A stretch of 64,000 nt of DNA, taken from assembly GCA_000934665.2 (NCBI GenBank), contig KZ538370.1, positions 1 through 64,000 of the forward strand, in the 5' to 3' direction. This document shows, piece after piece, positions 1-64,000 of this stretch (its first letter is position 1; the number at the start of each line of letters is the position of its first letter). The notes under the pieces are model-generated. The model searched no databases. It was not told where the DNA came from and worked only from the letters and a program-made list of their open reading frames with translations. The DNA comes from Catajapyx aquilonaris (lineage: Eukaryota). A program made the position numbers and the translations under genes.

Positions 1-2652
1 TTCTATTTAAATTTAAAAATGGGATAAACTTCCCTACTTACAAATTCATTTTTTTAAATAATGCGATTGTTTCTCACTATATTTTTTTGACGACCCCCAC
101 ACGAGACGATCTCGTTCCACAGGTACAACCTCCCTAGAATACACATAGCCATTCCCCCTATGGAGACCATCATCTGAAAGAAGAAAAAAAAATTGTGGTG
201 GACTGCCCTAGCCATCATCTGAGCTGAAACTTGCCAAGATCGTAAATAATCCCCTGGCTTCTCCTGACCCTTTTTGATGTCCCCGAGGATTGGTGCCGAG
301 CGGCTCTTGAGTGATTCCTCGCTGAAATATCGGCTGAGGAAGTGCCCGGGATTTAATGGCTGCCTGCACAATATACTACTATATACCATATATCCCCCCC
401 ACAAAATCTTCTGGGCAGGGCTATTCATTTTACGTATGAAAAGGGAGGTTTTTATGGTACATTTTGACTCGACCGTGCGTGTGGTCCTTTTCAGAAAAAA
501 AAACTATCATTTTGGAGTAGTTTATCAAATAAATTGAGTGAGGCATGTTCTTGATTAAGATATCCGGGATTATGGAGGATTGAGGATGGAGGAAAAATAA
601 ACAGGCGTGAAGGATGTCTTTCTTTGGCAGCCTGTAATCCAAGACGTAATTCCTGGAGTTACAGGGTGGTCCTGACAGCTTGCACCTGTTAGTGCATGTT
701 TTTGATTCATAAGTAGTTTGACAAATGTCTACGCAAATAGAGCATGTGCCAGTTGAAGCGAGTTGAAGTGCCTCTTTCAATCAGCGATTTTTTAGTGATG
801 ATGGGTCATGAGGAAGTAGTTATGCAAATATTAGTCACTGACTAATTGTCATTCAGCCTCGAATAGCAATATTAATTGAATCCGAATGATCAATTCTCAT
901 TTAAGAATTTGAATTCGTTTCTTTCCATGCTTTTAAAAGACACAGTACTTCCTGCAATGTAATAATGACTTAATATGTATATTATTGGGAGAAAATATAT
1001 TACTAAAACGATCGGCTAAATTGGAAAATTTAGGCGATCGTTTTAGTAATAGATTTAGATTATATAATCTAAATCTATTACAAAAACGCGCATTTTTTTT
1101 GTTCAAGGTCGCACAAGCTTAGGTGAATGTAACTACAGAGAACAATGGAATCCTCCTATACTGTACACACGTCGGATATAATTATACTGTATTACATAAT
1201 GTATAGTAAGAGCCCAGAATGGGATTTGAGCCACCAACCTTCGAACCACTAACCAGCTGACCACAACTGGCTAAATTGGAATACGCAGTATGTGCTGTTG
1301 TTTTCATTAATTTCTTAAGTTAATTATATAATACTCATAATTAATGCTATGTCATTTTTATTGCATCGTTTATTTCTTTAATGTAATTTTGCACGCCAAT
1401 TTTCCATCGACATCGTTAATTATTATTACCGGTATTGAATTTTATGGTATCGTTGTACGGCCTATTGTATTGCAATATTAATTGTTTTCTTTAATTGATA
1501 CAAAAAATTTTAGATGACAACATGTAGCCTACGTATTAATTGGGCCTAAGTCCTATTTGAATTGCATTATTTCCAACCCCGTCAGACACTGAGCTATATC
1601 TAGCACCTGACCAATATCAGCAGATCTCGCAATTTCTCCCAGAAGTGGACTTATCTCTTACTGAAAAGACGCTCACCATGCGGCACGACAGTGTTTCAAC
1701 AATTTACAGAAAAAACCTGCGCATAACTTGTTAGTAATGAACTGCACAGTACAAAATTGCAAGTAACTCATTTTGACACGTTTATGTGTTTACGCTTTCT
1801 GTTAGTGTACCTAATTTACGTATTTTTTTCCAAATTTTGCGAAAATGTGTAGCAAATCATAATTTGCTTGGATAAGGTCAGGAAAATAGATTCATGACGT
1901 GTCATCTTTTATTCGATAAAATAAATATTACAGCAGGTGATCCATCAGTATTGGATCGCCTTGCTTACGCCAATTGTTGAACAGCTGAGTGTTTTAAAAT
2001 AACCAAAATAAATAAACTCAACATGGCCAAAGGCACATTATTGTAGGTTCAGCAATAATCAACACTGAATTACTCTATCACGATCTGCTTGTCTGTAATT
2101 GCACACTTATTGAGAGCTATTCACGAACTGGACATGAATGAGTGCAATAATAATGTTTCGATCGATCATGTTGATCTAGCTCCAAACAATATTTTTTGTC
2201 CCAACCCTATTGGACATATTCGATAAAATTGGTCAGAATGGGCCAAAATTCCTAAGCTGGCACATGCACTTAATTTATGGTTTTACATTCGACTTACGGT
2301 ACCGCACATGTGCAATTACCTTATAAGTTATGTACTATAAGGTGCGGTGTGATGATAGATTGCATAATATTAGAGGCAATAAATCAGATTCTCTGTTTTT
2401 ACAGTTACATGGCTATCCACCCACACTCACACTGAGGGGGTAGGTAATAACACTTTTCATCAGCCTTATGATTTGCAATAATGTCCTCATGGTTCTGCAC
2501 CGGGTGAGTCAAAACTATAGTTAAATTGGGCCATGGTGAGTCATCCAATGCTCACCCTGTAGTATGTGGTAGCCCAAGATGCGCGTACCAAATAAGTCTG
2601 TCAATTAATCCCCTTTCACCCATCAGAAAAGAAACACAAGGATTTTTCCTAC

Positions 2653-3202
2653 CTGTTGCGGTGATCCTCTCCACCTCATACTTTCTCATTGCAAAGATGG
2701 ACGTGAATCCAAAACTGAGCTGAAGTCCATGATTCAACATTTGCACCAACATCGCACACACCATCACCACCCATCCCCAATCACCCTCCGGATAATAGTG
2801 CTGAAACAGCGTCACCGTCTTCCGAGGCGGTGTCACCTTCACAGGTGTTACAGTCTCACTTTTCTTCACTTCCTCCTGGTCATCCTCCTCCTGGTCATCC
2901 TTCTGAGCATCACCATCACCCACATCCTCCTGCACATCAACAATCACTTCCGGTTCCGGTTCCTGTTCCGGTTCCGGTTCCTCCTCCACATAAGACGCCA
3001 CTGGCTGACACGTGCATCTAACCTGGTTGTTCTTGGTCAGCTCAGCGTTGACCGCCAGAAGATGTGACCCATATCCAAACAGATCATCATCAATCTGGAT
3101 AATAGTAGCCCTCAACACATTGTCCAACGGCCATGTCCTGCTTCTGGAAATCCCCGGTCGGAAGCTCCTATACACGAGCCCCAACCGGTATGTGTCCCCC
3201 AT
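2653..3202 (-). CDS. First coding exon of a monocarboxylate transporter (SLC16/MCT, MFS)-like gene; remaining exons not identified in the window
   Basis: ORF has an acidic low-complexity N-terminus, then HYYPEGDWGWVVMVCAMLVQMLNHGLQLSFG, resembling the SLC16 TM1 motif [D/E]G[G/S]WGW. In-frame TAA lies just upstream of ATG 3202. Donor ACAG|GTAGG at 2653/2652. Confidence 0.8.
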
Positions 3203-4410
3203 CCTATTTTACCCTGTGTCCCGGACACACTCTCTGTTGGACACCCGCATGTTGACCATGGTTGTGACCAGCCGATGCTCTGCCATGCACTGTCGCCCCC
3301 GACCTGGGCCACTCACGTTATAGGTCCTAGTCTCTCTCCACCCTCCCTTTTTCCCTCTCATGAATGAGCCAACCGGAGGCATGCGCGGTTTATGGGCGCC
3401 ACCAGCAGATCCTATATGACTTCCTCTAACGTACTTTGCTGGCCACCAACGGCACATCTTCCGATTCCACTCACCTTGTTTCCTCTTATGATGCCATGAT
3501 GCCATGGACGACCAGGAGCAGCTTCTGATGGCAACTTGTAGTAGAAGGAATGTTGCTATATTTATTGGGAGCAATGGAGCACCTGGAAGAACTAGCTATA
3601 TAAAAATAACTATGGGCGATATTAGTTATAACTAAAATCGACCCACGAACTTGAAACACCCAATTTGTGCTGGGATGATTCGAATATTCGAACAGCGTGT
3701 AGGTTAATTATATTTATTGTACAAAATGTATTCAGGTTGCTAAGGTTCATTACATAAGTCACATTGCAGTTTAAATGCGTTTGTTTATGGTTCAATAAGG
3801 TACATTGTATAACCAAATATTCTGCAAAGTGTTCGTTTTAGTTAACATTTTGACACCAAACTGCTTACTGTTAAGCATAATTTGGAACGGCTACTTTCAT
3901 GGGCTATAAATTATAAATTGCTAACAATAATGTGTATGTGCATTCAAAATATCATATGTTCATCTCACGCATTAATTGAAGGGTTTGGTGGAAAAACAGG
4001 ATATGTCCACTTTTGTTACAAGATGGCAGAACCACCCATAACTCATTTTCGGCCAAAAGTGGACATACCCGGTCTTTCCATCAATTATTCCTGCACTTAA
4101 CTATTGAAGGAACTAAACAGCAGTTAAGTGCCAAAGTAGTTACCTAAACGGACATTTTTTAGGAACCCACCGTATATACACAAGTAATTGCACCTAATCC
4201 TACACCTAATGGATCACAATTGTCATTTAAATGTACAATCCTATTAAATCTACGAAATTCTCGTACTTAATCGTAAAGTGTAACATGTGCATAATACAAG
4301 TCTCCTAACTGTAACAATTAGAGTCGTCCTTAGAACTTCAATAAGAGCCGCTGGATTGTGTCCGATGGCAGATGTGTGACGTCTTTCTCATCTAGTCTGC
4401 CTCAGGCAAT

Positions 4411-7400
4411 TTAGCTCTCTTGATTGGACTTACTACGTCGCTTAATCCCTGCAAGCTCGTTTTTAATGACACTGTTGCTTTCACTGCTGCTTTCTCCGCT
4501 TTTACTGCTCAGCTTCTTCCTGGCTGGCTTCGTATCGCCTTCGAATTTCAAGATGAACTTAAGCTCATCCTTTGCCACACTCCACGTGGAAACCTGAGAA
4601 TATGAATGGTTATTGTATACACAATCCCACCAAAACCCTTTCAGTAAAAAAAGGCCAAGTTCTCCTGACTGCTTGGCCGTAAAAAGTGGTGAGATCTGAA
4701 ATACGGCCAATAGTTGGTACACTCTACAGTAAATTATCAAACCTTTTCTTTCCTGGCTGTCTGGATACAAACAAAAATAAATTCTCCAAATGCGATTAAA
4801 GCGGCGATTAGGTTTCCAAAGACAATTAACCCAAATACTCCAGCAACATTAGCGACACCCAGGGCCATGTTTGGTACCTCTTTCTGCAATAAAATATAAA
4901 TAAAAAAGTTGAGTAACTTTAACATATATTGTAAAGTGACAGAATAATTATGAGAAATGAATACTCACAATACAAGGAGCACCTTTTCTTTTTTCTTTCC
5001 ACCATTTTGTTTTCAAAAGATCTAACTCTCCTTTTTCTTTCATTGCTAAAATTTGGTTGTTGAAGAGCTGTGTGAATGGGGAGCCTGTGTGGATATGAAT
5101 AGCAATCTATCACATAATATGGCCTGGTATGAATTATTACAGAGCGATATTGGATCATGTCAAAGAAAATTGTCGGGAAATTTAAAAAGGGCCAAATTTA
5201 TTATGATCATCAAAAATTAATTTATTGATTACCATATAAAGAACTGCTACCTTTTGGAAATCCTATGGCGTATCCTTTGTTATCCAACCATCCTCCTACT
5301 TGAAACAAGTCGCAGTTTCGTTCTACTTGGTACTCAATAATGGTCGACTCCATGAAAAATGCAAATTTTCCTTTCTCCCCAATGACCCTTTTCATTCCGT
5401 CGTCATTGTTCTGCACTTCGGCAATGTGTTCGGACATTACTTTGTAGTCGCTATCTGTACTTGTCTGCAATGAAACATTCATAGCATTTTGCAATTGACA
5501 ACAATGCAACAATGCAAACTTACACCAAAGAATTTTATAGTCGATCCAGACCCGACAGCACCGTATTTAATTTCAGTTTGATGAGCCAACTGTCTAGCCT
5601 CTGAAAATGGTGATGATGGCTTGTCGCTGGTAAGAAAGGCTGCCAGATTGGCAGTGTACGACGAAATGATGATGAGGATGAAAAAAGCCCATATACTCGA
5701 GGCCATCCGCGTAGAAACGGCCCTAAGCACAACATTATATTGTTAATACAAAAATTATTCTTATGTACTTTCCCACACATACTTTGGAGCCAGTTCTGTT
5801 CCTTGTTGCATCAATGATCCAATAGTGAACCAGAAGCTGTTCAGGAATCCAAATTGGTTCTCAAGCTCATCTGGTTCCTCTATACATGGATATGGATTGT
5901 CCCACTCGTATGGTGTTAATCTGAATAGTTAAAACATACATAATGAGAATATGCATGTATGTTGAGTACAAATTCCCTACCTTGCCACAAAGAATATAAT
6001 GACAGACACACCAACATATGCTATAGTCATTGATATCCAAACATCTTTAGAAAAAGGAGCCATGAAGGAAAAGAACGACGGAGGTTCTTTGAAAGGTTTC
6101 ACATACAGAACTCCAATACCTGCAATAAAATAGTGAACTATTTACATCACAATTAGCGTGTAGGAACTGATTATTTATATAACAAGCGTAGAACTACATA
6201 ATTTACGCATTATTATGCGATTCACGAGTCCTGGCCTGTTAGGCTCCTCCTCCGTCCTCCGCCCTCTGAAGGCGAGGTTTCCACGTCCGCGTCCGCCATG
6301 GCCTCACACGCCTGCCAGGAGGATGGGGGAGAGCACTTGGCAGCAGTGGATCGCATTGGGGGGGTGGGGGGTGGGGGGGACAACCAGGCCTGGAAATACG
6401 ACGACCCACCTATCCCTTGTTGAGACCGAACCCCGCACCATTGGCTCCTACTCGCGAGAATCACGAGCATTCCAGGCCTAATTTCTTCCGCCGCTGACGT
6501 TGGGAGGAGGTGGGTGGAGCCTAACAGGCCAGGACTCGTGAATCGCATAATAGCAGAGTTGAGTCAAAATTTCATGTCAAAGATTCAGTTTCTGAAATTT
6601 GGGTTGCATCATGCAAGGATGAGAAGTGACCCCAGGTGGAAGGGTACCTTTGCAAAATTGCTTGCCATACACTTACCTAAAGTCATGAAAGGCAATGTGA
6701 AATCCAGTGCTCCTGCTCGTTCTGAATTAACGCTTATATCTGCTACCACCATATCTGATTGCTGATGGAATAGAAACAAAAATAGATGGACTCAAGATGG
6801 ACCAAACCGCAACTTACCCCGTTCACTACTTCTCCTATCATTCCGTTCCATACTCCGGTTTGTTTGTCCAGTGAACCATAATTTCCATCTTCAACTAACC
6901 TTATCTTATATCTAAATGATAGGTTTCGAGCCAAGTAATCCAAAAATTCAACCACAAATCCCTCGTACTGATCGTTTCCTGACATTTTCTCAACCGATTC
7001 TTTCAGCATTGTTGTAGGATTGTTCTGGAAAAAATGCAATTTTAAATCACTTATTAACTCTAAATTAAGGTTGAAACTCACCAAAATGGTTGTGACTGTG
7101 AGAGTCCTGTTGACCAGGTTGCTTATAGCTTCTGATATTACTATTTCTGGAGGGTCCATCATTCGTGTAAAGTTGTTCTTCTTGGTCCAATATCCAGCAG
7201 TCTTTAACCCAGTGTTTAGCAGTTCAGTTACTTCCAGATTAAAATCAGTGCGATTGCCCATTGGATCCAGGGCCAAATGACCACTTAAGCCCTCAATAGT
7301 GGTCTGAAAAGAATCGTGTTGAAAGTAACAGTTACTTTTCAATTATTGAATTGGTGAGCTCACCATTTTCAGTTCATTGACAACACTTTCGCCGTCCATC

Positions 7401-9211
7401 CATGGCTGTTCGCTGTCACAGTCCAATATGGGCAATTCTTCCATCATGTAGTTCTTATTTTCATAGAAGTTGGTGATGGCCGTTGCGTACATGAAAACTG
7501 CGTCATACATCAAAGCTGCTTCGTTCTGTAAAAATTATGTAAATACTGTATTACTTTCTAAGTTACAACACGGCCTTAAGGGGGCACTACAGTAATCGAC
7601 CCCAGCGTTATATATCGTGTCGAGAGTGGCGTGACGTCACGCGGCCCTGGAGGCCCTTCGACACAGCGCTAATAGGTCTTTGACTTATGTACATTCATAA
7701 AAATTAAGTCCCAACTTCTTGTCTCTAATGTTTTTTTTGGCGATTTTTGTACAAAACCCTTGATTTTGCCTATACTGCCCTCTTAAAGTCAGCACGGAAA
7801 TGGACAGGTCCGATGTGATACTTACCTTGAGGGTATCCGAGGTTATGTTCATGGGTATGTCTGAATATCGTTCCCAACCTGATACAATATCTGCTGCATA
7901 CCCATGCGGATTCACCACTCTGAAACCTGTGATGTTAGCATTTGCATACTGGAAACTCTCCAAATCCAGCGTATGAGAATCCTGCGTTTAAAAAATAATC
8001 ATAATTATTTAGAGCAATTTTTTCAAATATTGTAGGACCATACCAATGAGGATAGGATGAATCCGTTTACATCCGTCAACATTCCAACTTGCTGGGCTTG
8101 CAATAAGACTTCAAACGTTGTTTCGGCTGATGCGTACAAAAACACATTACCATAAAACGCACTCTTCAAATCCCACAGAAGTGGCCTGTCGACATTTAAA
8201 TATGTAAATATATTTTTCTATATTTTAAATAATGCAGTAAACACACCTGAAATTACCATCCTTAGGTAGCTGACGCATGATAAACCTCTGCTGTAATGGA
8301 GCAAAATCTAACATCATCTTTTGGATGATCATGAGCGAATTTGTGTTTTCATATAGCAAAGCGAAGGACTCCCATCCCCAGGACTTGATGACATCAGTGT
8401 ATGCCTTCACCAGCATCTCATGATAAGGGTGAATATTGACCACCTGCTTGTCTATGCGATGCCTTATATCCAACCGGGTTTGCAGGCAAGCGATGTTCAT
8501 GGCCTCGCAAATTGATTGAAGATAAGTGGCAGCGAAGGGATCAGATGGGCCAAATATTGAGATCACTCCAGAACTCAGAAGCTTGCACACTGAAATGCAT
8601 CACAGAATCTCCACTTAAGATGCATATACTGTATTATTAATAATTTTTTCACAATATGTAAAGAAAAATGGGCCATAGGCCAGTAGTGTTTCCAAATAAT
8701 TTTTTAACATGATATTTGAGAAGCACAGCCCTCTGCATATATATAATCAAGGTAAAAGTTGGCAAAAATAGATGGAATCTTGACCTGCGTTAGACTGGGG
8801 GAAAAAAATGTTGGGCATTGGGCCCACTGCGATTTAAAACACTGCGTATTTTAATAACACAAATATTTATCAAGTTCGTACCTTTGACTTCAATCTCATG
8901 AGCTGAGTCCTCTCCTACAAATTCGATGTAATGAACTAGCCTAATGAGAGGCCATATCTGTCGATTTGAAGAATGTGGCCAATATTCCTGATTAGCGTTC
9001 CATTCTTCCACTGCAGCTTTAAAAGCCAGTACTTGTTGATAGTCATCCTTATGGAATATTCCACCTTTTGTGATTTAAAAAATATTAATATTGTGATAAA
9101 TTTGGGTATAATATTGTGCTTACCGATGCGTACTACTCTGGACGGCCTTTGACACTTGGATATGTCCACCAACAACAATATCAAAAAAATTGCACATAAC
9201 CACTTCATCAT
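4411..9211 (-). CDS. Kainate-type ionotropic glutamate receptor, divergent tandem paralog A (16 exons)
   Basis: Exons: 9124-9211 (signal peptide [20 protein letters not shown]), 8882-9064, 8247-8589, 8044-8185, 7826-7981, 7364-7525, 7082-7303, 6818-7024, 6677-6761 ([19 protein letters not shown]), 5981-6119, 5783-5920 ([11 protein letters not shown]), 5524-5722 (SYTANLAAF), 5251-5464 (FFMEST), 4969-5084, 4743-4883 (M4), 4411-4593. GT-AG sites and phases are consistent. Confidence 0.93.
4626..4698. mobile_element. 74-bp interspersed element, copy 3 (inverted)
   Basis: Reverse complement of 11221-11294 with few differences. Flanking duplication is degenerate or absent. Confidence 0.8.
6211..6552. 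mobile_element. MITE with ~37-bp terminal inverted repeats (family 1, copy 1), in intron 9 of paralog A
   Basis: tattatgcgattcacgagtcctggcctgttaggctcc ... ggagcctaacaggccaggactcgtgaatcgcataata. A highly similar inverted copy lies at 54271-54617. Confidence 0.9.
7580..7782. mobile_element. Probable TTAA-flanked MITE in intron 5 of paralog A
   Basis: TTAA|GGGGGCACTACAG ... CTATACTGCCCTC|TTAA, imperfect TIR. The orthologous intron is ~60-80 bp in B and D. Confidence 0.55.
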
Positions 9212-10007
9212 TACAATTTAATCACTGTCATCAGCACACAACACTTAATCACTTTTCCACCACCTTAATTTTAGTTAACTCACTTATATCTTCAAAGTAT
9301 CAAAACTTGTAGCAACCGACTCCCAGTCACTGTAAATACAACTTCTTGTCTGCTGAAACCTACGAATAACCAAGGCTGATTGCAACGAGTAGACAAGAAT
9401 AGGTTTGGAACACCTTGTTTTATGGTCTCCGAACCACCTCTTTGAAACTTAGTTTAGACCAGGTTGCAGACTTATATTGTGCAAAGTTGTTGGACCAATC
9501 GGTCCAAATATTTTGCAAAATTTTTTTGAAACACTAGACGTGCTATTATTGGACCGTTCTAAAAAGTGGACATCCTATTAGACTAATTCTCGTACTGAAC
9601 TGTTATTTTCTTCCACAGACTGTAGAGGCCTTGCGGTTATTTTCGTCTGGAAATCGGGGTGACGTCGACGTAATAATGCAGTCCATCATTTTATCACCAA
9701 CTCACATTAAAATTAATTTGAGACGGTTGGGTGGAATTAATCACGTTTGGATAAAATTAATCGTGTTTAATACGAATGTAACATTAATACAGTAGTGACA
9801 CCTGGAGATTTTTCACAAGTACTACCGGTATGTCCTGACATGTTGCAGGTGTTAACCGACTCATGAGCATCATTTGGACCTCATTGGCACCATCTAAACA
9901 ATAAACAGTGTGTGTGCGGTACCCAAGTGGGTCAATACCACTGGTGCAAAATTAGACCTTCGAAGAAGAAAACAAACAAAGGTTCCAAAGACTATAAATA
10001 TGGCTGA

Positions 10008-13000
10008 TTATATTTTATGTTCGTCAGACCTGCTTCGTCGTTTCATATCAGCGTTTACATTACGTATGACACTGTCTTCAGACGTGTTCTTGTTGCTGCT
10101 GGTTTTGCTGCCATTTGCTGGTTTTTTTCTAACTGGTTTTGTGTCGCTGTCGAAGTTTAATATCAGTTTTAGGTCATCTTTAACCACGCTCCAGAACGAC
10201 ACCTGTAGAAAGATTATGTCAATTTTTTGGGACACCATAATTTCAGTGATGTTCTCACCTTTTCTTCTTTGGCTGTCTGCCGATGTGCATAGATGAACTC
10301 ACCGATTGCGATACATGTTGCTATTATGTTGCCGACTAGAAGCAGTCCAAAAACTCCTGCGACGTTGGCTAGGCCTAAGGCCATGTTGGGAGGCACTTCC
10401 TATAAGACGGATTAAGACCTCAAATTTTTTTTTGCAAATTTGCCAAAATTCCCAAATACTTACAACACAAGGAGCTCCTTTTCGTTTTTCTTTCCACCAT
10501 TTATTCTTCAAAGCTCGAATTTCACCCCTTTCTTGCAGTGATACTATTTGAGTATTGAAAACTTGGGTGAATGGAGAGCCTGCAAGTAAATACAATTAAG
10601 CCTAACATCGTGTATGATATAGACTTTTCTAACCTTTGGCAAATCCGATTCCGTAACCCTTGTTGTCTAACCAGCTTCCAATTTGATATAACTCGCAGTT
10701 TCGTTCGACCTGGTACTCGATCACTGTCGATTCCATAAAGAACGCAAACTTTCCTTTCATATCCACCACTTTCTTCAATCCTTCGTCGTTGTTTCCTACA
10801 AAACTTCCTTTATTTTGTTTCATAAAGTTAAACATGACTTTGTAGTCCTCGTCTGTACTTCCCTGTAAACAAATTATTATTTAAGATATTTATATATAAG
10901 ATTAGCTGCGGGACCCGGCGTTGGCCGGGAAGAAATGAATGAAGGGAAAACACCTGCCAGTAACCCCGTCAACTGTCTGTCTTTCTGTGTGTCCGCCCAC
11001 CAATGCCATCTGTGGTCCTGCTACTCCAACACCTTCAACCTCTCCCGCCTGTGTAACGGCAACCGTCATTTCGGCCATCTGTAGTCAACCCCCAACACCT
11101 CCATCCTCTCCCGGCCTGGGGGTGGAGCACAGACGGTTGGCAGGCGGACAGAGAGACAGACAGACAGACTCACAAACGGCTTTATTTACATAGATTTTAC
11201 TGTAATACACATCAAAATATCAGATCTCACCACTTTTGACGGCCAAGCAGTCTGGAGAACTTGGCCTATTTTTTACAGAAAGGTTTTTGGTGGGTAGATT
11301 TTACTGTAATACACATCAAAATATATTACCTCAAAGAACTTTCCTGTTGTACCTGATTCGACACATCCATATTTAATTTCAGTTTGATGAGCCAAATCTT
11401 TCGCATGTGCAAATGGCGACGAGGGCTTATCACTAGTTAAAAACGCTGCAAGATTCGCCGTATATGATGAAATTATAATTAAAATAAAGAATGCCCATAT
11501 GCTTGCAACAATTCGTGTTGAAACTGCCCTGGAACAAAATATATTATTAAATCACATAATTATTAAGTATACCGTATATGACTTTAGTCACAGTTTGTGC
11601 GTCTAATACTTTTTGGTCACGGTACTGACCCACCCCTATTTCGCAAGCCAATTCTTATTTCGGAAGTGCTCAAAAGCTTGCCAAAAAATTTTTTACCATC
11701 AGTTGGTAAAAACTCAGCTAGATGGCTGCTTTGCCAGACCGGTTCTGCACACCAGCGCCGTACATTCGGGTGTGTGATAGCAACGAATTTCATGCGATTT
11801 CAACTTACTTTGGCGCTAGTTCACAACCTTGTTGCATCAAAGTTGCAATGGTGAACCAAAAGTTGCTTAGAAAATCAAACTGGTTTTCTAGTTCAGATGG
11901 GTTTTCGGTACACGGGTATGGGTTGTCCCATTCATCTGGAGCCATCCTGTAAAGAGGTGGTTAAATATCGTACAGTAGTGGTAATCCACCCCCCTAAAAG
12001 TTGCTCTATTACAGGGTAATTTTTAAAAAAATACAGTGACATCCTATGGATATCGAAATATTCAGTGGATATCCATAGGATGTCGCAGGGACTTGCCTGG
12101 ACAGAAAGAACATGATGAATGACACGCCGACAAAAGACAGAGTCATGTATAGCCAAACGTCCATTGAAAACGGTGCCATGAATGACATGAATGATGGGGG
12201 TGCTCGTTTTGGTTTTACATACAGAACACCAATGCCTGAAACAACAAAGACAGTAACGACCACCGTGTGAACCAACCCTAAAAGAACTTACCTAACTGCA
12301 TGAATGGAAGAGTGAAATCAAGTGCTTCTGCTCGATCTGCATTGACACTGACGTCAGCCACGACCATGTCAGCTACCTGCATTGAAACCGGTTGCATTTT
12401 TAGATATTTTGGTACCATCTATTAATAGGCATATTAAAGATGTCATCTTGCATTTCCGGGATATCCAAATATGCGTGTGGGATGTGTCGAGGTTAACTCA
12501 TTTGGAAAAGTCAGTTTTGCAACAAGATTCTCATTACTTAGGGGTCAGTTTTGTTGACTCAAATTAGCAGAAAATGTCTTAATTTGAATATGACAAATTA
12601 TATTTTAAAATATTAATTATTTGTTTGTTTTACCCCGTTGGGAGAATAGGCGCTCCATTAGGGGGGTGGAATACCACCATTTTGTTATGAAGAAATTATG
12701 AAAAATACTCACCCCACTTTTAACTTCGCCTATCATTCCATTCCACGTCCCGTTGATTAGTTTACCATAACTGTTGTCTCTCACCAACTGAATTTTGTAT
12801 CTGAAGGAAAGGTTTCGTGCCAGCAAATCTAAGAAATCGGGAACAAATCCTTCAAACTGATCGTTTCCAAATTTCTTCTCCACTGCCAATTTTCTCATTG
12901 TAAATGGATCATTCTGTAACAATGATATGGAATCAGTCAATCATCCAGCATTGTTGAATACATTATTTACACTTTACCAAGAAAGTGGAAATAATTAGCG

Positions 13001-16000
13001 TCTTATTAACCAAGCAGGCAAGTGTTTCGTCAGAGGTCATTGTTGCTCCACATGTGACAGGGTTGGAAATAGTACTACTGTGCGATGTGGCGATACGTGT
13101 AAAATTATTTTTAGGTGTCCAGTAACCAGCAGTTTGCAGACCATCCGGATACAGCTCGACAACATCTAAGTGGAATTCAGTACGGTTTCCCATTGGATCT
13201 AGAGCCAGTTGTCCTGTTATACCATCGATATTAGTCTGCCAAAAAAAACTGTTTTCAGTATATTTTTTTTGAAAAAATAGTTGATACGTACAACTCGCAA
13301 TTCGTTTGCCAGGCTGCTACCGTAGAACCATGTCTTTTCTCTTTCGCAGTCCAATGGCTCCACATCTTCCATCTCAAACTTCTTATGTGCATAGAGGCTG
13401 CTAACTGCTTTTGCATACATAAATACAGCATCGTATGTCAACGACGCCTCTGTCTAAAGTAATAGCAAAGTGCATTGGCTATTTGTGGCAGTGTCATCAT
13501 TGGAAGCAGTACTTACTGTAAGTGACTGAGATGATTTATTTAGGTAGGTGACAGAATAGCTATGCATAGCACTCCAAGCTTCAGTGGCCAAACCTGATGG
13601 ATTCACCACACGTACACCTGTAATGTTGGCTTTCGCATACTTGAAGCTTTCCAGGTCAATCGTCTGAAAATCCTGCCAGGCCAAGACACTTGATAGTAGT
13701 TATTTTAACTAAAACGTGTTTCAACTTACCAAGCTTGATATTAGATAACTGTGCTCATCTGTAACCATTCCCACCTGCTGAGCCTGTTTCATAAACTCAT
13801 ACACACCATTAGCAGAGGCATACAGGAAAATATTCTTTTGACCTGCATATTTCAGCGACCACAATAATTCTCTGCAAAATACATATTATTGAAATATTTT
13901 GTGCCATATTATCCCAATAGATCTTGCCTGTAATCCCCATCCTCTGCCATCATCATCATTGAAAACTTCTCAGAGATGGGCGCAAACTCCAACATAATTT
14001 CCTGCACTATCATCATAGAGTTGATATTTTCATAGATCAGAGCGAACGAGTCCCACTGCCATGACTTGAGCAAATCTATGTAAGCTTTGACCAAAGTTAC
14101 ATGATATGGATGGATGTTAAACACCTGTCGACCCACACGTTGCCTGATGTCCAATCTGGTTTGAATACATGGGATGTCCATTACGTCGCATATGGACTGG
14201 ATGTATGTGGCCGAAAATGGATCGGACGGTCCAAAGATGGACACTACTCCCAATCCTAGCAGTTTGCACACTGAAATAGACATAGGAGACTCATAGGCTG
14301 TCAGGATCCTACGCTCTACACTAGAACTATTTTCGTGAATGAAGGAGAGAAATGGGCGTGGCCGTACTTATATATAATCAAGGTAAAAGGTGACAGAAAT
14401 AGATAAAGTCTGTCTGTCCTCGTATATATGAAAGTTTAGGCAAGTGTCCAGCCATTCAGACACATGAGCCACCTAACATCTCCTTTGTTCTCTTCCGACT
14501 GATAAAACGGTTCTCATTAGACTTTTGAAACCTGACTGACCTTTCATTTTCAACTCATGTGCGCCGTCTCCTGAGATGTACTCCACATAACTGGTAAGGT
14601 GTATGTATGGAAACATTGCATTGTTGCCATTCACTTCCTCAACTGCTGCTTGAAAAGCATGGGCCTGCATCGAATCATCTTTTTGGAATATCCCACCTGG
14701 AAATGACATGAAAGCTGATGGCCCACATTTTTGTTTGGAACATCCGCAGCATAGCAGCTTCTTTCACTTCGGCGAATTCGGCGAATTCGTCTAATCGTCG
14801 GGGATTGTAAGGAGCCCCACAATGATGGCCCACCCCACGCATCTTGTGGTTGCCGAAAGCTTGTGGGTTGAGCGTGTCACAAAGAGGCCGCTATCTCTCC
14901 TTGGCTGTCTCTTTACCGTTGGAAATAGTGACGTGATGCATTCTACATTCTCTGGAACTTGCATTGCCCACATTCTTATGCTCCTTTTGTGTTTCCTGCG
15001 CAATGGTACCCACAGACCAATTTACGGGATAGTTGCTCGTTTCTTCATACTGCTTTTGGGCATGATTTAATTGAAGGTTTTGGAAACAAAAACTTGGTAT
15101 GTCGCATTAGATTGAAGACAAACGGAAAAGACTCCAGATTTTTGAATATGATTAAGAGACTATGCTTGTAGGTTATTTCTGTTACTTACGTTAGTTGCTT
15201 CTGCCAGAATGGATATTTACTAAACGTTTAATTGGGCCATAAATCATTTTAAATAGTTAAGGTTGCAGTTCATAAATCAATCTGTGTACACTTTTAAAAA
15301 ATGCTGTTTTGAATCCTGTTGGGCAACACCTGGAGTTTGTTTGCGTCGTACAGATTCAGTTATGGCAACGATAACTTCGGTTCCCACAAAAGCAGTCTTA
15401 GCAAAATCCAGTTTTTGTACACGTAACCTAAGAAAATAATTATGTTGGTCGTGTAAGATAAATTATATGCTAGAATGATCTACTACTTCAGAGCATTAAT
15501 GAATGAGTAAGTTCTGCGCAAGGTTCTGCGCAATATTAGAAGCCATTGAAAATAACAGTGCAAAAGTGTTGCCGCAGACGACCAAGTTCCTCCATGTCCA
15601 CTTCTGTCTGTTGGAGTTAGCCATTCCCTATTGAACCTTTGGAATTTGGATCACAGCCCTCATAAAAACTTGATCATCATTGTTGGCTCAGTCAACAATG
15701 TCACATTGCAGTTACCATTGCGTAGCTGTGTTAATGGTCATCAATGGCCTATTAATGTCGGTAATACTTTTCATAACATACCGGTATGCCCTGTACTGCC
15801 GATTATCCAGGTGCGGATTATCCGTGCAAAACATTGTTATAAATAAAAGACCAAAAGAAATTCGATTTCGCATGGCAATACTTTTTGTGCTAAAGTGGCG
15901 AACCGCAACAATAACCTCCCCGAGAGATCTATAGACAAACTGACACCAAGTATCACCGGGTGTATAGGTTCGGTGTTATTTCTAAATTTGCTACATACAA

Positions 16001-16962
16001 AAATACTGTAACTGTGTCAGTCAGAACCGGAAATAGCTCTGCTAATGAGTTATGCATTAGTGCAACAGACGCCTAAGAGTAACAAATTCAAATTATTTTT
16101 ACCACCAAATACCAATTCTCTTATTATATTAGGATGGTTGGCCATGCTGTGGCTTAATGTATGTCATTTAAATATTTACTAATTTATTGACTACAATTAT
16201 GCTGTTTATTAAGGATTTAATAATTACATTCATTAATACCGTTCTCTACTGTGAACAAACCATTTGAAACACGTCAATTAAATTCCTGCAATGCTCAGTT
16301 ACTTTTTAACTAATAAATTTATATAAAGACATTCCAAAACGCTACTTTGGTATCAGTTATCGGTGATTATTTAAAAAAAAAATACTTTTGCAATCGTGTG
16401 AACTTAAAAGTGTCTCTGCAAATGAGGGAAAAAGATGCTACATATTATACCAATTTACAGTAAAGACCTCGCATTCTTGCCTTTGGACATGCTTTCGTAT
16501 TATCTTACACCTGATCTAACGCAAGTTACACCATGAGGAAAAGGAAATCCGGTTTTAAGGTACTTTAGCACGTTTATTTTCAAACCAGCTCCTATCCATA
16601 CATGGCATTGGGAAAACCGATCTCCAGTTTAAAAATCTCATTTACTATTTAACATTCTATATTTTTCAACCCCAAAATGGGTGTTTTAATATAGTATTTG
16701 GTACACTTAATTGAATTTACGAATTGATCATAACTGTCATTATTATTTACTTAGGTTATTTTTTCGGGATACTGCGGGCTAATGCTTACATGGGGGACCA
16801 CAAAATACTATTTATATAACTTTTAATTACATTTCACTAAAGAGAATTATGTTTGTACTCACCAATTTTAATCACTTTTAAATAATAAGCCTGCGATGTG
16901 GTGAAGTTGACAGATGTAAATATCAACGCCAGTAGAATCACATAAAATAATGAATGACCCAT
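10008..16962 (-). CDS. Kainate-type ionotropic glutamate receptor, divergent tandem paralog B (16 exons)
   Basis: Exons: 16863-16962 ([34 protein letters not shown], not in the ORF track), 14541-14696, 13928-14270 (GC donor), 13730-13871, 13517-13672, 13292-13453, 12978-13235, 12713-12913, 12292-12376, 12097-12235 (GC donor), 11809-11946 ([12 protein letters not shown]), 11330-11528 (SYTANLAAF), 10634-10862, 10464-10579, 10259-10399, 10008-10202. Many exon lengths match paralog A. Confidence 0.92.
10902..11194 (-). mobile_element. Non-autonomous Helitron-like element
   Basis: Minus strand starts A|TCTAT, has a (CTGT)n microsatellite near the 5' end, and ends with hairpin cccggccaacgccggg followed by CTAA|T. 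Confidence 0.65.
11221..11294. mobile_element. 74-bp interspersed element, copy 1, with a perfect 30-bp flanking duplication
   Basis: tagattttactgtaatacacatcaaaatat at 11191-11220 and 11295-11324. Other copies at 33779-33852 and, inverted, 4626-4698. Confidence 0.85.
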
Positions 16963-17728
16963 TGCAAATTATGAAAATAATTACTGCGAATCAAAATTAC
17001 GTCATTTTAAAATTCAGGTTGTAAATATTATGAGTATGTGACTTAAGTGTGAGTGACCTACCTTGATCATTCTCAAAAACTTGTTTATGTGCAGGTTTTA
17101 CGGCGTGTAAAAATACTACGGCCCAGTCACTATAAGGACCACTTTCTTCACTGCCCGAATCCTACGAATAGCCAAGGCTGACTGCGGGGAATACGACCAG
17201 AATAGTTTTGGACCTAGTTCTTTCATGAAGTTGTGAGTTTCATTCATGTTGCCAAGAGGCGCTCGAAAAAGCTAATTCAGCAAATATTGGCCTTGAATAC
17301 CATAAACACACGTGTTTTCATTCATGTTTGACCCACCAAGCCAAACTAATATAATTGACGTCTATTCAATTGGAAATTATTATGTTGGTTGAAAATGATG
17401 CGCTGCACCGTGCATATTTTGTTCAGTTTAATGATTAAATTATATTTAAAAAAATTTCGATCTTCCTTTTGAATATTGAAGACAACCAGGTGAGTCGACT
17501 ACTTATAGGGTTTGTCATACGTTCCCGTCTGTGGCAATATTAACCGAATGGAATGGAATATTGCATTGTTCACTTGTTACTTGTACTTTCTAGTGTACAA
17601 TATTAAGCGGTTATTACTCACTATTGTCCTTAATGTCGATTAGGATATGCCTATAGTCGTACGTACCTGGTACTCTCCCTTCCATAAAACCGGGTTGAAA
17701 GTTCGATCGAGCAGCACACAATGCCCAT

Positions 17729-17801
17729 GAGGCGTATACTCATGCAGGTCACTCGCAATCGACAAAGTCGATTGCGAGTGACCTGCATGAGTATACGCCT
17801 C
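17729..17801. repeat. Perfect 35-bp inverted repeat with a 3-nt loop
   Basis: gaggcgtatactcatgcaggtcactcgcaatcgac-aaa-reverse complement. Confidence 0.9.
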
Positions 17802-18418
17802 CATATCAATATATCTGAGTGAGAGGCAGTAGGTAAGCAGGGGTGACCTTAGAACACTGTGCACATGATGTGGCATTTGACATTATATGCCAATTGTGAC
17901 CTCATTCGAATCCATGTAATATGGCGTTAAAATCTTTATTTCCATGGTTAACTACTGTATAATACTCCACATTCATGTTCCATTCATACCAGCAGGCACA
18001 TGCACTCTTCAGGAAGACATGTGAAAGTAACAACATTTACGAACACAGTGTAGGTATATAAGGAATAAACTTCATTTTTCATTTGAAGCAATAGCTCAAA
18101 ATAGTGTCACTGATATTTTTGAAGTTTTTTGAAATATTCCAACTTTTCAACTTGAAGTTGCTGCCTCATTTTTGGTTGGTTGGCAAGCCACTGAATATGA
18201 GCTATTCTTATATGATATGCTGCATAACCAGCGAATGCCAGTAACAATCAAGGCCAAAGAGCTTAGACTCGTGATAAATGACAGCACGAAATTCCACTCG
18301 TCTTGTTGCACCTGGTTACTTTTAAAAGATGCTGTGGTGTAGCTTCTCTGACAATCTCCATCCCAGTCCAAGTTCTCTTGTCAACTTGGACGTAACTAAA
18401 GAGTGTTCTTATGCATGT

Positions 18419-21400
18419 TCATGACACGTTATTTCGTGATGACTTTTGTGGTAGCTGGCTAAATCGCACAAGTTCGTCGTGCAAATCACTGTTAGTCCTG
18501 TCGTTGCTGTCTTTTTCCTCCAGCTTCTTCCTCAGGGGCTTGGTTGATCCTTGAAACTTCAGGATGTATGCAAGTTCTTCTCGAGCCAGATGCCAAAATG
18601 ACACCTATATTGGGAGAATCGGCGCTCCATTAGGGGGGTGGAATACCACCATTGGATGGGGCCAAGGATAGGGAAGGAAGGAAGCGGCTGTGAGCTATTA
18701 TACGGAAGCGATCCCGGAATTATCCTGGGGGGACCGTGCGGGATTACCTCGGGATTGTTACTTTAATGATATTTTAATTTAAAAAGTTTCCTTACCTGCT
18801 CTTTTTTGGATCTGCACCTTATGACCCAAATAAATTCGCCAATGGCTATAACTCCAGCTATTGCCGTCCCAATCACAACCACGCCAAACACACCCGCAAC
18901 GTTTGGTACTCCCAAAGACATATTGGGCTTCACTTTCTAAAATTTTAATAAAGAAATTAATATGATCAGAGCATACTTTACAGGTACTGCTTTTTTTGCA
19001 CATACAATGCATGGTGCACTCTTCCGCTTTTCTTTCCACCATCTGTTTTTGAGTCGTCTCAAGTCACCTCTTTCTTGCATGTCTAATATAATGTTGTTAA
19101 ATATTTTAGTGTATTTTGAATCTGGAAATAAATGTGTTGTTTGATAGTCATTTCTTGAATATAATTTAAAAATAATTTTTTTGAATGAAAAGTAGCTTTT
19201 CATTAGTTTTGACTTTCTTACTCTTGGGAAATCCGACTGCATAGCCTTTGTTGTCCAACCAACTGTTGCCAACTTCGTATAACTCGCAGTTTCTTTCAAC
19301 TCGGTATTCAATAATAGTGGATTCCATAAAGAATGCAAATTCTCCTTTCATGTCCAGTACTTTCTTCATTCCTTCATTATTATCCTTCAGCAGCGACATA
19401 TGTGGGTTTGCCTTCATTGTGTTCCACATTATCATGTAGTCCTCGTGAGTGGCGTTCTGTAAGAAAATTTAAAATTACATGTATCTCTGCCGGAACCATA
19501 CATAGCCCAGAAATGTCTAATCTACACACACTCGACCTCAAGAACATTAAAAATAAATTGTAACTTGCCTCAAAAAACTTTCTGGTTGACCCTGACTCAA
19601 CGACACCATATTTAATTTTGTTCTGATGAGCCAGTTCTGCTGCCCTGGAGAACGGCGGCAGGGACTTCTCAATAGTCAAGAAAGCAGCCAAGTTTGCAGT
19701 ATACGAAGATATCATAATCAGGATGAAGAATGCCCATATGCTCGAAGCCATTCTGGTGGACACCGCCCTTGAAAATAATAATCATCATAATCATAATCAT
19801 AAATCATAATCATAATAAGGTGTTTACTTAGGTGCAAGTTCTGTTCCTTGCTGCATAAGTGAACCAATAGTGAACCAGAAGCTGTTGAGTATTCCAAACT
19901 GATTCACAAGGTCATCTGGGTCTTCTATGCAGGGATAAGGATTATCCCATTCATAAGGACTGAATCTGTAAGAGGTTAATGGTGTGATAATATTCCTGTG
20001 ACAAAAATAATGTAAAGATAACGAGGCTGTGGCCTCTAAACTGATATTACATGACTTTGTCTCTGTGTAGTGGTAAGTAGTGATCAGTTAAAATTTAAAC
20101 GAATTAATAGAAAGACTAATGACACCTAATTTACAAAAAACAGTAACTGAAATCATCATTAAATATATAAAAAAATGAGTGGCATGCATGGGGGTCGAAC
20201 CCACGACCTCCGCGTTATCAGCACGACGCGACGCTGGCCGAGTTGTAAATGTGTGACTCGATTTTATCAAACTTTTCACCAGAGTCTGACAACGCTTAAC
20301 GTACCTGGCAACAAAGAACAAAACGACAGACACTCCAACATATGCCACAGTAAGATAGAGCCACACATCGTTAGAAAATGGAGCCATGAAGGAGAAGAAA
20401 GATGGAGGGGCCCTCTTGGGTGTCACATACAGTACGCTGATGCCTGAAATAAAGAGATTGTAGTAAATGACATTTGCAGTGGAAGTCATCATACAGTAGT
20501 TCCGACTATACTTTACCCAAGTTCATGAAAGGAAGTGTGAAGTCTAAGGCATGTGCTCGATCTGAATTCACGCTGACATCAGCAACTACCATGTCTGCGG
20601 TCTGAAATATTAAAATTTAACATCATTCCTCTTCTATTATTATTAAACACTGTCTAATACCAAAATACTCACTCCATTAATAACTTCTCCGATCATACCA
20701 TTCCATTTTCCATTGACAATTTTGCCATACTGATTATCCCGCACCAGCTGTATCACATACTTGAACGAAAGGTTTCTGGCCAAATGATCCAGAAAGTCGA
20801 TGACAAAACCTTCGTAACGATCATTCCCACTTAATCTCTCAGTGGATTCTTTCAGCATACACAGAGGATCATTCTGAAATAAAAAGACCACGTGAATACC
20901 ACGATTGTTTGGCATATCCTGGTTTTGTGGTGACTCACGAGTATTGTGGTGACTATAAACGTCTTGTTAGCCACCCCATATCCAAACTCATCATTTTGTC
21001 TGATTTCCACGCTAGTTGTCTCATACCGAGTGAACTTCTGTTTGGCATTCCACGACGCAAGTGGTCTAACTCCATCCGAGACCAATTCTACCACCTCCAG
21101 ATGGAAGTCTGTCCTCTCTCTCATGGGGTTCAGCACAACATGCCCTGAGATCCCATCGTAGTTGACCTTTACAAAAAAATAAATATAAATAAACTGGTTG
21201 CAAAAACGTTGTTTTGTGAAGTACGTCTTGGACTGGGTCCACGTTTTCAAATAATGCAGACGAAACTGTAAAAATAAACGCGTCTCTCACCGTGCTTAGT
21301 TGATTCAAGAGACTGGATCCGTACCGCCAAGATATGGGTACGTCTGTGTCGCAGTTCAACGGTTCAGTCTCTTCAAGTCTCTGAGATCTGTTCAGCTTGT

Positions 21401-23418
21401 CTAATGCTTTAGCGTACATTCGGACTGCATCGTACATTAAAGCTGCTTCCACCTGAAATATGGCAACAGAAGTCTGTTAATGGACCTACGGTGCACGCGG
21501 TACACACGGTACACGCGGTACGGTGCACGCGGTACGTACGCGGTGCACGCGGTGTGGGGAGGGGGGCTAAGCAGGGATGTAGTCAGAGAGGTGGCGCACC
21601 CAGTGGGGACATGCAAACAAACATCGTTGACAGTATTAGGTGAAATATTACTGAGAATGATTGTGACAGGGCGTGACATGGAGTTACATACTGGCAATGT
21701 TTGAGCTGAAATGTTGACCAAATGTCCAGAGTAAGCAGTCCAATAAGCAACAGCATCCTGTACATCCAGGTTCAGTGGGTTTATCAGCCTCACACCAGTT
21801 ATGTTGGCTCGAGCGTACTTGAAGTCCTCAAGGTTCAAGGTGTGGAAATCCTGCCAAGAAAATGCAGCGTAAACTCCACTTCGGGACATGTGTTTCTAAT
21901 GCACTTTTGTTGCCTACCAAACTGGAAATGACGTAACCGTTTCTGTCAGTCAGCATTCCCACTTGCTGAGCCTGGGTGAGAAACTCGTGCGCAGTTTCAG
22001 ACGAAGCGTAGAGAAACACGTTCATCTGGTTGTTCCTCTTCAGTTCCCACAGAAGTTCCCTGTAAATATGATTTCATACAGTTGTCAACATGACTCATGG
22101 TGGAACCTACCTAAAGTTTTTTTCTGGAAGCTTTCGTATCATAAAGTTCTCTTGAACAGGCGAGAAGTCCAAGATCATGTCCTGGATGATCATGAGTGAA
22201 TTGATGTTTTCGTAGACAATGGCAAATGTGTTCCACTTCCATTCCTTGATGATGTCGATATATGCTTGGATCAGGATCGAGTAATGAGGATGGATGTTGA
22301 CGAGCTGTCTGTCCCTCCGTTGTCTCATATCAAGACGCGTTTGGATGCAAGGGATGTCCATGTCGTCACATATGGACTGAACATATGTGGCGTGGAATGG
22401 CTTCGACGGGCCAAAAATACTCAAAGCCCCCAAGCTCAGGAGCTTGCACACTGAGATGAAAAATATGGAATGATTATTATGACAACTCATAGTACGTAAC
22501 TATATCTGAAAATAAGTGTTTGATAAATTAACAACTTATAGTCTGACCTACTATCTAGGAAAGTAGATCGCTTATAGTTGAGACACTGTTCCAAATTTTC
22601 TCAATAATTTTTGACGGCTGCAAATGTACGAAACCCTGAACTGTCAATAGAATGTTATTGCAGCCTGAGGCATGTAGCCGTATTTTTCAAGGGGTTGTAT
22701 TGCACACTAGGGGTACCCCAAAAATAGATGAAGAGATTTCGTGGCCACCCCCGACGAGTGTTGGGCAATCGGCCAAGGAATTCTTCTCGTATAATTATTT
22801 CCTGTCCTTTCCTAGAAACCCATTGCAAAACACTGGCTTTGTCATCCGGGAATGTACGCGTGCCTTTACCTTTTATGCGGAGCCTGTTGGCATCTTCGTT
22901 TGAGATATACTCCACGTATCCCACGACATGGCTATCCGGAAGAAGGTCGTGACGATTGTTTATCTCTTCGACGGCAGCTTGGAAAGCTAGTGATTGTACC
23001 TTGTCGTCTCTGTCGAAGATTCCTCCTGAAGAAAACATATGTGGACAATATGATTTCATGTTGGAATGTATTGGTTGTGATGCACTCTTAACCATTTACC
23101 CTCTCTAGAGAAGGTACTGTAAATGGTTAAGAGTGTGGGGATACTTTTTGGTACTTGTTAACTACCAACACGTATTGCAATAGATTCATGTAGGGGTCAG
23201 TTTTTTGTACTGATGAGAATTAATTATTAATAAATTTTTGAATCAATCGAATTAAAAATCGTCTCAACATTTTCTGACCAATATGGCACAAATTCTAACC
23301 CAAAAGGCTACTCACCTATTCTGATGTTTTCTAACGGCTTTTGCGACAGCGCAAAATGTAGCACAAGAATCAGATAGAATATAAGAGCCAAGAAAAAGAG
23401 CGGGAATCTTGGCGACAT
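18419..23418 (-). CDS. Kainate-type ionotropic glutamate receptor, divergent tandem paralog C (16 exons)
   Basis: Exons: 23316-23418 ([35 protein letters not shown]), 22870-23025, 22111-22450, 21918-22059, 21692-21850, 21291-21452, 20939-21166, 20673-20873, 20517-20601, 20305-20443, 19828-19965 (GSLMQQG), 19569-19767 ([11 protein letters not shown] donor), 19222-19456, 19006-19121, 18796-18936, 18419-18604. Confidence 0.93.
18610..18752 (-). mobile_element. 5'-truncated copy of the same SINE in the last intron of paralog C
   Basis: ttgggagaatcggcgctcc...ggccaaggata...ggaaggaagg...ccggaattatcctggggggac matches 56418-56550. Confidence 0.8.
20180..20239 (-). pseudogene. tRNA-Ile-like fragment or SINE head lacking the D arm
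   Basis: Minus strand ggccagcgtcgcgtcgtgctGATaacgcggaggtcgtgggttcgacccccatgcatgcca has anticodon and T arms and a B-box, but no D arm. Confidence 0.6.
21488..21554. repeat. cggt(g/a)cacg short tandem repeat
   Basis: Directly visible 9-bp units in paralog C intron 5. Confidence 0.8.
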
Positions 23419-24396
23419 CCTCGCTGTCAATGTCCTACAGCGGCATAACTTCGCTCTACTCGCAACACGTGAACAGCCTTGCACTTGCCAAGAAAACACG
23501 TGAAAAGCACAAGTATGAACAGTATAATGTCACGCCTGCGACAAATTGACGTCAATTAGCAATAATGTTTGTAGGTCTCACTAACCCTTTCAGCAAAGGG
23601 TCTGAAAAAAAAATTCCCTAGTGAGCCTCACCAACACCAGAAGATGACTGCCTGCCACTACTTCTTTCCACTACTTCTAAGGAGACAAGAATAGTTCGGT
23701 GCGCAAGGGGGGGACCCATTTTCCCTGTTCACTTCCCTTTGGCTGCGTTGCCACAATGTTCATTGTGACCTATTTTGACACTTTCAGGCTCCTTATTGTG
23801 GCGACATTTTATTTTGCTGTGGCCAGAACTTTGCGATTCTTGGAATAAAAGGGTTGTACTTATTACATGAACACCGGATATGTCGACATCATATGGAGGT
23901 CACATTGAAGCAAGGTGCAGCCATCAAAATTAGTGGAATAGAAAGCAACTGAAACAAGAAGACAAACAATATATGTTTATTTGTATCCAACTTTTATGAC
24001 AATGTCAATGTAGTTCATATAAAAAGTACTGTTGAATGTGCTTGGAAAAATAATTGAAGTCCTTATATTCTGGATAGATTAGCAGAGATTCTGGTTAAGT
24101 GTAAGATTTTCCGAGAAAATGAGACTGCAAGGGAAGGTTTCGCACAGGTGGCATTGACAGTGTAAGTTATTGTTGGCCAAAGCTACGAGTATGTCTGCTT
24201 GGTCTCCCCCAGTCCTCCTCCCCACTTTCTGCCACCTCCTGTGACCTCAAAAATGTGGTCAATGGCACGCGTTTAGCTTAAAATATAATCTGATTATCAT
24301 ATGCCACTTACTGGTATAAAATTCAGTTATACACTCTCCTGTAATATGAAGGACAATTACAAGCAATAATACAGCGAATAGTGCAATCATAATGAC

Positions 24397-27300
24397 TTAT
24401 ACAACAATGCTGTTTGAAGTTGAGTCGAGCTGTACAAGTTCAAATCGTGCATCGTTGTTACTTGGTCCGTTTCCGTCACCCTTTTCCTCAGAGGCTTTAC
24501 CTCGTCCTCGACACTTCATCATAAACGACAGTTCTTCTCTAGCCAGGGGCCAAAATGGTACCTGATGCGAAGGAATACACAAAATTATTCAACATTGATA
24601 TTCATAAGTGATTTTTATATGTCGACATTACCTTTTCGTTTTTGGATTTGCGCCTAACTACCCAGAAAAATTCGCATAATGCTACAAATGGAGCAATCGC
24701 CATCCCGAGAACAACTACTCCGAACACTCCAGCAAGGTTGGCAATACCTAAAGGCGTGTTAGGCTCAATGACATCCTGTGAACGAGAGGAAATGGTTAGA
24801 ACCATTTTAAAGTCAGACTTTGCTCCCAGGGAACGACTTACAACACATGGATATCCCTTTCGATTTTCTTTCCACCATTTGTTTTTTAATCTTCTCACTT
24901 CTCCTCTTTCTTGCATATCCAATATCATGCTATTGAATAATTTTCTATATTTCGAACCTGGAATAACCACAACAATTACGTAGGTACATAAAACTGGTCT
25001 TACGATATCACGCGAATGGCCTCACTCTCAATATCGATGGATTTATGTTAATAAAGACTTTAAAAAGGAGATTTACTATCTCTTACCCTTAGGAAATCCG
25101 ATGGCATAACCTTTACTGTCCAACCAACTGTCACCAACTTCGTGTAGGTCGCAGTTTCTCTCAACCCGGTACTCGATCACAGTCGATTCCATGAAGAAGG
25201 CATATTCACCATCCATTTCCAACACTTTTTTCATGCCATCTTCGTTATTACTAAGGAGTGACTCTTGTGGATTGGCCTTCATTGTCTTCCACAGCACTTG
25301 ATAATCTGGATTACTCGAATTCTGTAAGAAAACAAGGCAGTAAGGTGAAGTGGGGTAAGTGAATACACGGGGTAAGTGCATAAACTGGCCGCCATATTGG
25401 AATGAAAATGGCTGACATGCTCACCTCTTGTGGATATGTGATGTGCAGCTACACAAAAGAGTGCCTGACGTGTTTTGGTGTCGTCAGCCATTGTCATTTC
25501 AATATGGCGGCCCCGTGTATGCACTTACCCCGTGTATATGCACTTACCCCGTGTATGCACTTACTCCGTGTATGCACTTACCCCACTTCCCCTTAATTTA
25601 ATTCATGGAAATAGTATCAAAATGTACAATTAAAGCAAAGAGTAAGTGAAACTGTACAGAGCTTCATTTTAGTGCAAATTTTATCAGTGATTTGAATATG
25701 CTGGCATAGGCCCATCCTGCCTAAGTGCTTCCAAGAATCATGCTATTTTCTCCGTTGATCTAGAATGGTCCTGGTAACCTAGTATTTATGGGTATCCATG
25801 ACAGCTAACCTTATTCTGAACATACCCAACATGTGCACGATCAATCGGGAAATCGCGACTACTTCAGTTCTGCTGAACACGTATAGATGGCATAGCCACC
25901 CGGATTTCGCACCAGCATATTATTTTGTGCAAAAAAAAAAAAATGTTTCCAAAATTACCTCAAAAAACCTTCTGGTAGATCCTGATTCGACTACTCCATA
26001 TTTGATTCGGTCTTGATGAGCCAGCTCTGATGCACTGGAAAATGGCGATATTGCCTGCTCGATGGCAAGAAAGGCTGCCAGATTTGCAGTGTACGAAGAT
26101 ATCATAATTAGAATAAAAAATGCCCATACGCTGGATGCCATCCTTGTCGATATGGCTCTGGAAACAATTATGAAAAGTAATACACAAAAAACAGGATAGT
26201 GCACGAACTTACATTGGCATAAGTTCTGTCCCTTGCTGCATAAGTGATCCAATAGTGAACCAAAAGCTGTTCCATATTCCGAACTGGTTTTCCAGCTGGG
26301 GATTTTCTGCACCAGGATTAGTGTTTTCCCATTCATAAGGGCTTATTCTATATATAATAAATGTAATTAAATTATTTTTTAAAATATTTGCGATTCGAAT
26401 TCTTGTTATTGGTTTTCAGCCACTACAAATCATTCTTAACTACTTTGATGTCTTAAGATTAGTATTACTGTACCTTGCTATGAAAAACATGATGATTGAG
26501 ACAGCGACGTATGCCACCGTCATAAAAAGCCAAACGTCGCTGGAAAATGGCGCCATAAAGGAAAAGAAAGACGGCAGAGCCTCTTGGGGATTCACGAAAA
26601 GTATGCTAATACCTGCAAAATGGTTGAGATCCACAGTGAAACTGACTATCAAGACTTGTTACTCTTTAAAGTGCACTTTTACCCAGTTTCATGAAAGGAA
26701 GAGTGAAGTCCAAAGCCTGAGCCCGATCGGCATTTACTGTTATGTCAGCCACAACCATATCAGCTGTCTGGCATTAATAAAAATTAATTAGTAATTAACA
26801 AATTAGCAAAATGGTAAATTTAACTTACCCCGTCAAGTACTTCTCCTATCATTCCATTCCATGTGCCATTCACATCTTTACCATAGTGGTTATCAAGCAC
26901 TATCTGAATTATATATTTAAATGATAGATTTCCGGCTAGGTGGTCCAGAAAGTCTATGACAAATCCTTCATAGCGATCGTTACCGTACAATTGTGTCGAA
27001 TAATCTTTCACCATACAGAATGGGTCGTTCTGAAATGTAATAAATTTCAGAGTTGGGTTGACACTATTTCCTAAGTGAGGCTCACCAGTATGGTGGTGAC
27101 AATAAACGTTTTGTTGGCCACACTCAGTTCTTCGTCTTCGTCAATGGTTGTTATGATTTCAAAGATCGTTTCGTTATAAAAGGTGGGGTCAAAAATGTGT
27201 GGAGATTCCCAGGAAGCAAGGCGACGTAAACCATTGGGCACCAATTCAATGATTTCTAGCTGAAAGTTAGTTCGTGTGTTCCTAGAATTTAATAGAACGA

Positions 27301-28828
27301 TGCCTGACATGCCTTCGTAGTTAACCTGAAATATTTTGATAAATAATAAGTTTGGCAACTATTTTAGTGTGTGCATATTACCGTGTGTAAATGCTGCAGC
27401 ATATTTTCACCATAAGGCCACGGATGAGAGTCATCTTCATTGCAATCTGATGGTGTTATGTCATCTAATTCTTGTGCATTAATTAGTGCATCAAGTGCTT
27501 TTGCATACATGTAGACAGAATCGTACATAAGCGATGCTGTAATCTGAAAAAAAAATAAACGACATGCTATGTAGGTATGGCTAATTACCATGAGACTATG
27601 AAAACAGTAACCTCAACATACAGGTACTGACTGAGCAGAAATATCTTCTCCAGAATAAGTAGACCAACGACTTAGGATATCTTCCACATCAATATTAGGT
27701 GGATCCATCAATCTCAGTCCGGTTATATTAGCTCTGGAGTATTTGAAGTCGTCCAAGTTTAACGTTTGAAAATCCTGAAAAATTTGCATGAAAATCAAAA
27801 TGATGGATCGCTGATGAATTTTCTTACCAGACTGGATAAGAAGTAACTATTCTTATCTGTCAGCATCCCCACTTGTTGTGCTTGAGTCAAAAAATTGTGT
27901 GCAGCTTTGGCAGATGCATACAAAAATATTTGCATGCGATTAGTGCGTTTGAACTCCCACAATAAGTCTCTGAAACAAAACTAATTATGAGAAATTTTGT
28001 CCTGGTTTTAATTGACTATTATTTACATAAACTTTACTTTTAGTACTATAGAAATACTCTAATCGTATGAGTCGAACCTGGCATTTTCTGGCATCTGCTG
28101 TATGACAAAGTGACACTCGGCAATTGGTGACAACTTGAGTATCATTTCTTGAATTGTTATTAATGAGTCCAAGTCCTCGTAAACAATGGCAAATGAATCC
28201 CACTTCCACGTTTCTATGATGTTGATGTATGCTTCTACCAACACTAAGTAGTATGGATGGATGTTAATTACATGGCTATGTGCTCTTGAGCTCAGGTGCG
28301 TTTGAATACATGGTATGTTCATATTGTCACATACGGATTCGACATATGTGGCTTGGAATGGTGTCGAAGGGCCAAATATGCTCACCACCCCCTCACTTAG
28401 CAACTTACATACTGAAAATAATAATTGCAATATTAAATGCAAAATGCAAGTTCATATTTAATTTACCTTTTATGCGTAACTGATTTATGTCTTCATCAGT
28501 CGAGATGTATTCTACAATTTTTTCTAGCTGAACATTTGAAAGCAATTCAGTACCGGTATCATTGTTCACCTGGTCCACTGCTGATTCAAACGCTACAATT
28601 TGCAGATCATTTCTGTCGAATAATCCTCCTGGGGAGGAACAATCAATTGCATGTAAACCCCCAAGTGGCTAATTAATCATCAGATTTGATTGTAACAAGC
28701 ATTATTAACGGTTACTTACCTATTTTAATGACCTTTGCTGGACTCTGAGCCATAGCACAGTTCATCATAAAAATAATCTTCAACGACAATCCTGCACCAA
28801 AACACATGCTCCAATATTTGGTCCACAT
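24397..28828 (-). CDS. Kainate-type ionotropic glutamate receptor, divergent tandem paralog D (16 exons)
   Basis: Exons: 28720-28828 (MWTKYWSMCFGAGLSLKIIFMMNCAMAQSPAKVIKIG; start Met uncertain), 28467-28628, 28078-28411, 27828-27969, 27622-27774, 27382-27543, 27086-27325, 26829-27029, 26683-26767, 26474-26612, 26213-26347 (GSLMQQG), 25959-26157, 25087-25321, 24842-24957, 24632-24775, 24397-24561. Confidence 0.92.
25347..25592. mobile_element. MITE-like insertion with inverted subterminal 17-19-bp repeats (tgcacttaccccgtgta) in paralog D intron 12
   Basis: gaagtggggtaagtg at the left end, cacttaccccacttc-like at the right end, with tandem tgcacttaccccgtgta units. Confidence 0.6.
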
Positions 28829-30914
28829 CCTTATGGCCTCAGTACAACCCGTGTTTTCCTTCAACACGTGAACATCCCTGCAATATATCACCCCCCAAAA
28901 GTTAAGTGCCTTTTTTAACAACCCTGGTGTAGACTTCCAAGCGTGTCGCATGTATTCGAAATGTGACAAGAAAAACACACTTATGACTTCCTCTTCTTGT
29001 GTAACAGAAAAACAACATTATTGTCTTCTGCCGGATGGTAAGTGCGTAGTATCTAACGTAACACTTAGAAACGCTGTTGTTTGGTGAAGAAACAGGCCTT
29101 CTCTGGAACCATGTGGTGCTGTGTACTGCATGTCTGCATGTTTCATCACAATTTATTCATATATTATAATTATAATTACTCACAGGTGTCTCATGATATT
29201 ATCCTGAGACGCCTGTGAGTAACCCACTGGATGGCTGGATGAATATGTGCCCAACAGGGTTAATAGCACTTGCGCAGTTTACTTTGGAAACAATATGGCC
29301 TGGTCTGGTATCTTTTGGAAATAAATGTCCAACAGCCGTGGAATGTAAACAACAAGGGTTAATGCCTCTTTCCAGTATTTTCAGACAAAAACATACCACT
29401 GAAGAGTAGCCAGATTAAGTGGCCAGATTAAGAACATGAAGGTCATGTCAAACCTGTGGTGATGAAGTGACCCTGTGAAAGGGACAACTGCAGCCTGGAC
29501 CAAAAGTGCACTTCACTAAATGCTTGGGATGCACTGGAAATAATATAAGGAAGTTGTTGGGGATATGGGGAATAGGAAAGTGGGTGAGGCCGAATGCTTG
29601 TGGGTTGAAGCCTGGATTTTGTCAGTCAGTTCTGTACCTGGCTGGGTGCCCGCTTATGCAGCATGGCTTTTAAACAAATGTAACTCTTCATATAGTCGTG
29701 CCAGAGTTGAAGAGTTCCTGGGCTACATTCAATGGTTACGAAATAAGGGTGCCCATATTGCTTAAACGAAAGTACACACCTATAAAGTCGGACTTACTTG
29801 TATGTATTTGATGAGCAAAATTAAATTAGATGCACTCAAATACAGGAAACTGTGAATAGTGAAGCAGGAAACACGCAGGCAATTCCAGCAAGGTCATATT
29901 TTCGGCACCCACATAGAATCGGTTTGAAAACATCCTTTGCAGATAATGACATATCAATTCATTCATGTCGATAGTTTCTGACGTCGGTACTGTCAATGCC
30001 AAATGCAGCCATTACTGAACACTCTCTCAAAATAATATTTAAAGACACATTCCGAATTATGTAAAATTCTACTTATGTCGTGGACTAGCAATATCTCTAT
30101 TTTAACAACTGGTACACATAATGAAATATTAGGTCCTTTTTAACATTTTCTCTGTACTGTTTAGCCTAAACTTACTTGTCCACAGAATACGCCCACACTT
30201 CAAATGCATCCTGAGAAGAAACCATCATGAAGTGGTCACCTCATTTCCTGTCACCCTGTACACTTTTTGTACTAATATTTAATAAAAAATGAACATTCTC
30301 AGCACATTCAGTTTATTTCACTTGTATCACTTCATAGAAGGGATTATACTTGATAATAGACTGCACATGCAAGAACAGTGATGTAACCTACTCAAATACA
30401 GTTGAGCCTTCAATATTAACACTTAAAAACAAGTAACAATTTTCATAATGAGAGAAGAGCCATGTAGATATGAAGTTTTTAACAATCTTTCTGTTAATGA
30501 AAATCACCTCCCTCATTAAAAAAGAGCTGTGATCTCATGCACACAAACTTTTTTAAAAAAACATACGTATCATCCTTTATCACTCCACGAGTTAATAGAT
30601 ATTACTTACAGTAGGTAAGTTTGGGAATAAAATACATTTTACGCAACAGGTACACAAAATCTCGCTTCTTCGCTCGCTATAAAAAATAACAAAGCAACAA
30701 ACAATCCGAACAATGATTATTTTTTTACTGATCAACACCAGACGTGCATGTCGCTTGACGTAGACAATGTCAAAATACAACAGGGAAGATCTCATTACAA
30801 ATGTAACAATGTACAAAGTCTGACTATCACTCCTTTAAAATGAAAACATCAGGTCCGAGCGCTCCTCCGAGTCTTTTGTTTTAAATAATCACTGGATACT
30901 CTTCCGAAAGCATG

Positions 30915-33900
30915 TTACTTCATGTCGTAGATATCGAATCTAGATCTGGACTTGCTAACAAGAGCCTCCGATGCCTCTGGCTTCTTGACAGGTTTTGTAT
31001 TAACCCTAAACTGCATCATGAACTTCAATTCCTTTGCCATTTCGGTCCATAATGAACTCTGAAAAAACAACAACACAACTGTCAGTATTACAACAATGGA
31101 AATTTACAGACAGAGCATATATACTTACGTTGATACTCTCCGTTTACAATGCCAGTAATGCAAAGAAATATTTTCAAACGTTTAATTATAATTTAGCTTT
31201 TAATAAGCGTCACACAATTGATATTTACAGTCGAGTATGAATATGCAAACTAATAGAGTAATGAGAGACATAGTAGTTGGTGAGTTATACACTGCAATTG
31301 CCAATTGCTGTAGTCAGTGCTGGTATTGTTACGCACTATTCTACATGTAAAATTGCTCATTAGAAAAGTACAAAATGCATAGAAATCTGGTATTGTCCCC
31401 ATTCATTACCACATTGCTCTCGACCAAAAAAAAATGGTGTGAAATAGCCATATAAAAAGTACAAATGACCAATGATTGTGTATGAAGTAGATAGTTAGTT
31501 TGTAACAAAAAGACTGGAAATAGAATAATAGCTAGACTCGATCTATGTGTGCCTGGGATATGGTTTGAAATAGAAGCACCATATTTTTTTCGAGGTTTAA
31601 GAGGGGTTGAGGGGATAAGTCTTGGACACTACGATGGAAAAGTTTTCATCACATGCAGAATTAATGCTCGTCAGCTGAGCTCCTGCAATCGTCATGAGGT
31701 TTGAGAGTTTCTGGCCTGTCGCTGGAAAGGATTTAGTGCACAATTTTACTATCCTGCTGGTATAGTTAGTAGCGTCATGGACTACTCGTGACCTTTGCAT
31801 CAGCATGTGAACCTGGGTGACCCACCTTTTCTTCCATGGCCATCTTTCGCGATTTCCACACGAATTCGCACACGGCCACAATGCACGACATGGCCATTCC
31901 GCCTAAAAGGACCACGAACACACCACCCACGTTGGCCATACCAAGCTCAGCAGCTTCAACCCCTGCTTTGCCCGCCCCTCTCTGAAAGGTATACAAACCC
32001 GCATTACATCTGGCACAACCGGTTGAGACTTTACAGGGGCACTCACTTGGCATTGTTTCGATTTTGGGTTTAACTTCCACCAGCGGTCCTTCAACTCTGT
32101 TAACACTCCTTTTTCGGCCAGCTTCAGCACAGCCTGGTTTATTTTGTCTCTGTATGGAAAATCTGAAAAGAGTGTATTGTGTTAATTGGTCTAACAGTAA
32201 GTGCTGTAGGTACTTACTCTGTGGCATTCCCACTCCATAGCCCTTAGTGTCCAATGGGCTGCCCACTTTGTCATAGTCGCACTCTAGTTCCATCATGTAA
32301 TCAATCGAGGTAGATTCCATGAAGAAGGCATAGTGCCCATCAGCCTTCAGCACTCTTTCAGCTCCTTCTTCGTTGGATTTGACAAATACTGAGGGTCTGG
32401 CTGACTCCATGTTCATCCACATACGTTTGTAAGTAGGATGAGTTGATGTCTGGAAAAGGTATGGCTGCGTATTTTTGGAGATACAAAAATACCATGGTCT
32501 CACCGCAAAAAAATTCTTGGTCGATCCTCCTTCCATGGTGCCGTATTTGATTTTATTTTGGTTGGCTAAGTCATCCACGCTCTCAATCGGCGAATCTAAT
32601 CTTTCCACAGTAAGAAACGCAGCTAAATTGGCGGTGTAAGACGAAATCATGATGAGCGTGAAAAACCACCAAATGCCAGCAACCATCCTTGTGGAAACAG
32701 CTCTAAAGTGATTTGAAACATACTCATTACATTCAATTCCTGGTGATAATTTGTTACACATGTGACCTGGTCGATGCCTGCTCTCCCAAAACCATAATCA
32801 ATTTTGTCGTAATTTTCTGTCACAAAATTTTGGATGCAATCTGTGTACTTTCAGGTGTAAAGTAGTCCAACACTAGGTACTGTAGCAGCTGTATACTTGA
32901 ACCAAGTTCATATGTCATACATTCCACATTGGTCCAAGTATACGAAAGTGGAAAGTTGAAGAAGTTTGACAACACCTACCATAAATTCTACTCTACAAAG
33001 TTTGACAGTAAGGAGGATATATGCTGTTAATCACAATAGAATAAGCAACACAGTATTAAAACATATGCACAAAATTCATGCAGTTGGAAGTAGTGAAGGG
33101 ACCCATTTTTTTGTTGAAAAATATATAAATCCAGATGATATATTCGTGATAAATATATAGAAGCGAACTAATTGGTCACGTTGATCACGTTTGAAAAGCC
33201 AGCCTTACTTTGGCGCGAGATCGGAACCTTGTTGCATCAAAGAGCCGATGGTAAACCAGAGACTGTTCAACATATTGAACTGGTTTTCCAGCTCATCTGG
33301 CTCGTCATTGCATGGATGGGGGTTATTCCACTCATAGGGGCTAAACCTGGAAACAGAAAGTGTTCGAGGGGTACAGTACAGTAACAAGCGGTCATCGAAA
33401 AAAAAAGAGGAGGGATGTAAAACAAAGGGTTTCAAGTAGCTCTCGGTCACTTTTGCACACCAACATTAGCCAAGAAAAGGACACTTGAAGCGGTCTCTGC
33501 TCCAAGTACAGCTAATGTTGCTATAGCGCCCATCACTACCCGAATCAACATGTGCTGCGCAATAAATATTTACGTTATTTTGTGCAGAACAGTAAACACA
33601 TAGTTACTTTGTACATACCTGTGATTCGCTAAGGGTGGGCCTTTACAATGATTTTGTCAGAATTCCGATTCCTGTTGATTTTTTGTTGGCATACAGGAGG
33701 GTATAGGTGGGTCGGGAACTGGGGGTGACAGACTGACAGTTGTCTTCAATACTGCTGTCGCCACAACCAGTCAGTATTCAGATCTCACCACTTTTGACGG
33801 CCAAGCAGTCAGGAGAACTTGGCCTTTTTTTTACAGAAATGTTTTTGGTGGGATACTGCTGTCGCCAACCAGTCAGTACAAACATCTCCCAAGGGGTAAA

Positions 33901-36900
33901 TTGACAGGAGCAACACGTAATAATACTGCCCATTGTTGTCACCGCCTGATAGTTTTCGGCCCAACCTTAATCGCGACTGCAACATTGAATAAACAGCCAG
34001 TTGATTCGAGCAGAGAGGAAGGTTTTAGTGCCTCAGGTGTAATGATGCCCAGCCTAACGATCCAGAAAAACCAAAGAAAAAATAATAAAAAAGGTCGGTT
34101 GACACAGGTATCGGAAATCCAGGCTGCAGTCCATGGAGGATTTTAAACTTGTGACAGGCCTTACTTTGGAAGGATGTCACAACCCTGGGTTAGGGAACCC
34201 AGAGCGAACCACAGGCAGCTCTGAAAACCAAGCTGAGTAACTAGTTCCTCTGTCTCCTGTTTTGGACTCCCTGGATCTTCCCATTCATACGGGCTAAATC
34301 TGGAACAAAAAGGCACAAACAAAATGGCACGGGCGTGATCGATTATTAAATTGTGCTCAAAAAAGATATAAAAAATTTTCTTGGCTGATGTTGGCGAAAA
34401 AAACTCTAAAATTATCTGCAAGAAAGTTTTCGGAGCTATTATTTTGACAGTAAGAATAGTTGAGACATGTCTGACCTTGCCAGTACGAACATGAGAATGG
34501 ACACGCCCATGTATGCAGCAGCCATGTAAATCCACACATCAGGCCCTAAGGGTTTCAAGAATGAAAACAAGTCCGCCGCTTTGCTCTTCGGTTTCTTGAA
34601 CAAGATGCTGATACCTGAAAATCCATAGAACATTCAGTGCACATTAATATTTTAATTATAATTACACAGCATACCCAAGTCAAGAAACGGCGTTGTGAAG
34701 TCAACGTGCTCCTCTCGTTCACGTGTAATTGTCAAATCACCTATGGCCAGGTCAGCTTCCTGTAAAGCAACACAGTGTCAATATTGTTCAACAATGAACC
34801 GTGTATAGTTGCATATATTACCTGAGTCAACAATTCCTGAATCATCCCATTCCAGGTCTCAGTGTCCTTATTGTATGACCCATGCTGGGCATCACCGACC
34901 AGGTGTATCGAATAGTTAAATCCAGTTTCGTTAGCTATTGCTCTAGCCAAGTCCACTGCATATCCTTCCAGCCTCTCGTTGTCAGGTAGTCCTTCAGAAT
35001 TAGGTTTCTCACTACAATATGGCTCACCCTGTGTGAGAACCACGAGAAAATATTATTGACATTTCCCGAACTGATGCAACAGTTGGCCTACCAGTTTGGT
35101 TACGATCTTGAAGTGCTTCTCTCTTATATTCTCTTCAATTTTGGCCTGCAAGACAGTGTAGTTTCGAGTGATGGTCAAGTTGCTTTGATCAGTCCACACC
35201 CCTGTTTGGTTGTATCCGTCTGTGGACACCTCAACTAACTCCAATGTGAAATGTTTTCTAAATCCCAGTGGATCGAAATTGATTTTCCCAGTGAGTCCAG
35301 TAAATCCCATCTGTAGAAAGACAATGCATTGTAACATCATAGAAATGTAATGCCCTATGGATCTTACCCATTTCATTTGCGTGATGATGTTTGACCCATG
35401 CTCCGCCTTTTCTGTCCCATCGCAGTTGAGCTGTTTGATGTCGATGGGGCGTACCGAATCTAGTTGGTGAAGAGCTTGAGCAAAGAGGTGTACTGCATCG
35501 TAAATAAGGGCTGTCTCCGTCTGAAAGCAAGGTTAAGTGTTGCGTAAAATTGTCGCTCTGCAGGCGCTAACAAGTTTGACAACAGTAGGCGACTAACCTT
35601 AATTGATGTCATGTTTGTATTGTTCAGTGAGTCCTGAAACAGATTGAACGGCCCATGCAGAAAGGGGGCATTAAACACAGTGCTATAAATCGAGTTAGAC
35701 TATATAGGAAAACTGTGTGAGAAGAGGAACCAATCTGTCCAAATATTGACACCATCAAGTGGCAACAAATGGGCCCTTGTTGCTTGGGCTGATAGCCATC
35801 GACAGTCCTTGACTAGATGTTCAAAAATAGCTTAGTTTTTACACACAAAAAATAACCTTGTTAGCAATCTTACTACTACTTGTCTCATAAAGTCCTGTTC
35901 ATGAAATTCATGCAACTTTTTATAATTATGATTTGAAATGCAGAATATTTTAAGGTACTATTTCTCTCATCAATTTTGACCACTGCATTCCATTCTTATG
36001 CAATATGAGCAAGCAAGCCAGTCCAATTTGGCATGTAACTACCTACTGTCCTGTGGAGTTGGACATGACATTCCTTAGGCTTTACCGGTACCCTATACCG
36101 TACATTGTATGCCAAGGAATTACCAGAAATCAGTGTTGAAACTCTATTTCCGTCTCAGCCCGCCTCTCCCTATTCGTGAGTAATATCACTAGAAACTCAT
36201 TACCGAACAGATTCACCCAAACAATATTACGTCATTATAAACATTTCCGTCGCTTGTTAGCTTCCCCTCTATATAGTTAGCTTCCCAACAACATTTGCGG
36301 CGACTTCTCCTTGCGCAGCACCCTACTAATTAAGCTTGTTTGCAGAACCGTTTCCTCCATAATTTATGCTTCCCTAGAAAAAAAAAAACTCGGTGTGTTA
36401 TTAGAAGCATGGCGTTTGTCAAAATGACATTCCCTGCAATTAGTCTGCAGATCCAGGGCCTCCGGTAATGAAAGGACCGTAGATCAAACGTTGCGGAGGG
36501 AAGTTGGGCATCACCTACCCTATAGCTATTTAACTCTGGGTAGGAATTGAGAGTAGTTAGATCGATAAACCCTTAAGGATGGGTCCTAGCAATAATGCTC
36601 CTTTTCCTTGGTACTACAGTTTGATTCGCTTCCTCTCGAAAAAAACCTTTTCCACCAATCCTTTTACCTTTGGGATTTGATCGCGAAAGCCTCCTCTCCT
36701 ACTGGGAATCATATTCATTTTCTTCCAGTCATTGAATATCTGCTTCACTTCTTCTTTCTCCGGATCGAACAAACGAAAAGCGCTTATGTTTGCTCGATCG
36801 TGAACAAAATCTTCTAAATTCAGAGTGTGCACATCCTGAAAAAGAAGAAGAGTATTGTTTGAGATGGGTTTGACAACGTCATTTGTTACATAGGAGTAAC

Positions 36901-39900
36901 CGGAAGACACCTATAGAAAATTGGGTGAGGCCCAACCCAACATCTCATTTGAGGCCACGTTCCTAGGTTTTATTTAGCAAGAGTACATAGGATGCTCACC
37001 AGCGAGGTTAAGATGTACCGGGCTGAATCTCCCATCATGCCGACTTGCTGCGCTTGTCTGAAGATCTCCACAATGTTTTCGGTGGCACAGTCTAGGACTA
37101 TGCGGAATTCTAGCTTTATCTTGAGCTCCTTCAGTAGTCTCCTGCAGGAGAAACAGTTTTTTCAGTCATATCCCAGATATACTTGGGCGAGGGATGCCAA
37201 GCGCCGAAGGCGCGCGAAGGAGGCGAAGCCCGGGGGGTGCTGGGGGGCGAAGCCCCATCGCCGAGTGTAGCGAGTCCCATGGTACAGTATACTGTACCGT
37301 GGGACTCGCTACGCTCGGCGATGGGGCTTCGCCCCCCCAGCACTTGGTAGCTATACTAACAAGTATATACTTAAGTATATGAAGTATACTATTATATGAC
37401 GTATACGAAGTATACTAGTAAGGTATATGAAGAATATGAAGTATACGAAGTATACTAGTATGTGAAGTATACGAAGTATACTAGTATACGAATGCAACCG
37501 GCGGATACAGCCCTATCTTCAGCGGATACACAAACATATGGGCCGGTTGCGGGGACCACTTGGGGTTTGCCTATATGCAGGCGGGTGCCCTGGAAATTTT
37601 GACATGTGATTCACTTGTGTAAAATAAATGTTTCTAACAGGTAAGTTGGTGTAACGCACCATAACGATGCAAAGAGTGCGTGAAGAGACCTTCAGAATAT
37701 ATACGCAATTAGGCTACACCGCGGGCCTTTGAAGTGTTTTTTAGATTGGGCCATTACGCTCTAAAAGGAGCAGAGGAGCCATTAACTTACAGGCTGGAAT
37801 TTTTTCATCTTTTTTTTTTAAAAAAAAAGCTTAATGAGGATCCTCATCTTTCGAGGACCTCCGCTCCAATTCCTCCAATACGGCTTCATCTATTGTAAGG
37901 CAGAAGGCAGCTTTTTGGGGGACCCTCTTCTTTTTTTTCTCAGTCTTTTCCAAGTGCCATTGGGATTTTTCCTCACTTTGGGTAATGGCCAGAACATGGG
38001 CTTTGAACCGTTGAATGGAATTTTTTTTCACTTCTTCTCAGGCGCTTGTTGTACAATTAGTTTTCGAGTTTTATATGGGGGACCTGCATAGTCCCCGTGA
38101 CAGCTGGCGCCATCGTTTTATTGCGTGTTTCGAATTTTATGAACATCTTGGCGGTTAGTGCCGTTGGGATGTAAAGTAGCCGCTACTTTGAATAACGTTC
38201 GTATCCGGAGCTGTTTTTAGCATAGCTTATCCATAATTTGTGCTCAGAAAATGGCAATGAAGATAACATTCACTTTCTTAACTCACAGAGGCAGTAAAGG
38301 ATAAGTAATTTACGTTGCATACCATAACAACAACCCTATTTTTGCCTTGTTATGAACAATTGTTGCTGACTCATTTTGGCATCATTTTGGTCACATGATG
38401 CACTTCTTGTAACTTCAGGTAAGACTTCTAAGAAATTTCAGTCTGTTCTTGTTAAGAGTTTGCAATCTCATGTTATGAAGCATTTCCTGTGCAAGCTTGA
38501 TGTCCTCGCCTTTAGAGTTTGGCCTTCAGATGTGAATAAGCCGACTGAGGTTGGCCGCCATTCAGCATTCCCTTTTGGCGCATCCCAAACACCTCTTGTG
38601 GGTTTATTTTGGGACTTTCAGCCTACTTCGACCGAGTCCTGTTTCTCCCCCACACATGCTGCTAAAGCCACTTGTGTTGTGACAACACATTTCGATCACG
38701 TGAAAAAGCCATGTCCCAGTCACGATCCAAATATTTTCTATGGACTCTGCAACTAATTCTATATCATCCAGGTATACCTGTAGTCCTTGTTTTGTGGAAG
38801 CTGACGGACAGTGATTTTGGAGCCAAAGTCTGTCGAGCTTGGAGCCTTAAGAAGCTCCTGGAGTCTCACAAGACCATCGTTGTCTTCATACAGGACAGTG
38901 AAGGTCTTCCACTTGTAAGCTCTCACCAGGTCCACATACGCCTGTAACAATAATAGTAAATAGTTGCACCATTACAATAAATATAGCCATTTAAAACCGA
39001 TTGTACTCCGTAATGTTTACAACTTTTTGAACTGCTATCAACATCCTGATTTTCCCAATGACAAACAGGAAGTGAACCCCCTGATTGGACACTTCCCATA
39101 GGCTAGATAAATCGGATCCTCTTTTCCTGCATGGCACGTTCAATATGTCCCCCTCATAATCAGACGACCTCCCCTAAAGTTGAACCATCTCCAAGAAAAC
39201 CTCCCCCCATTCCTTCATAGACAGTCGCCTCTAAAAGTGTCAGTCTTGGCGCACTTAAATGGGCTAGGACAAGTGTGGTATAACCCTTCTCATGGATGAT
39301 GTGCCGACGGCATCAAATGGACCGGGAGCAAGCGACAAAAGGAATGATGGAGCCTAATACCCACCAGCAAAATGGTACTATAGTACCTGCCTCCCTTTTC
39401 CTGTGGACCCGGACTTTATGTGCGGAAATTGCGTGCGTTTTATGACAGAGTCAATAGGGAAAGAATGTGGCAATTTTGAGGGAGTCATGTTGGACCGCAG
39501 ACTCCAAAAATGTGGAGAGGAAAGTGGAGCCAAGAAGAGGGTTTTAGGATGGAAGAGAGGTTGTTCACATAAGTGTTTACATATAGCGAAATGTACAGTA
39601 CAGTACACGCTCACAACATATTAAAATCCTTCGTTGTATGGGCAGTATGGCCCACTGCTCCTGCGCAATGCAGCGCCTCTGGTGGATGGCAGATGGAACT
39701 AGCCTTCTATCTGTTCCATCTCCCATCCACAAGAGGCGCTGCATTGCGCAGGAGCAGTGGGCCATACAACGAAGGATTTTAATACTTTAAATGACTTTAT
39801 ACCTCTTGAGTACTGCAGGAGGAAAATCCGGGCATAATCTGATCCTTTCTTATCCTTAACTGTAAGCACTGCTCGTAAATCAGTCCTAAACTGTTGCTAT

Positions 39901-42900
39901 TGTTTAGAATAAGCCCTGCTGTGATTGTTTTAAATGCGAGCTCACTGAACCCTGATTAGTCTGCTAACTCAAACATTTTCTGCCGCACACTGATGTTTGT
40001 TTACGTAAAGTGAAATAAATGCCAGCATCCATTCCTTCCTTCTCACATAAATTTCAACAGTTTATTGTACAGTACAGTGCACACTTTGTACTCGCCATTA
40101 TTTTTCTACAGTCGTGTACCACACAACACACTAAACTATGACAATATTTTTATAAACTATTATCCAATAAATTATTTAGTTAGTAAAATGACGCTCCTAC
40201 TTATCAACTCCAGCTCCATCTATGATAGAACCTGAATGGAGCGAATGTTGACAATTCCCTGAGGCCTTCCGATTGAATTAGCTGGCTGGGGGTTCTATTG
40301 AGGGAATAAAACCGTGTTTTATGGATCAGCGCGCAAATCACTGAAAGGTTTCGACATCTCCACTTTTTTTGAGGTGGTCGAAAAGTTAGGGTTCTCCTAA
40401 AACGCTCTTAGGAAACAAGCACTAAGTTTCTCCTCTCGCCTGCTGAGGAAGTTATATAAAAAAATTAATTTAACGCAGATATATCTTTAAGTAGTAGAGC
40501 TGCACGGAGGTAGATATGGAGACTATGAGGTGGTAGCTGCCGAGGATCCAAGTGACATATGACAGGCTGCCAGGGGACAGATAGAGCAATTTCGCACTCA
40601 ATTTGTTCCCGGATTGTGTGATAAGACGACTCCTGCGAGAGCTTTTGCTTGCTTGACTCCTTCCTCTTGCCTAGCTGACGTTGCGGAGAAAATAGGATTT
40701 TGGCTATCAATTACACGCTCGCTTCCGGTGCTGGATCCGCCCCAGTGTAATCACACAGACGCAGTATACGCTCAAAATGCTATAAGCCACCATGAAATAT
40801 CGTCTTTCACATTATTATTATTATTATTATTATTCACCCATGAATATCGATATATTGATACCTAACAAGGCGTATAAAGAATAATGGCGCTTTGATGCGA
40901 CAACGTTATTATTATGCAAGCTTCAAGTGCTAAAATCAGCATGTTATCCACAAAGGATGTTTACATCCTGCTCTATTCATTTTGAAGGATAGTTCAGCAT
41001 GATTATGACTTTTTATAGAACAAGGAATCATTTTTAGCGTATCATTTGAATTAGGGCTGTTAAAAGTATGATTGTGCAATATACAGTCTTTTAAAGGATA
41101 GAATAGTCTGATGTCACCTTCATCCCGCGCATGCTCAGAAAACACGGCTGCTGCGACGTCAAACCATTCTTTCGTTTAAAGGGACTCTCCACTCAAAAAA
41201 CAAGTTTGTCTCTAAAAATCGGGCAAAAAATCCTGAATCCGAAGGTGCAATTCGTTTTTCTCTACGCGGAACGGTAACCCCAGGGCGAGGTGTCAAAGTG
41301 GGTCGTCTGCTAATGAGCAGCGCCGCCACGCGGGGAACAGGGGAACTGGAGGGCTGCACCGCTCTGGGATGGGCCTCAGCGTGCGGGCAGGCGGGAGCAG
41401 CCCTCCAGTTCCCAAGGTCCTGGGGGCGTCGCTGGCGGACGGCCAGCTTCTATAGCGCACTATTTGAATTTCACCATTTTGACCCCTCGCCCTAGGATTA
41501 CCGTTCCGGGTAGCGAAAAACGGATTGCACCTTCGGATTCATGATTTTTTGCCCGGTTTTTAGAGCCAAACTTGTTTTTTGAGTGGAATGTCCCTTTAAA
41601 GGACTGTACCGGAAAAGTATCTTTTGAAGTATCAAATCATCTGCCTGAATACGCTCCTTGAGAAATCCTTCTTAAACCAGGTTTAAAACCGGATCGTTAA
41701 GTTTGGAGGGCGGTCTTGGCTGACATGTTCACGAGCGTCGAAGTTGTGGAAAGGGGGGGCTTATGGAGTATATAGGTAGAAAGAGCCATAGGAGTAGAGA
41801 GGAGGGAATGAAAAGAGTGGAAGAATAATGGACAAAGTTTTCCGGACGATGTCACACCAGAGCCATCTCGGTGCTGGTTTAGTTGCCAAATTTGGTAGGA
41901 TGGTACGCCCTTTTTTCCCTGTGTGTGTGTACAGTGTAATGTATTTGCAAGCATTTTCGCATCCGTTCATTTGGCCTGGGACCAACTGTTCTAAAAACCC
42001 TAGCAGAAAACGAAGATTGGGGAAGCTGGTGGGAATCGCAGTTTGGTGGAAACTAGAAACACCCCCCCCCCCCCNATCCTGGAAACCTAATGGAACCCAG
42101 GGGAGGTTTTTTCATTTCGGATTGAGTGGGCATGCTCATGTCCACGATGGGATCTGAGCCTAGCATCCGGACAATACGGGGGCTTTCAGACTTGTCCGGA
42201 ATAATTGTTCATTAAGCCAGATAGAAAGGGCGTTGTTGGGATTCAGCACGAACACTGGCTTGGTGTCAAGAAGTGCTTTTTGTGCAATGAGAACTGGTAT
42301 AATATAGGATGTTCCCATAAGGGTCATACACCGTTTGAGAAGTCCTATACCAATCATGAAAGGGCAATCCCTACCCCCGAAAAAAAACCCAGTTCTATAT
42401 TCAAATAATTAAAGCTCAAAATGTTACTAGATCCTTTGATGCTGGGTAACGAGAACACCTTCCAGCCAATTTACTTTCCGGACGAATAAATAATGTACAA
42501 AGTTTCTAGCAAAAGGTTAATTGGCTACCCTTATCTTCTCGGAAAACGCAACAGAGTAATTCCCCTTTTGGCAAATTATCCCATGGGTTTTCGAGTAAAG
42601 ACCTCACGCTGCGCAGTTATCAGCTCGAAGCATTATTTGTGAAAATGAGTCAAGCATTACTAATCGATGCCGTCAGCTGTTTAGAAAGAGAAAGTTTAAG
42701 CAACATTACTAATGTGGATAAAGAATAGCGTTTATGAGTCGCTGCTATTTGTAACAGCGATTTTTTTAAAAATAATGCGGCTTAAATATCAAGTGGTCCA
42801 ATTTTCAAAATCTAGCCTCCCAGATAGGTTACAGTGTTGAATTACACGCTCTCTGCCGATTGGTAGACCCCAGAAGGCGGCAGCTGGAGCCAGACCAGGC

Positions 42901-45900
42901 AGCGATTCTAATTAGTGTCCTTCCACTCTGTAATCCCGTCCATAAAAGCGAGGAGAATATTGGCAGGAGAGAAGTGCCAGAGTTTGCAGATCATTTGACC
43001 CCCCCCCCCGCTAGTGATGACCCACTCCTATCTATGCTCGTTATTTTTTGGGGTTACTTTTTTGATTACTCCGGGAGATTGATGAAAACGAGCTGCTATC
43101 CGCTAGCAGCTGCTGCTTGACCCAATATTGCCAATAGAGAAATGGTGGATAGTGACGCAGAAAAATATTTTGTTCGTTGAAAGTTCCCATCCACCAGAGG
43201 CGCCCCGTTGCGCAGGCGCAGAACGCGAGCCAATCAAAAGCCTTGGTCGTATACAACGAATGATTTTAATATTATAGATCAGCGGTTCCCAAACTGTGCT
43301 CCGCGGTGGATCTCCAAGTGCTCCGCGAAAAGATTGGGAAATAAAATATGTAAAATTAATGTGACAAGATCTCAAAATTTTTAATTTGTGTGGCCATGAA
43401 CTCTAAATTGGATATAAAACTGCCCCCCCCCCCCCCACGAAATGTTTGAAATAGCATGAGAAATTACTAATATATTCATGATTTTTGGGGGGAAAAGTGC
43501 TACCAATTTAATCAAATCTCCTACATTCACCTAAGCTCGTGTGACCTTGTACCCACGAATTTCTCTCCTGAAAAGTGTTCCGCGATTCGAAAAGTTTGGG
43601 AACTGCTGTTATAGATAGTTGAAGTAATATCTACCGACACAATAAATAAAAATATTTTTCACTTTTATTAGTTAATATAGCCAACTACTCCAGTTTAACG
43701 ACATATATATTGGGAATAAGAATTTGTACTTAAACTCCAATCAATTTCGTGTAAAAATTAACCGGTACGTTCCTTTAATCGGGGGTGTTCCGGTCATTAA
43801 AATTCGCCTAGCTGATGAATAATACAAGTGCCAATATGGAGCTCATATTATGTATGCAGGGGGCCCCATTTAAGCGCATTCTGTCATGCATAATGATCGA
43901 GGCGAATATTGGGGAATGGCTTCACATTATTGTACATAAACTTTAATTGACTTTTGTTCTCACCTCCCTTTTTTTTAAAAAAATCCCTTTTTGTGTCTAT
44001 AGGGGGTCCAAAATTTAACAGACAACTAGATCCCCTCATGGTTAACGTCGCTTTTAAAATGTAAACCTCACTAATGAGCTGATTCCTTGTTGATAGTTTG
44101 GTCTCTTTTCATTTTCAAAGTCATGACAATGAGGCAGTATATTTATTAACACCTGCACGTAGCTCTGTATTGTTTAACGATGGAAAGTCGTAATGAACTG
44201 CTGTAATGTTTTGGGAGGGGAGGGTGGCCCTTTCACAGGGTTTTCACTAAATAATGTGCATTGATGGTGATGAATGTGCTGCACAGGGCTTTGTGGCAGG
44301 AAGAATGTGTAACGCGATTGGATTTCGGTGTCAGTCACTTTTTTGGGGGGGGATGGCCTAGTAGCTGTGTCGATAAGCTGGCTAATTCTCACTAAACTGC
44401 TGGTTTCAAAAACCGCGATGATTTTTTTAAACCGCACATTTTCAAAAATTATTATATGACGTCACAACAGTAATTGCGTACCTATTTCAAATATGAAACA
44501 AGCTGTTACTTCTTATACAAAATTAGGACACACTTAGCTACAAACGCTAGGTGAAACTAATGTTTTAAACAGAATTTAAATTATTCGCATTTCACAGCCA
44601 TATTGGAATTGGCTAGATTTATTAGTGTCAAATTAGTGTCAATATTAGATCAGTTCGCATTTTTAAATGCCACCGTATGACGTCGCAGTAAAGTGTCGAT
44701 AAACCCTGTCACATTGAAAACCAATGTCATATTCAGGAATGTTAGTACCAAATCACGCGACCATAAAACCGCAATTATTTTTTAAAAACTTGATTGAAAT
44801 CTACCTTTCAAATATCGCACATTATTGTGACACTGGTGTCCTGGCAAATAAAGCCGACATAGAGGCAAATGAAGTGTTGACTTTTTACCTTGCTGAGGAT
44901 GGATGGATGCGGGTAGAGGTTGATGAGGTATTTGTCCGAGCCTGTGCGTTGCCGGAAGTCCCATCGGGTCTCGATGTGCGGAACAGCCATGGCGTCGCAG
45001 ATGGACTGCACGTGGCTGGCAGTAGGGCTGGATTGGGGACCAAAAATGGCCGCCACACCAGACTTCAGGAGATGGCACACTGATGGAGGACAGAAGAAAA
45101 AAAAAAACCAGCTTTATTTAACCGAACCATTGTTGCAGGAGACATGAAATTTTTGTAGAAATGAAACACATTATTCTGATATTGTAATCCTATTCTTTCC
45201 CTTTTGTATAGAACATGAAATGTATAATTAGAACAAAATGAATTCAGAGAGATTTTAGGCCACCTCCGGATTTTCTAGTAAGAATAACCCTCCCATCCTG
45301 TTTCCCTTTTCTTTTTTCTTTGAATATGGAACATGGGGCTCTGAATTCTAAAGCATGCCAAATGGGAAAGGTTATATGCTCGCAGGCTCCCCGAAATTTC
45401 TTCCTGCTGGTGAAGCTTTCATTCTCCGGCTGTATCCGCACATTTTTTGAATGCACCCACCCTATACCACCCATCTAGAAGAGAAAAAAAAAATCTGCAT
45501 AGCAAGAGCCTGGTTCCAAAATTCAGGGAAATCCTCTAGCAGCCCAAGAATTTTCATTATATGTTAATTCGTCAATATTATTCCGGCTGATTTTTCTACT
45601 CCATTTCCATGGATCAAAGTTAGCTGACATTACACATATCTTCGATCCATTTTTTTTGTTGGAGACCCTGGCAAATTAATTACTAGTGAGCTGTGCCCCA
45701 CCAACCAGTTTTAATTTCTTTACGAGGATTACACCACGGTGAAATCACGCAAACTTTTCCTCCCGTGATGAAAGAAGGGGAAGCCCGGGGAAGCCCCATT
45801 ACGTAAAGCCCACTCCGGGAAAATGCTACTTTTTTTTAACACCATCCCACACATCTATATACCTAGTATACATACTATGGTTGATTAGATTTGGCCTCTC

Positions 45901-48900
45901 TGGGCAACAACACCAGCGAATTGCGGAGAATAATGTTCCATTAATTATGTACTAGCAATGGAGTTTCCGGTGGGCTTTCTCCATAGGGCAAAGTTACTAT
46001 GAAACTGCAGAACGGGACCGGAATAACGCAAAGGTGAAACGCTCATGAATTACTTGATGCTGGAAGGAGTTTTATGGGCGGGAAAGTTGTGTCGCGGTTA
46101 ATTCTTGTGGTATCACTGGTATGAGGAAAGTATGAGCGAGTGTGAGCAATGTTATGAAGACGACACAAGTCCTTAAAGGGACACTCCACTCAAAATACAA
46201 GTTGATCTGTAAAAATCAGGCAAAAAATCCTGATTCCGGTGATACCATCCGTTTATCTCTGAGACGAACGGTAATGTCAGGGGAAGAGACGAAAGTCGGA
46301 AAAAATTCGAGGTCTGTTCGAGAGTGGCGCCGCCTGGCCACCTGTCCAAGTTAGGCGACGTTGGATAGTAGCGCCGCCATTCCCAACGGCGTCTTGGATA
46401 AGTTGCCTGCGGGTATGGGGATCCGTGGGGATCTGGTTGTCTGGCGCTCTATCCAACGTCGCCTAACTTGGCCAGGTGGCCAGGCGGCGCCACTCTCGAA
46501 CATACCTCGAATTTTTTCCGACTTTTGTCTCTTCCCCTGACATTACCGTTCGTCTCAGAGATAAACGGATGGTATCACCGGAATCAGGATTTTTTGCCTG
46601 ATTTTTACAGATCAACTTGTATTTTGAGTGGAGTGTCCCTTTAAAATAAACCTGGTTTTTTTGTATTATATTGTGACGCCCCCGGGTCCGCTGGACTACC
46701 AAGAAAACACCTGGGTTCCATGGACCTATGCAGGTCACCACCTTAGTACAGACTCTGGTTACCAACTGACTCTCCCCTGGCCAAAGCGAGGGAAGCAGTG
46801 CGCATGCCCCGCCCGCATCACATGACCAGAAGTGGCCGGGCTCTCACACTATGTACCCGATTCTTTAATTACAAGCTACAGATACATGTTTATGAACCCG
46901 ATAATTTTAATAACACGAAGTTAGCTTGTACTAATTGTTTATATTTTGAATACCAGAGGCCATGCTCATTAAAAGCACTATAAACAGCCACAATAGGCTT
47001 GTGGCCTAAAATGTTAACATGTAAAAAAACCGCTCTTTGTTGGAAACCAGTTCTATCCTATAAATGAAGCTATCACAGCTCAATTCACATCACAGAATGC
47101 GTAGAAAAACAGTGTGGGCTGTTGTTTTGCATGCGTACAGTACTTACGGTTTTTTAAGAGTCACCAGGTACTACTGTAGAAGAGGCCTGAGTACAGCGTG
47201 TTTCAGTTGCCCATTGTTGACAGCATATCCAAAATATTGTTCAGACTCCTGTGAAACCTGACTTTAGCTTTATACTGTGACGTCCAGATTTACTCTCTCC
47301 AAAAAATTGCTCCTCTACATTCCCCCAACAAAGCCTCGCAACATACCCCTTCTCAGTATAAAAATGGTTGCGATAAACCAAGTCTCCTGAATAGACGCAA
47401 TACCTTATCTCCAGAAAGGCAAGGCTTGAAGTTGTTGTGAGGCCTGAGGGAGCCACCACCTTCTCTTTCTCTCTTCTCTCTATATCCCATCTTTGCCATA
47501 CCCGTCCCGTCCTACGTGTGCGATAAATTCCCAACTCCAAATATCAATAAAGCCGCAGGGAATTAAGGCAAAAGTGACCCGAAGAAATCATGCTTCCAAA
47601 CTTTTGGCCCGAGAATATTGGCTCTGGCTCGAAATCGGATCGTTTCTGCCGTCGGGGTCTAGCGTCTCGTAAAAGGAAAAACTTGGCTCTTTCTACGGGA
47701 TTATCCGAGAGGATATATGCCCACCCCGCTTATTCTGCTTTTCTTTTTTTATTATTCGGCAGATTTCGACTTCTTAATGGCGCGCCAATATTGGGTTTTG
47801 CAATAACTGTGAAGATCCAGGGTAACAATCTGAGTCAACCAATAGCAGGTGTCAATTCTCGGCTGGAGCCAATGGGCTATGTGGCTGACAGGGTTGCCAT
47901 TTAGGGGGTGTTCAAGCTGAAATGTTGTCGCTAAACTAGAGTAAGAGCATAATATTTTTTTAATTTTTTTAATTTTTTTTGAAAGAGTTGTGATGGACAT
48001 TTGCAAGGATTTTACATATTTCCTGCCACTTCAGGTTTCTCCTTTCCACCCTCTACATCCGGTCATGACCCCGCCTTCTTCCAAACTGGACCCCAACTGG
48101 ACCCCTGGAGCGAGGGGCTTGATAAATACGATGATTCAACTCTGGACTTCTGATTCCAGTGGTTCCAAGTAGAATCGTTCAAACTAAGTTAAATGGAATT
48201 ATCAATATTTTTTTGACTTAGGTAGAGTTTTTGTCGAACAAGCAAATGTATAAAACTTGAAAACAATTTTCGTAGATGACATGCTTCGAGTGCCCTGCAT
48301 GTGCGGGCCATTCTTTCCTGTTCCAATTTTGGGGTGTAGGCAATGTGAGTATGTCGTCTGAGAGAAGTGGAGGATCTGACTAGTCATGGTCATGTGGAGT
48401 AGAAAAGGACTTCTTCGTGCACTGTATAGAAACAGCACAGGCGGCAAATGAAGGTAAGATCTTCCCATTCCTCCATTCCTTTTTTTTTCTCTCTCTTTCT
48501 ACTTTTTTGGAGGAACCCGTGGAGCAATATCGAATTCGGAGACTGTCTGGAAAGAATTGGTTGGAGGCAGTAAAAGAAGCCGTCCTAAGGTACGACTACA
48601 GTTTCTTCACAAGCACTAGAGGTTTGAGGTAGTAGTCAGGAAGAAAGGAGAGTGTAGCTGATGGGAGGCCCCCGCTTTCCCATAAGCGAAATTACTTTTA
48701 TGCGGTCATATTACGGGGACGGAGGGAAGGTATTTCATTCAGATGAGACGGTGCAAAATGTATGCATATTATTTTTGCGACGGTGTTTTGTCCGTTGTCG
48801 TAAGGATTAATGATGCAAAAAATTCGACTATTCTGGAGAGCTTTTATGCGAGCTGTGGGATCGACCAGATTTCACTTTTTATTACCTTATAGTATAAGGT

Positions 48901-49850
48901 ATTACCTTATAGTATAAGGTATTACCTTATACTATAAGGTAATAAAAAGTGAAATCCTGTCGATCTTATAGGTATAGGTATAGGTATAGGTGTAGGTATA
49001 GGTATAGGTATAGGTATAGATGTAGGTATAGGTATAGGTATAGGTATAGGTATAGCTGTTTTATTATTTGTAATTTTTATTATTCAAACGAAAACGTTGT
49101 ATGTTTTCATGTATTACTGTACAGTGCCCATTCCACACCATAGTGAGCATCTTATTTGAATTCCACATCCATATACAGCTTGTCCCACGTATTAAATTAC
49201 TTCGGGGCCGTGGGACATTATATTGGCACAACACCACTGTTACGTAATCTTGCAAATTTGCTACTGTGCTGAAAAAAATAGCACCATATAACGTATTGTT
49301 CGGACCATCTGCTTCCACCGAGCAGACATCAGCAGACTACTATAGCCGAGACACTGGAAGACAATAATAGCAGGACCCCTGGATTTATTGAGCTCTGCAC
49401 GTGGGCAGTGTGTCTTATACAATGGTAAAAGATGGTGGGACAGCGACTCGGCTGGGTCCTTTTGTGAGCCTCTTACTGATGGTGGTCACTCTGATTTAAA
49501 ATAATGGACCTGACAGCCTGGTCATTTCGTTTGGTCCGAGGGTTGGAAATATAGCCTAGATTTTCAGGAGTGAAACACGGGAGCTCATTTCCATAAAATG
49601 AAGCCCATCTATTCTTACCCCATGCAGAGTGAACTTTGGAGAAATGAAAAGATCGATCTATTTTTTGTAGGTTTTTAATAAGAGAACCCCTCACCTCTTT
49701 TGGAAGCGTGGAAGCTGTCCTGGGGGGCAATGGGCTCCACTTGGGCCGAGAGTCGAGACCTGGTGAGAATGGTACGGTCTCCGTTGATTCGGTTGATGGC
49801 ATACTTGAAAGCCACCTCTTGGATGGTATCGCTGGTGTCGAACAGTCCTC
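30915..49850 (-). CDS. KaiR1D: Conserved kainate receptor subunit (gene E), KaiR1D/CG3822-like; 5'-partial (signal-peptide exon not located)
   Basis: Exons: 49695-49850 ([52 protein letters not shown]), 44889-45079 ([29 protein letters not shown]), 38778-38941, 37000-37141, 36668-36835, 35598-35633, 35368-35520, 35092-35310, 34822-35028, 34675-34759 ([15 protein letters not shown]), 34476-34614, [34165-34299 or 33209-33346], 32504-32702 ([24 protein letters not shown]), 32218-32449, 32047-32162, 31826-31981, 30915-31058. The ATD resembles insect KaiR1D as I recall it; orthology is not tested. Confidence 0.9.
33209..33346 (-). CDS. Gene E alternative pore-loop exon 'b' ([46 protein letters not shown])
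   Basis: 138 nt, phase 2-2, acceptor tctgtttccag, donor AA|gtaagg, canonical MQQG filter. Confidence 0.92.
33779..33852. mobile_element. 74-bp interspersed element, copy 2, with a ~30-bp flanking duplication
   Basis: atactgctgtcgccacaaccagtcagta on the left and atactgctgtcgccaaccagtcagta on the right. Confidence 0.85.
34165..34299 (-). CDS. Gene E alternative pore-loop exon 'a' ([45 protein letters not shown])
   Basis: 135 nt, phase 2-2, acceptor ttttgttccag, donor AA|gtaagg, open frame. Confidence 0.88.
37237..37343. repeat. GC-rich ~105-bp palindrome followed by gaagtatac(tagta) tandem repeats to ~37490
   Basis: gtgctggggggcgaagccccatcgccgagtgtagcgagtcccatggtacagta|tactgtaccgtgggactcgctacgctcggcgatggggcttcgcccccccagcac. 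Confidence 0.8.
39619..39784. mobile_element. Hairpin MITE
   Basis: tattaaaatccttcgttgtatgg...cccactgctcctgcgcaatgcagcgcctct and its reverse complement. A related half-copy lies at ~43196-43271. Confidence 0.75.
41180..41595. mobile_element. TTAA-flanked palindromic MITE (Kolobok/T2-like)
   Basis: TTAA|AGGGACTCTCCACTCAAAAAACAAG ... CTTGTTTTTTGAGTGGAATGTCCCT|TTAA with long inverted arms. TTAA TSD plus AG..CT ends fit Kolobok. Confidence 0.85.
43280..43608. mobile_element. hAT-type MITE
   Basis: TIRs CAGCGGTTCCCAAACT / AGTTTGGGAACTGCTG and a perfect 8-bp TSD TTATAGAT on both sides. Confidence 0.9.
46177..46640. mobile_element. TTAA-flanked palindromic MITE (Kolobok/T2-like), related to 41180-41595
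   Basis: TTAA|AGGGACACTCCACTCAAAATACAAG ... CTTGTATTTTGAGTGGAGTGTCCCT|TTAA, with ~190-bp near-perfect arms. Confidence 0.88.
48859..49054. repeat. Palindromic tandem repeat (attaccttatagtataaggt x3) inside an inverted repeat, followed by a (TATAGG)n microsatellite
   Basis: Directly visible. It explains the spurious RYRYRY ORF. Confidence 0.85.
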
Positions 49851-51622
49851 CTGTTAAATATGGAAAAAATATGCATTTTTTAGACTTTTTATCTACAAAA
49901 AATATTATAGAACAGCTCTGTCCGTCAGTGGATAGGCTCATGAATTTGCTAATCTTGCAATTATTTTTAATTATGCAAACAATTCAGCCAGAAACACCTA
50001 GAACTGAAGAAACTGTGACATGCAACACCAAAAAACAGATACAACCCTAGGGAACTGAGAGCTGATTGGATTTGAACTATTTCCATCAACCTTTTTTGAA
50101 ATTCCCCAGGCATCGCCTCTTTTTCCTCGTTCCTATGATGCCCTCCCACAGGCGATATTAAAACCCGGTAATTAAACACAATAATGATCACTCTTAGCAA
50201 TAAAAATCGCTGTTCATTTGCAACCTGTATCGGGTAGTACCGATGTAATAAAAATTCTCGCTACACAAAGTCACATCAAACGTTCCGGCTTTGTGGACGC
50301 TAATAAGTTGAAAGGGCATCATATGGTGCGGCATAATGCTAGAGAAGAGCTTCCGTACTAATTTTGATACGTTTATGGCTGTGATAATGCTAATTTCTCG
50401 ATTGATGTTACTAAACACGTGTAATTTCCGCGTCTAGTATCGCACGTTCACTTTTTCTGCCACGTTTTTTTTTTTTTCTATCAGCCAATGGGAATGAGCC
50501 AGGCTGGACTCCAACCAATCATGCTTCCTGCCACGTTTTTTCTATCAGCCAATGGGAATGAGAGGATGGACTCTGACCAATCCTGCTTCCTGCTACTTGG
50601 AAATGGGGGTGGGACATCATTTCAAGCTTGCAAATTGGAAGTGTCAACAAACCGGAACGTCCCAGATCGATCTAGCCACGATCCGCTTATTCAAACGGGC
50701 CAACTTGCAAAAATCGACCTGAAAATCCGCCAATTTAATGCTGTCCGAGGAAATACGGACCCAAAATGGGGCTTTATCGCCTTAGAAAGGCAGCTTGCCA
50801 AGCAGGAAGTGGTATAGAGGTGGGCCTGCTTTAGACCCCTTGATGTAGAGATGATCACGGCCAATATCCAAGCAAATGGTTTGTAAAATAAGCATGTGAT
50901 CTTGTTAAAGTCCGGTTCTAGAAAGTGGTTCACACACGAAAACCCAACATTTACAAAAATGTGCAAAATCTGAAAAATGCATTGTATGTTTCTTCCGGAT
51001 GGATACATTTTAATGTCAAAAATATTCATATAAGCCCAAGAAAGCAGGTCTTTGGCCAATGTCTGAAAGCATATATTTGGCAGAGTTTCTAAGCCCGGTT
51101 GTCTAGTTCTTTCAAGACAGGCCCCGTATAAATATCGGGGCGATGTGAAAAAATCGGACTTGATTCCGGAAGAAAACAAAACAATGGTTCATAGCTAGTG
51201 GGAAAGTCAAGAAATGGGTTCTTTGAACGGGGTCCTGTCCGAATCTGGACCAAAAACTCGGACTTCTCTGGTCGATACAACCCCCCACGATTTAAAACCT
51301 GGCTTTTCCTTTTACTCTTGAGAAAAAAAGGTTTTCCTTGGAACTTGGCTTACAAGCAGGAAGTCAGTTGTAAACCTTCATTCGCATAGAAAGCGGGGCT
51401 TTATATAGACACCCCCCTACGTAATTCTGCCTGGTATTATGCATTCTGCTCCAGAGAATATAATTAAGTGGATGTTGTTCCCCGTGTAGTGGCAATTTCC
51501 ACTAGCGCTGGGTGTCAATAAGACGTGCTACGTGCTGCAGAGACATCCAGGGTGTAGAACCAGGTATAGGAAGTCCCTGTAGCTACGTTTGGTTGTGAAA
51601 TATTTGATGATTTCAGCTCAGA

Positions 51623-51752
51623 GTGATTTCTGCTAAAACGCGATTCCTGCTCAAAACGTGATTCCTAGTGCTCAAAACGTGATTCCTAGTGCTCAAAACG
51701 TGATTCCTAGTGCTCAAAACGTGATTTCTGCTCAAAACGTGATTTCGGCTCA
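51623..51752. repeat. Minisatellite, 18-21-bp unit tgctcaaaacgtgattcc(tag)
   Basis: About 6 tandem units. Confidence 0.85.
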
Positions 51753-52167
51753 ATGATGAGCACTATTTTTATGGTGAAAGTACAGTACAATGTTTATAAT
51801 GTTAATAATGTTACTGTTACAACATTGAAATTATTTCAACATATTGTGTTTCAGAGGTACTTGCAAACCGCGAATCAAATGATGCGGTGTAATTAGTGGA
51901 AGAAAATTCGAACCTCACGTTTCTCAGTGTGGATGGCTTGAATTTGCATCTTGCAGGACCTTTACATGGTAGTGAAGGCTCGTTTACACCGCTTTGCCAC
52001 AGTGCTTGGTCCAGTTATGCTTTTACAACTGCTTGTTTGCTCTTAAGGGCTCAAGGATTAGAAGCCAGTTCAGCTTCATTACTGCACGTACACAGCAGAG
52101 TGGCATACTGCCCAATGTACACATGTTTCTCTATTTAACTTGGGTCAATATGCGAGATAGAAAGGTA

Positions 52168-52379
52168 CAGTCCCGAGCATAAAGTTGGAGACGCTGCGGG
52201 CCTTCTCTGACCTTCCTTTATCCAACTTAAATTAATTGACTCTTTGTGGACTGAGTTAGTTGCTTTAGGCGTGTGTTAGCGTATTTATAACCATATATTT
52301 GATACTGCAATGACTTAGATTGGCTGAGCACCTTGCTGAAGGGGAGGGCCTGTCGTCTCCAACTTTATGCTCGGGACTG
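52168..52379. mobile_element. Tc1/mariner-type MITE
   Basis: TA|CAGTCCCGAGCATAAAGTTGGAGACG ... CGTCTCCAACTTTATGCTCGGGACTG|TA. Confidence 0.88.
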
Positions 52380-54049
52380 TACAGTGTACACCATGTGTCT
52401 TTTTAATATTTTAAAAGCGGCTGGTTGCTTTCTCATGTGTACTGCATAGTAATTCCTGCTGTGCATTCACTAGATGAACTGATTACAAGTTTGTTACCGT
52501 GGGCTTATTATAATTAGCATGATCTAGTTGTTAAGATAGAGCATCATTTCTCTCATGTATTACTCTGTTGAATGAGTAACATGTAAATATTTCAGTTATA
52601 TCAGTTTTGTACCTTTAATATAAACATGGTAATACAGGTATAATTCAATAATTAATTTCATCAAAATAGAGTATGTAAACACTTAAGAATTTTAAATTGT
52701 AGTAATTGTCCAGTCAATTGTCATTTATTAAATGACTTTCAGCGCCGTGCATAACAAAACGTGCTGCATTTATGTTTACATCCATGTGCAATATAGTAAT
52801 TATATATTAGTATAGTAACATTGCGCATTATTATTTGCACGCCGTTTCATTAATAATGTTTGACGCTGGTTAAACTCCCACCGTGGCATACAGCGCATCG
52901 CGTAATTCTATTTGTGGATGTGGTGTGCAGTGTACCAAAATATTAAAAATCCAGATTTTCCATGGATTCTGACAAGCGCCGCTGGCATATACTCAACAAT
53001 AAATTCCGGTGATTATAAACCATTATAAACGCTCTAAATGCATATATGAAAATTTATGAAAAATTTGACACGCGAACAGCATCCAGGCGTGATATGCCTA
53101 CTGTACGCAGCTAGATAATGAACTTTTCGCCAACACGCGCTTAGGTTGGAATAAATCATTATATCTACATTTTTTGGGGATATACTGTACATGTAACGTT
53201 ATATGCCAACGGGTAAATTTCGTAGCCACCATTATGGCAAGTTGATTTAACATCAAATCTGGCTAAAAATCGAAAACATCACATGAAAATCCCGATCAGA
53301 CTAATTCAGTTCGAGAGCAAATAGTTCGAGAATAGCCCAACTGAGTGCCCCCAAAATTAGACTATAATATAACAATTTGTTATTATCGAGCCTGAAATGC
53401 ATTAATGCAATTAAGGCTTGTCATAAATTCTCATAACAAGTGAGCTGCAACAATGCAAATGTCAGCTGGATAATCATAGCGATTTACATTAATGGAACGG
53501 AGTTGCTGGGCAGGGAATGATTTGTATAGATTCGGACATGAACTAGCCGACGAATAGTATTTAATTCTATCGGATCAGAGTTCACAAGAGGCAAACATGT
53601 GTACGTCAACTGAATTAAAATGATATTTTGCTTGTCACCTCCCCAAGCCATAAAGTTACAGGCAGCCTATATTCAACGTCAGCGGTGAATGGCACTTGTC
53701 CGGTCAGACGACAGGCCCAGTGAGTTAAAACTTGCGGCAAGGTAAATGAGTGACAGACTACCTTTTTTCGCTTCACTTGACGTATTATCAATGTTGCTAA
53801 ATTGCCTGCAAAATCCCCTATCAAAAGGGCGTGGATGAGGTTAAAACGATAATGTTTAAAGAGCAATTAAAGCGCCTAAAATCAGTCAAATATCATTTTA
53901 AGTTGTGACTTAGTTTTCATTTTTAATATTGTTAATTAGTTTTCATTTTTAAAACTTAATTAATTTTTAATTTATTACATTGTTAGGCCTAATTAATTTT
54001 ATTCTAAAGGATTGAGTGCCTTTTTGCAATAGCACTGTATTCAAAAATA

Positions 54050-54260
54050 CAGGGTGTTGTGGGTTGTTTTTATCAATATCGCCCGATAGTAGTTATTTTT
54101 TGTAGCTTGTTGTGCCCCTGAGCCCTGACCAGGTGCTCCACTTTATAGCAATATATTCGACCCCCTGGGGATAATGGGGAACCTGGATCGGGGTTACAAA
54201 AAATAACTATTATCGGGAGATATCAGTTATAAAAACTACAAACTAATTTGGAACACCCTG
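54050..54260. mobile_element. Tc1/mariner-type MITE
   Basis: TA|CAGGGTGTT ... AACACCCTG|TA with internal inverted segments. A related partial copy lies at ~57715-57793. Confidence 0.7.
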
Positions 54261-54270
54261 TATAATCCAA

Positions 54271-54617
54271 CTATTATGCGATTCACGAGTCCTGGCCTGT
54301 TAGGCTCCACCCACCTCCTCCAACGTCAGCGGCGGAAGAAATCAGGCCTGGAATGCTCATGATTCTCGCGAGTAGGAGCCATTGGTGCGGGGTTCGGTCT
54401 CAACAATGGATAAATGGTTCGTCGTATTTCCAGGCCTGGTTGTCCCCCCCCCCCCTGCGATCCACTGCTGCCANCTGCTGCCAAGTGCTCTCCTCCATCC
54501 TCCTGGCAGGCGTGTGAGGCCATGGCGGACGCGGACACGGACGTGGCAACCTCGCCTTCAGAGGGCGGAGGACGGGGGAGGAGCTTAACAGGCCAGGACT
54601 CGTGAATCGCATAATAG
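54271..54617. mobile_element. MITE family 1, copy 2 (opposite orientation)
   Basis: Same TIRs and internal sequence as 6211-6552, reverse-complemented. Confidence 0.9.
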
Positions 54618-55654
54618 AAGGGAAAATCGCGTTAAATTATGTTCAAATTCGATTTGAATTTTGTCGAAATTTCACATGCTCGCTTCTGGTTGGTTGACGC
54701 CTAAAAATATTGTCCGCAAAAAAATGAAATAGTTATTGTACACAAAATCAGCCCGCCATTTTGAATGACACTGTGAAGTCCCACAGTCGCATAGCAGCTT
54801 TTTAATAGCGGCTATTAATAAACAGCGCTCACAGAACAATTCCTCACATTCTCACCTATCCACTCATTTTCCACACACATGAAGCAAGCCACGGTCGCAT
54901 CCTCCTTCGTGACAAATCATACAAGACGCTTCATTAACCCAGTTACTACGTGCTATCAATGCCATTATCTTAACACGATTTTCCGCACCCGAATTAACAC
55001 GCAGGTGATATACGGTCCTCTGTCCCCCCATGGTTTTTATTACCCCCCCCCCCTTCCCCCCGCCCAAGTGCATTACGGAACTAATACGTCGCATAACGTA
55101 TTCTCGGCCAGAGAGGCGATCCCTCACTGGCTGGTAACTATAGGCCTGAAAATATTTCAAGGGAGGCTCTTGAATGGTGGAATTTTGCGCGGGTCATGCA
55201 TCCAAAGGGGCGGAGGGTGGAAATCCTCACGTTCTCCTACAGTGCCTATAACCAGATTAATCTAATTAAGTAGCAAGTGGCAGGGAGGGCTCCTCTTTCC
55301 TGTAAGAAGCACCCTGCATGCTAATAGAGCATAGCAGTAGGGTGGGGTGGGGGGGGGGTTGAATGGGTGCCCCCCCCCTGTCTCTATTTCTCTGGAAGCT
55401 TCCAACCGTGTGGTGTGGTTGGTATGCGGATGCTAGGCTGCTTCGATAATGGGCCAAAAGGGATGGGGGCACATGTACCCATGCGACACTTTTTTTGTCG
55501 GAGGCTTCAGGTGGAATGGGAGGTCACAGGTGTTCGCCTCTGAGGTCAAGGGTTGCACTCCATTTGTGTCGTTATTTGGCTCACTAATTTAGGTAAATTA
55601 TCCGAAAATTATCATTTTTTTGTACATATTTGTATGTTATGTACGTACGATGGG

Positions 55655-55912
55655 GCTCAGATTGTTTTGGCCACTTTATCCTGGTCTTGAAGCAACCCTT
55701 CACTCAGGCCTGTGTGAAGGGTTGCTTCAAGACCAGATAAAGTGGCCAAAACAATTTGAGCCCATTAGTACTTGTCGGTCTCAATTAGTTTAGGCCACTT
55801 TATTCTGGTTTTGAAGCAATCCTTCACACCCACCCACCCACCCACTCACAGTGGGGCCTGTGCGAAGGGTTGCTTCAAGACCAGGATAAAGTGGCCGAAA
55901 CTAATTGAGACC
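55655..55912. repeat. Double hairpin repeat (ggccactttatcctggtcttgaagcaacccttc and its reverse complement, twice)
   Basis: Four copies of a ~40-bp unit in alternating orientation. Confidence 0.8.
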
Positions 55913-55942
55913 GATAGTAACTATGATAACATATGTACAGGT

Positions 55943-56979
55943 ATATGTTAGGCGAAAACCCCGAAAACGGCCATTGAGCGAAAAAGCGACCATTTCGCGG
56001 AATGCTCTTCTCAAAATGGGCAGCTCGCGAAATTCTCCCTTTCAAACCATCTATTTCGCGAAATGCTCGCTTTATAACTGGCAGATCGCGAAATGCTCCT
56101 TTTCAAACCAACCCTTTCGCGAAATGCTTTTTTAAACCCCGTGATAGAGAACATGGCTCTTTTAGGTGGGTGGAACACCACCATTTTTGATCGATTGTCT
56201 AATTTTCCTTCGACACCGGTGCAGAACCGAAATGTTCATTTTAAAATGGCCAGATCGTGGAATAGTTGTCTTTATAACATCCAGAACGCTTTTCTGGCCG
56301 AAACAAAAATGCCAGGACGCGAGTTTTGTGTCGTGGCTGGTTCAGAAAAAGGCCAGGACTCACTTGGCCAGTTTCTTGTTTCCCACTTCGCCACTTAGAT
56401 GTTTTTAAAGTACCCCATTGGGAGAATCGGCGCTCCTTTAGGGGGTGGAGTACCACCACTGCATGGGCCATGGGGCCAAGGATAAGGAAGGAAGGAAGGG
56501 GTTGTGGCATATTATACGGAAACAACCCCGGAATTATCCTGGGGGGACAGTGGAAAACCACAGAAAACCACGGCTAGGATTGCCGGCCCCGGGATTCGAA
56601 CCTAGGACCTCCCAATTAGCAGTCGGGCTCCTTATCCACTCCACCAAACTGCTTCGGTACGCCACGTAGATGTTGGAAATAAATCACCCTATTGTTGTTT
56701 GACAAGTGGGTGAAATACTTGACATAATCTAATAACCCTGTTTATTAGCATTATTATACCGTTTTCAAACGATAATTTCGTGATCTATCCGTTTTAAAAT
56801 AAGAATTTCGCGAAATGAGTGGTTTGAAAAGAAGCATTTTGTTTTTAAATGGTCATTTCGCGAAATGGATGATTTCAAATAGAGCATTTCGCGATCTGCC
56901 CGTTTTGAAGACAGCAGTCCGCGAAATTGTCGTTTTTTTCTCTCTTAATTGCCGTTTTCGAGGTTTGCGCCTAACATAT
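55943..56979. mobile_element. TIR element with subterminal TTTCGCGAAAT repeats, interrupted by a SINE
   Basis: atatgttaggcgaaaaccccgaaaacggc ... gccgttttcgaggtttgcgcctaacatat, with repeated ttcgcgaaat motifs in both arms. Confidence 0.75.
56418..56658 (-). mobile_element. tRNA-derived SINE (full length)
   Basis: Minus strand: A-box-like TGGTGGAGTGG and B-box GGTTCGAATCC, then body ccgtggttttctgtggttttcc...ccttccttcc and tail ...ggagcgccgattctcccaa. Flanked by cgccac(t/g)tagatgtt direct repeats. Confidence 0.8.
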
Positions 56980-59900
56980 TATAATTTTTTAAATATTGGT
57001 ATTTATGCTATAATCTGTAAAAATATTTTTGGGTACATTTAAATCAACAAACAGCTTATCCTGCCTGTTAGATAACCTATCAGCCTCTCTTGGTCAACAT
57101 GTGGCCTGCATAACAGGCGCACTTTTTTTCCATTCGTTCGAAAACAATTCTGTGGTTTACCTGGACCGGTCATTAGCAGCTTCAAAATCAGGGTAATCAG
57201 AGGTTATTGGCCACTCACCATCCCTCTAGTGAGGCCCCCTCTCTAAAACGCAATCATGCTATTTTTAGTAAAAACTCGTGTATTTTTTGTGTGATTTGCT
57301 ACTTCATCTCATCCACTTGGGTAGCTCTGAGTGTTCTGTTAGTTGATGGCAAACAATGGTGGGCATGAGTTTGCGTGGATGTCGCAAACAAGAGGGGGGG
57401 GGGGACAGAGGTTAAAATGACCGCAGAATTTTTAGCAAACAATTGCACAACCTACTAACTGCAGAATTCAAAAAAATTAATTTAGGTCTTATTACATGAC
57501 TAATTATGATGCCCTTAGGGGTAGGCATTTCCTGGTTATAAGCTACTTTTAGTGGTTATCAGTAGTTATTAGCAGCTAATATTAAGTGTAACGGATGCTT
57601 TTTATTTTGTAAAAGGAATGGCACTAATTGTTGGATATATTAATTGCAATTCAACTTAGTTCAAAATTAATTCAAAGCTTCAGTTCACCCTAATTCCACA
57701 GCAGTGGCGGATCAAGCTACAAAAAATAACTACTATCGGACGATATCAGTTATAAAAATGGCTAAATAATTATCGCCAGAAAATTACACCCTGAATATTA
57801 GCCAATCTTTGCTTCCAGATATAATCAAGAGTGTCCAAAAAATAACTAACGTTTTGAATCGCTTTTCTGACGCCTGATGTTGTCATTGAGCGAACAGTAA
57901 ACAACCATAACCTTCTCTGTGGACATTAATGTCGCATGCAGACCAACGTTATTATTATTACTGGGTTCCCACGATGCATAGTTATCGCCACATATGTCGA
58001 AACAGCGGGTTATGAGTGGAATCATTGACATGAAATTCGCCATCATGCGACCGAGAGATGGCTAACTTTTTTTTTGTTTCATTTTTAAAAAATTCAACCC
58101 CCCCCCCCCCCCCNACCCAACACAAGCGGTTTCGATTTTTTGTTTGTGACGTCAGCTGGAATGGACAGGACAACAGTGACAAGGCTCGACTTTCAAACTC
58201 GACCGTGTAAAATGTCACCTGTTTGCATAAAAAGTGCGCTTTACCTTAGTTTAGGGTTACCACACACTGCTGTTTAGGGGGAGGGAGGTGCCTACCACCC
58301 ACTTTTTGGGGGGAGAGTTTTGAATAGGATCATACATACCAGGCGGTTATGCTAACCAGAAAATGGCGACTCTTTTTTGTTGTTGGAAAATCCGGAATAA
58401 TTTAGATGGAAATGCTTCATAATATTGGTTTAATATACAGTGAATTACACTGATGGAGGCGATTTGTTGCGAGATTTTATAGAAGTTCTAACCATGTTAG
58501 GTAAAATGAAAGGATCTATGTTGATTTTGGATTGTTGTCAAAATAAAGGTACCCTTCCACTTGGGTCACTTTTCATCCTTGCATGATGCAATCCAAATTA
58601 TACATGCTCTCCATTATACCTTGGGCTTATAGTATATGTTTATATTTTTCATATCTCGTGAAATTAGCTGCTGAAAATAACATGCTTCCAAATATTACAA
58701 CGAACTTTCAATTCAGGCCTGCAAATTACTAACACAACACTTAAAACACAATAAAAATTACCTCAGCTGCTAATGAATCAATTCATTAAATGTAATGCTA
58801 TCAATGTAATAATAATGAGCATTGTTGCATTTTTTGCTCTTCATGTAGTCCATTGCCTTGTTTTCTCATATTCATCCAGGCAAACACTGCAGAAAAACCT
58901 GCGAAAGTCCACATTTCCTTGTTTTCAACTTGCTGACTTCTTTTTGTCTCCAAACTTCCTCTTTTTTTGCAGTTGCACTTCTTACGTGCCCTAGGCACTA
59001 CTTGGGCCCTTAAGAGTGGCCACGCCTGAAACTCACAGAGTTGAAAAAGTCTCCTCTTCCATTTCGAGGCTCCAGGCTGCCTCTATTCCCAGAAAACAAA
59101 TGGTCGCTACCTGGTTTTTTGCGAAACATTCCCTTTTTCTGCAGCATCAGCACCTCCCCCCCAAAAAATAGCTCCAAAATTTATGAAGTAGCCTCCCAAA
59201 AAATTCTGGAGGGCAGAAGTTTAATTAGTAAATCATCAACAACTTGCTGATAAATATTCATTTCCCTCTGGCGTTTGATATATTATTAAAGAAATGGAAG
59301 CTATACAGTGATCACTGATGTACACAGCCTTTTTCGATATTTTATGCAGACACTTGAATGAGGCGGGGTTGAGAAAAAAAATGTCAGCGAGCAGCGAAAA
59401 TCGATAACGCTCTGTTTGAACGCGAACAACACTATACTAGTCCGCTTAGAAATCTATGCGCGTAACCCTCGAAATGCAGTTGGAAATGCACAATGTTGCA
59501 GTTATTTCGGGACACCCGGTGGTGCTTCAGGGGGTCCGAATTTCGCAATTTTACGACCTGGTTCTGAATTATAAGTTGCCAGGATTTTGCAGTGTAGGCC
59601 TACTGGAAGTTGTTCCTAACAGAGTTAACAGAGTTAATAGTGTTCTATAAAATTTCAATATTAACATTTTTAGTAACTGTTACCTTTTCTTCTGCGTGCT
59701 CAATTTTCATATGCTAATTATGCCCTTCAGATATTTTCCCTAGTTAATTTACCTCAAAGTGTTTACCTTCCACAACGTATAGCATCGTGAGGGTATAGCC
59801 CCGTACCGTATACCACACTACAGCAGTGCGACGTCTCATCTGCAAGTCGGCTAATGGATCCGACAGCTGAAATGGTCCATTGGACCAAGTGCCTTTCACA

Positions 59901-62074
59901 ATGCCGCCAATCCCTGCCTGGCCACCCCCTAGTCCCGTTTCCACCCCTTATCCTCTTTCCCCGCAAAACGACCAGATAAAACGTGACGCCGACAGCCTAC
60001 ATCCGACCAAAAGGAACCCCCGTTTACCGTATTTGTCAAGAGCAGAATAACCCCCCCTACACACACGTTGGGGTTGGTCTGATATATCGCCACTTGTCAG
60101 ATAAGAATTTCGATATGTGGTCAACAAGCCCTTTACAATAATGGTACAGTATTCGCTGAATGTTCCGACTTGGAGACGGGAAAAACACTTAATGGGAGAA
60201 ATCATAAATTCAAAATTCAAAATTCCTACTCAAAACTGGTAATATTCACAATTCAATTTCAGAAACAAATGAGTGGTAAAATGGTGGTATTCCACTCCCT
60301 TTACGGAGCGCCGATTCTCCCAATGTGGTAAAATAAATAAAATAATAATAAATTCACGATTCTAATGATTTCACCTTACCAAGTCTCAGTACACAGTGAT
60401 CATACCTGTGTGTTCAATTGGGGTGTCAGGTGCGTGACAAAGTGTCGACCTTTAAGCTGCGTTTATTCCATCGGTTTGGGGCTGTCACACTAACTAGGGT
60501 CCAGTTTTGTCCTGGGGTCATAATTAAGTCCAGTTGCACCATTTGGCTCTGGGATGGGTGGGAGGGAAAGATGATGGATGCATTTTCATCCCCTGATGGG
60601 AGGGTTTGCTGGCAACAAGTTTAGCTGTGGAGGCCTTTGTTCTAGTATGCATATAGAGGCCGTATGGATTTGTGTTGGTAGAAAATTTTTTGGCGTCATA
60701 CTGTTGGAGGGTATTGCCATCCCACGTGGCTGACACGGGCCTTTTGTAGTTTGGGCCTGGAAATGGCCTGCCTCTCAAAATTTGTATATGCCAAACATGG
60801 CCTAAGGGGAGTGGGCTAATTTTGATGTGCTTACCACCTAGCGCAATGGGATCAAGGCGGATGTACAGAAGGATCGTCAAAAAAATTAGCTAATATTAGG
60901 TTGGCCCTGACGGGATTAGATGGGGGAATGACCCAGTTGGAACCACGATAGTATTCGACAATTTCATTCTACCTAATATTAGCACTAATATACAGGGTCG
61001 ATAAAAAGTAACAAATATTCTGCATACAGGTATGTAAATATATATTAGGCCAGTTTTAATTATTTAAAGTCAATTTTTGTGTAACCTAGGCATGCCTATC
61101 GTCCTCTACATAGAACACTTGTGCAAATGCCATTTTTTGTTATCGTGCGTAGTTCGTTATTTGTTCATAAAAATAAAAATATTGAAATAATGAAACATTC
61201 AGGGATATCTGGATTAATTTTGTACCCAAAATATTGTACCAAGAGCTAACAACTCTTGAGTGTACAGTTCATACAGAACCAATCTCTCATTGCAATATTT
61301 AATGAGCGATTTTTTTTTTTAATACCCTGTAACACATAACTCCACCTGCTGTTTTAGCCCAAATTTCTCTGGATTTAAGCACATGTGGGCCTACTGGACA
61401 TGCCGGCGGTTATTTTAATTCACTCTACATGTATTGAAGGATATGAAAGCAGCTATTAGCATAAAAGGTCCGCTTCGCATGAAATACTGCCGGTCTTTAT
61501 AACAACACAGACCTCGGATTCAACATTCATGTAGGAGCAGCCCTCTTCTATATGATTTTTTTTCTTTGTGGGGGGGGGGGGGGGTCNTCTGTGAGTCAGT
61601 TTCCTCCGAAATTAATCATTTATTTCACCGGGACCGTTTCCGCACATTCTCCATTTCCGCCAAGCCAGAAAAACCCTCGGAGCCAAAACCCTACGCTCCC
61701 ATTTGTCAAAACCTGGGCCCCGCGGTTTTTCCACTTCTTGATTGTGTTACTCATACTTTTTTTTTTCCAACTCTTAGGAAGCATCGAGGCTTATTTGTCC
61801 AACCTGAGATGGGCATTAACTTGTTGACTCCTGCCAGAAACCTTGCATTGTTCTCCTTCAAAGTACAGAGAGCTCGCAATTTCGATTATTGAAGTTCCGG
61901 TTTTCCCTTGTGATCTTGCTCTAATTAAAGTGCAGGAACAAAGCGAGGGTTGTAAATTATCTTTGGGGCTGATGAAGACTATGACTGTATAGATGATGGC
62001 ACACCACTTCTCTCGAAACCATTCTCTAGTTCGGTGCACCCAAAGACATCTCATTTCATCCTAAAATATGCATC

Positions 62075-62315
62075 AGAATATTTTCTTTCAAACAGTTTCG
62101 TATTTTCGTCCATGTTCAAATATTTTCACCCAAATATTATTTTCGTTCAAATATTTTCCCTCAAATTTTATTTTACTCAAATCTTATTTTCGGCCAACAG
62201 AACAATATCGTCCGAATATATTTCTCCAAATATTTTCACCCAAATATTTTTTTCGTCCAAGTATTCTGGCCCAAACATTTTCGTCCAAACAATATCGTCC
62301 GAATATTTTTGTTCC
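62075..62315. repeat. Degenerate tandem repeat (aaatattttc-tcc-like units)
   Basis: Repeated caaatattttc motifs generate low-complexity ORFs in several frames. Confidence 0.65.
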
Positions 62316-64000
62316 ATATCTAACTAACCTATTATTATTTTTCCCGGACATTTTTAACCGGAGTGTTGCGTGCCTGATGGAACAGTCTGGTTTGTTACTT
62401 TTGGGTACCGTCTGCCGCTGAATGTTAATGCAGGTGGGCCTAAATTGCATTAACATTTTACTGGGCGCTCACCCAGGATCGCTCTTACATTCAACACTCA
62501 TGGGAAGCATCAACATTTAAACCAGATGTTGTTGCCGCTGGACATGACCATGACTAGACTGTCACTGACCATTATAGGCCTCGACCAAACTGAAAATTAT
62601 TCATCATCAGTTTATTTAGGAGAACATATTGTTGATATTGTTGGGCTAATACATTCATTATTCGTCCTCAGAATGTACAGTAATGACGCTCTGTAAACAA
62701 ATGGTGCTGGCTCTTTAAACTGTTAAAACTAGAGGCCTCATCAAGCCCCGGCACTTTAGCACTTTTATGACGGAACATATAGAATTAAATTTCTGGCCAA
62801 GTTTTCATTACCCCTCGTTGCTCCAAGCTATTTCTTTTTGCTCGACTGGATGTGTCGGCGGCGACCGGGTTAAAATAGCCATCCGGAAAAAAATGCTAGT
62901 GGTTTTTTTTGTGTTCTGGTATCCCCCCCGTGAACCTATTGGTGACCAAATAGGCAAGCAAATGGCTGCCGAGTGAACGCTTCGTTGATTTGAACGATTC
63001 GATTTTCCAACACACGCAGCGTTCTGATAACTTCCATGAAATTTAATTGTGCGCTATTCGCGATAAAAGCGGGGAAATTCGCGACTAGACGCCGAGGCTT
63101 TCACTTAATGTAATCTGGGAGGCGATTGTTGCGAATGTCACACATGCGACCGCAAATTTTTTTACTTGTGTTCCTTGATGAGATTTTGGAAAATCTGACG
63201 CAAAAGCGGTCTCTCATCATACAATTCATGTGAATATGCTTTAGGTGTAGGTGTAAAAAGTGCTAAACCAGCTTAAAAATTAATGTACATTAATATTTAC
63301 AAAATGTTTACAAAAAAACTGTTTTTCCCTGAATATGTGAATAGTGATTCGAATAGTATGTTGCGTATAGTATAGTTGTGCAATACCGTGGGGAGGGAAA
63401 AAATTGCAGAATTTTGAAACTGGTCGAAAATGATGCCTTTTTATGCCTCATTTTCGGCCATTTTCAAAATTCTGCGATTTTTTCCCTTCCCCACGGTTTG
63501 TGTAAAATGGGCATTTGTTTTGCTCAGATTCTCCATAGTTTGTCCTCTTCTATGAACTCATTGTACTAGAGTGCCCTGTATAGATTTATTTTAGCCAGAT
63601 TGCTATTAACGTCCACCATTAATAATGCCGTTTTAAAGCAGACACTCTGTATATTTTCGGCGTAGCAGGTGCTACACATGCAGTGAATCAAAAACATAAC
63701 ATACTGCCTGCATAAAATACACTCGATGAGCCTTCATGTGCATTTTGGCCACACAAAGAGTGTGGTTGTCCATGTTGTTTCAAATATTTACTCACACTCG
63801 TTTATACGATTAACACACCCAGAAGTATGGTCATTGCAATACAAATATTTCACTCACTGCAATTCAGAATGAATTGGGGTCACTGCGATTAATTACATGA
63901 CGCTATCCACAGATGTCGCCACCTTTGCCAGAAAAAAAAAACTCTTCCTTTCTATTTTCTTCAAGTTTTGTCGACTGTATAAACGGCTGAGTCGTGATTT

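Follow-up and report, generated by a model that had tools for sequence, protein, structure and literature searches.

Genes A to E of the 64,000-nt window, by which we mean the whole stretch of Catajapyx DNA analysed, form a head-to-tail array of ionotropic glutamate receptor (iGluR) genes in which two kainate-type subfamilies probably meet. The reading that we favour makes gene E a KaiR1D-type orthologue and genes A to D four tandem co-orthologues of a neighbouring GluRIID/IIE-type subfamily, here termed clade X. The long, conserved gene E would then not be the parent of the compact A to D; one side of an old two-subfamily neighbourhood would instead have expanded.

Gene structure, coding capacity and transcripts

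All-against-all BLASTP of stop-to-stop open reading frames revealed five collinear sets of paralogous exons, head-to-tail on the minus strand, which define genes A to E, and a crayfish kainate receptor used as a tblastn query gave the same five-gene pattern. Genes were modelled with a custom protein-to-genome spliced aligner, using as templates two outside proteins and the paralogues against one another (Table 1). The first exon of gene B was picked for its signal-peptide-like start, its ...KVIKIG end and its phase-1 GT donor, features shared with A, C and D. For gene E, no signal-peptide exon turned up in a heuristic scan of 49860-64000. The search of Catajapyx covered the 64,000-nt window, so that X-type genes are counted within the window only. 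The BLASTP and tblastn results and the spliced models together confirm the five head-to-tail kainate-type genes proposed in the initial annotation, and the limits that it gave the array fit the models: 4411 is the last base of the A stop codon and 49850 the first base of E exon 2. The size contrast that it drew, 4.4-7 kb for A to D against more than 19 kb for E, also agrees with the modelled spans (4801, 6955, 5000 and 4432 nt, i.e. 4.4-7.0 kb, vs. at least 18.9 kb, or about 19 kb).

Table 1. Coordinates of the modelled genes, their exons and two features peculiar to gene E.
Feature	Position	Strand	Remarks
Gene A	9211-4411	-	16 coding exons, 905 aa; 3'UTR to at least 4350
Gene A exons	9211-9124, 9064-8882, 8589-8247, 8185-8044, 7981-7826, 7525-7364, 7303-7082, 7024-6818, 6761-6677, 6119-5981, 5920-5783, 5722-5524, 5464-5251, 5084-4969, 4883-4743, 4593-4411	-	spliced alignments; GT-AG sites
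Gene B	16962-10008	-	16 exons, 904 aa; first intron 2166 nt
Gene B exons	16962-16863, 14696-14541, 14270-13967, 13871-13730, 13672-13517, 13453-13292, 13235-12978, 12913-12713, 12376-12292, 12235-12103, 11946-11809, 11528-11330, 10862-10634, 10579-10464, 10399-10259, 10202-10008	-	spliced alignments
Gene C	23418-18419	-	16 exons, 909 aa
Gene C exons	23418-23316, 23025-22870, 22450-22111, 22059-21918, 21850-21692, 21452-21291, 21166-20939, 20873-20673, 20601-20517, 20443-20305, 19965-19828, 19767-19569 (GC donor), 19456-19222, 19121-19006, 18936-18796, 18604-18419	-	spliced alignments
Gene D	28828-24397	-	16 exons, 906 aa
Gene D exons	28828-28720, 28628-28467, 28411-28078, 27969-27828, 27774-27622, 27543-27382, 27325-27086, 27029-26829, 26767-26683, 26612-26474, 26347-26213, 26157-25959, 25321-25087, 24957-24842, 24775-24632, 24561-24397	-	spliced alignments
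Gene E	49850-30915	-	KaiR1D-type, at least 869 aa
Gene E exons	49850-49695, 45079-44889, 38941-38778, 37141-37000, 36835-36668, 35520-35368, 35310-35092, 35028-34822, 34759-34675, 34614-34476, 33346-33209, 32702-32504, 32449-32218, 32162-32047, 31981-31826, 31058-30915	-	spliced alignments
E-only phase-0 intron	38942..44888	-	5947 nt; A to D uninterrupted there (exon of 304-343 nt)
Gene E alternative pore-loop (M1-M2) exon	34165..34299	-	135 nt; AG and GT sites intact; upstream of the 138-nt copy (33346-33209)

The intron phases are the same in A to D (1,1,2,0,0,0,0,0,1,2,2,0,1,0,0), and those of gene E differ by one additional phase-0 intron, which splits the counterpart of a single A to D exon into pieces of 191 and 164 nt. 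All 14 introns located 3' of exon 2 agree in position and phase across the five genes, in keeping with the shared positions and phases noted initially. The claim of identical exon lengths holds for the exons of 142, 85, 199 and 116 nt, present in every gene, and fails in one gene for the 139-nt exon (133 nt in B); a 138-nt exon is likewise found in four of the five (135 nt in D). Splice sites are GT-AG in every modelled intron except one, a GC-AG intron in C at a conserved site. The alternative pore exon of gene E is one codon shorter than its 138-nt copy, a difference from the KaiR1D-type proteins of other insects, which it otherwise resembles in that these have two pore versions among their isoforms.

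The reading frames of all five models are intact, in line with the earlier statement that no frameshift or stop was present. A to D each have a single stop codon, which is terminal, and no frameshifts, and gene E is open through to one terminal stop. All six A to D pairs are saturated at synonymous sites, which left the NG86 dS incomputable for every one of them; identity at third positions is 38-45%, dN 0.26-0.42 and the identity of the four copies to one another 50-63%. The duplications that gave rise to A to D are thus old, their synonymous sites being saturated, and despite this saturation there is no internal stop in about 905 codons of each gene.

The full amino-terminal domain (ATD) reported for A to D is backed by a match of gene A ATD exon 3, an exon that aligns across A to D, to Pfam ANF_receptor (PF01094, E = 5.2e-11). 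The gene A S1 exon matches Lig_chan-Glu_bd (PF10613, E = 2.6e-19) and its M3-S2 exon Lig_chan (PF00060, E = 9.4e-16), the best solved relatives of the latter exon being GluK2, GluK1 and GluK3. An ANF_receptor ATD, an S1/S2 ligand-binding domain and a channel domain mark these genes as kainate-type (non-NMDA) iGluRs. The SYTANLAAF gate and the MQQG pore motif are found in all five genes, as are the residues predicted to hold glutamate, i.e. the S1 arginine ((E/D)RA), the S2 (S/T)T (G(S/T)T..FF) and the S2 glutamate (FFMEST); the arginine and threonine are quoted in the literature as ligand-binding residues of iGluRs. The threonine of the S1 DLTIT motif is a serine in A to C (D(I/V)SVN) and is retained in D (DITVN). 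A to D alone are altered in several otherwise near-invariant motifs, their M3, S1 and S2-M4 linker each carrying changes private to them, and the differences singled out in the initial annotation were all recovered: WAFFILI in A to D vs. WWFFTLI in E, FLYAS vs. VLDC, and WWKE(K/N)RK in A to D.

Transcript-like contigs from one run (X5) were mapped to A to C, with D left out of the mapping. Those of gene A join 7303-7082 straight to 7024-6818, as modelled, and further cover 9065-8882, 5464-5250 and 4589-4350, with 260 nt of the record between the last two pieces. In gene C, exon 3 (22450-22123) is covered, as is the final exon together with the 3'UTR (18602-17963). The 5' half of gene B had no contig in this run, and B was without clear transcript support overall. 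The run X5 contigs show that both A and C yield spliced transcripts.

Phylogenetic placement of the five genes

Six trees were compared: three full-length PMSF trees differing in their taxon sets, a 75-row FastTree, and FastTrees of the ATD only and of the ligand-binding and transmembrane domains (LBD+TMD) only. As had been supposed, A to D form a single clade, with the topology ((A,B),(C,D)) and an SH-aLRT of 100 in the three PMSF trees; each gene pairs with an immediate neighbour, as serial tandem duplication would predict. The stem of this clade is long (0.99-1.19 changes per site), consistent with the rapid divergence proposed for these genes.

All six trees place A to D inside clade X, which is pan-arthropod (supports 98, 0.935, 94, 92, 0.882 and 0.939), and in none are they sister to E. 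Support for this clade is moderate, with a starred value in one tree only. A to D stay in X when the long branches of spider, tick, beetle and Drosophila are removed (one PMSF tree), and the ATD and LBD+TMD halves, run separately, each place them there. Their nearest neighbour varies, being spiders in the 75-row FastTree, one PMSF tree and the ATD-only tree, and an ostracod in the PMSF tree without long branches. Clade X includes spider, centipede and ostracod sequences, those of many insects, Anopheles AGAP000798 and the Drosophila GluRIID/GluRIIE pair, the last identified through P0011 and P0013, two fused gene models of Drosophila that each have both halves in X; the 90% cluster of P0013 includes GluRIIE of Drosophila tropicalis. 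It may hold further named genes, as D. melanogaster GluRIIA, GluRIIB, GluRIIC, Clumsy, Ekar, Grik and CG11155 were absent from the trees, which also had no IR sequences.

Gene E groups with the slow-evolving KaiR1D/'kainate 2' clade, named for the RefSeq label KaiR1D on P0015, P0380 and P0395, in two PMSF trees (85 and 93) and the ATD-only tree (0.894); this grouping was not resolved in the PMSF tree without long branches. The TVER(L/M)DSPIE and CEFVWKSRK motifs are common to E and KaiR1D-type proteins. Its own branch is long (0.67-0.87 in two PMSF trees), and its mean identity to insect KaiR1D-type proteins is 58.7%, against 84.5% among the insect members themselves. A to D were not placed in the KaiR1D-type clade in any tree, and their raw identities put them at about the same distance from all the groups compared: 38-40% to insect X-type proteins, 41-43% to insect KaiR1D-type proteins and 39-42% to E.

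Two proposals of the initial annotation are not supported by these results. E was taken there as the parent of A to D, which lie outside its clade in every tree and are no closer to it than to insect KaiR1D-type proteins, and A to D were taken as a subfamily private to this lineage, whereas the trees place them in a clade found across arthropods. From this placement we infer that A to D belong to clade X, while noting that a stem of about one change per site invites long-branch artefacts.

Neighbourhoods in other arthropods and alternative histories

In this window A to D, X-type in the trees, adjoin the KaiR1D-type gene E. Judged from locus tags, contigs and a cytology table, similar linkage occurs elsewhere: the two types have consecutive tags in Rhynocoris (O3M35_003152, O3M35_003153), share one contig in Anopheles (AGAP000798 and AGAP000801) and lie within one 776-kb scaffold in Frankliniella. 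Drosophila GluRIID and GluRIIE, a same-strand tandem pair, are together at 92F4 near KaiR1D at 93A2 (PMC4382183), an arrangement like that of A to D beside E. The types are not linked in Laodelphax (a pair typed by similarity only), Bradysia odoriphaga or Hetaerina, where their contigs differ in length. X-type genes are themselves often duplicated in tandem, as seen in fused X+X gene models of Drosophila, Phlebotomus, Bradysia, Ooceraea and Frankliniella and in two Cimex paralogues (P0267/P0313, 79% identical) on one scaffold. The insect X-type tandems (Cimex, Phlebotomus, Bradysia, Ooceraea, Frankliniella) resemble A to D in their same-strand tandem duplication, but they are pairs, some of them young as in Cimex, whereas A to D are four copies of far lower identity with saturated synonymous sites.

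Could E nevertheless have been copied within this lineage, the copy diverging fast and duplicating serially into A to D, with the placement in X a long-branch artefact? Forcing a clade of A to D with E costs 9.2 log-likelihood units and is not rejected by the AU test (p = 0.354); the five genes are direct same-strand neighbours sharing all 14 introns past exon 2; the A to D stem is very long and the E branch is long as well; and a search for synapomorphies found no motif or indel exclusive to A to D and clade X in the compared sequences. Sister subfamilies would share intron positions in any case, however, and A to D have neither the additional intron nor the second pore exon of E. No tree recovers this history, the ATD and LBD+TMD halves independently put A to D in clade X, insect KaiR1D-type proteins are at least as similar to A to D as E is, and the history requires the additional loss or movement of the X-type gene that adjoins the KaiR1D-type gene in Rhynocoris and lies close to it in Anopheles. 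We regard it as doubtful.

We consider it quite improbable that A to D represent an old kainate-type subfamily distinct from both X and the KaiR1D type, a third one that most arthropods have lost or that sampling has missed in them, given that every tree nests them within X and not outside X plus the KaiR1D-type clade. Such a subfamily would suit their identity of at most 45% to every compared protein and the several near-invariant motifs altered in them alone. It would also suit the database searches with the ATD exon, of which an exhaustive profile search of 1.84 billion representatives gave no match at E <= 1e-30 (best 103.5 bits) and a word-based search gave 23 candidates with no scored match. 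The proteins of this animal and of its near relatives seem to be missing from the databases, however, even the best match of E being only about 60-64% identical, and an absence of close matches is therefore expected under any model. Decay or loss of function in some or all of A to D is very improbable: against fast sequence evolution, altered conserved motifs near the gate (WAFFILI for WWFFTLI) and in S1 (SVN for TIT) and the lack of a contig for the 5' half of B stand four long open frames, canonical splice sites (the one GC-AG in C included), the retained ligand-binding R, T and E, pore and SYTANLAAF gate, and the spliced transcripts of A and C.

Proposed history and receptor function

The favoured reading, co-orthology of A to D with the faster-evolving GluRIID/IIE-type subfamily beside a gene E orthologous to the slow-evolving neuronal KaiR1D-type subunit known from insects and crustaceans, would mean that the window holds an old arthropod cluster of two kainate-type subfamilies, an E side and an X side. 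In this lineage the X-type gene would have duplicated once into an A/B and a C/D ancestor, each of which would have duplicated again long ago, and the group would have diverged strongly in sequence. A to D are probably a known subfamily that expanded in this lineage and whose motifs here are unusually derived, an ordinary family expansion; a four-gene tandem expansion of an arthropod ion-channel family is ordinary in itself. The fly GluRIID and GluRIIE would thereby be tied to a pan-arthropod clade whose genes tend to adjoin a KaiR1D-type gene and to undergo tandem duplication, a distinction from which arthropod annotation could benefit, all such genes being currently named 'kainate 2-like'.

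Judging by the retained domains and residues, each of A to D most likely encodes a functional glutamate-gated cation-channel subunit, with a predicted signal peptide, ATD, S1, M1, pore loop, M3, S2 and M4, and these subunits may form tetramers together or with other kainate-type subunits. The products of Drosophila GluRIID and GluRIIE are indispensable subunits of the postsynaptic neuromuscular receptor, and a post-synaptic, muscle-type role for A to D is suggested by analogy with the Drosophila clade members alone. The parallel with insect neuromuscular GluRII subunits drawn in the initial annotation was thus near the mark as far as tree placement goes, in that X holds GluRIID/IIE. Table 1 of PMC5225553 classes GluR2D and GluRIIE as kainate subtype and GluRIIA, GluRIIB and GluRIIC as orphans, and the fly receptor is characterized by muscle expression, Neto dependence and obligate four-subunit assembly, as outlined in PMC11649521.

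Like GluRIID and GluRIIE, A to D fall in clade X in the trees and encode kainate-type subunits of full length, ATD included. They differ in number (four copies vs. two), in their private M3, S1 and S2-M4 linker changes and in sequence, being only 35-36% identical to the fly proteins; the fly pair and A to D are each their own sisters, which implies independent duplications. If A to D are muscle receptors, they would offer an independent natural experiment in the assembly of multi-subunit neuromuscular glutamate receptors. A bolder and rather improbable proposal is that each supplies a different subunit to a single obligate heterotetrameric receptor of muscle type, which would have arisen separately from the dipteran GluRIIA-E set as one GluRIID/IIE-type gene duplicated repeatedly in tandem. 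Were this so, the private WAFFILI, SVN (for TIT) and S2-M4 linker changes would be co-adapted, and receptors with four different subunits would have originated a second time, by convergence.

The variant IRs, IR25a and IR8a belong to the same superfamily, in which tandem arrays are common, and tuning IRs reportedly have no ATD (Croset et al.). We considered A to D as tuning IRs and rejected this assignment, since they retain the ATD as well as the R, T and E that bind glutamate, and their pore is of the kainate type.

A five-gene array of kainate-type receptors

All-against-all BLASTP of stop-to-stop ORFs across the window (G+C 35-48%) yielded five series of mutually related exons, collinear and each on the minus strand; the crayfish kainate receptor P0027, used as a tblastn query, recovered the same five. 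Gene models were built with a custom protein-to-genome dynamic-programming aligner that accommodates three intron phases and GT-AG sites, using as templates P0027, a Rhodnius protein (P0015) and the paralogues against one another. Last exons were prolonged to the stop codon, and the signal-peptide exons of A-D were chosen for an ATG, a hydrophobic stretch, a ..(R/K)(I/V)G ending and a phase-1 GT donor. The ORF comparison, the tblastn search and the spliced models together confirm the five-gene array proposed in the initial annotation, including its end coordinates.

Gene models of the kainate-type receptor array (window coordinates)
Gene	Position	Strand	Exons	Protein
A	9211-4411	minus	16	905 aa
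B	16962-10008	minus	16	904 aa
C	23418-18419	minus	16	909 aa
D	28828-24397	minus	16	906 aa
E	49850-30915	minus	16 found	at least 869 aa

Each of A-D has one terminal stop and no frameshift, and E is likewise open to a single terminal stop. A-D span 4.4-7.0 kb and E at least 18.9 kb. Intron phases are the same across A-D, while E has the same set plus one additional phase-0 intron of 5947 nt, within the exon that measures 304-343 nt in A-D. All five genes share exons of 142, 85, 199 and 116 nt, and the exons of 139 and of 138 nt are each found in four of the five. All modelled introns are GT-AG except for one GC-AG intron in C, whose GC donor (19567-19568, minus strand; GAG/GCAAGT) occupies the conserved donor site and gives C the 199-nt exon that the other four have; the next in-frame GT is 39 nt beyond it. 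The first intron of B (14697-16862) measures 2166 nt versus 59-290 nt in A, C and D, and exon 1 of B was placed on sequence features only. Neither a pattern scan nor, over 49860-64000, a hydrophobicity-plus-donor scan gave a convincing signal-peptide exon for E.

Identity is 63% for both A/B and C/D, 60% for A/C and 50% for A/D. Among the A-D pairs, identity at third codon positions is 38-45% and dN is 0.26-0.42; NG86 dS, and hence dN/dS, could not be computed for any pair because synonymous sites are saturated. A-D are old duplicates whose frames have been kept open across ∼905 codons, which argues for purifying selection and against a pseudogene reading of them. The array structure is real, and its genes are very probably functional. 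The tree ((A,B),(C,D)) agrees with the gene order E-D-C-B-A and is compatible with an initial duplication and, after it, two duplications of single genes.

Receptor features and database matches

Single exons of A matched the Pfam families ANF_receptor (ATD), Lig_chan-Glu_bd (S1) and Lig_chan, and the top solved matches of its M3-S2 exon were GluK2, GluK1 and GluK3. All five genes retain SYTANLAAF and the pore MQQG, along with the arginine of S1 and, in S2, the (S/T)T and the glutamate; PMC5769321 describes the R and T as glutamate contacts. When the motifs of A-D were compared with 41 other aligned sequences, several proved to be present in A-D and in none of the others: where M3 begins, WAFFILI replaces WWFFTLI; in the ATD, FLYAS replaces (V/I)LDC; in S1, D(I/V)(S/T)VN..RA.ALDF replaces DLTIT..RE.AVDF; and ahead of M4 there is a shortened linker, WWKE(K/N)RKGxPC.

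The pore-loop exon of E is present twice (34165-34299 and 33209-33346, minus strand), the upstream copy being 135 nt long, one codon below the downstream one. The AG and GT sites of either copy are good, given which the two are probably mutually exclusive. KaiR1D-type proteins of other insects (the slow-evolving clade labelled 'kainate 2' or KaiR1D by RefSeq) likewise have isoforms with two pore versions, of which that in P0057 carries an R at its Q/R site.

In database searches the M3-S2 region of E matched arthropod 'kainate 2' proteins, some of them named KaiR1D by RefSeq. Its best identity was only 63-64%, with a query that still included an in-frame intron, so the species' own proteins appear to be missing from the database. 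For the ATD exon of A, a word-based search scored none of 23 candidates, and an exhaustive profile search of 1.84 billion representatives gave 923 matches at E ≤ 1e-3, none at E ≤ 1e-30 and a best score of 103.5 bits. A search of a protein atlas for close orthologues of A-D returned generic ANF_receptor clusters only, and we found no description of this array in the general gene-family literature, supplements aside.

Placement of A-D and of E

The pan-arthropod kainate-type clade that contains Drosophila GluRIID/GluRIIE, here called clade X, has among its members proteins of Strigamia (P0189), the spider Caerostris (P0203) and the ostracod Notodromas (P0347). Its insects include Cimex, Rhodnius, Rhynocoris, Cloeon, Ischnura, Schistocerca, Periplaneta, Neodiprion and several beetles, together with Anopheles AGAP000798 and both halves of the fused Drosophila models P0011 and P0013. 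P0013 is from D. willistoni, and its 90%-identity cluster holds a protein named GluRIIE of Drosophila tropicalis by NCBI and the two separate D. willistoni proteins; CG31201 we take to be GluRIIE. As tabulated in PMC4382183, CG18039 (GluRIID) and CG31201 lie together at 92F4, CG3822 at 93A2, CG5621 at 93A2-A3, Ekar at 102D1, CG11155 at 102F8 and clumsy at 39B2. The naming of the P0013 cluster and the pairing at 92F4 thus identify the tandem pair by which Drosophila is represented in clade X as GluRIID/GluRIIE. Both are described as obligatory to the neuromuscular receptor of the fly, which requires four different subunits and Neto (PMC11649521); Table 1 of PMC5225553 assigns GluR2D and GluRIIE to the kainate subtype and GluRIIA, GluRIIB and GluRIIC to the orphans. 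Mosquito gene identifiers gave no name for the clade: two papers list the identifiers alone, and one on Anopheles sinensis leaves these genes unnamed.

Six trees were computed: tree 1 (46 rows, LG+C20+F+G4, PMSF); tree 2 (75 rows, FastTree); tree 3 (45 rows, PMSF, the very long Ixodes row P0193 omitted); tree 4 (37 rows, PMSF, P0349 and P0368 added, and the spiders P0203 and P0138, the beetle P0147, the Drosophila halves, P0014, P0233, P0016, P0332 and P0006h1 omitted); tree 5 (ATD columns, FastTree, P0008, P0259 and P0347 omitted for want of an ATD part); and tree 6 (LBD+TMD columns, FastTree, P0233 omitted). A-D formed one clade in all six (support 100 or 1.0) and fell within clade X in every tree, with supports of 98, 0.935, 94, 92, 0.882 and 0.939 for trees 1 to 6. 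E grouped with the KaiR1D-labelled clade in tree 1 (85), tree 3 (93) and the ATD-only tree 5 (0.894), its placement being unresolved in tree 4. By full-length identity, A-D are 39-42% identical to E, 41-43% to insect KaiR1D-type, 38-40% to insect X-type and 43-45% to the ostracod X-type protein; E is 58.7% identical to insect KaiR1D-type. Motifs and indels in M3, the ATD, the S2-M4 linker, S1, S2, M4 and the C-tail gave no decisive synapomorphy of A-D with either clade X or E.

The initial annotation had envisaged one conserved parent, E, and four daughters. The array structure behind that proposal stands, but E is probably not the parent: none of the six trees made A-D its sister. Yet an AU test on the 45-row set did not reject a constraint holding A-D and E together (log-likelihood difference 9.2, p-AU 0.354), and A-D sit on a stem of ∼1 change per site with a nearest neighbour that varies with the taxon set, so that their position inside clade X is the best-supported reading and not a proven one. 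Weighing these results, we consider descent of A-D from E unlikely and lean towards a GluRIID/IIE-type subfamily that expanded to four copies specifically in this lineage, next to a KaiR1D-type gene. The array is of modest interest, save for the possibility that the four A-D subunits may make one obligate heteromer.

Neighbourhood, transcripts and repeats

Neighbourhoods in other arthropods, read solely from the names and contig sizes in search tables, also bear on this expansion of the X-type genes. The two types have consecutive locus tags in Rhynocoris (O3M35_003152, X; O3M35_003153, KaiR1D-type), share a single contig in Anopheles gambiae (AGAP000798, X; AGAP000801, KaiR1D-type) and lie on one 776-kb scaffold in Frankliniella; in Drosophila the X pair at 92F4 was counted as close to 93A2 (positions tabulated in PMC4382183). 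Weaker linkage, on the same chromosome-sized contig, was seen in Rhodnius, Macrosteles, Homalodisca, Cloeon and Schistocerca, whereas the two types are on contigs of differing size in Laodelphax, Bradysia odoriphaga and Hetaerina. X-type genes are often tandem-duplicated: fused X+X two-gene models occur in Drosophila, Phlebotomus, Bradysia, Ooceraea and Frankliniella, and a single scaffold of Cimex carries two X-type paralogues that are 79% identical. This linkage and tandem duplication elsewhere suggest that a KaiR1D-type gene followed by same-strand X-type copies would be an old neighbourhood, expanded in the window on its X side.

Contigs of sequencing run X5, whose kind is unrecorded (none of the listed runs with the sequence is recorded as RNA), were compared over 20 kb, with D and E outside, and cannot rank expression levels. 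Over A, one contig joins 7303-7082 directly to 7024-6818, as modelled, and another carries 5464-5250 and 4589-4350 separated by 260 nt, where the model predicts 261 nt (two exons of 116 and 141 nt, plus 4 nt of last-exon start). Further contigs cover exon 2 of A and exon 3, the last exon and the 3'UTR of C. Spliced as modelled, these contigs show both A and C to be transcribed and spliced. Neither the lack of X5 cover at 12971-16972, the 5' half of B, nor the position of D and E beyond the 20 kb bears on whether these genes are expressed. One contig (21294-21542) runs unspliced from exon 6 of C (21452-21291) into the upstream intron, which could mean RNA not yet spliced or else an alternative 5' end.

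None of the flanking stop-to-stop ORFs of at least 58 aa had a Pfam match (0 of 15 in 1-4400 and 0 of 80 in 49700-64000), and the monocarboxylate-transporter gene named in the initial annotation was not seen among these 95. In the DNA run X1, summed contig word depth reaches 7,000-26,000 at 4300-4966, 10303-11636 and 18307-18973 and is ∼40 elsewhere; these bins are high-copy repeats at the 3' end of A, in introns of B and around the last intron of C. The ORF comparison connects 4598-4723, 11085-11373 and 33679-34143, and, as a separate set, 12583-12698, 18555-18763, 56244-56602 and 60233-60362. A repeat at 6164-6791, in the 557-nt intron of A, has 70-93% translated likeness to the opposite strand at 54207-54694, ∼48 kb off and beyond the cluster, and is probably a transposable-element fragment. 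The two longest introns of E contain related palindromic (foldback-like) elements at 41107-41671 and 46136-46843.

Follow-up and report, generated by a model that had tools for sequence, protein, structure and literature searches.

The locus analysed here lies in a window of 64,000 nucleotides from Catajapyx aquilonaris (contig KZ538370.1; hereafter the window) and raises the question of why one kainate receptor gene should hold two exons for a single pore loop, and whether the two serve as alternatives to each other. In AMPA and kainate receptors, Ca2+ permeability, rectification and toxin block are all set by the residue at the tip of this loop, which vertebrates alter by RNA editing. In many arthropods, one kainate receptor gene has two alternative pore exons, of which the first varies at the Q/R site and the second never does. 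The two exons of our window, hereafter exon a and exon b, are probably this genome's copy of that widespread pair of pore-loop exons of KaiR1D-like genes, and exon a has the most deviant filter among the 339 loops that we compared.

The first-pass annotation had placed two homologous, open exons of the same phase between the M1 exon (34614-34476) and the M3 exon (32702-32504) of a minus-strand gene, and both coordinates and splice sites agree with this arrangement (table 1). The M1 exon ends in the first two bases of an Arg codon, which the first base of either exon completes (AG/A or AG/G), while the last two bases of each (AA) join the first A of the M3 exon to encode Lys; the translation of each opens with FSPYEW and closes with this (K). 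The acceptors consist of a pyrimidine-rich tract followed by CAG, and the donor reads GTAAGGC in both. When exon a was compared by tblastn with the whole 64-kb window, it matched exon b with 46.7% identity over 45 residues (E=1.6e-10), a likeness that is therefore beyond chance. Pore-loop-like segments number only six in the window, namely exon a and a single segment in every one of the five genes of the tandem. (An eight-residue match, LGSLHQGC at 28941-28918, was taken as chance with E=0.72, and a plus-strand ORF of 154 aa inside the intron between the two exons has no Pfam match.)

Table 1. Coordinates of gene E and of the features surrounding its two pore-loop exons (window numbering)
Feature	Role or content	Position	Strand	Remarks
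Gene E	KaiR1D-like kainate receptor gene holding the exon pair	~31823..49851	minus	tblastn extents; Pfam ANF_receptor, Lig_chan
M1 exon		34476..34614	minus	donor AG/GTCAGA; ORF contains MFVLAR
Intron M1 exon/exon a	houses the upstream duplex arm	34300..34475	minus	176 nt
Upstream duplex arm	candidate docking site	34376..34403	minus	inverted repeat I1, 28 nt, 82% complementary
Exon a	alternative pore-loop (M2) exon	34165..34299	minus	135 nt
Intron exon a/exon b		33347..34164	minus	818 nt
Downstream duplex arm	candidate selector	33451..33478	minus	105-132 nt upstream of exon b acceptor
Exon b	canonical pore-loop exon	33209..33346	minus	138 nt
Intron exon b/M3 exon		32703..33208	minus	506 nt
M3 exon	carries SYTANLAAF motif	32504..32702	minus	

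Judged by sequence similarity, gene E is this organism's KaiR1D-like kainate receptor. It is the best match to KaiR1D in the window (1046-1078 summed bits, 49-50% identity to the insect proteins), the four tandem paralogs, genes A-D, reaching 610-776 bits and 35-41% identity and having one pore exon each. Its best named matches include 'kainate-type ionotropic glutamate receptor subunit 1D', and Pfam recognises the ANF_receptor domain (PF01094, 39.2 bits at 35056-35532, minus strand) as well as Lig_chan (PF00060, 89.1 bits at 31823-32704, minus strand). The SYTANLAAF gating motif of M3 is located at 32641-32615 on the same strand.

Whether similar exon pairs exist in other arthropods had been left undecided at first sight of the locus; they do, and widely. 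Two adjacent pore loops are present in 34 arthropod proteins out of the 252 proteins compared, and 15 pairs of proteins are identical apart from the swap of one exon for the other, 13 of these pairs coming from the same species and representing 12 insect species. The X1 and X2 forms of Schistocerca gregaria, for instance, are of equal length (893 aa), and their 12 differences all lie inside residues 557-599. Because these 15 pairs differ by the a/b swap alone, they amount to annotated alternative use in relatives. According to such database annotations, the exon pair is widespread in arthropod KaiR1D-like genes, to which our window adds one more member.

The proposal that the two exons are used in a mutually exclusive way gains from the swap-only pairs but loses from the annotation of other forms, with both exons or, in one protein (P0252), with neither loop. 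The reading frame does not force exclusivity, since 135 and 138 nt are multiples of 3 and the frame is kept upon double inclusion or double skipping; nor can steric hindrance be its mechanism, with 818 nt between the exons. Joint inclusion being in frame, and some of the 34 two-loop proteins being RefSeq-named isoforms (Anabrus, Bombus, Vespa, Helicoverpa, Spodoptera and Cydia among them), both exons might even be constitutive, so that the subunit would bear two re-entrant loops in tandem. We consider this extremely improbable, for the same species or near relatives also have single-loop isoforms distinguished by nothing but the swap, many of the entries with two loops come from automatic or 'hypothetical protein' models, and there is no two-loop iGluR among the 60 PDB matches listed, each of which is a single matched stretch. 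Sampled words of exon a, searched against sequencing runs, brought up no RNA run. Alternative use of exons a and b in this species seems, on balance, the likelier situation.

At the Q/R site the two exons of the pair differ in how far they vary. Among two-loop proteins, Gln is invariable at this site in the second exon (25/25), whereas the first has Q, R, C or A, distributed by lineage: most insects have Gln, Hymenoptera Arg, malacostracans Cys and two taxa Ala. The hymenopteran first exon encodes MRQG and the second MQQG, which fits the earlier idea that splicing does here what editing does at the Q/R site elsewhere. Brachyceran matches in our set show the a-type exon alone. In the literature we found no description of alternative pore-loop exons in arthropod kainate receptors, a point on which Li et al. 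2016 (PMC5145767) may bear; it is possible that the pair escaped description because brachyceran flies such as Drosophila are without exon b.

Exon b has the canonical spacing and an M-Q-Q-G filter (MQQGSD). In exon a, the pore-helix Gly is separated from the Gly at +2 by 4 residues and not by 5, the sole such case among the 339 pore loops; moreover, Thr replaces Met or Gln, Cys occupies position +3 and ILP replaces LAP. The original observations that exon a is without PHPC, carries Cys after QG and has a filter one residue shorter all hold on translation. The additional claim of Thr at the Q/R site stands in the HMMER alignment, in which Thr lies opposite the Q/R residue of GluA2, but not in the MAFFT alignment, which pairs the Thr with Met and leaves the gap at the Q/R site itself. 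(A word search of exon a against longer proteins produced no candidate with three words in common. The metagenome locus L001, retrieved with exon a plus 16 upstream codons, matched the intron-derived part only, showed no iGluR by tblastn and was dismissed as chance.)

Exon a may encode a variant filter that works, or it may be an exon in decay. In the latter case the pair would have been inherited but its function lost, with exon a always skipped or non-conducting and exon b alone making receptors, a situation that we judge rather unlikely although several results point in its direction. Apart from the unique deletion in the filter, exon a matches 8/14 of the a-type columns that are at least 90% conserved while exon b matches 20/22 of its conserved columns; its branch in the tree measures 1.42 changes per column, where exon b has 0.15 and the median is 0.06; and its Lig_chan score of 17.3 bits falls under the Pfam cut-off of 30.8, which exon b exceeds with 34.8 bits. 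Yet the frame of exon a is open and its change in length is an in-frame difference of 3 nt, while the pyrimidine tract and CAG acceptor are intact and the two exons have the same donor. If a dead exon that is in frame and has strong splice sites were included, it would do harm, and selection should therefore remove those sites. Exon a has also kept its most diagnostic residues (FSPYEW, CLWF, QGCD, LPK) as well as GS, and its variable N-terminal half and the loss of PHPC recur in a-type exons that are the only pore exon of annotated isoforms in Lepidoptera and Diptera. Both outcomes would be informative: if exon a is used, it constitutes a natural experiment on how far the filter of an iGluR can shorten, and if it is unused, it shows how an alternative pore-exon pair decays.

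Against profiles built from exons classed by their position, exon a scores 55.3 bits with the a-profile and 46.9 with the b-profile, a margin of 8.4, while exon b scores 96.6 and 104.6 bits, respectively. In the phylogenetic tree, a split with support of 99/97 puts exon a with the a exons, and exon b lies among the insect b exons. Orthology of exon a to the insect a-type exons is thereby favoured, not proven. The contrasting possibility is that the pore exon was duplicated separately in this lineage and that exon a, one of the copies, then diverged fast, in which case it would not be orthologous to the insect a-type exons even though the two exons could still be used alternatively. The AU test does not reject a tree with the exons of the window as sisters (p=0.092), the long branch leaves the placement of exon a unsure, and the tree needs about three a/b label changes. 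Furthermore, malacostracan first exons cluster with malacostracan second exons (support 97/91), indicating that repeated duplication or conversion does happen. However, the tree constrained to sisterhood is 9.47 log-likelihood units worse, the a-profile is ahead by the margin given above, and exon a possesses the a-type Cys before LWF, Ala after WF, Cys at +3 and LP instead of AP. The identity between the two exons is also below that of exon b with the pore exons of genes A-D (61-77% by tblastn), which implies either an old split or very fast change. Overall, a separate duplication appears improbable to us, and common descent with the insect pair continues to be the preferred interpretation.

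The introns flanking exon a contain two segments that could pair with each other (table 1). Scans of the introns in 40-nt windows gave this duplex an energy of -30.4 to -30.9 kcal/mol, matched by 0/60 dinucleotide shuffles (z -3.8); the next best partner of either arm reaches -21 to -25 kcal/mol, and no second competing partner for the arms was found in the introns by these scans. Strand asymmetry was dropped as a sign of an RNA role, because the best duplex on the antisense strand is equally stable (-30.8 kcal/mol). A role of the duplex in splice choice is conceivable, if doubtful. Since it brackets exon a and would favour its skipping, the same structure would also suit an exon a that has become a relic.

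The model that we prefer, namely alternative use of an inherited pair, would operate as follows. The M1 donor at 34476 would join either the exon a acceptor at 34299 or the exon b acceptor at 33346, after which the donor of the chosen exon, 34165 or 33209, would join the M3 acceptor at 32702; either choice would preserve the frame, the two exons having the same phase. The duplex between 34376-34403 and 33451-33478 would place exon a in a loop and exon b beside the M1 donor; it is a candidate for a switch whose formation would favour exon b. With exon b, the product would have Gln at the Q/R site within the canonical MQQGSD filter, and with exon a it would have a different pore tip, one residue shorter, so that subunits carrying exon a should differ in permeation or block. 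That a working channel is made with exon a is plausible, at somewhat under even chances. We advance even more tentatively the wider scheme in which the first pore exon is free to vary while the second is frozen as MQQGSD, exon choice thereby being the arthropod equivalent of RNA editing, with the shortest filter, Thr at its tip and a duplex-set choice in the present gene. Were this true, the exon a channel would differ qualitatively in its permeation and in its block by polyamines or toxins, or else exon a would provide a poorly conducting regulatory subunit.

Among known systems, Q/R editing of vertebrate GluA2 and GluK1/2 is comparable in that one gene likewise yields subunits differing at the tip of the pore loop; indeed, among solved structures exon a aligned best to the pore loop of GluA2. 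Such editing is carried out by ADAR enzymes and consists in the deamination of one adenosine, whereas exon choice swaps about 45 residues and the variant in our window is Thr, or a deletion, instead of Arg. The mutually exclusive flip/flop exons of vertebrate AMPA receptors similarly derive from tandem intragenic duplication and provide two alternative homologous segments within an iGluR gene (passage of PMC13520880 citing Chen et al. 2006); they encode part of the ligand-binding domain and alter desensitisation, whereas exons a and b encode the pore loop. Invertebrate NALCN and Cav3 channels have alternative selectivity-filter exons (PMC3557258, PMC9694082), and these resemble our pair in exchanging pore or selectivity determinants within one gene. 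NALCN and Cav3 are four-domain channels in which the exon touches one of four non-identical repeats, as opposed to the tetrameric iGluRs with one loop per subunit.

Closer to our case, Gln at the Q/R site of Drosophila KaiR1D goes together with philanthotoxin block and rescue of basal transmission, as summarised in a passage of the preprint 10.1101/2025.10.06.680643 that cites Li 2016 and Kiragasi 2017. A second group of arthropod kainate receptors (for example the predicted proteins P0078, P0116 and P0119) also carries tandem pore segments, ..LRQGSGLNPK followed by ..MQQGSDLNPK, with Arg versus Gln at the Q/R position between the repeats; there the repeat spans about 86 residues including M1 and belongs to a gene other than KaiR1D, which is absent from the window. 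The nearest equivalents are the a/b isoforms of insect KaiR1D-like proteins in RefSeq and UniProt annotation (for example Schistocerca gregaria, Manduca sexta and Papilio xuthus X1/X2), with which gene E is about 50% identical overall. Their exons occupy the same position between M1 and M3, have similar length (44-46 residues), follow the same order of a before b as in the window, and share the type residues C.WFA...QGC..LPK in a and S.WFT...MQQGSD.APK in b. From all these pairs, exon a of the window departs in its shorter filter (1/339), its lack of PHPC and its very long branch.

The KaiR1D-like kainate receptor gene of the window, here called gene E, holds two pore-loop exons between the flanking membrane exons M1 and M3, the first or exon a being translated as [44 protein letters not shown] and the second or exon b, which has the canonical MQQG, as [45 protein letters not shown]. 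The first base of either exon closes an Arg codon begun in M1, and both end in AA, the Lys codon being closed by the first base of M3; a pyrimidine tract with CAG precedes, and GTAAGGC follows, each of them. Exon b is recovered when exon a is used as the tblastn query against the whole window (E=1.6e-10), and the exon pair described in the first-pass annotation is borne out in every detail. Six pore-loop segments only are found in the window by motif and tblastn scans.

Coordinates of the exon pair, the candidate duplex and the receptor genes
Feature	Position	Strand	Location or basis
M1 exon	34614-34476	minus	sequence read
Exon a	34299-34165, 135 nt	minus	between M1 and M3 exons
Exon b	33346-33209, 138 nt	minus	between M1 and M3 exons
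M3 exon	32702-32504	minus	sequence read
Duplex arm 1	34376-34403		intron between M1 and exon a
Duplex arm 2	33451-33478		105-132 nt upstream of exon b
Pore exons of five genes	near 5916, 11942, 19964, 26343, 33345	minus	motif + tblastn
SYTANLAAF motifs of five genes	near 5661, 11467, 19706, 26096, 32641	minus	motif scan
Gene E, fifth gene	about 31823-49851	minus	tblastn extent

The intron between exons a and b also contains a short direct repeat (33749-33786 and 33853-33888, starts about 102-104 nt apart, 83-100% identical, families D3 and D5) and, on the plus strand at 33682-34146, an antisense open frame of 154 aa that has no Pfam match and is probably due to chance. On the minus strand, a 340-codon open frame (31775-32797) spans the M3 exon as well as a 54-nt intron and further exons downstream; it partly leaves the true frame, since the segment containing [12 protein letters not shown] is read in another one (ORF 31903-32181; tblastn match 32157-32041).

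Gene E, which carries the Pfam domains ANF_receptor and Lig_chan, belongs to a tandem series of five kainate-type receptor genes, all oriented alike (4743-49851, minus strand), and is the only one among them with the extra exon a. Among the genes of the window it best matches proteins named KaiR1D or 'kainate 2', at 1046-1078 summed bits and 49-50% identity; its four paralogs, genes A-D, reach 610-776 summed bits and 35-41% identity with insect KaiR1D or 'kainate 2' and have one pore exon each, ending MQQG[TC]EL[AM]P; they look like a local expansion. The closest proteins to gene E share about 50% identity overall and 89% in exon b (among the best 120 of 789 matches in a word search with exon b and the best 120 of 7372 in a search with the M3-M4 region), so neither the organism nor any near relative is represented in the protein collection; the distance of gene E to all insect orders and to an ostracod is about equal, which would place its bearer broadly among arthropod-like protostomes. 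The assembly has four single N bases in the window, at 42075, 54474, 58114 and 61587.

The same arrangement recurs in other arthropods. With exon a as query, a full HMMER search returned 34 matches at E up to 0.001, the top ones having two matched stretches that correspond in their sequences to two pore loops end to end. Directly adjacent pore loops are present in 34 of the 252 proteins compared, from Orthoptera, Phasmatodea, Coleoptera, Hemiptera, Hymenoptera, Lepidoptera, Diptera, ostracods, the centipede Strigamia and, in a looser pattern, malacostracan crustaceans. Judged from these proteins, the tandem pore-exon pair is widespread in arthropods.

In 15 protein pairs, the sequences are identical end to end outside the pore exon, which is of the first or a-type in one member and of the second or b-type in the other. 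Of these, 13 pairs are within a species and represent 12 insects (Macrosteles, Cacopsylla, Schistocerca americana, S. gregaria, Leguminivora, Manduca with two pairs, Plutella, Chilo, Zerene, Papilio polytes, Aricia and P. xuthus), and two are across Schistocerca species; S. gregaria isoforms X1 and X2, for instance, have 893 residues each, with 12 differences confined to residues 557-599. Likewise, the Anopheles entry AGAP000801-PA-like has an a-type exon and -PB a b-like one. Public annotation of relatives, at the level of gene models, thus already includes alternative use of both exons. These swapped isoforms agree with the mutual exclusivity proposed in the first-pass annotation, but its strict form is disfavored by RefSeq-named isoforms containing both exons (Anabrus X3, Bombus X4, Vespa X12, two Cydia X1, Helicoverpa zea X1/X2/X7 and Spodoptera litura X1/X2) and by Galleria mellonella isoform X4 (P0252), in which M1 is joined directly to M3 without any pore loop. 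Forms with both exons or with none keep the frame, because both exon lengths, 135 and 138 nt, are divisible by three. That exons a and b of gene E are constitutively included together seems extremely improbable.

The two exons differ in how closely they follow their types. Exon b has 89% identity to b-type exons of several insect orders (best 120 of 789 matches), agrees with 20 of 22 highly conserved b columns, scores 34.8 bits against Pfam Lig_chan and lies among insect b exons on a branch of 0.15 in the exon tree; by these measures it is an ordinary b-type exon. Exon a retains the residues that separate a from b (Cys before LWF, Ala after WF, Cys at +3, LP instead of AP), fits the a-profile better than the b-profile (55.3 vs 46.9 bits) and falls on the a side of a split with 99/97 support in a tree built on 45 columns. 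Its identity to any HMMER match is at most 58%, it agrees with 8 of 14 conserved a columns, its branch measures 1.42 against a median of 0.06, and its Lig_chan score of 17.3 bits is under the cut-off. Alone among 339 pore loops, it has four residues and not five from the pore-helix Gly/Ala to the +2 Gly/Ser. On these comparisons exon a is very divergent, and the most deviant first exon among those compared.

Such deviation could mean that exon a is a decayed relic, as would be suggested by a filter deletion seen in no other loop compared, six missing conserved positions and a long branch. We consider this rather unlikely, since exon a has an open reading frame that the length change does not shift, strong splice sites matching those of exon b, and the type-specific residues; moreover, inclusion of a dead in-frame pore exon would be deleterious, and selection would be expected to eliminate good splice sites around it. 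Loss of PHPC is by itself no sign of decay, because the stand-alone a-type exons of annotated isoforms in Lepidoptera and some Diptera also lack it. These features, together with the annotated alternative use of the pair in relatives, speak for a working exon a, and it is reasonably probable that both exons are used alternatively in this species.

The origin of exon a is a matter of history, not of use, and a lineage-specific duplication would overlap with both its alternative use and its decay. Constraining exons a and b of the window as sisters is not rejected by the AU test (p=0.092), but costs 9.47 log-likelihood units, and such an origin appears distinctly unlikely. Because the exon tree needs about three changes of a/b label and groups malacostracan first exons with malacostracan second exons, at least two duplication or conversion events are likely across arthropods.

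With exon types set by position alone in proteins having two adjacent loops, Gln occupies the Q/R position in all 25 distinct second exons; the 27 distinct first exons have Gln in 17, Arg in 4 (Apis, Polistes, Bombus, Aulacocentrum), Cys in 4 (Chionoecetes, Armadillidium, Penaeus, Trinorchestia) and Ala in 2 (P0004, P0005). Single exons resembling the first type have Gly (P0010), Thr (P0015) and Cys (P0006). From these gene models, exon choice in Hymenoptera is predicted to switch Arg and Gln at this position, which is the toggle that a splicing-based counterpart of Q/R editing, as proposed earlier, would need. The functional weight of the residue in KaiR1D is taken from one preprint, which reports that philanthotoxin blocks wild-type channels and not Q604R, and that Q604R fails to restore basal transmission (10.1101/2025.10.06.680643, citing Li 2016, Kiragasi 2017).

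For exon a itself, Thr had been assigned to the Q/R site. HMMER retains this assignment, the best alignment among solved structures being with the GluA2 pore loop (E about 2e-4), in which Leu faces Met and Thr faces the Q/R residue; within the a-type set, MAFFT instead places Thr against Met and a gap at the Q/R position. The codon ACC is nearer to ATG than to CAA at the DNA level, which lends weak support to the latter. Under either alignment the filter tip is one residue shorter. Outside the window, another arthropod kainate-receptor group (P0078, P0082-P0084, P0116, P0119 and many more) shows duplication of a unit some 86 residues long that comprises M1 and the pore loop, with ..LRQGSGLNPK in copy 1 and ..MQQGSDLNPK in copy 2, that is Arg vs Gln at the Q/R position.

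The literature searched contains no account of pore-loop exons used alternatively in arthropod kainate receptors, although one may have been published; according to PMC13520880, a 2026 paper on AMPA receptor evolution, alternative splicing in the invertebrates studied there is still to be examined. The pair being visible in public annotation, gene E is a further member of this class, with the most deviant first exon among those compared.

A candidate splicing switch lies in the introns flanking exon a. The strongest inverted repeat in 32690-34490 has arms of 28 nt, 82% complementary as DNA, of which 25/28 positions pair in the sense RNA including G-U (hand count), with an energy of -30.4 kcal/mol in scans of 40-nt windows. 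This value is reached by none of 60 dinucleotide-shuffled versions of the two introns, a pair picked after the repeat list had been seen (mean -23.8, sd 1.8, z -3.8), and the next best partner of either arm between M1 and M3 gives -21 to -25 kcal/mol; the antisense optimum is as stable as the sense duplex. Scans from M1 to M3 found no second, competing partner for the arms. If formed, the duplex would loop out exon a and set exon b beside the M1 donor. It may be likened to the competing RNA structures that are reported to control mutually exclusive exons in human ATE1 (PMC7797038).
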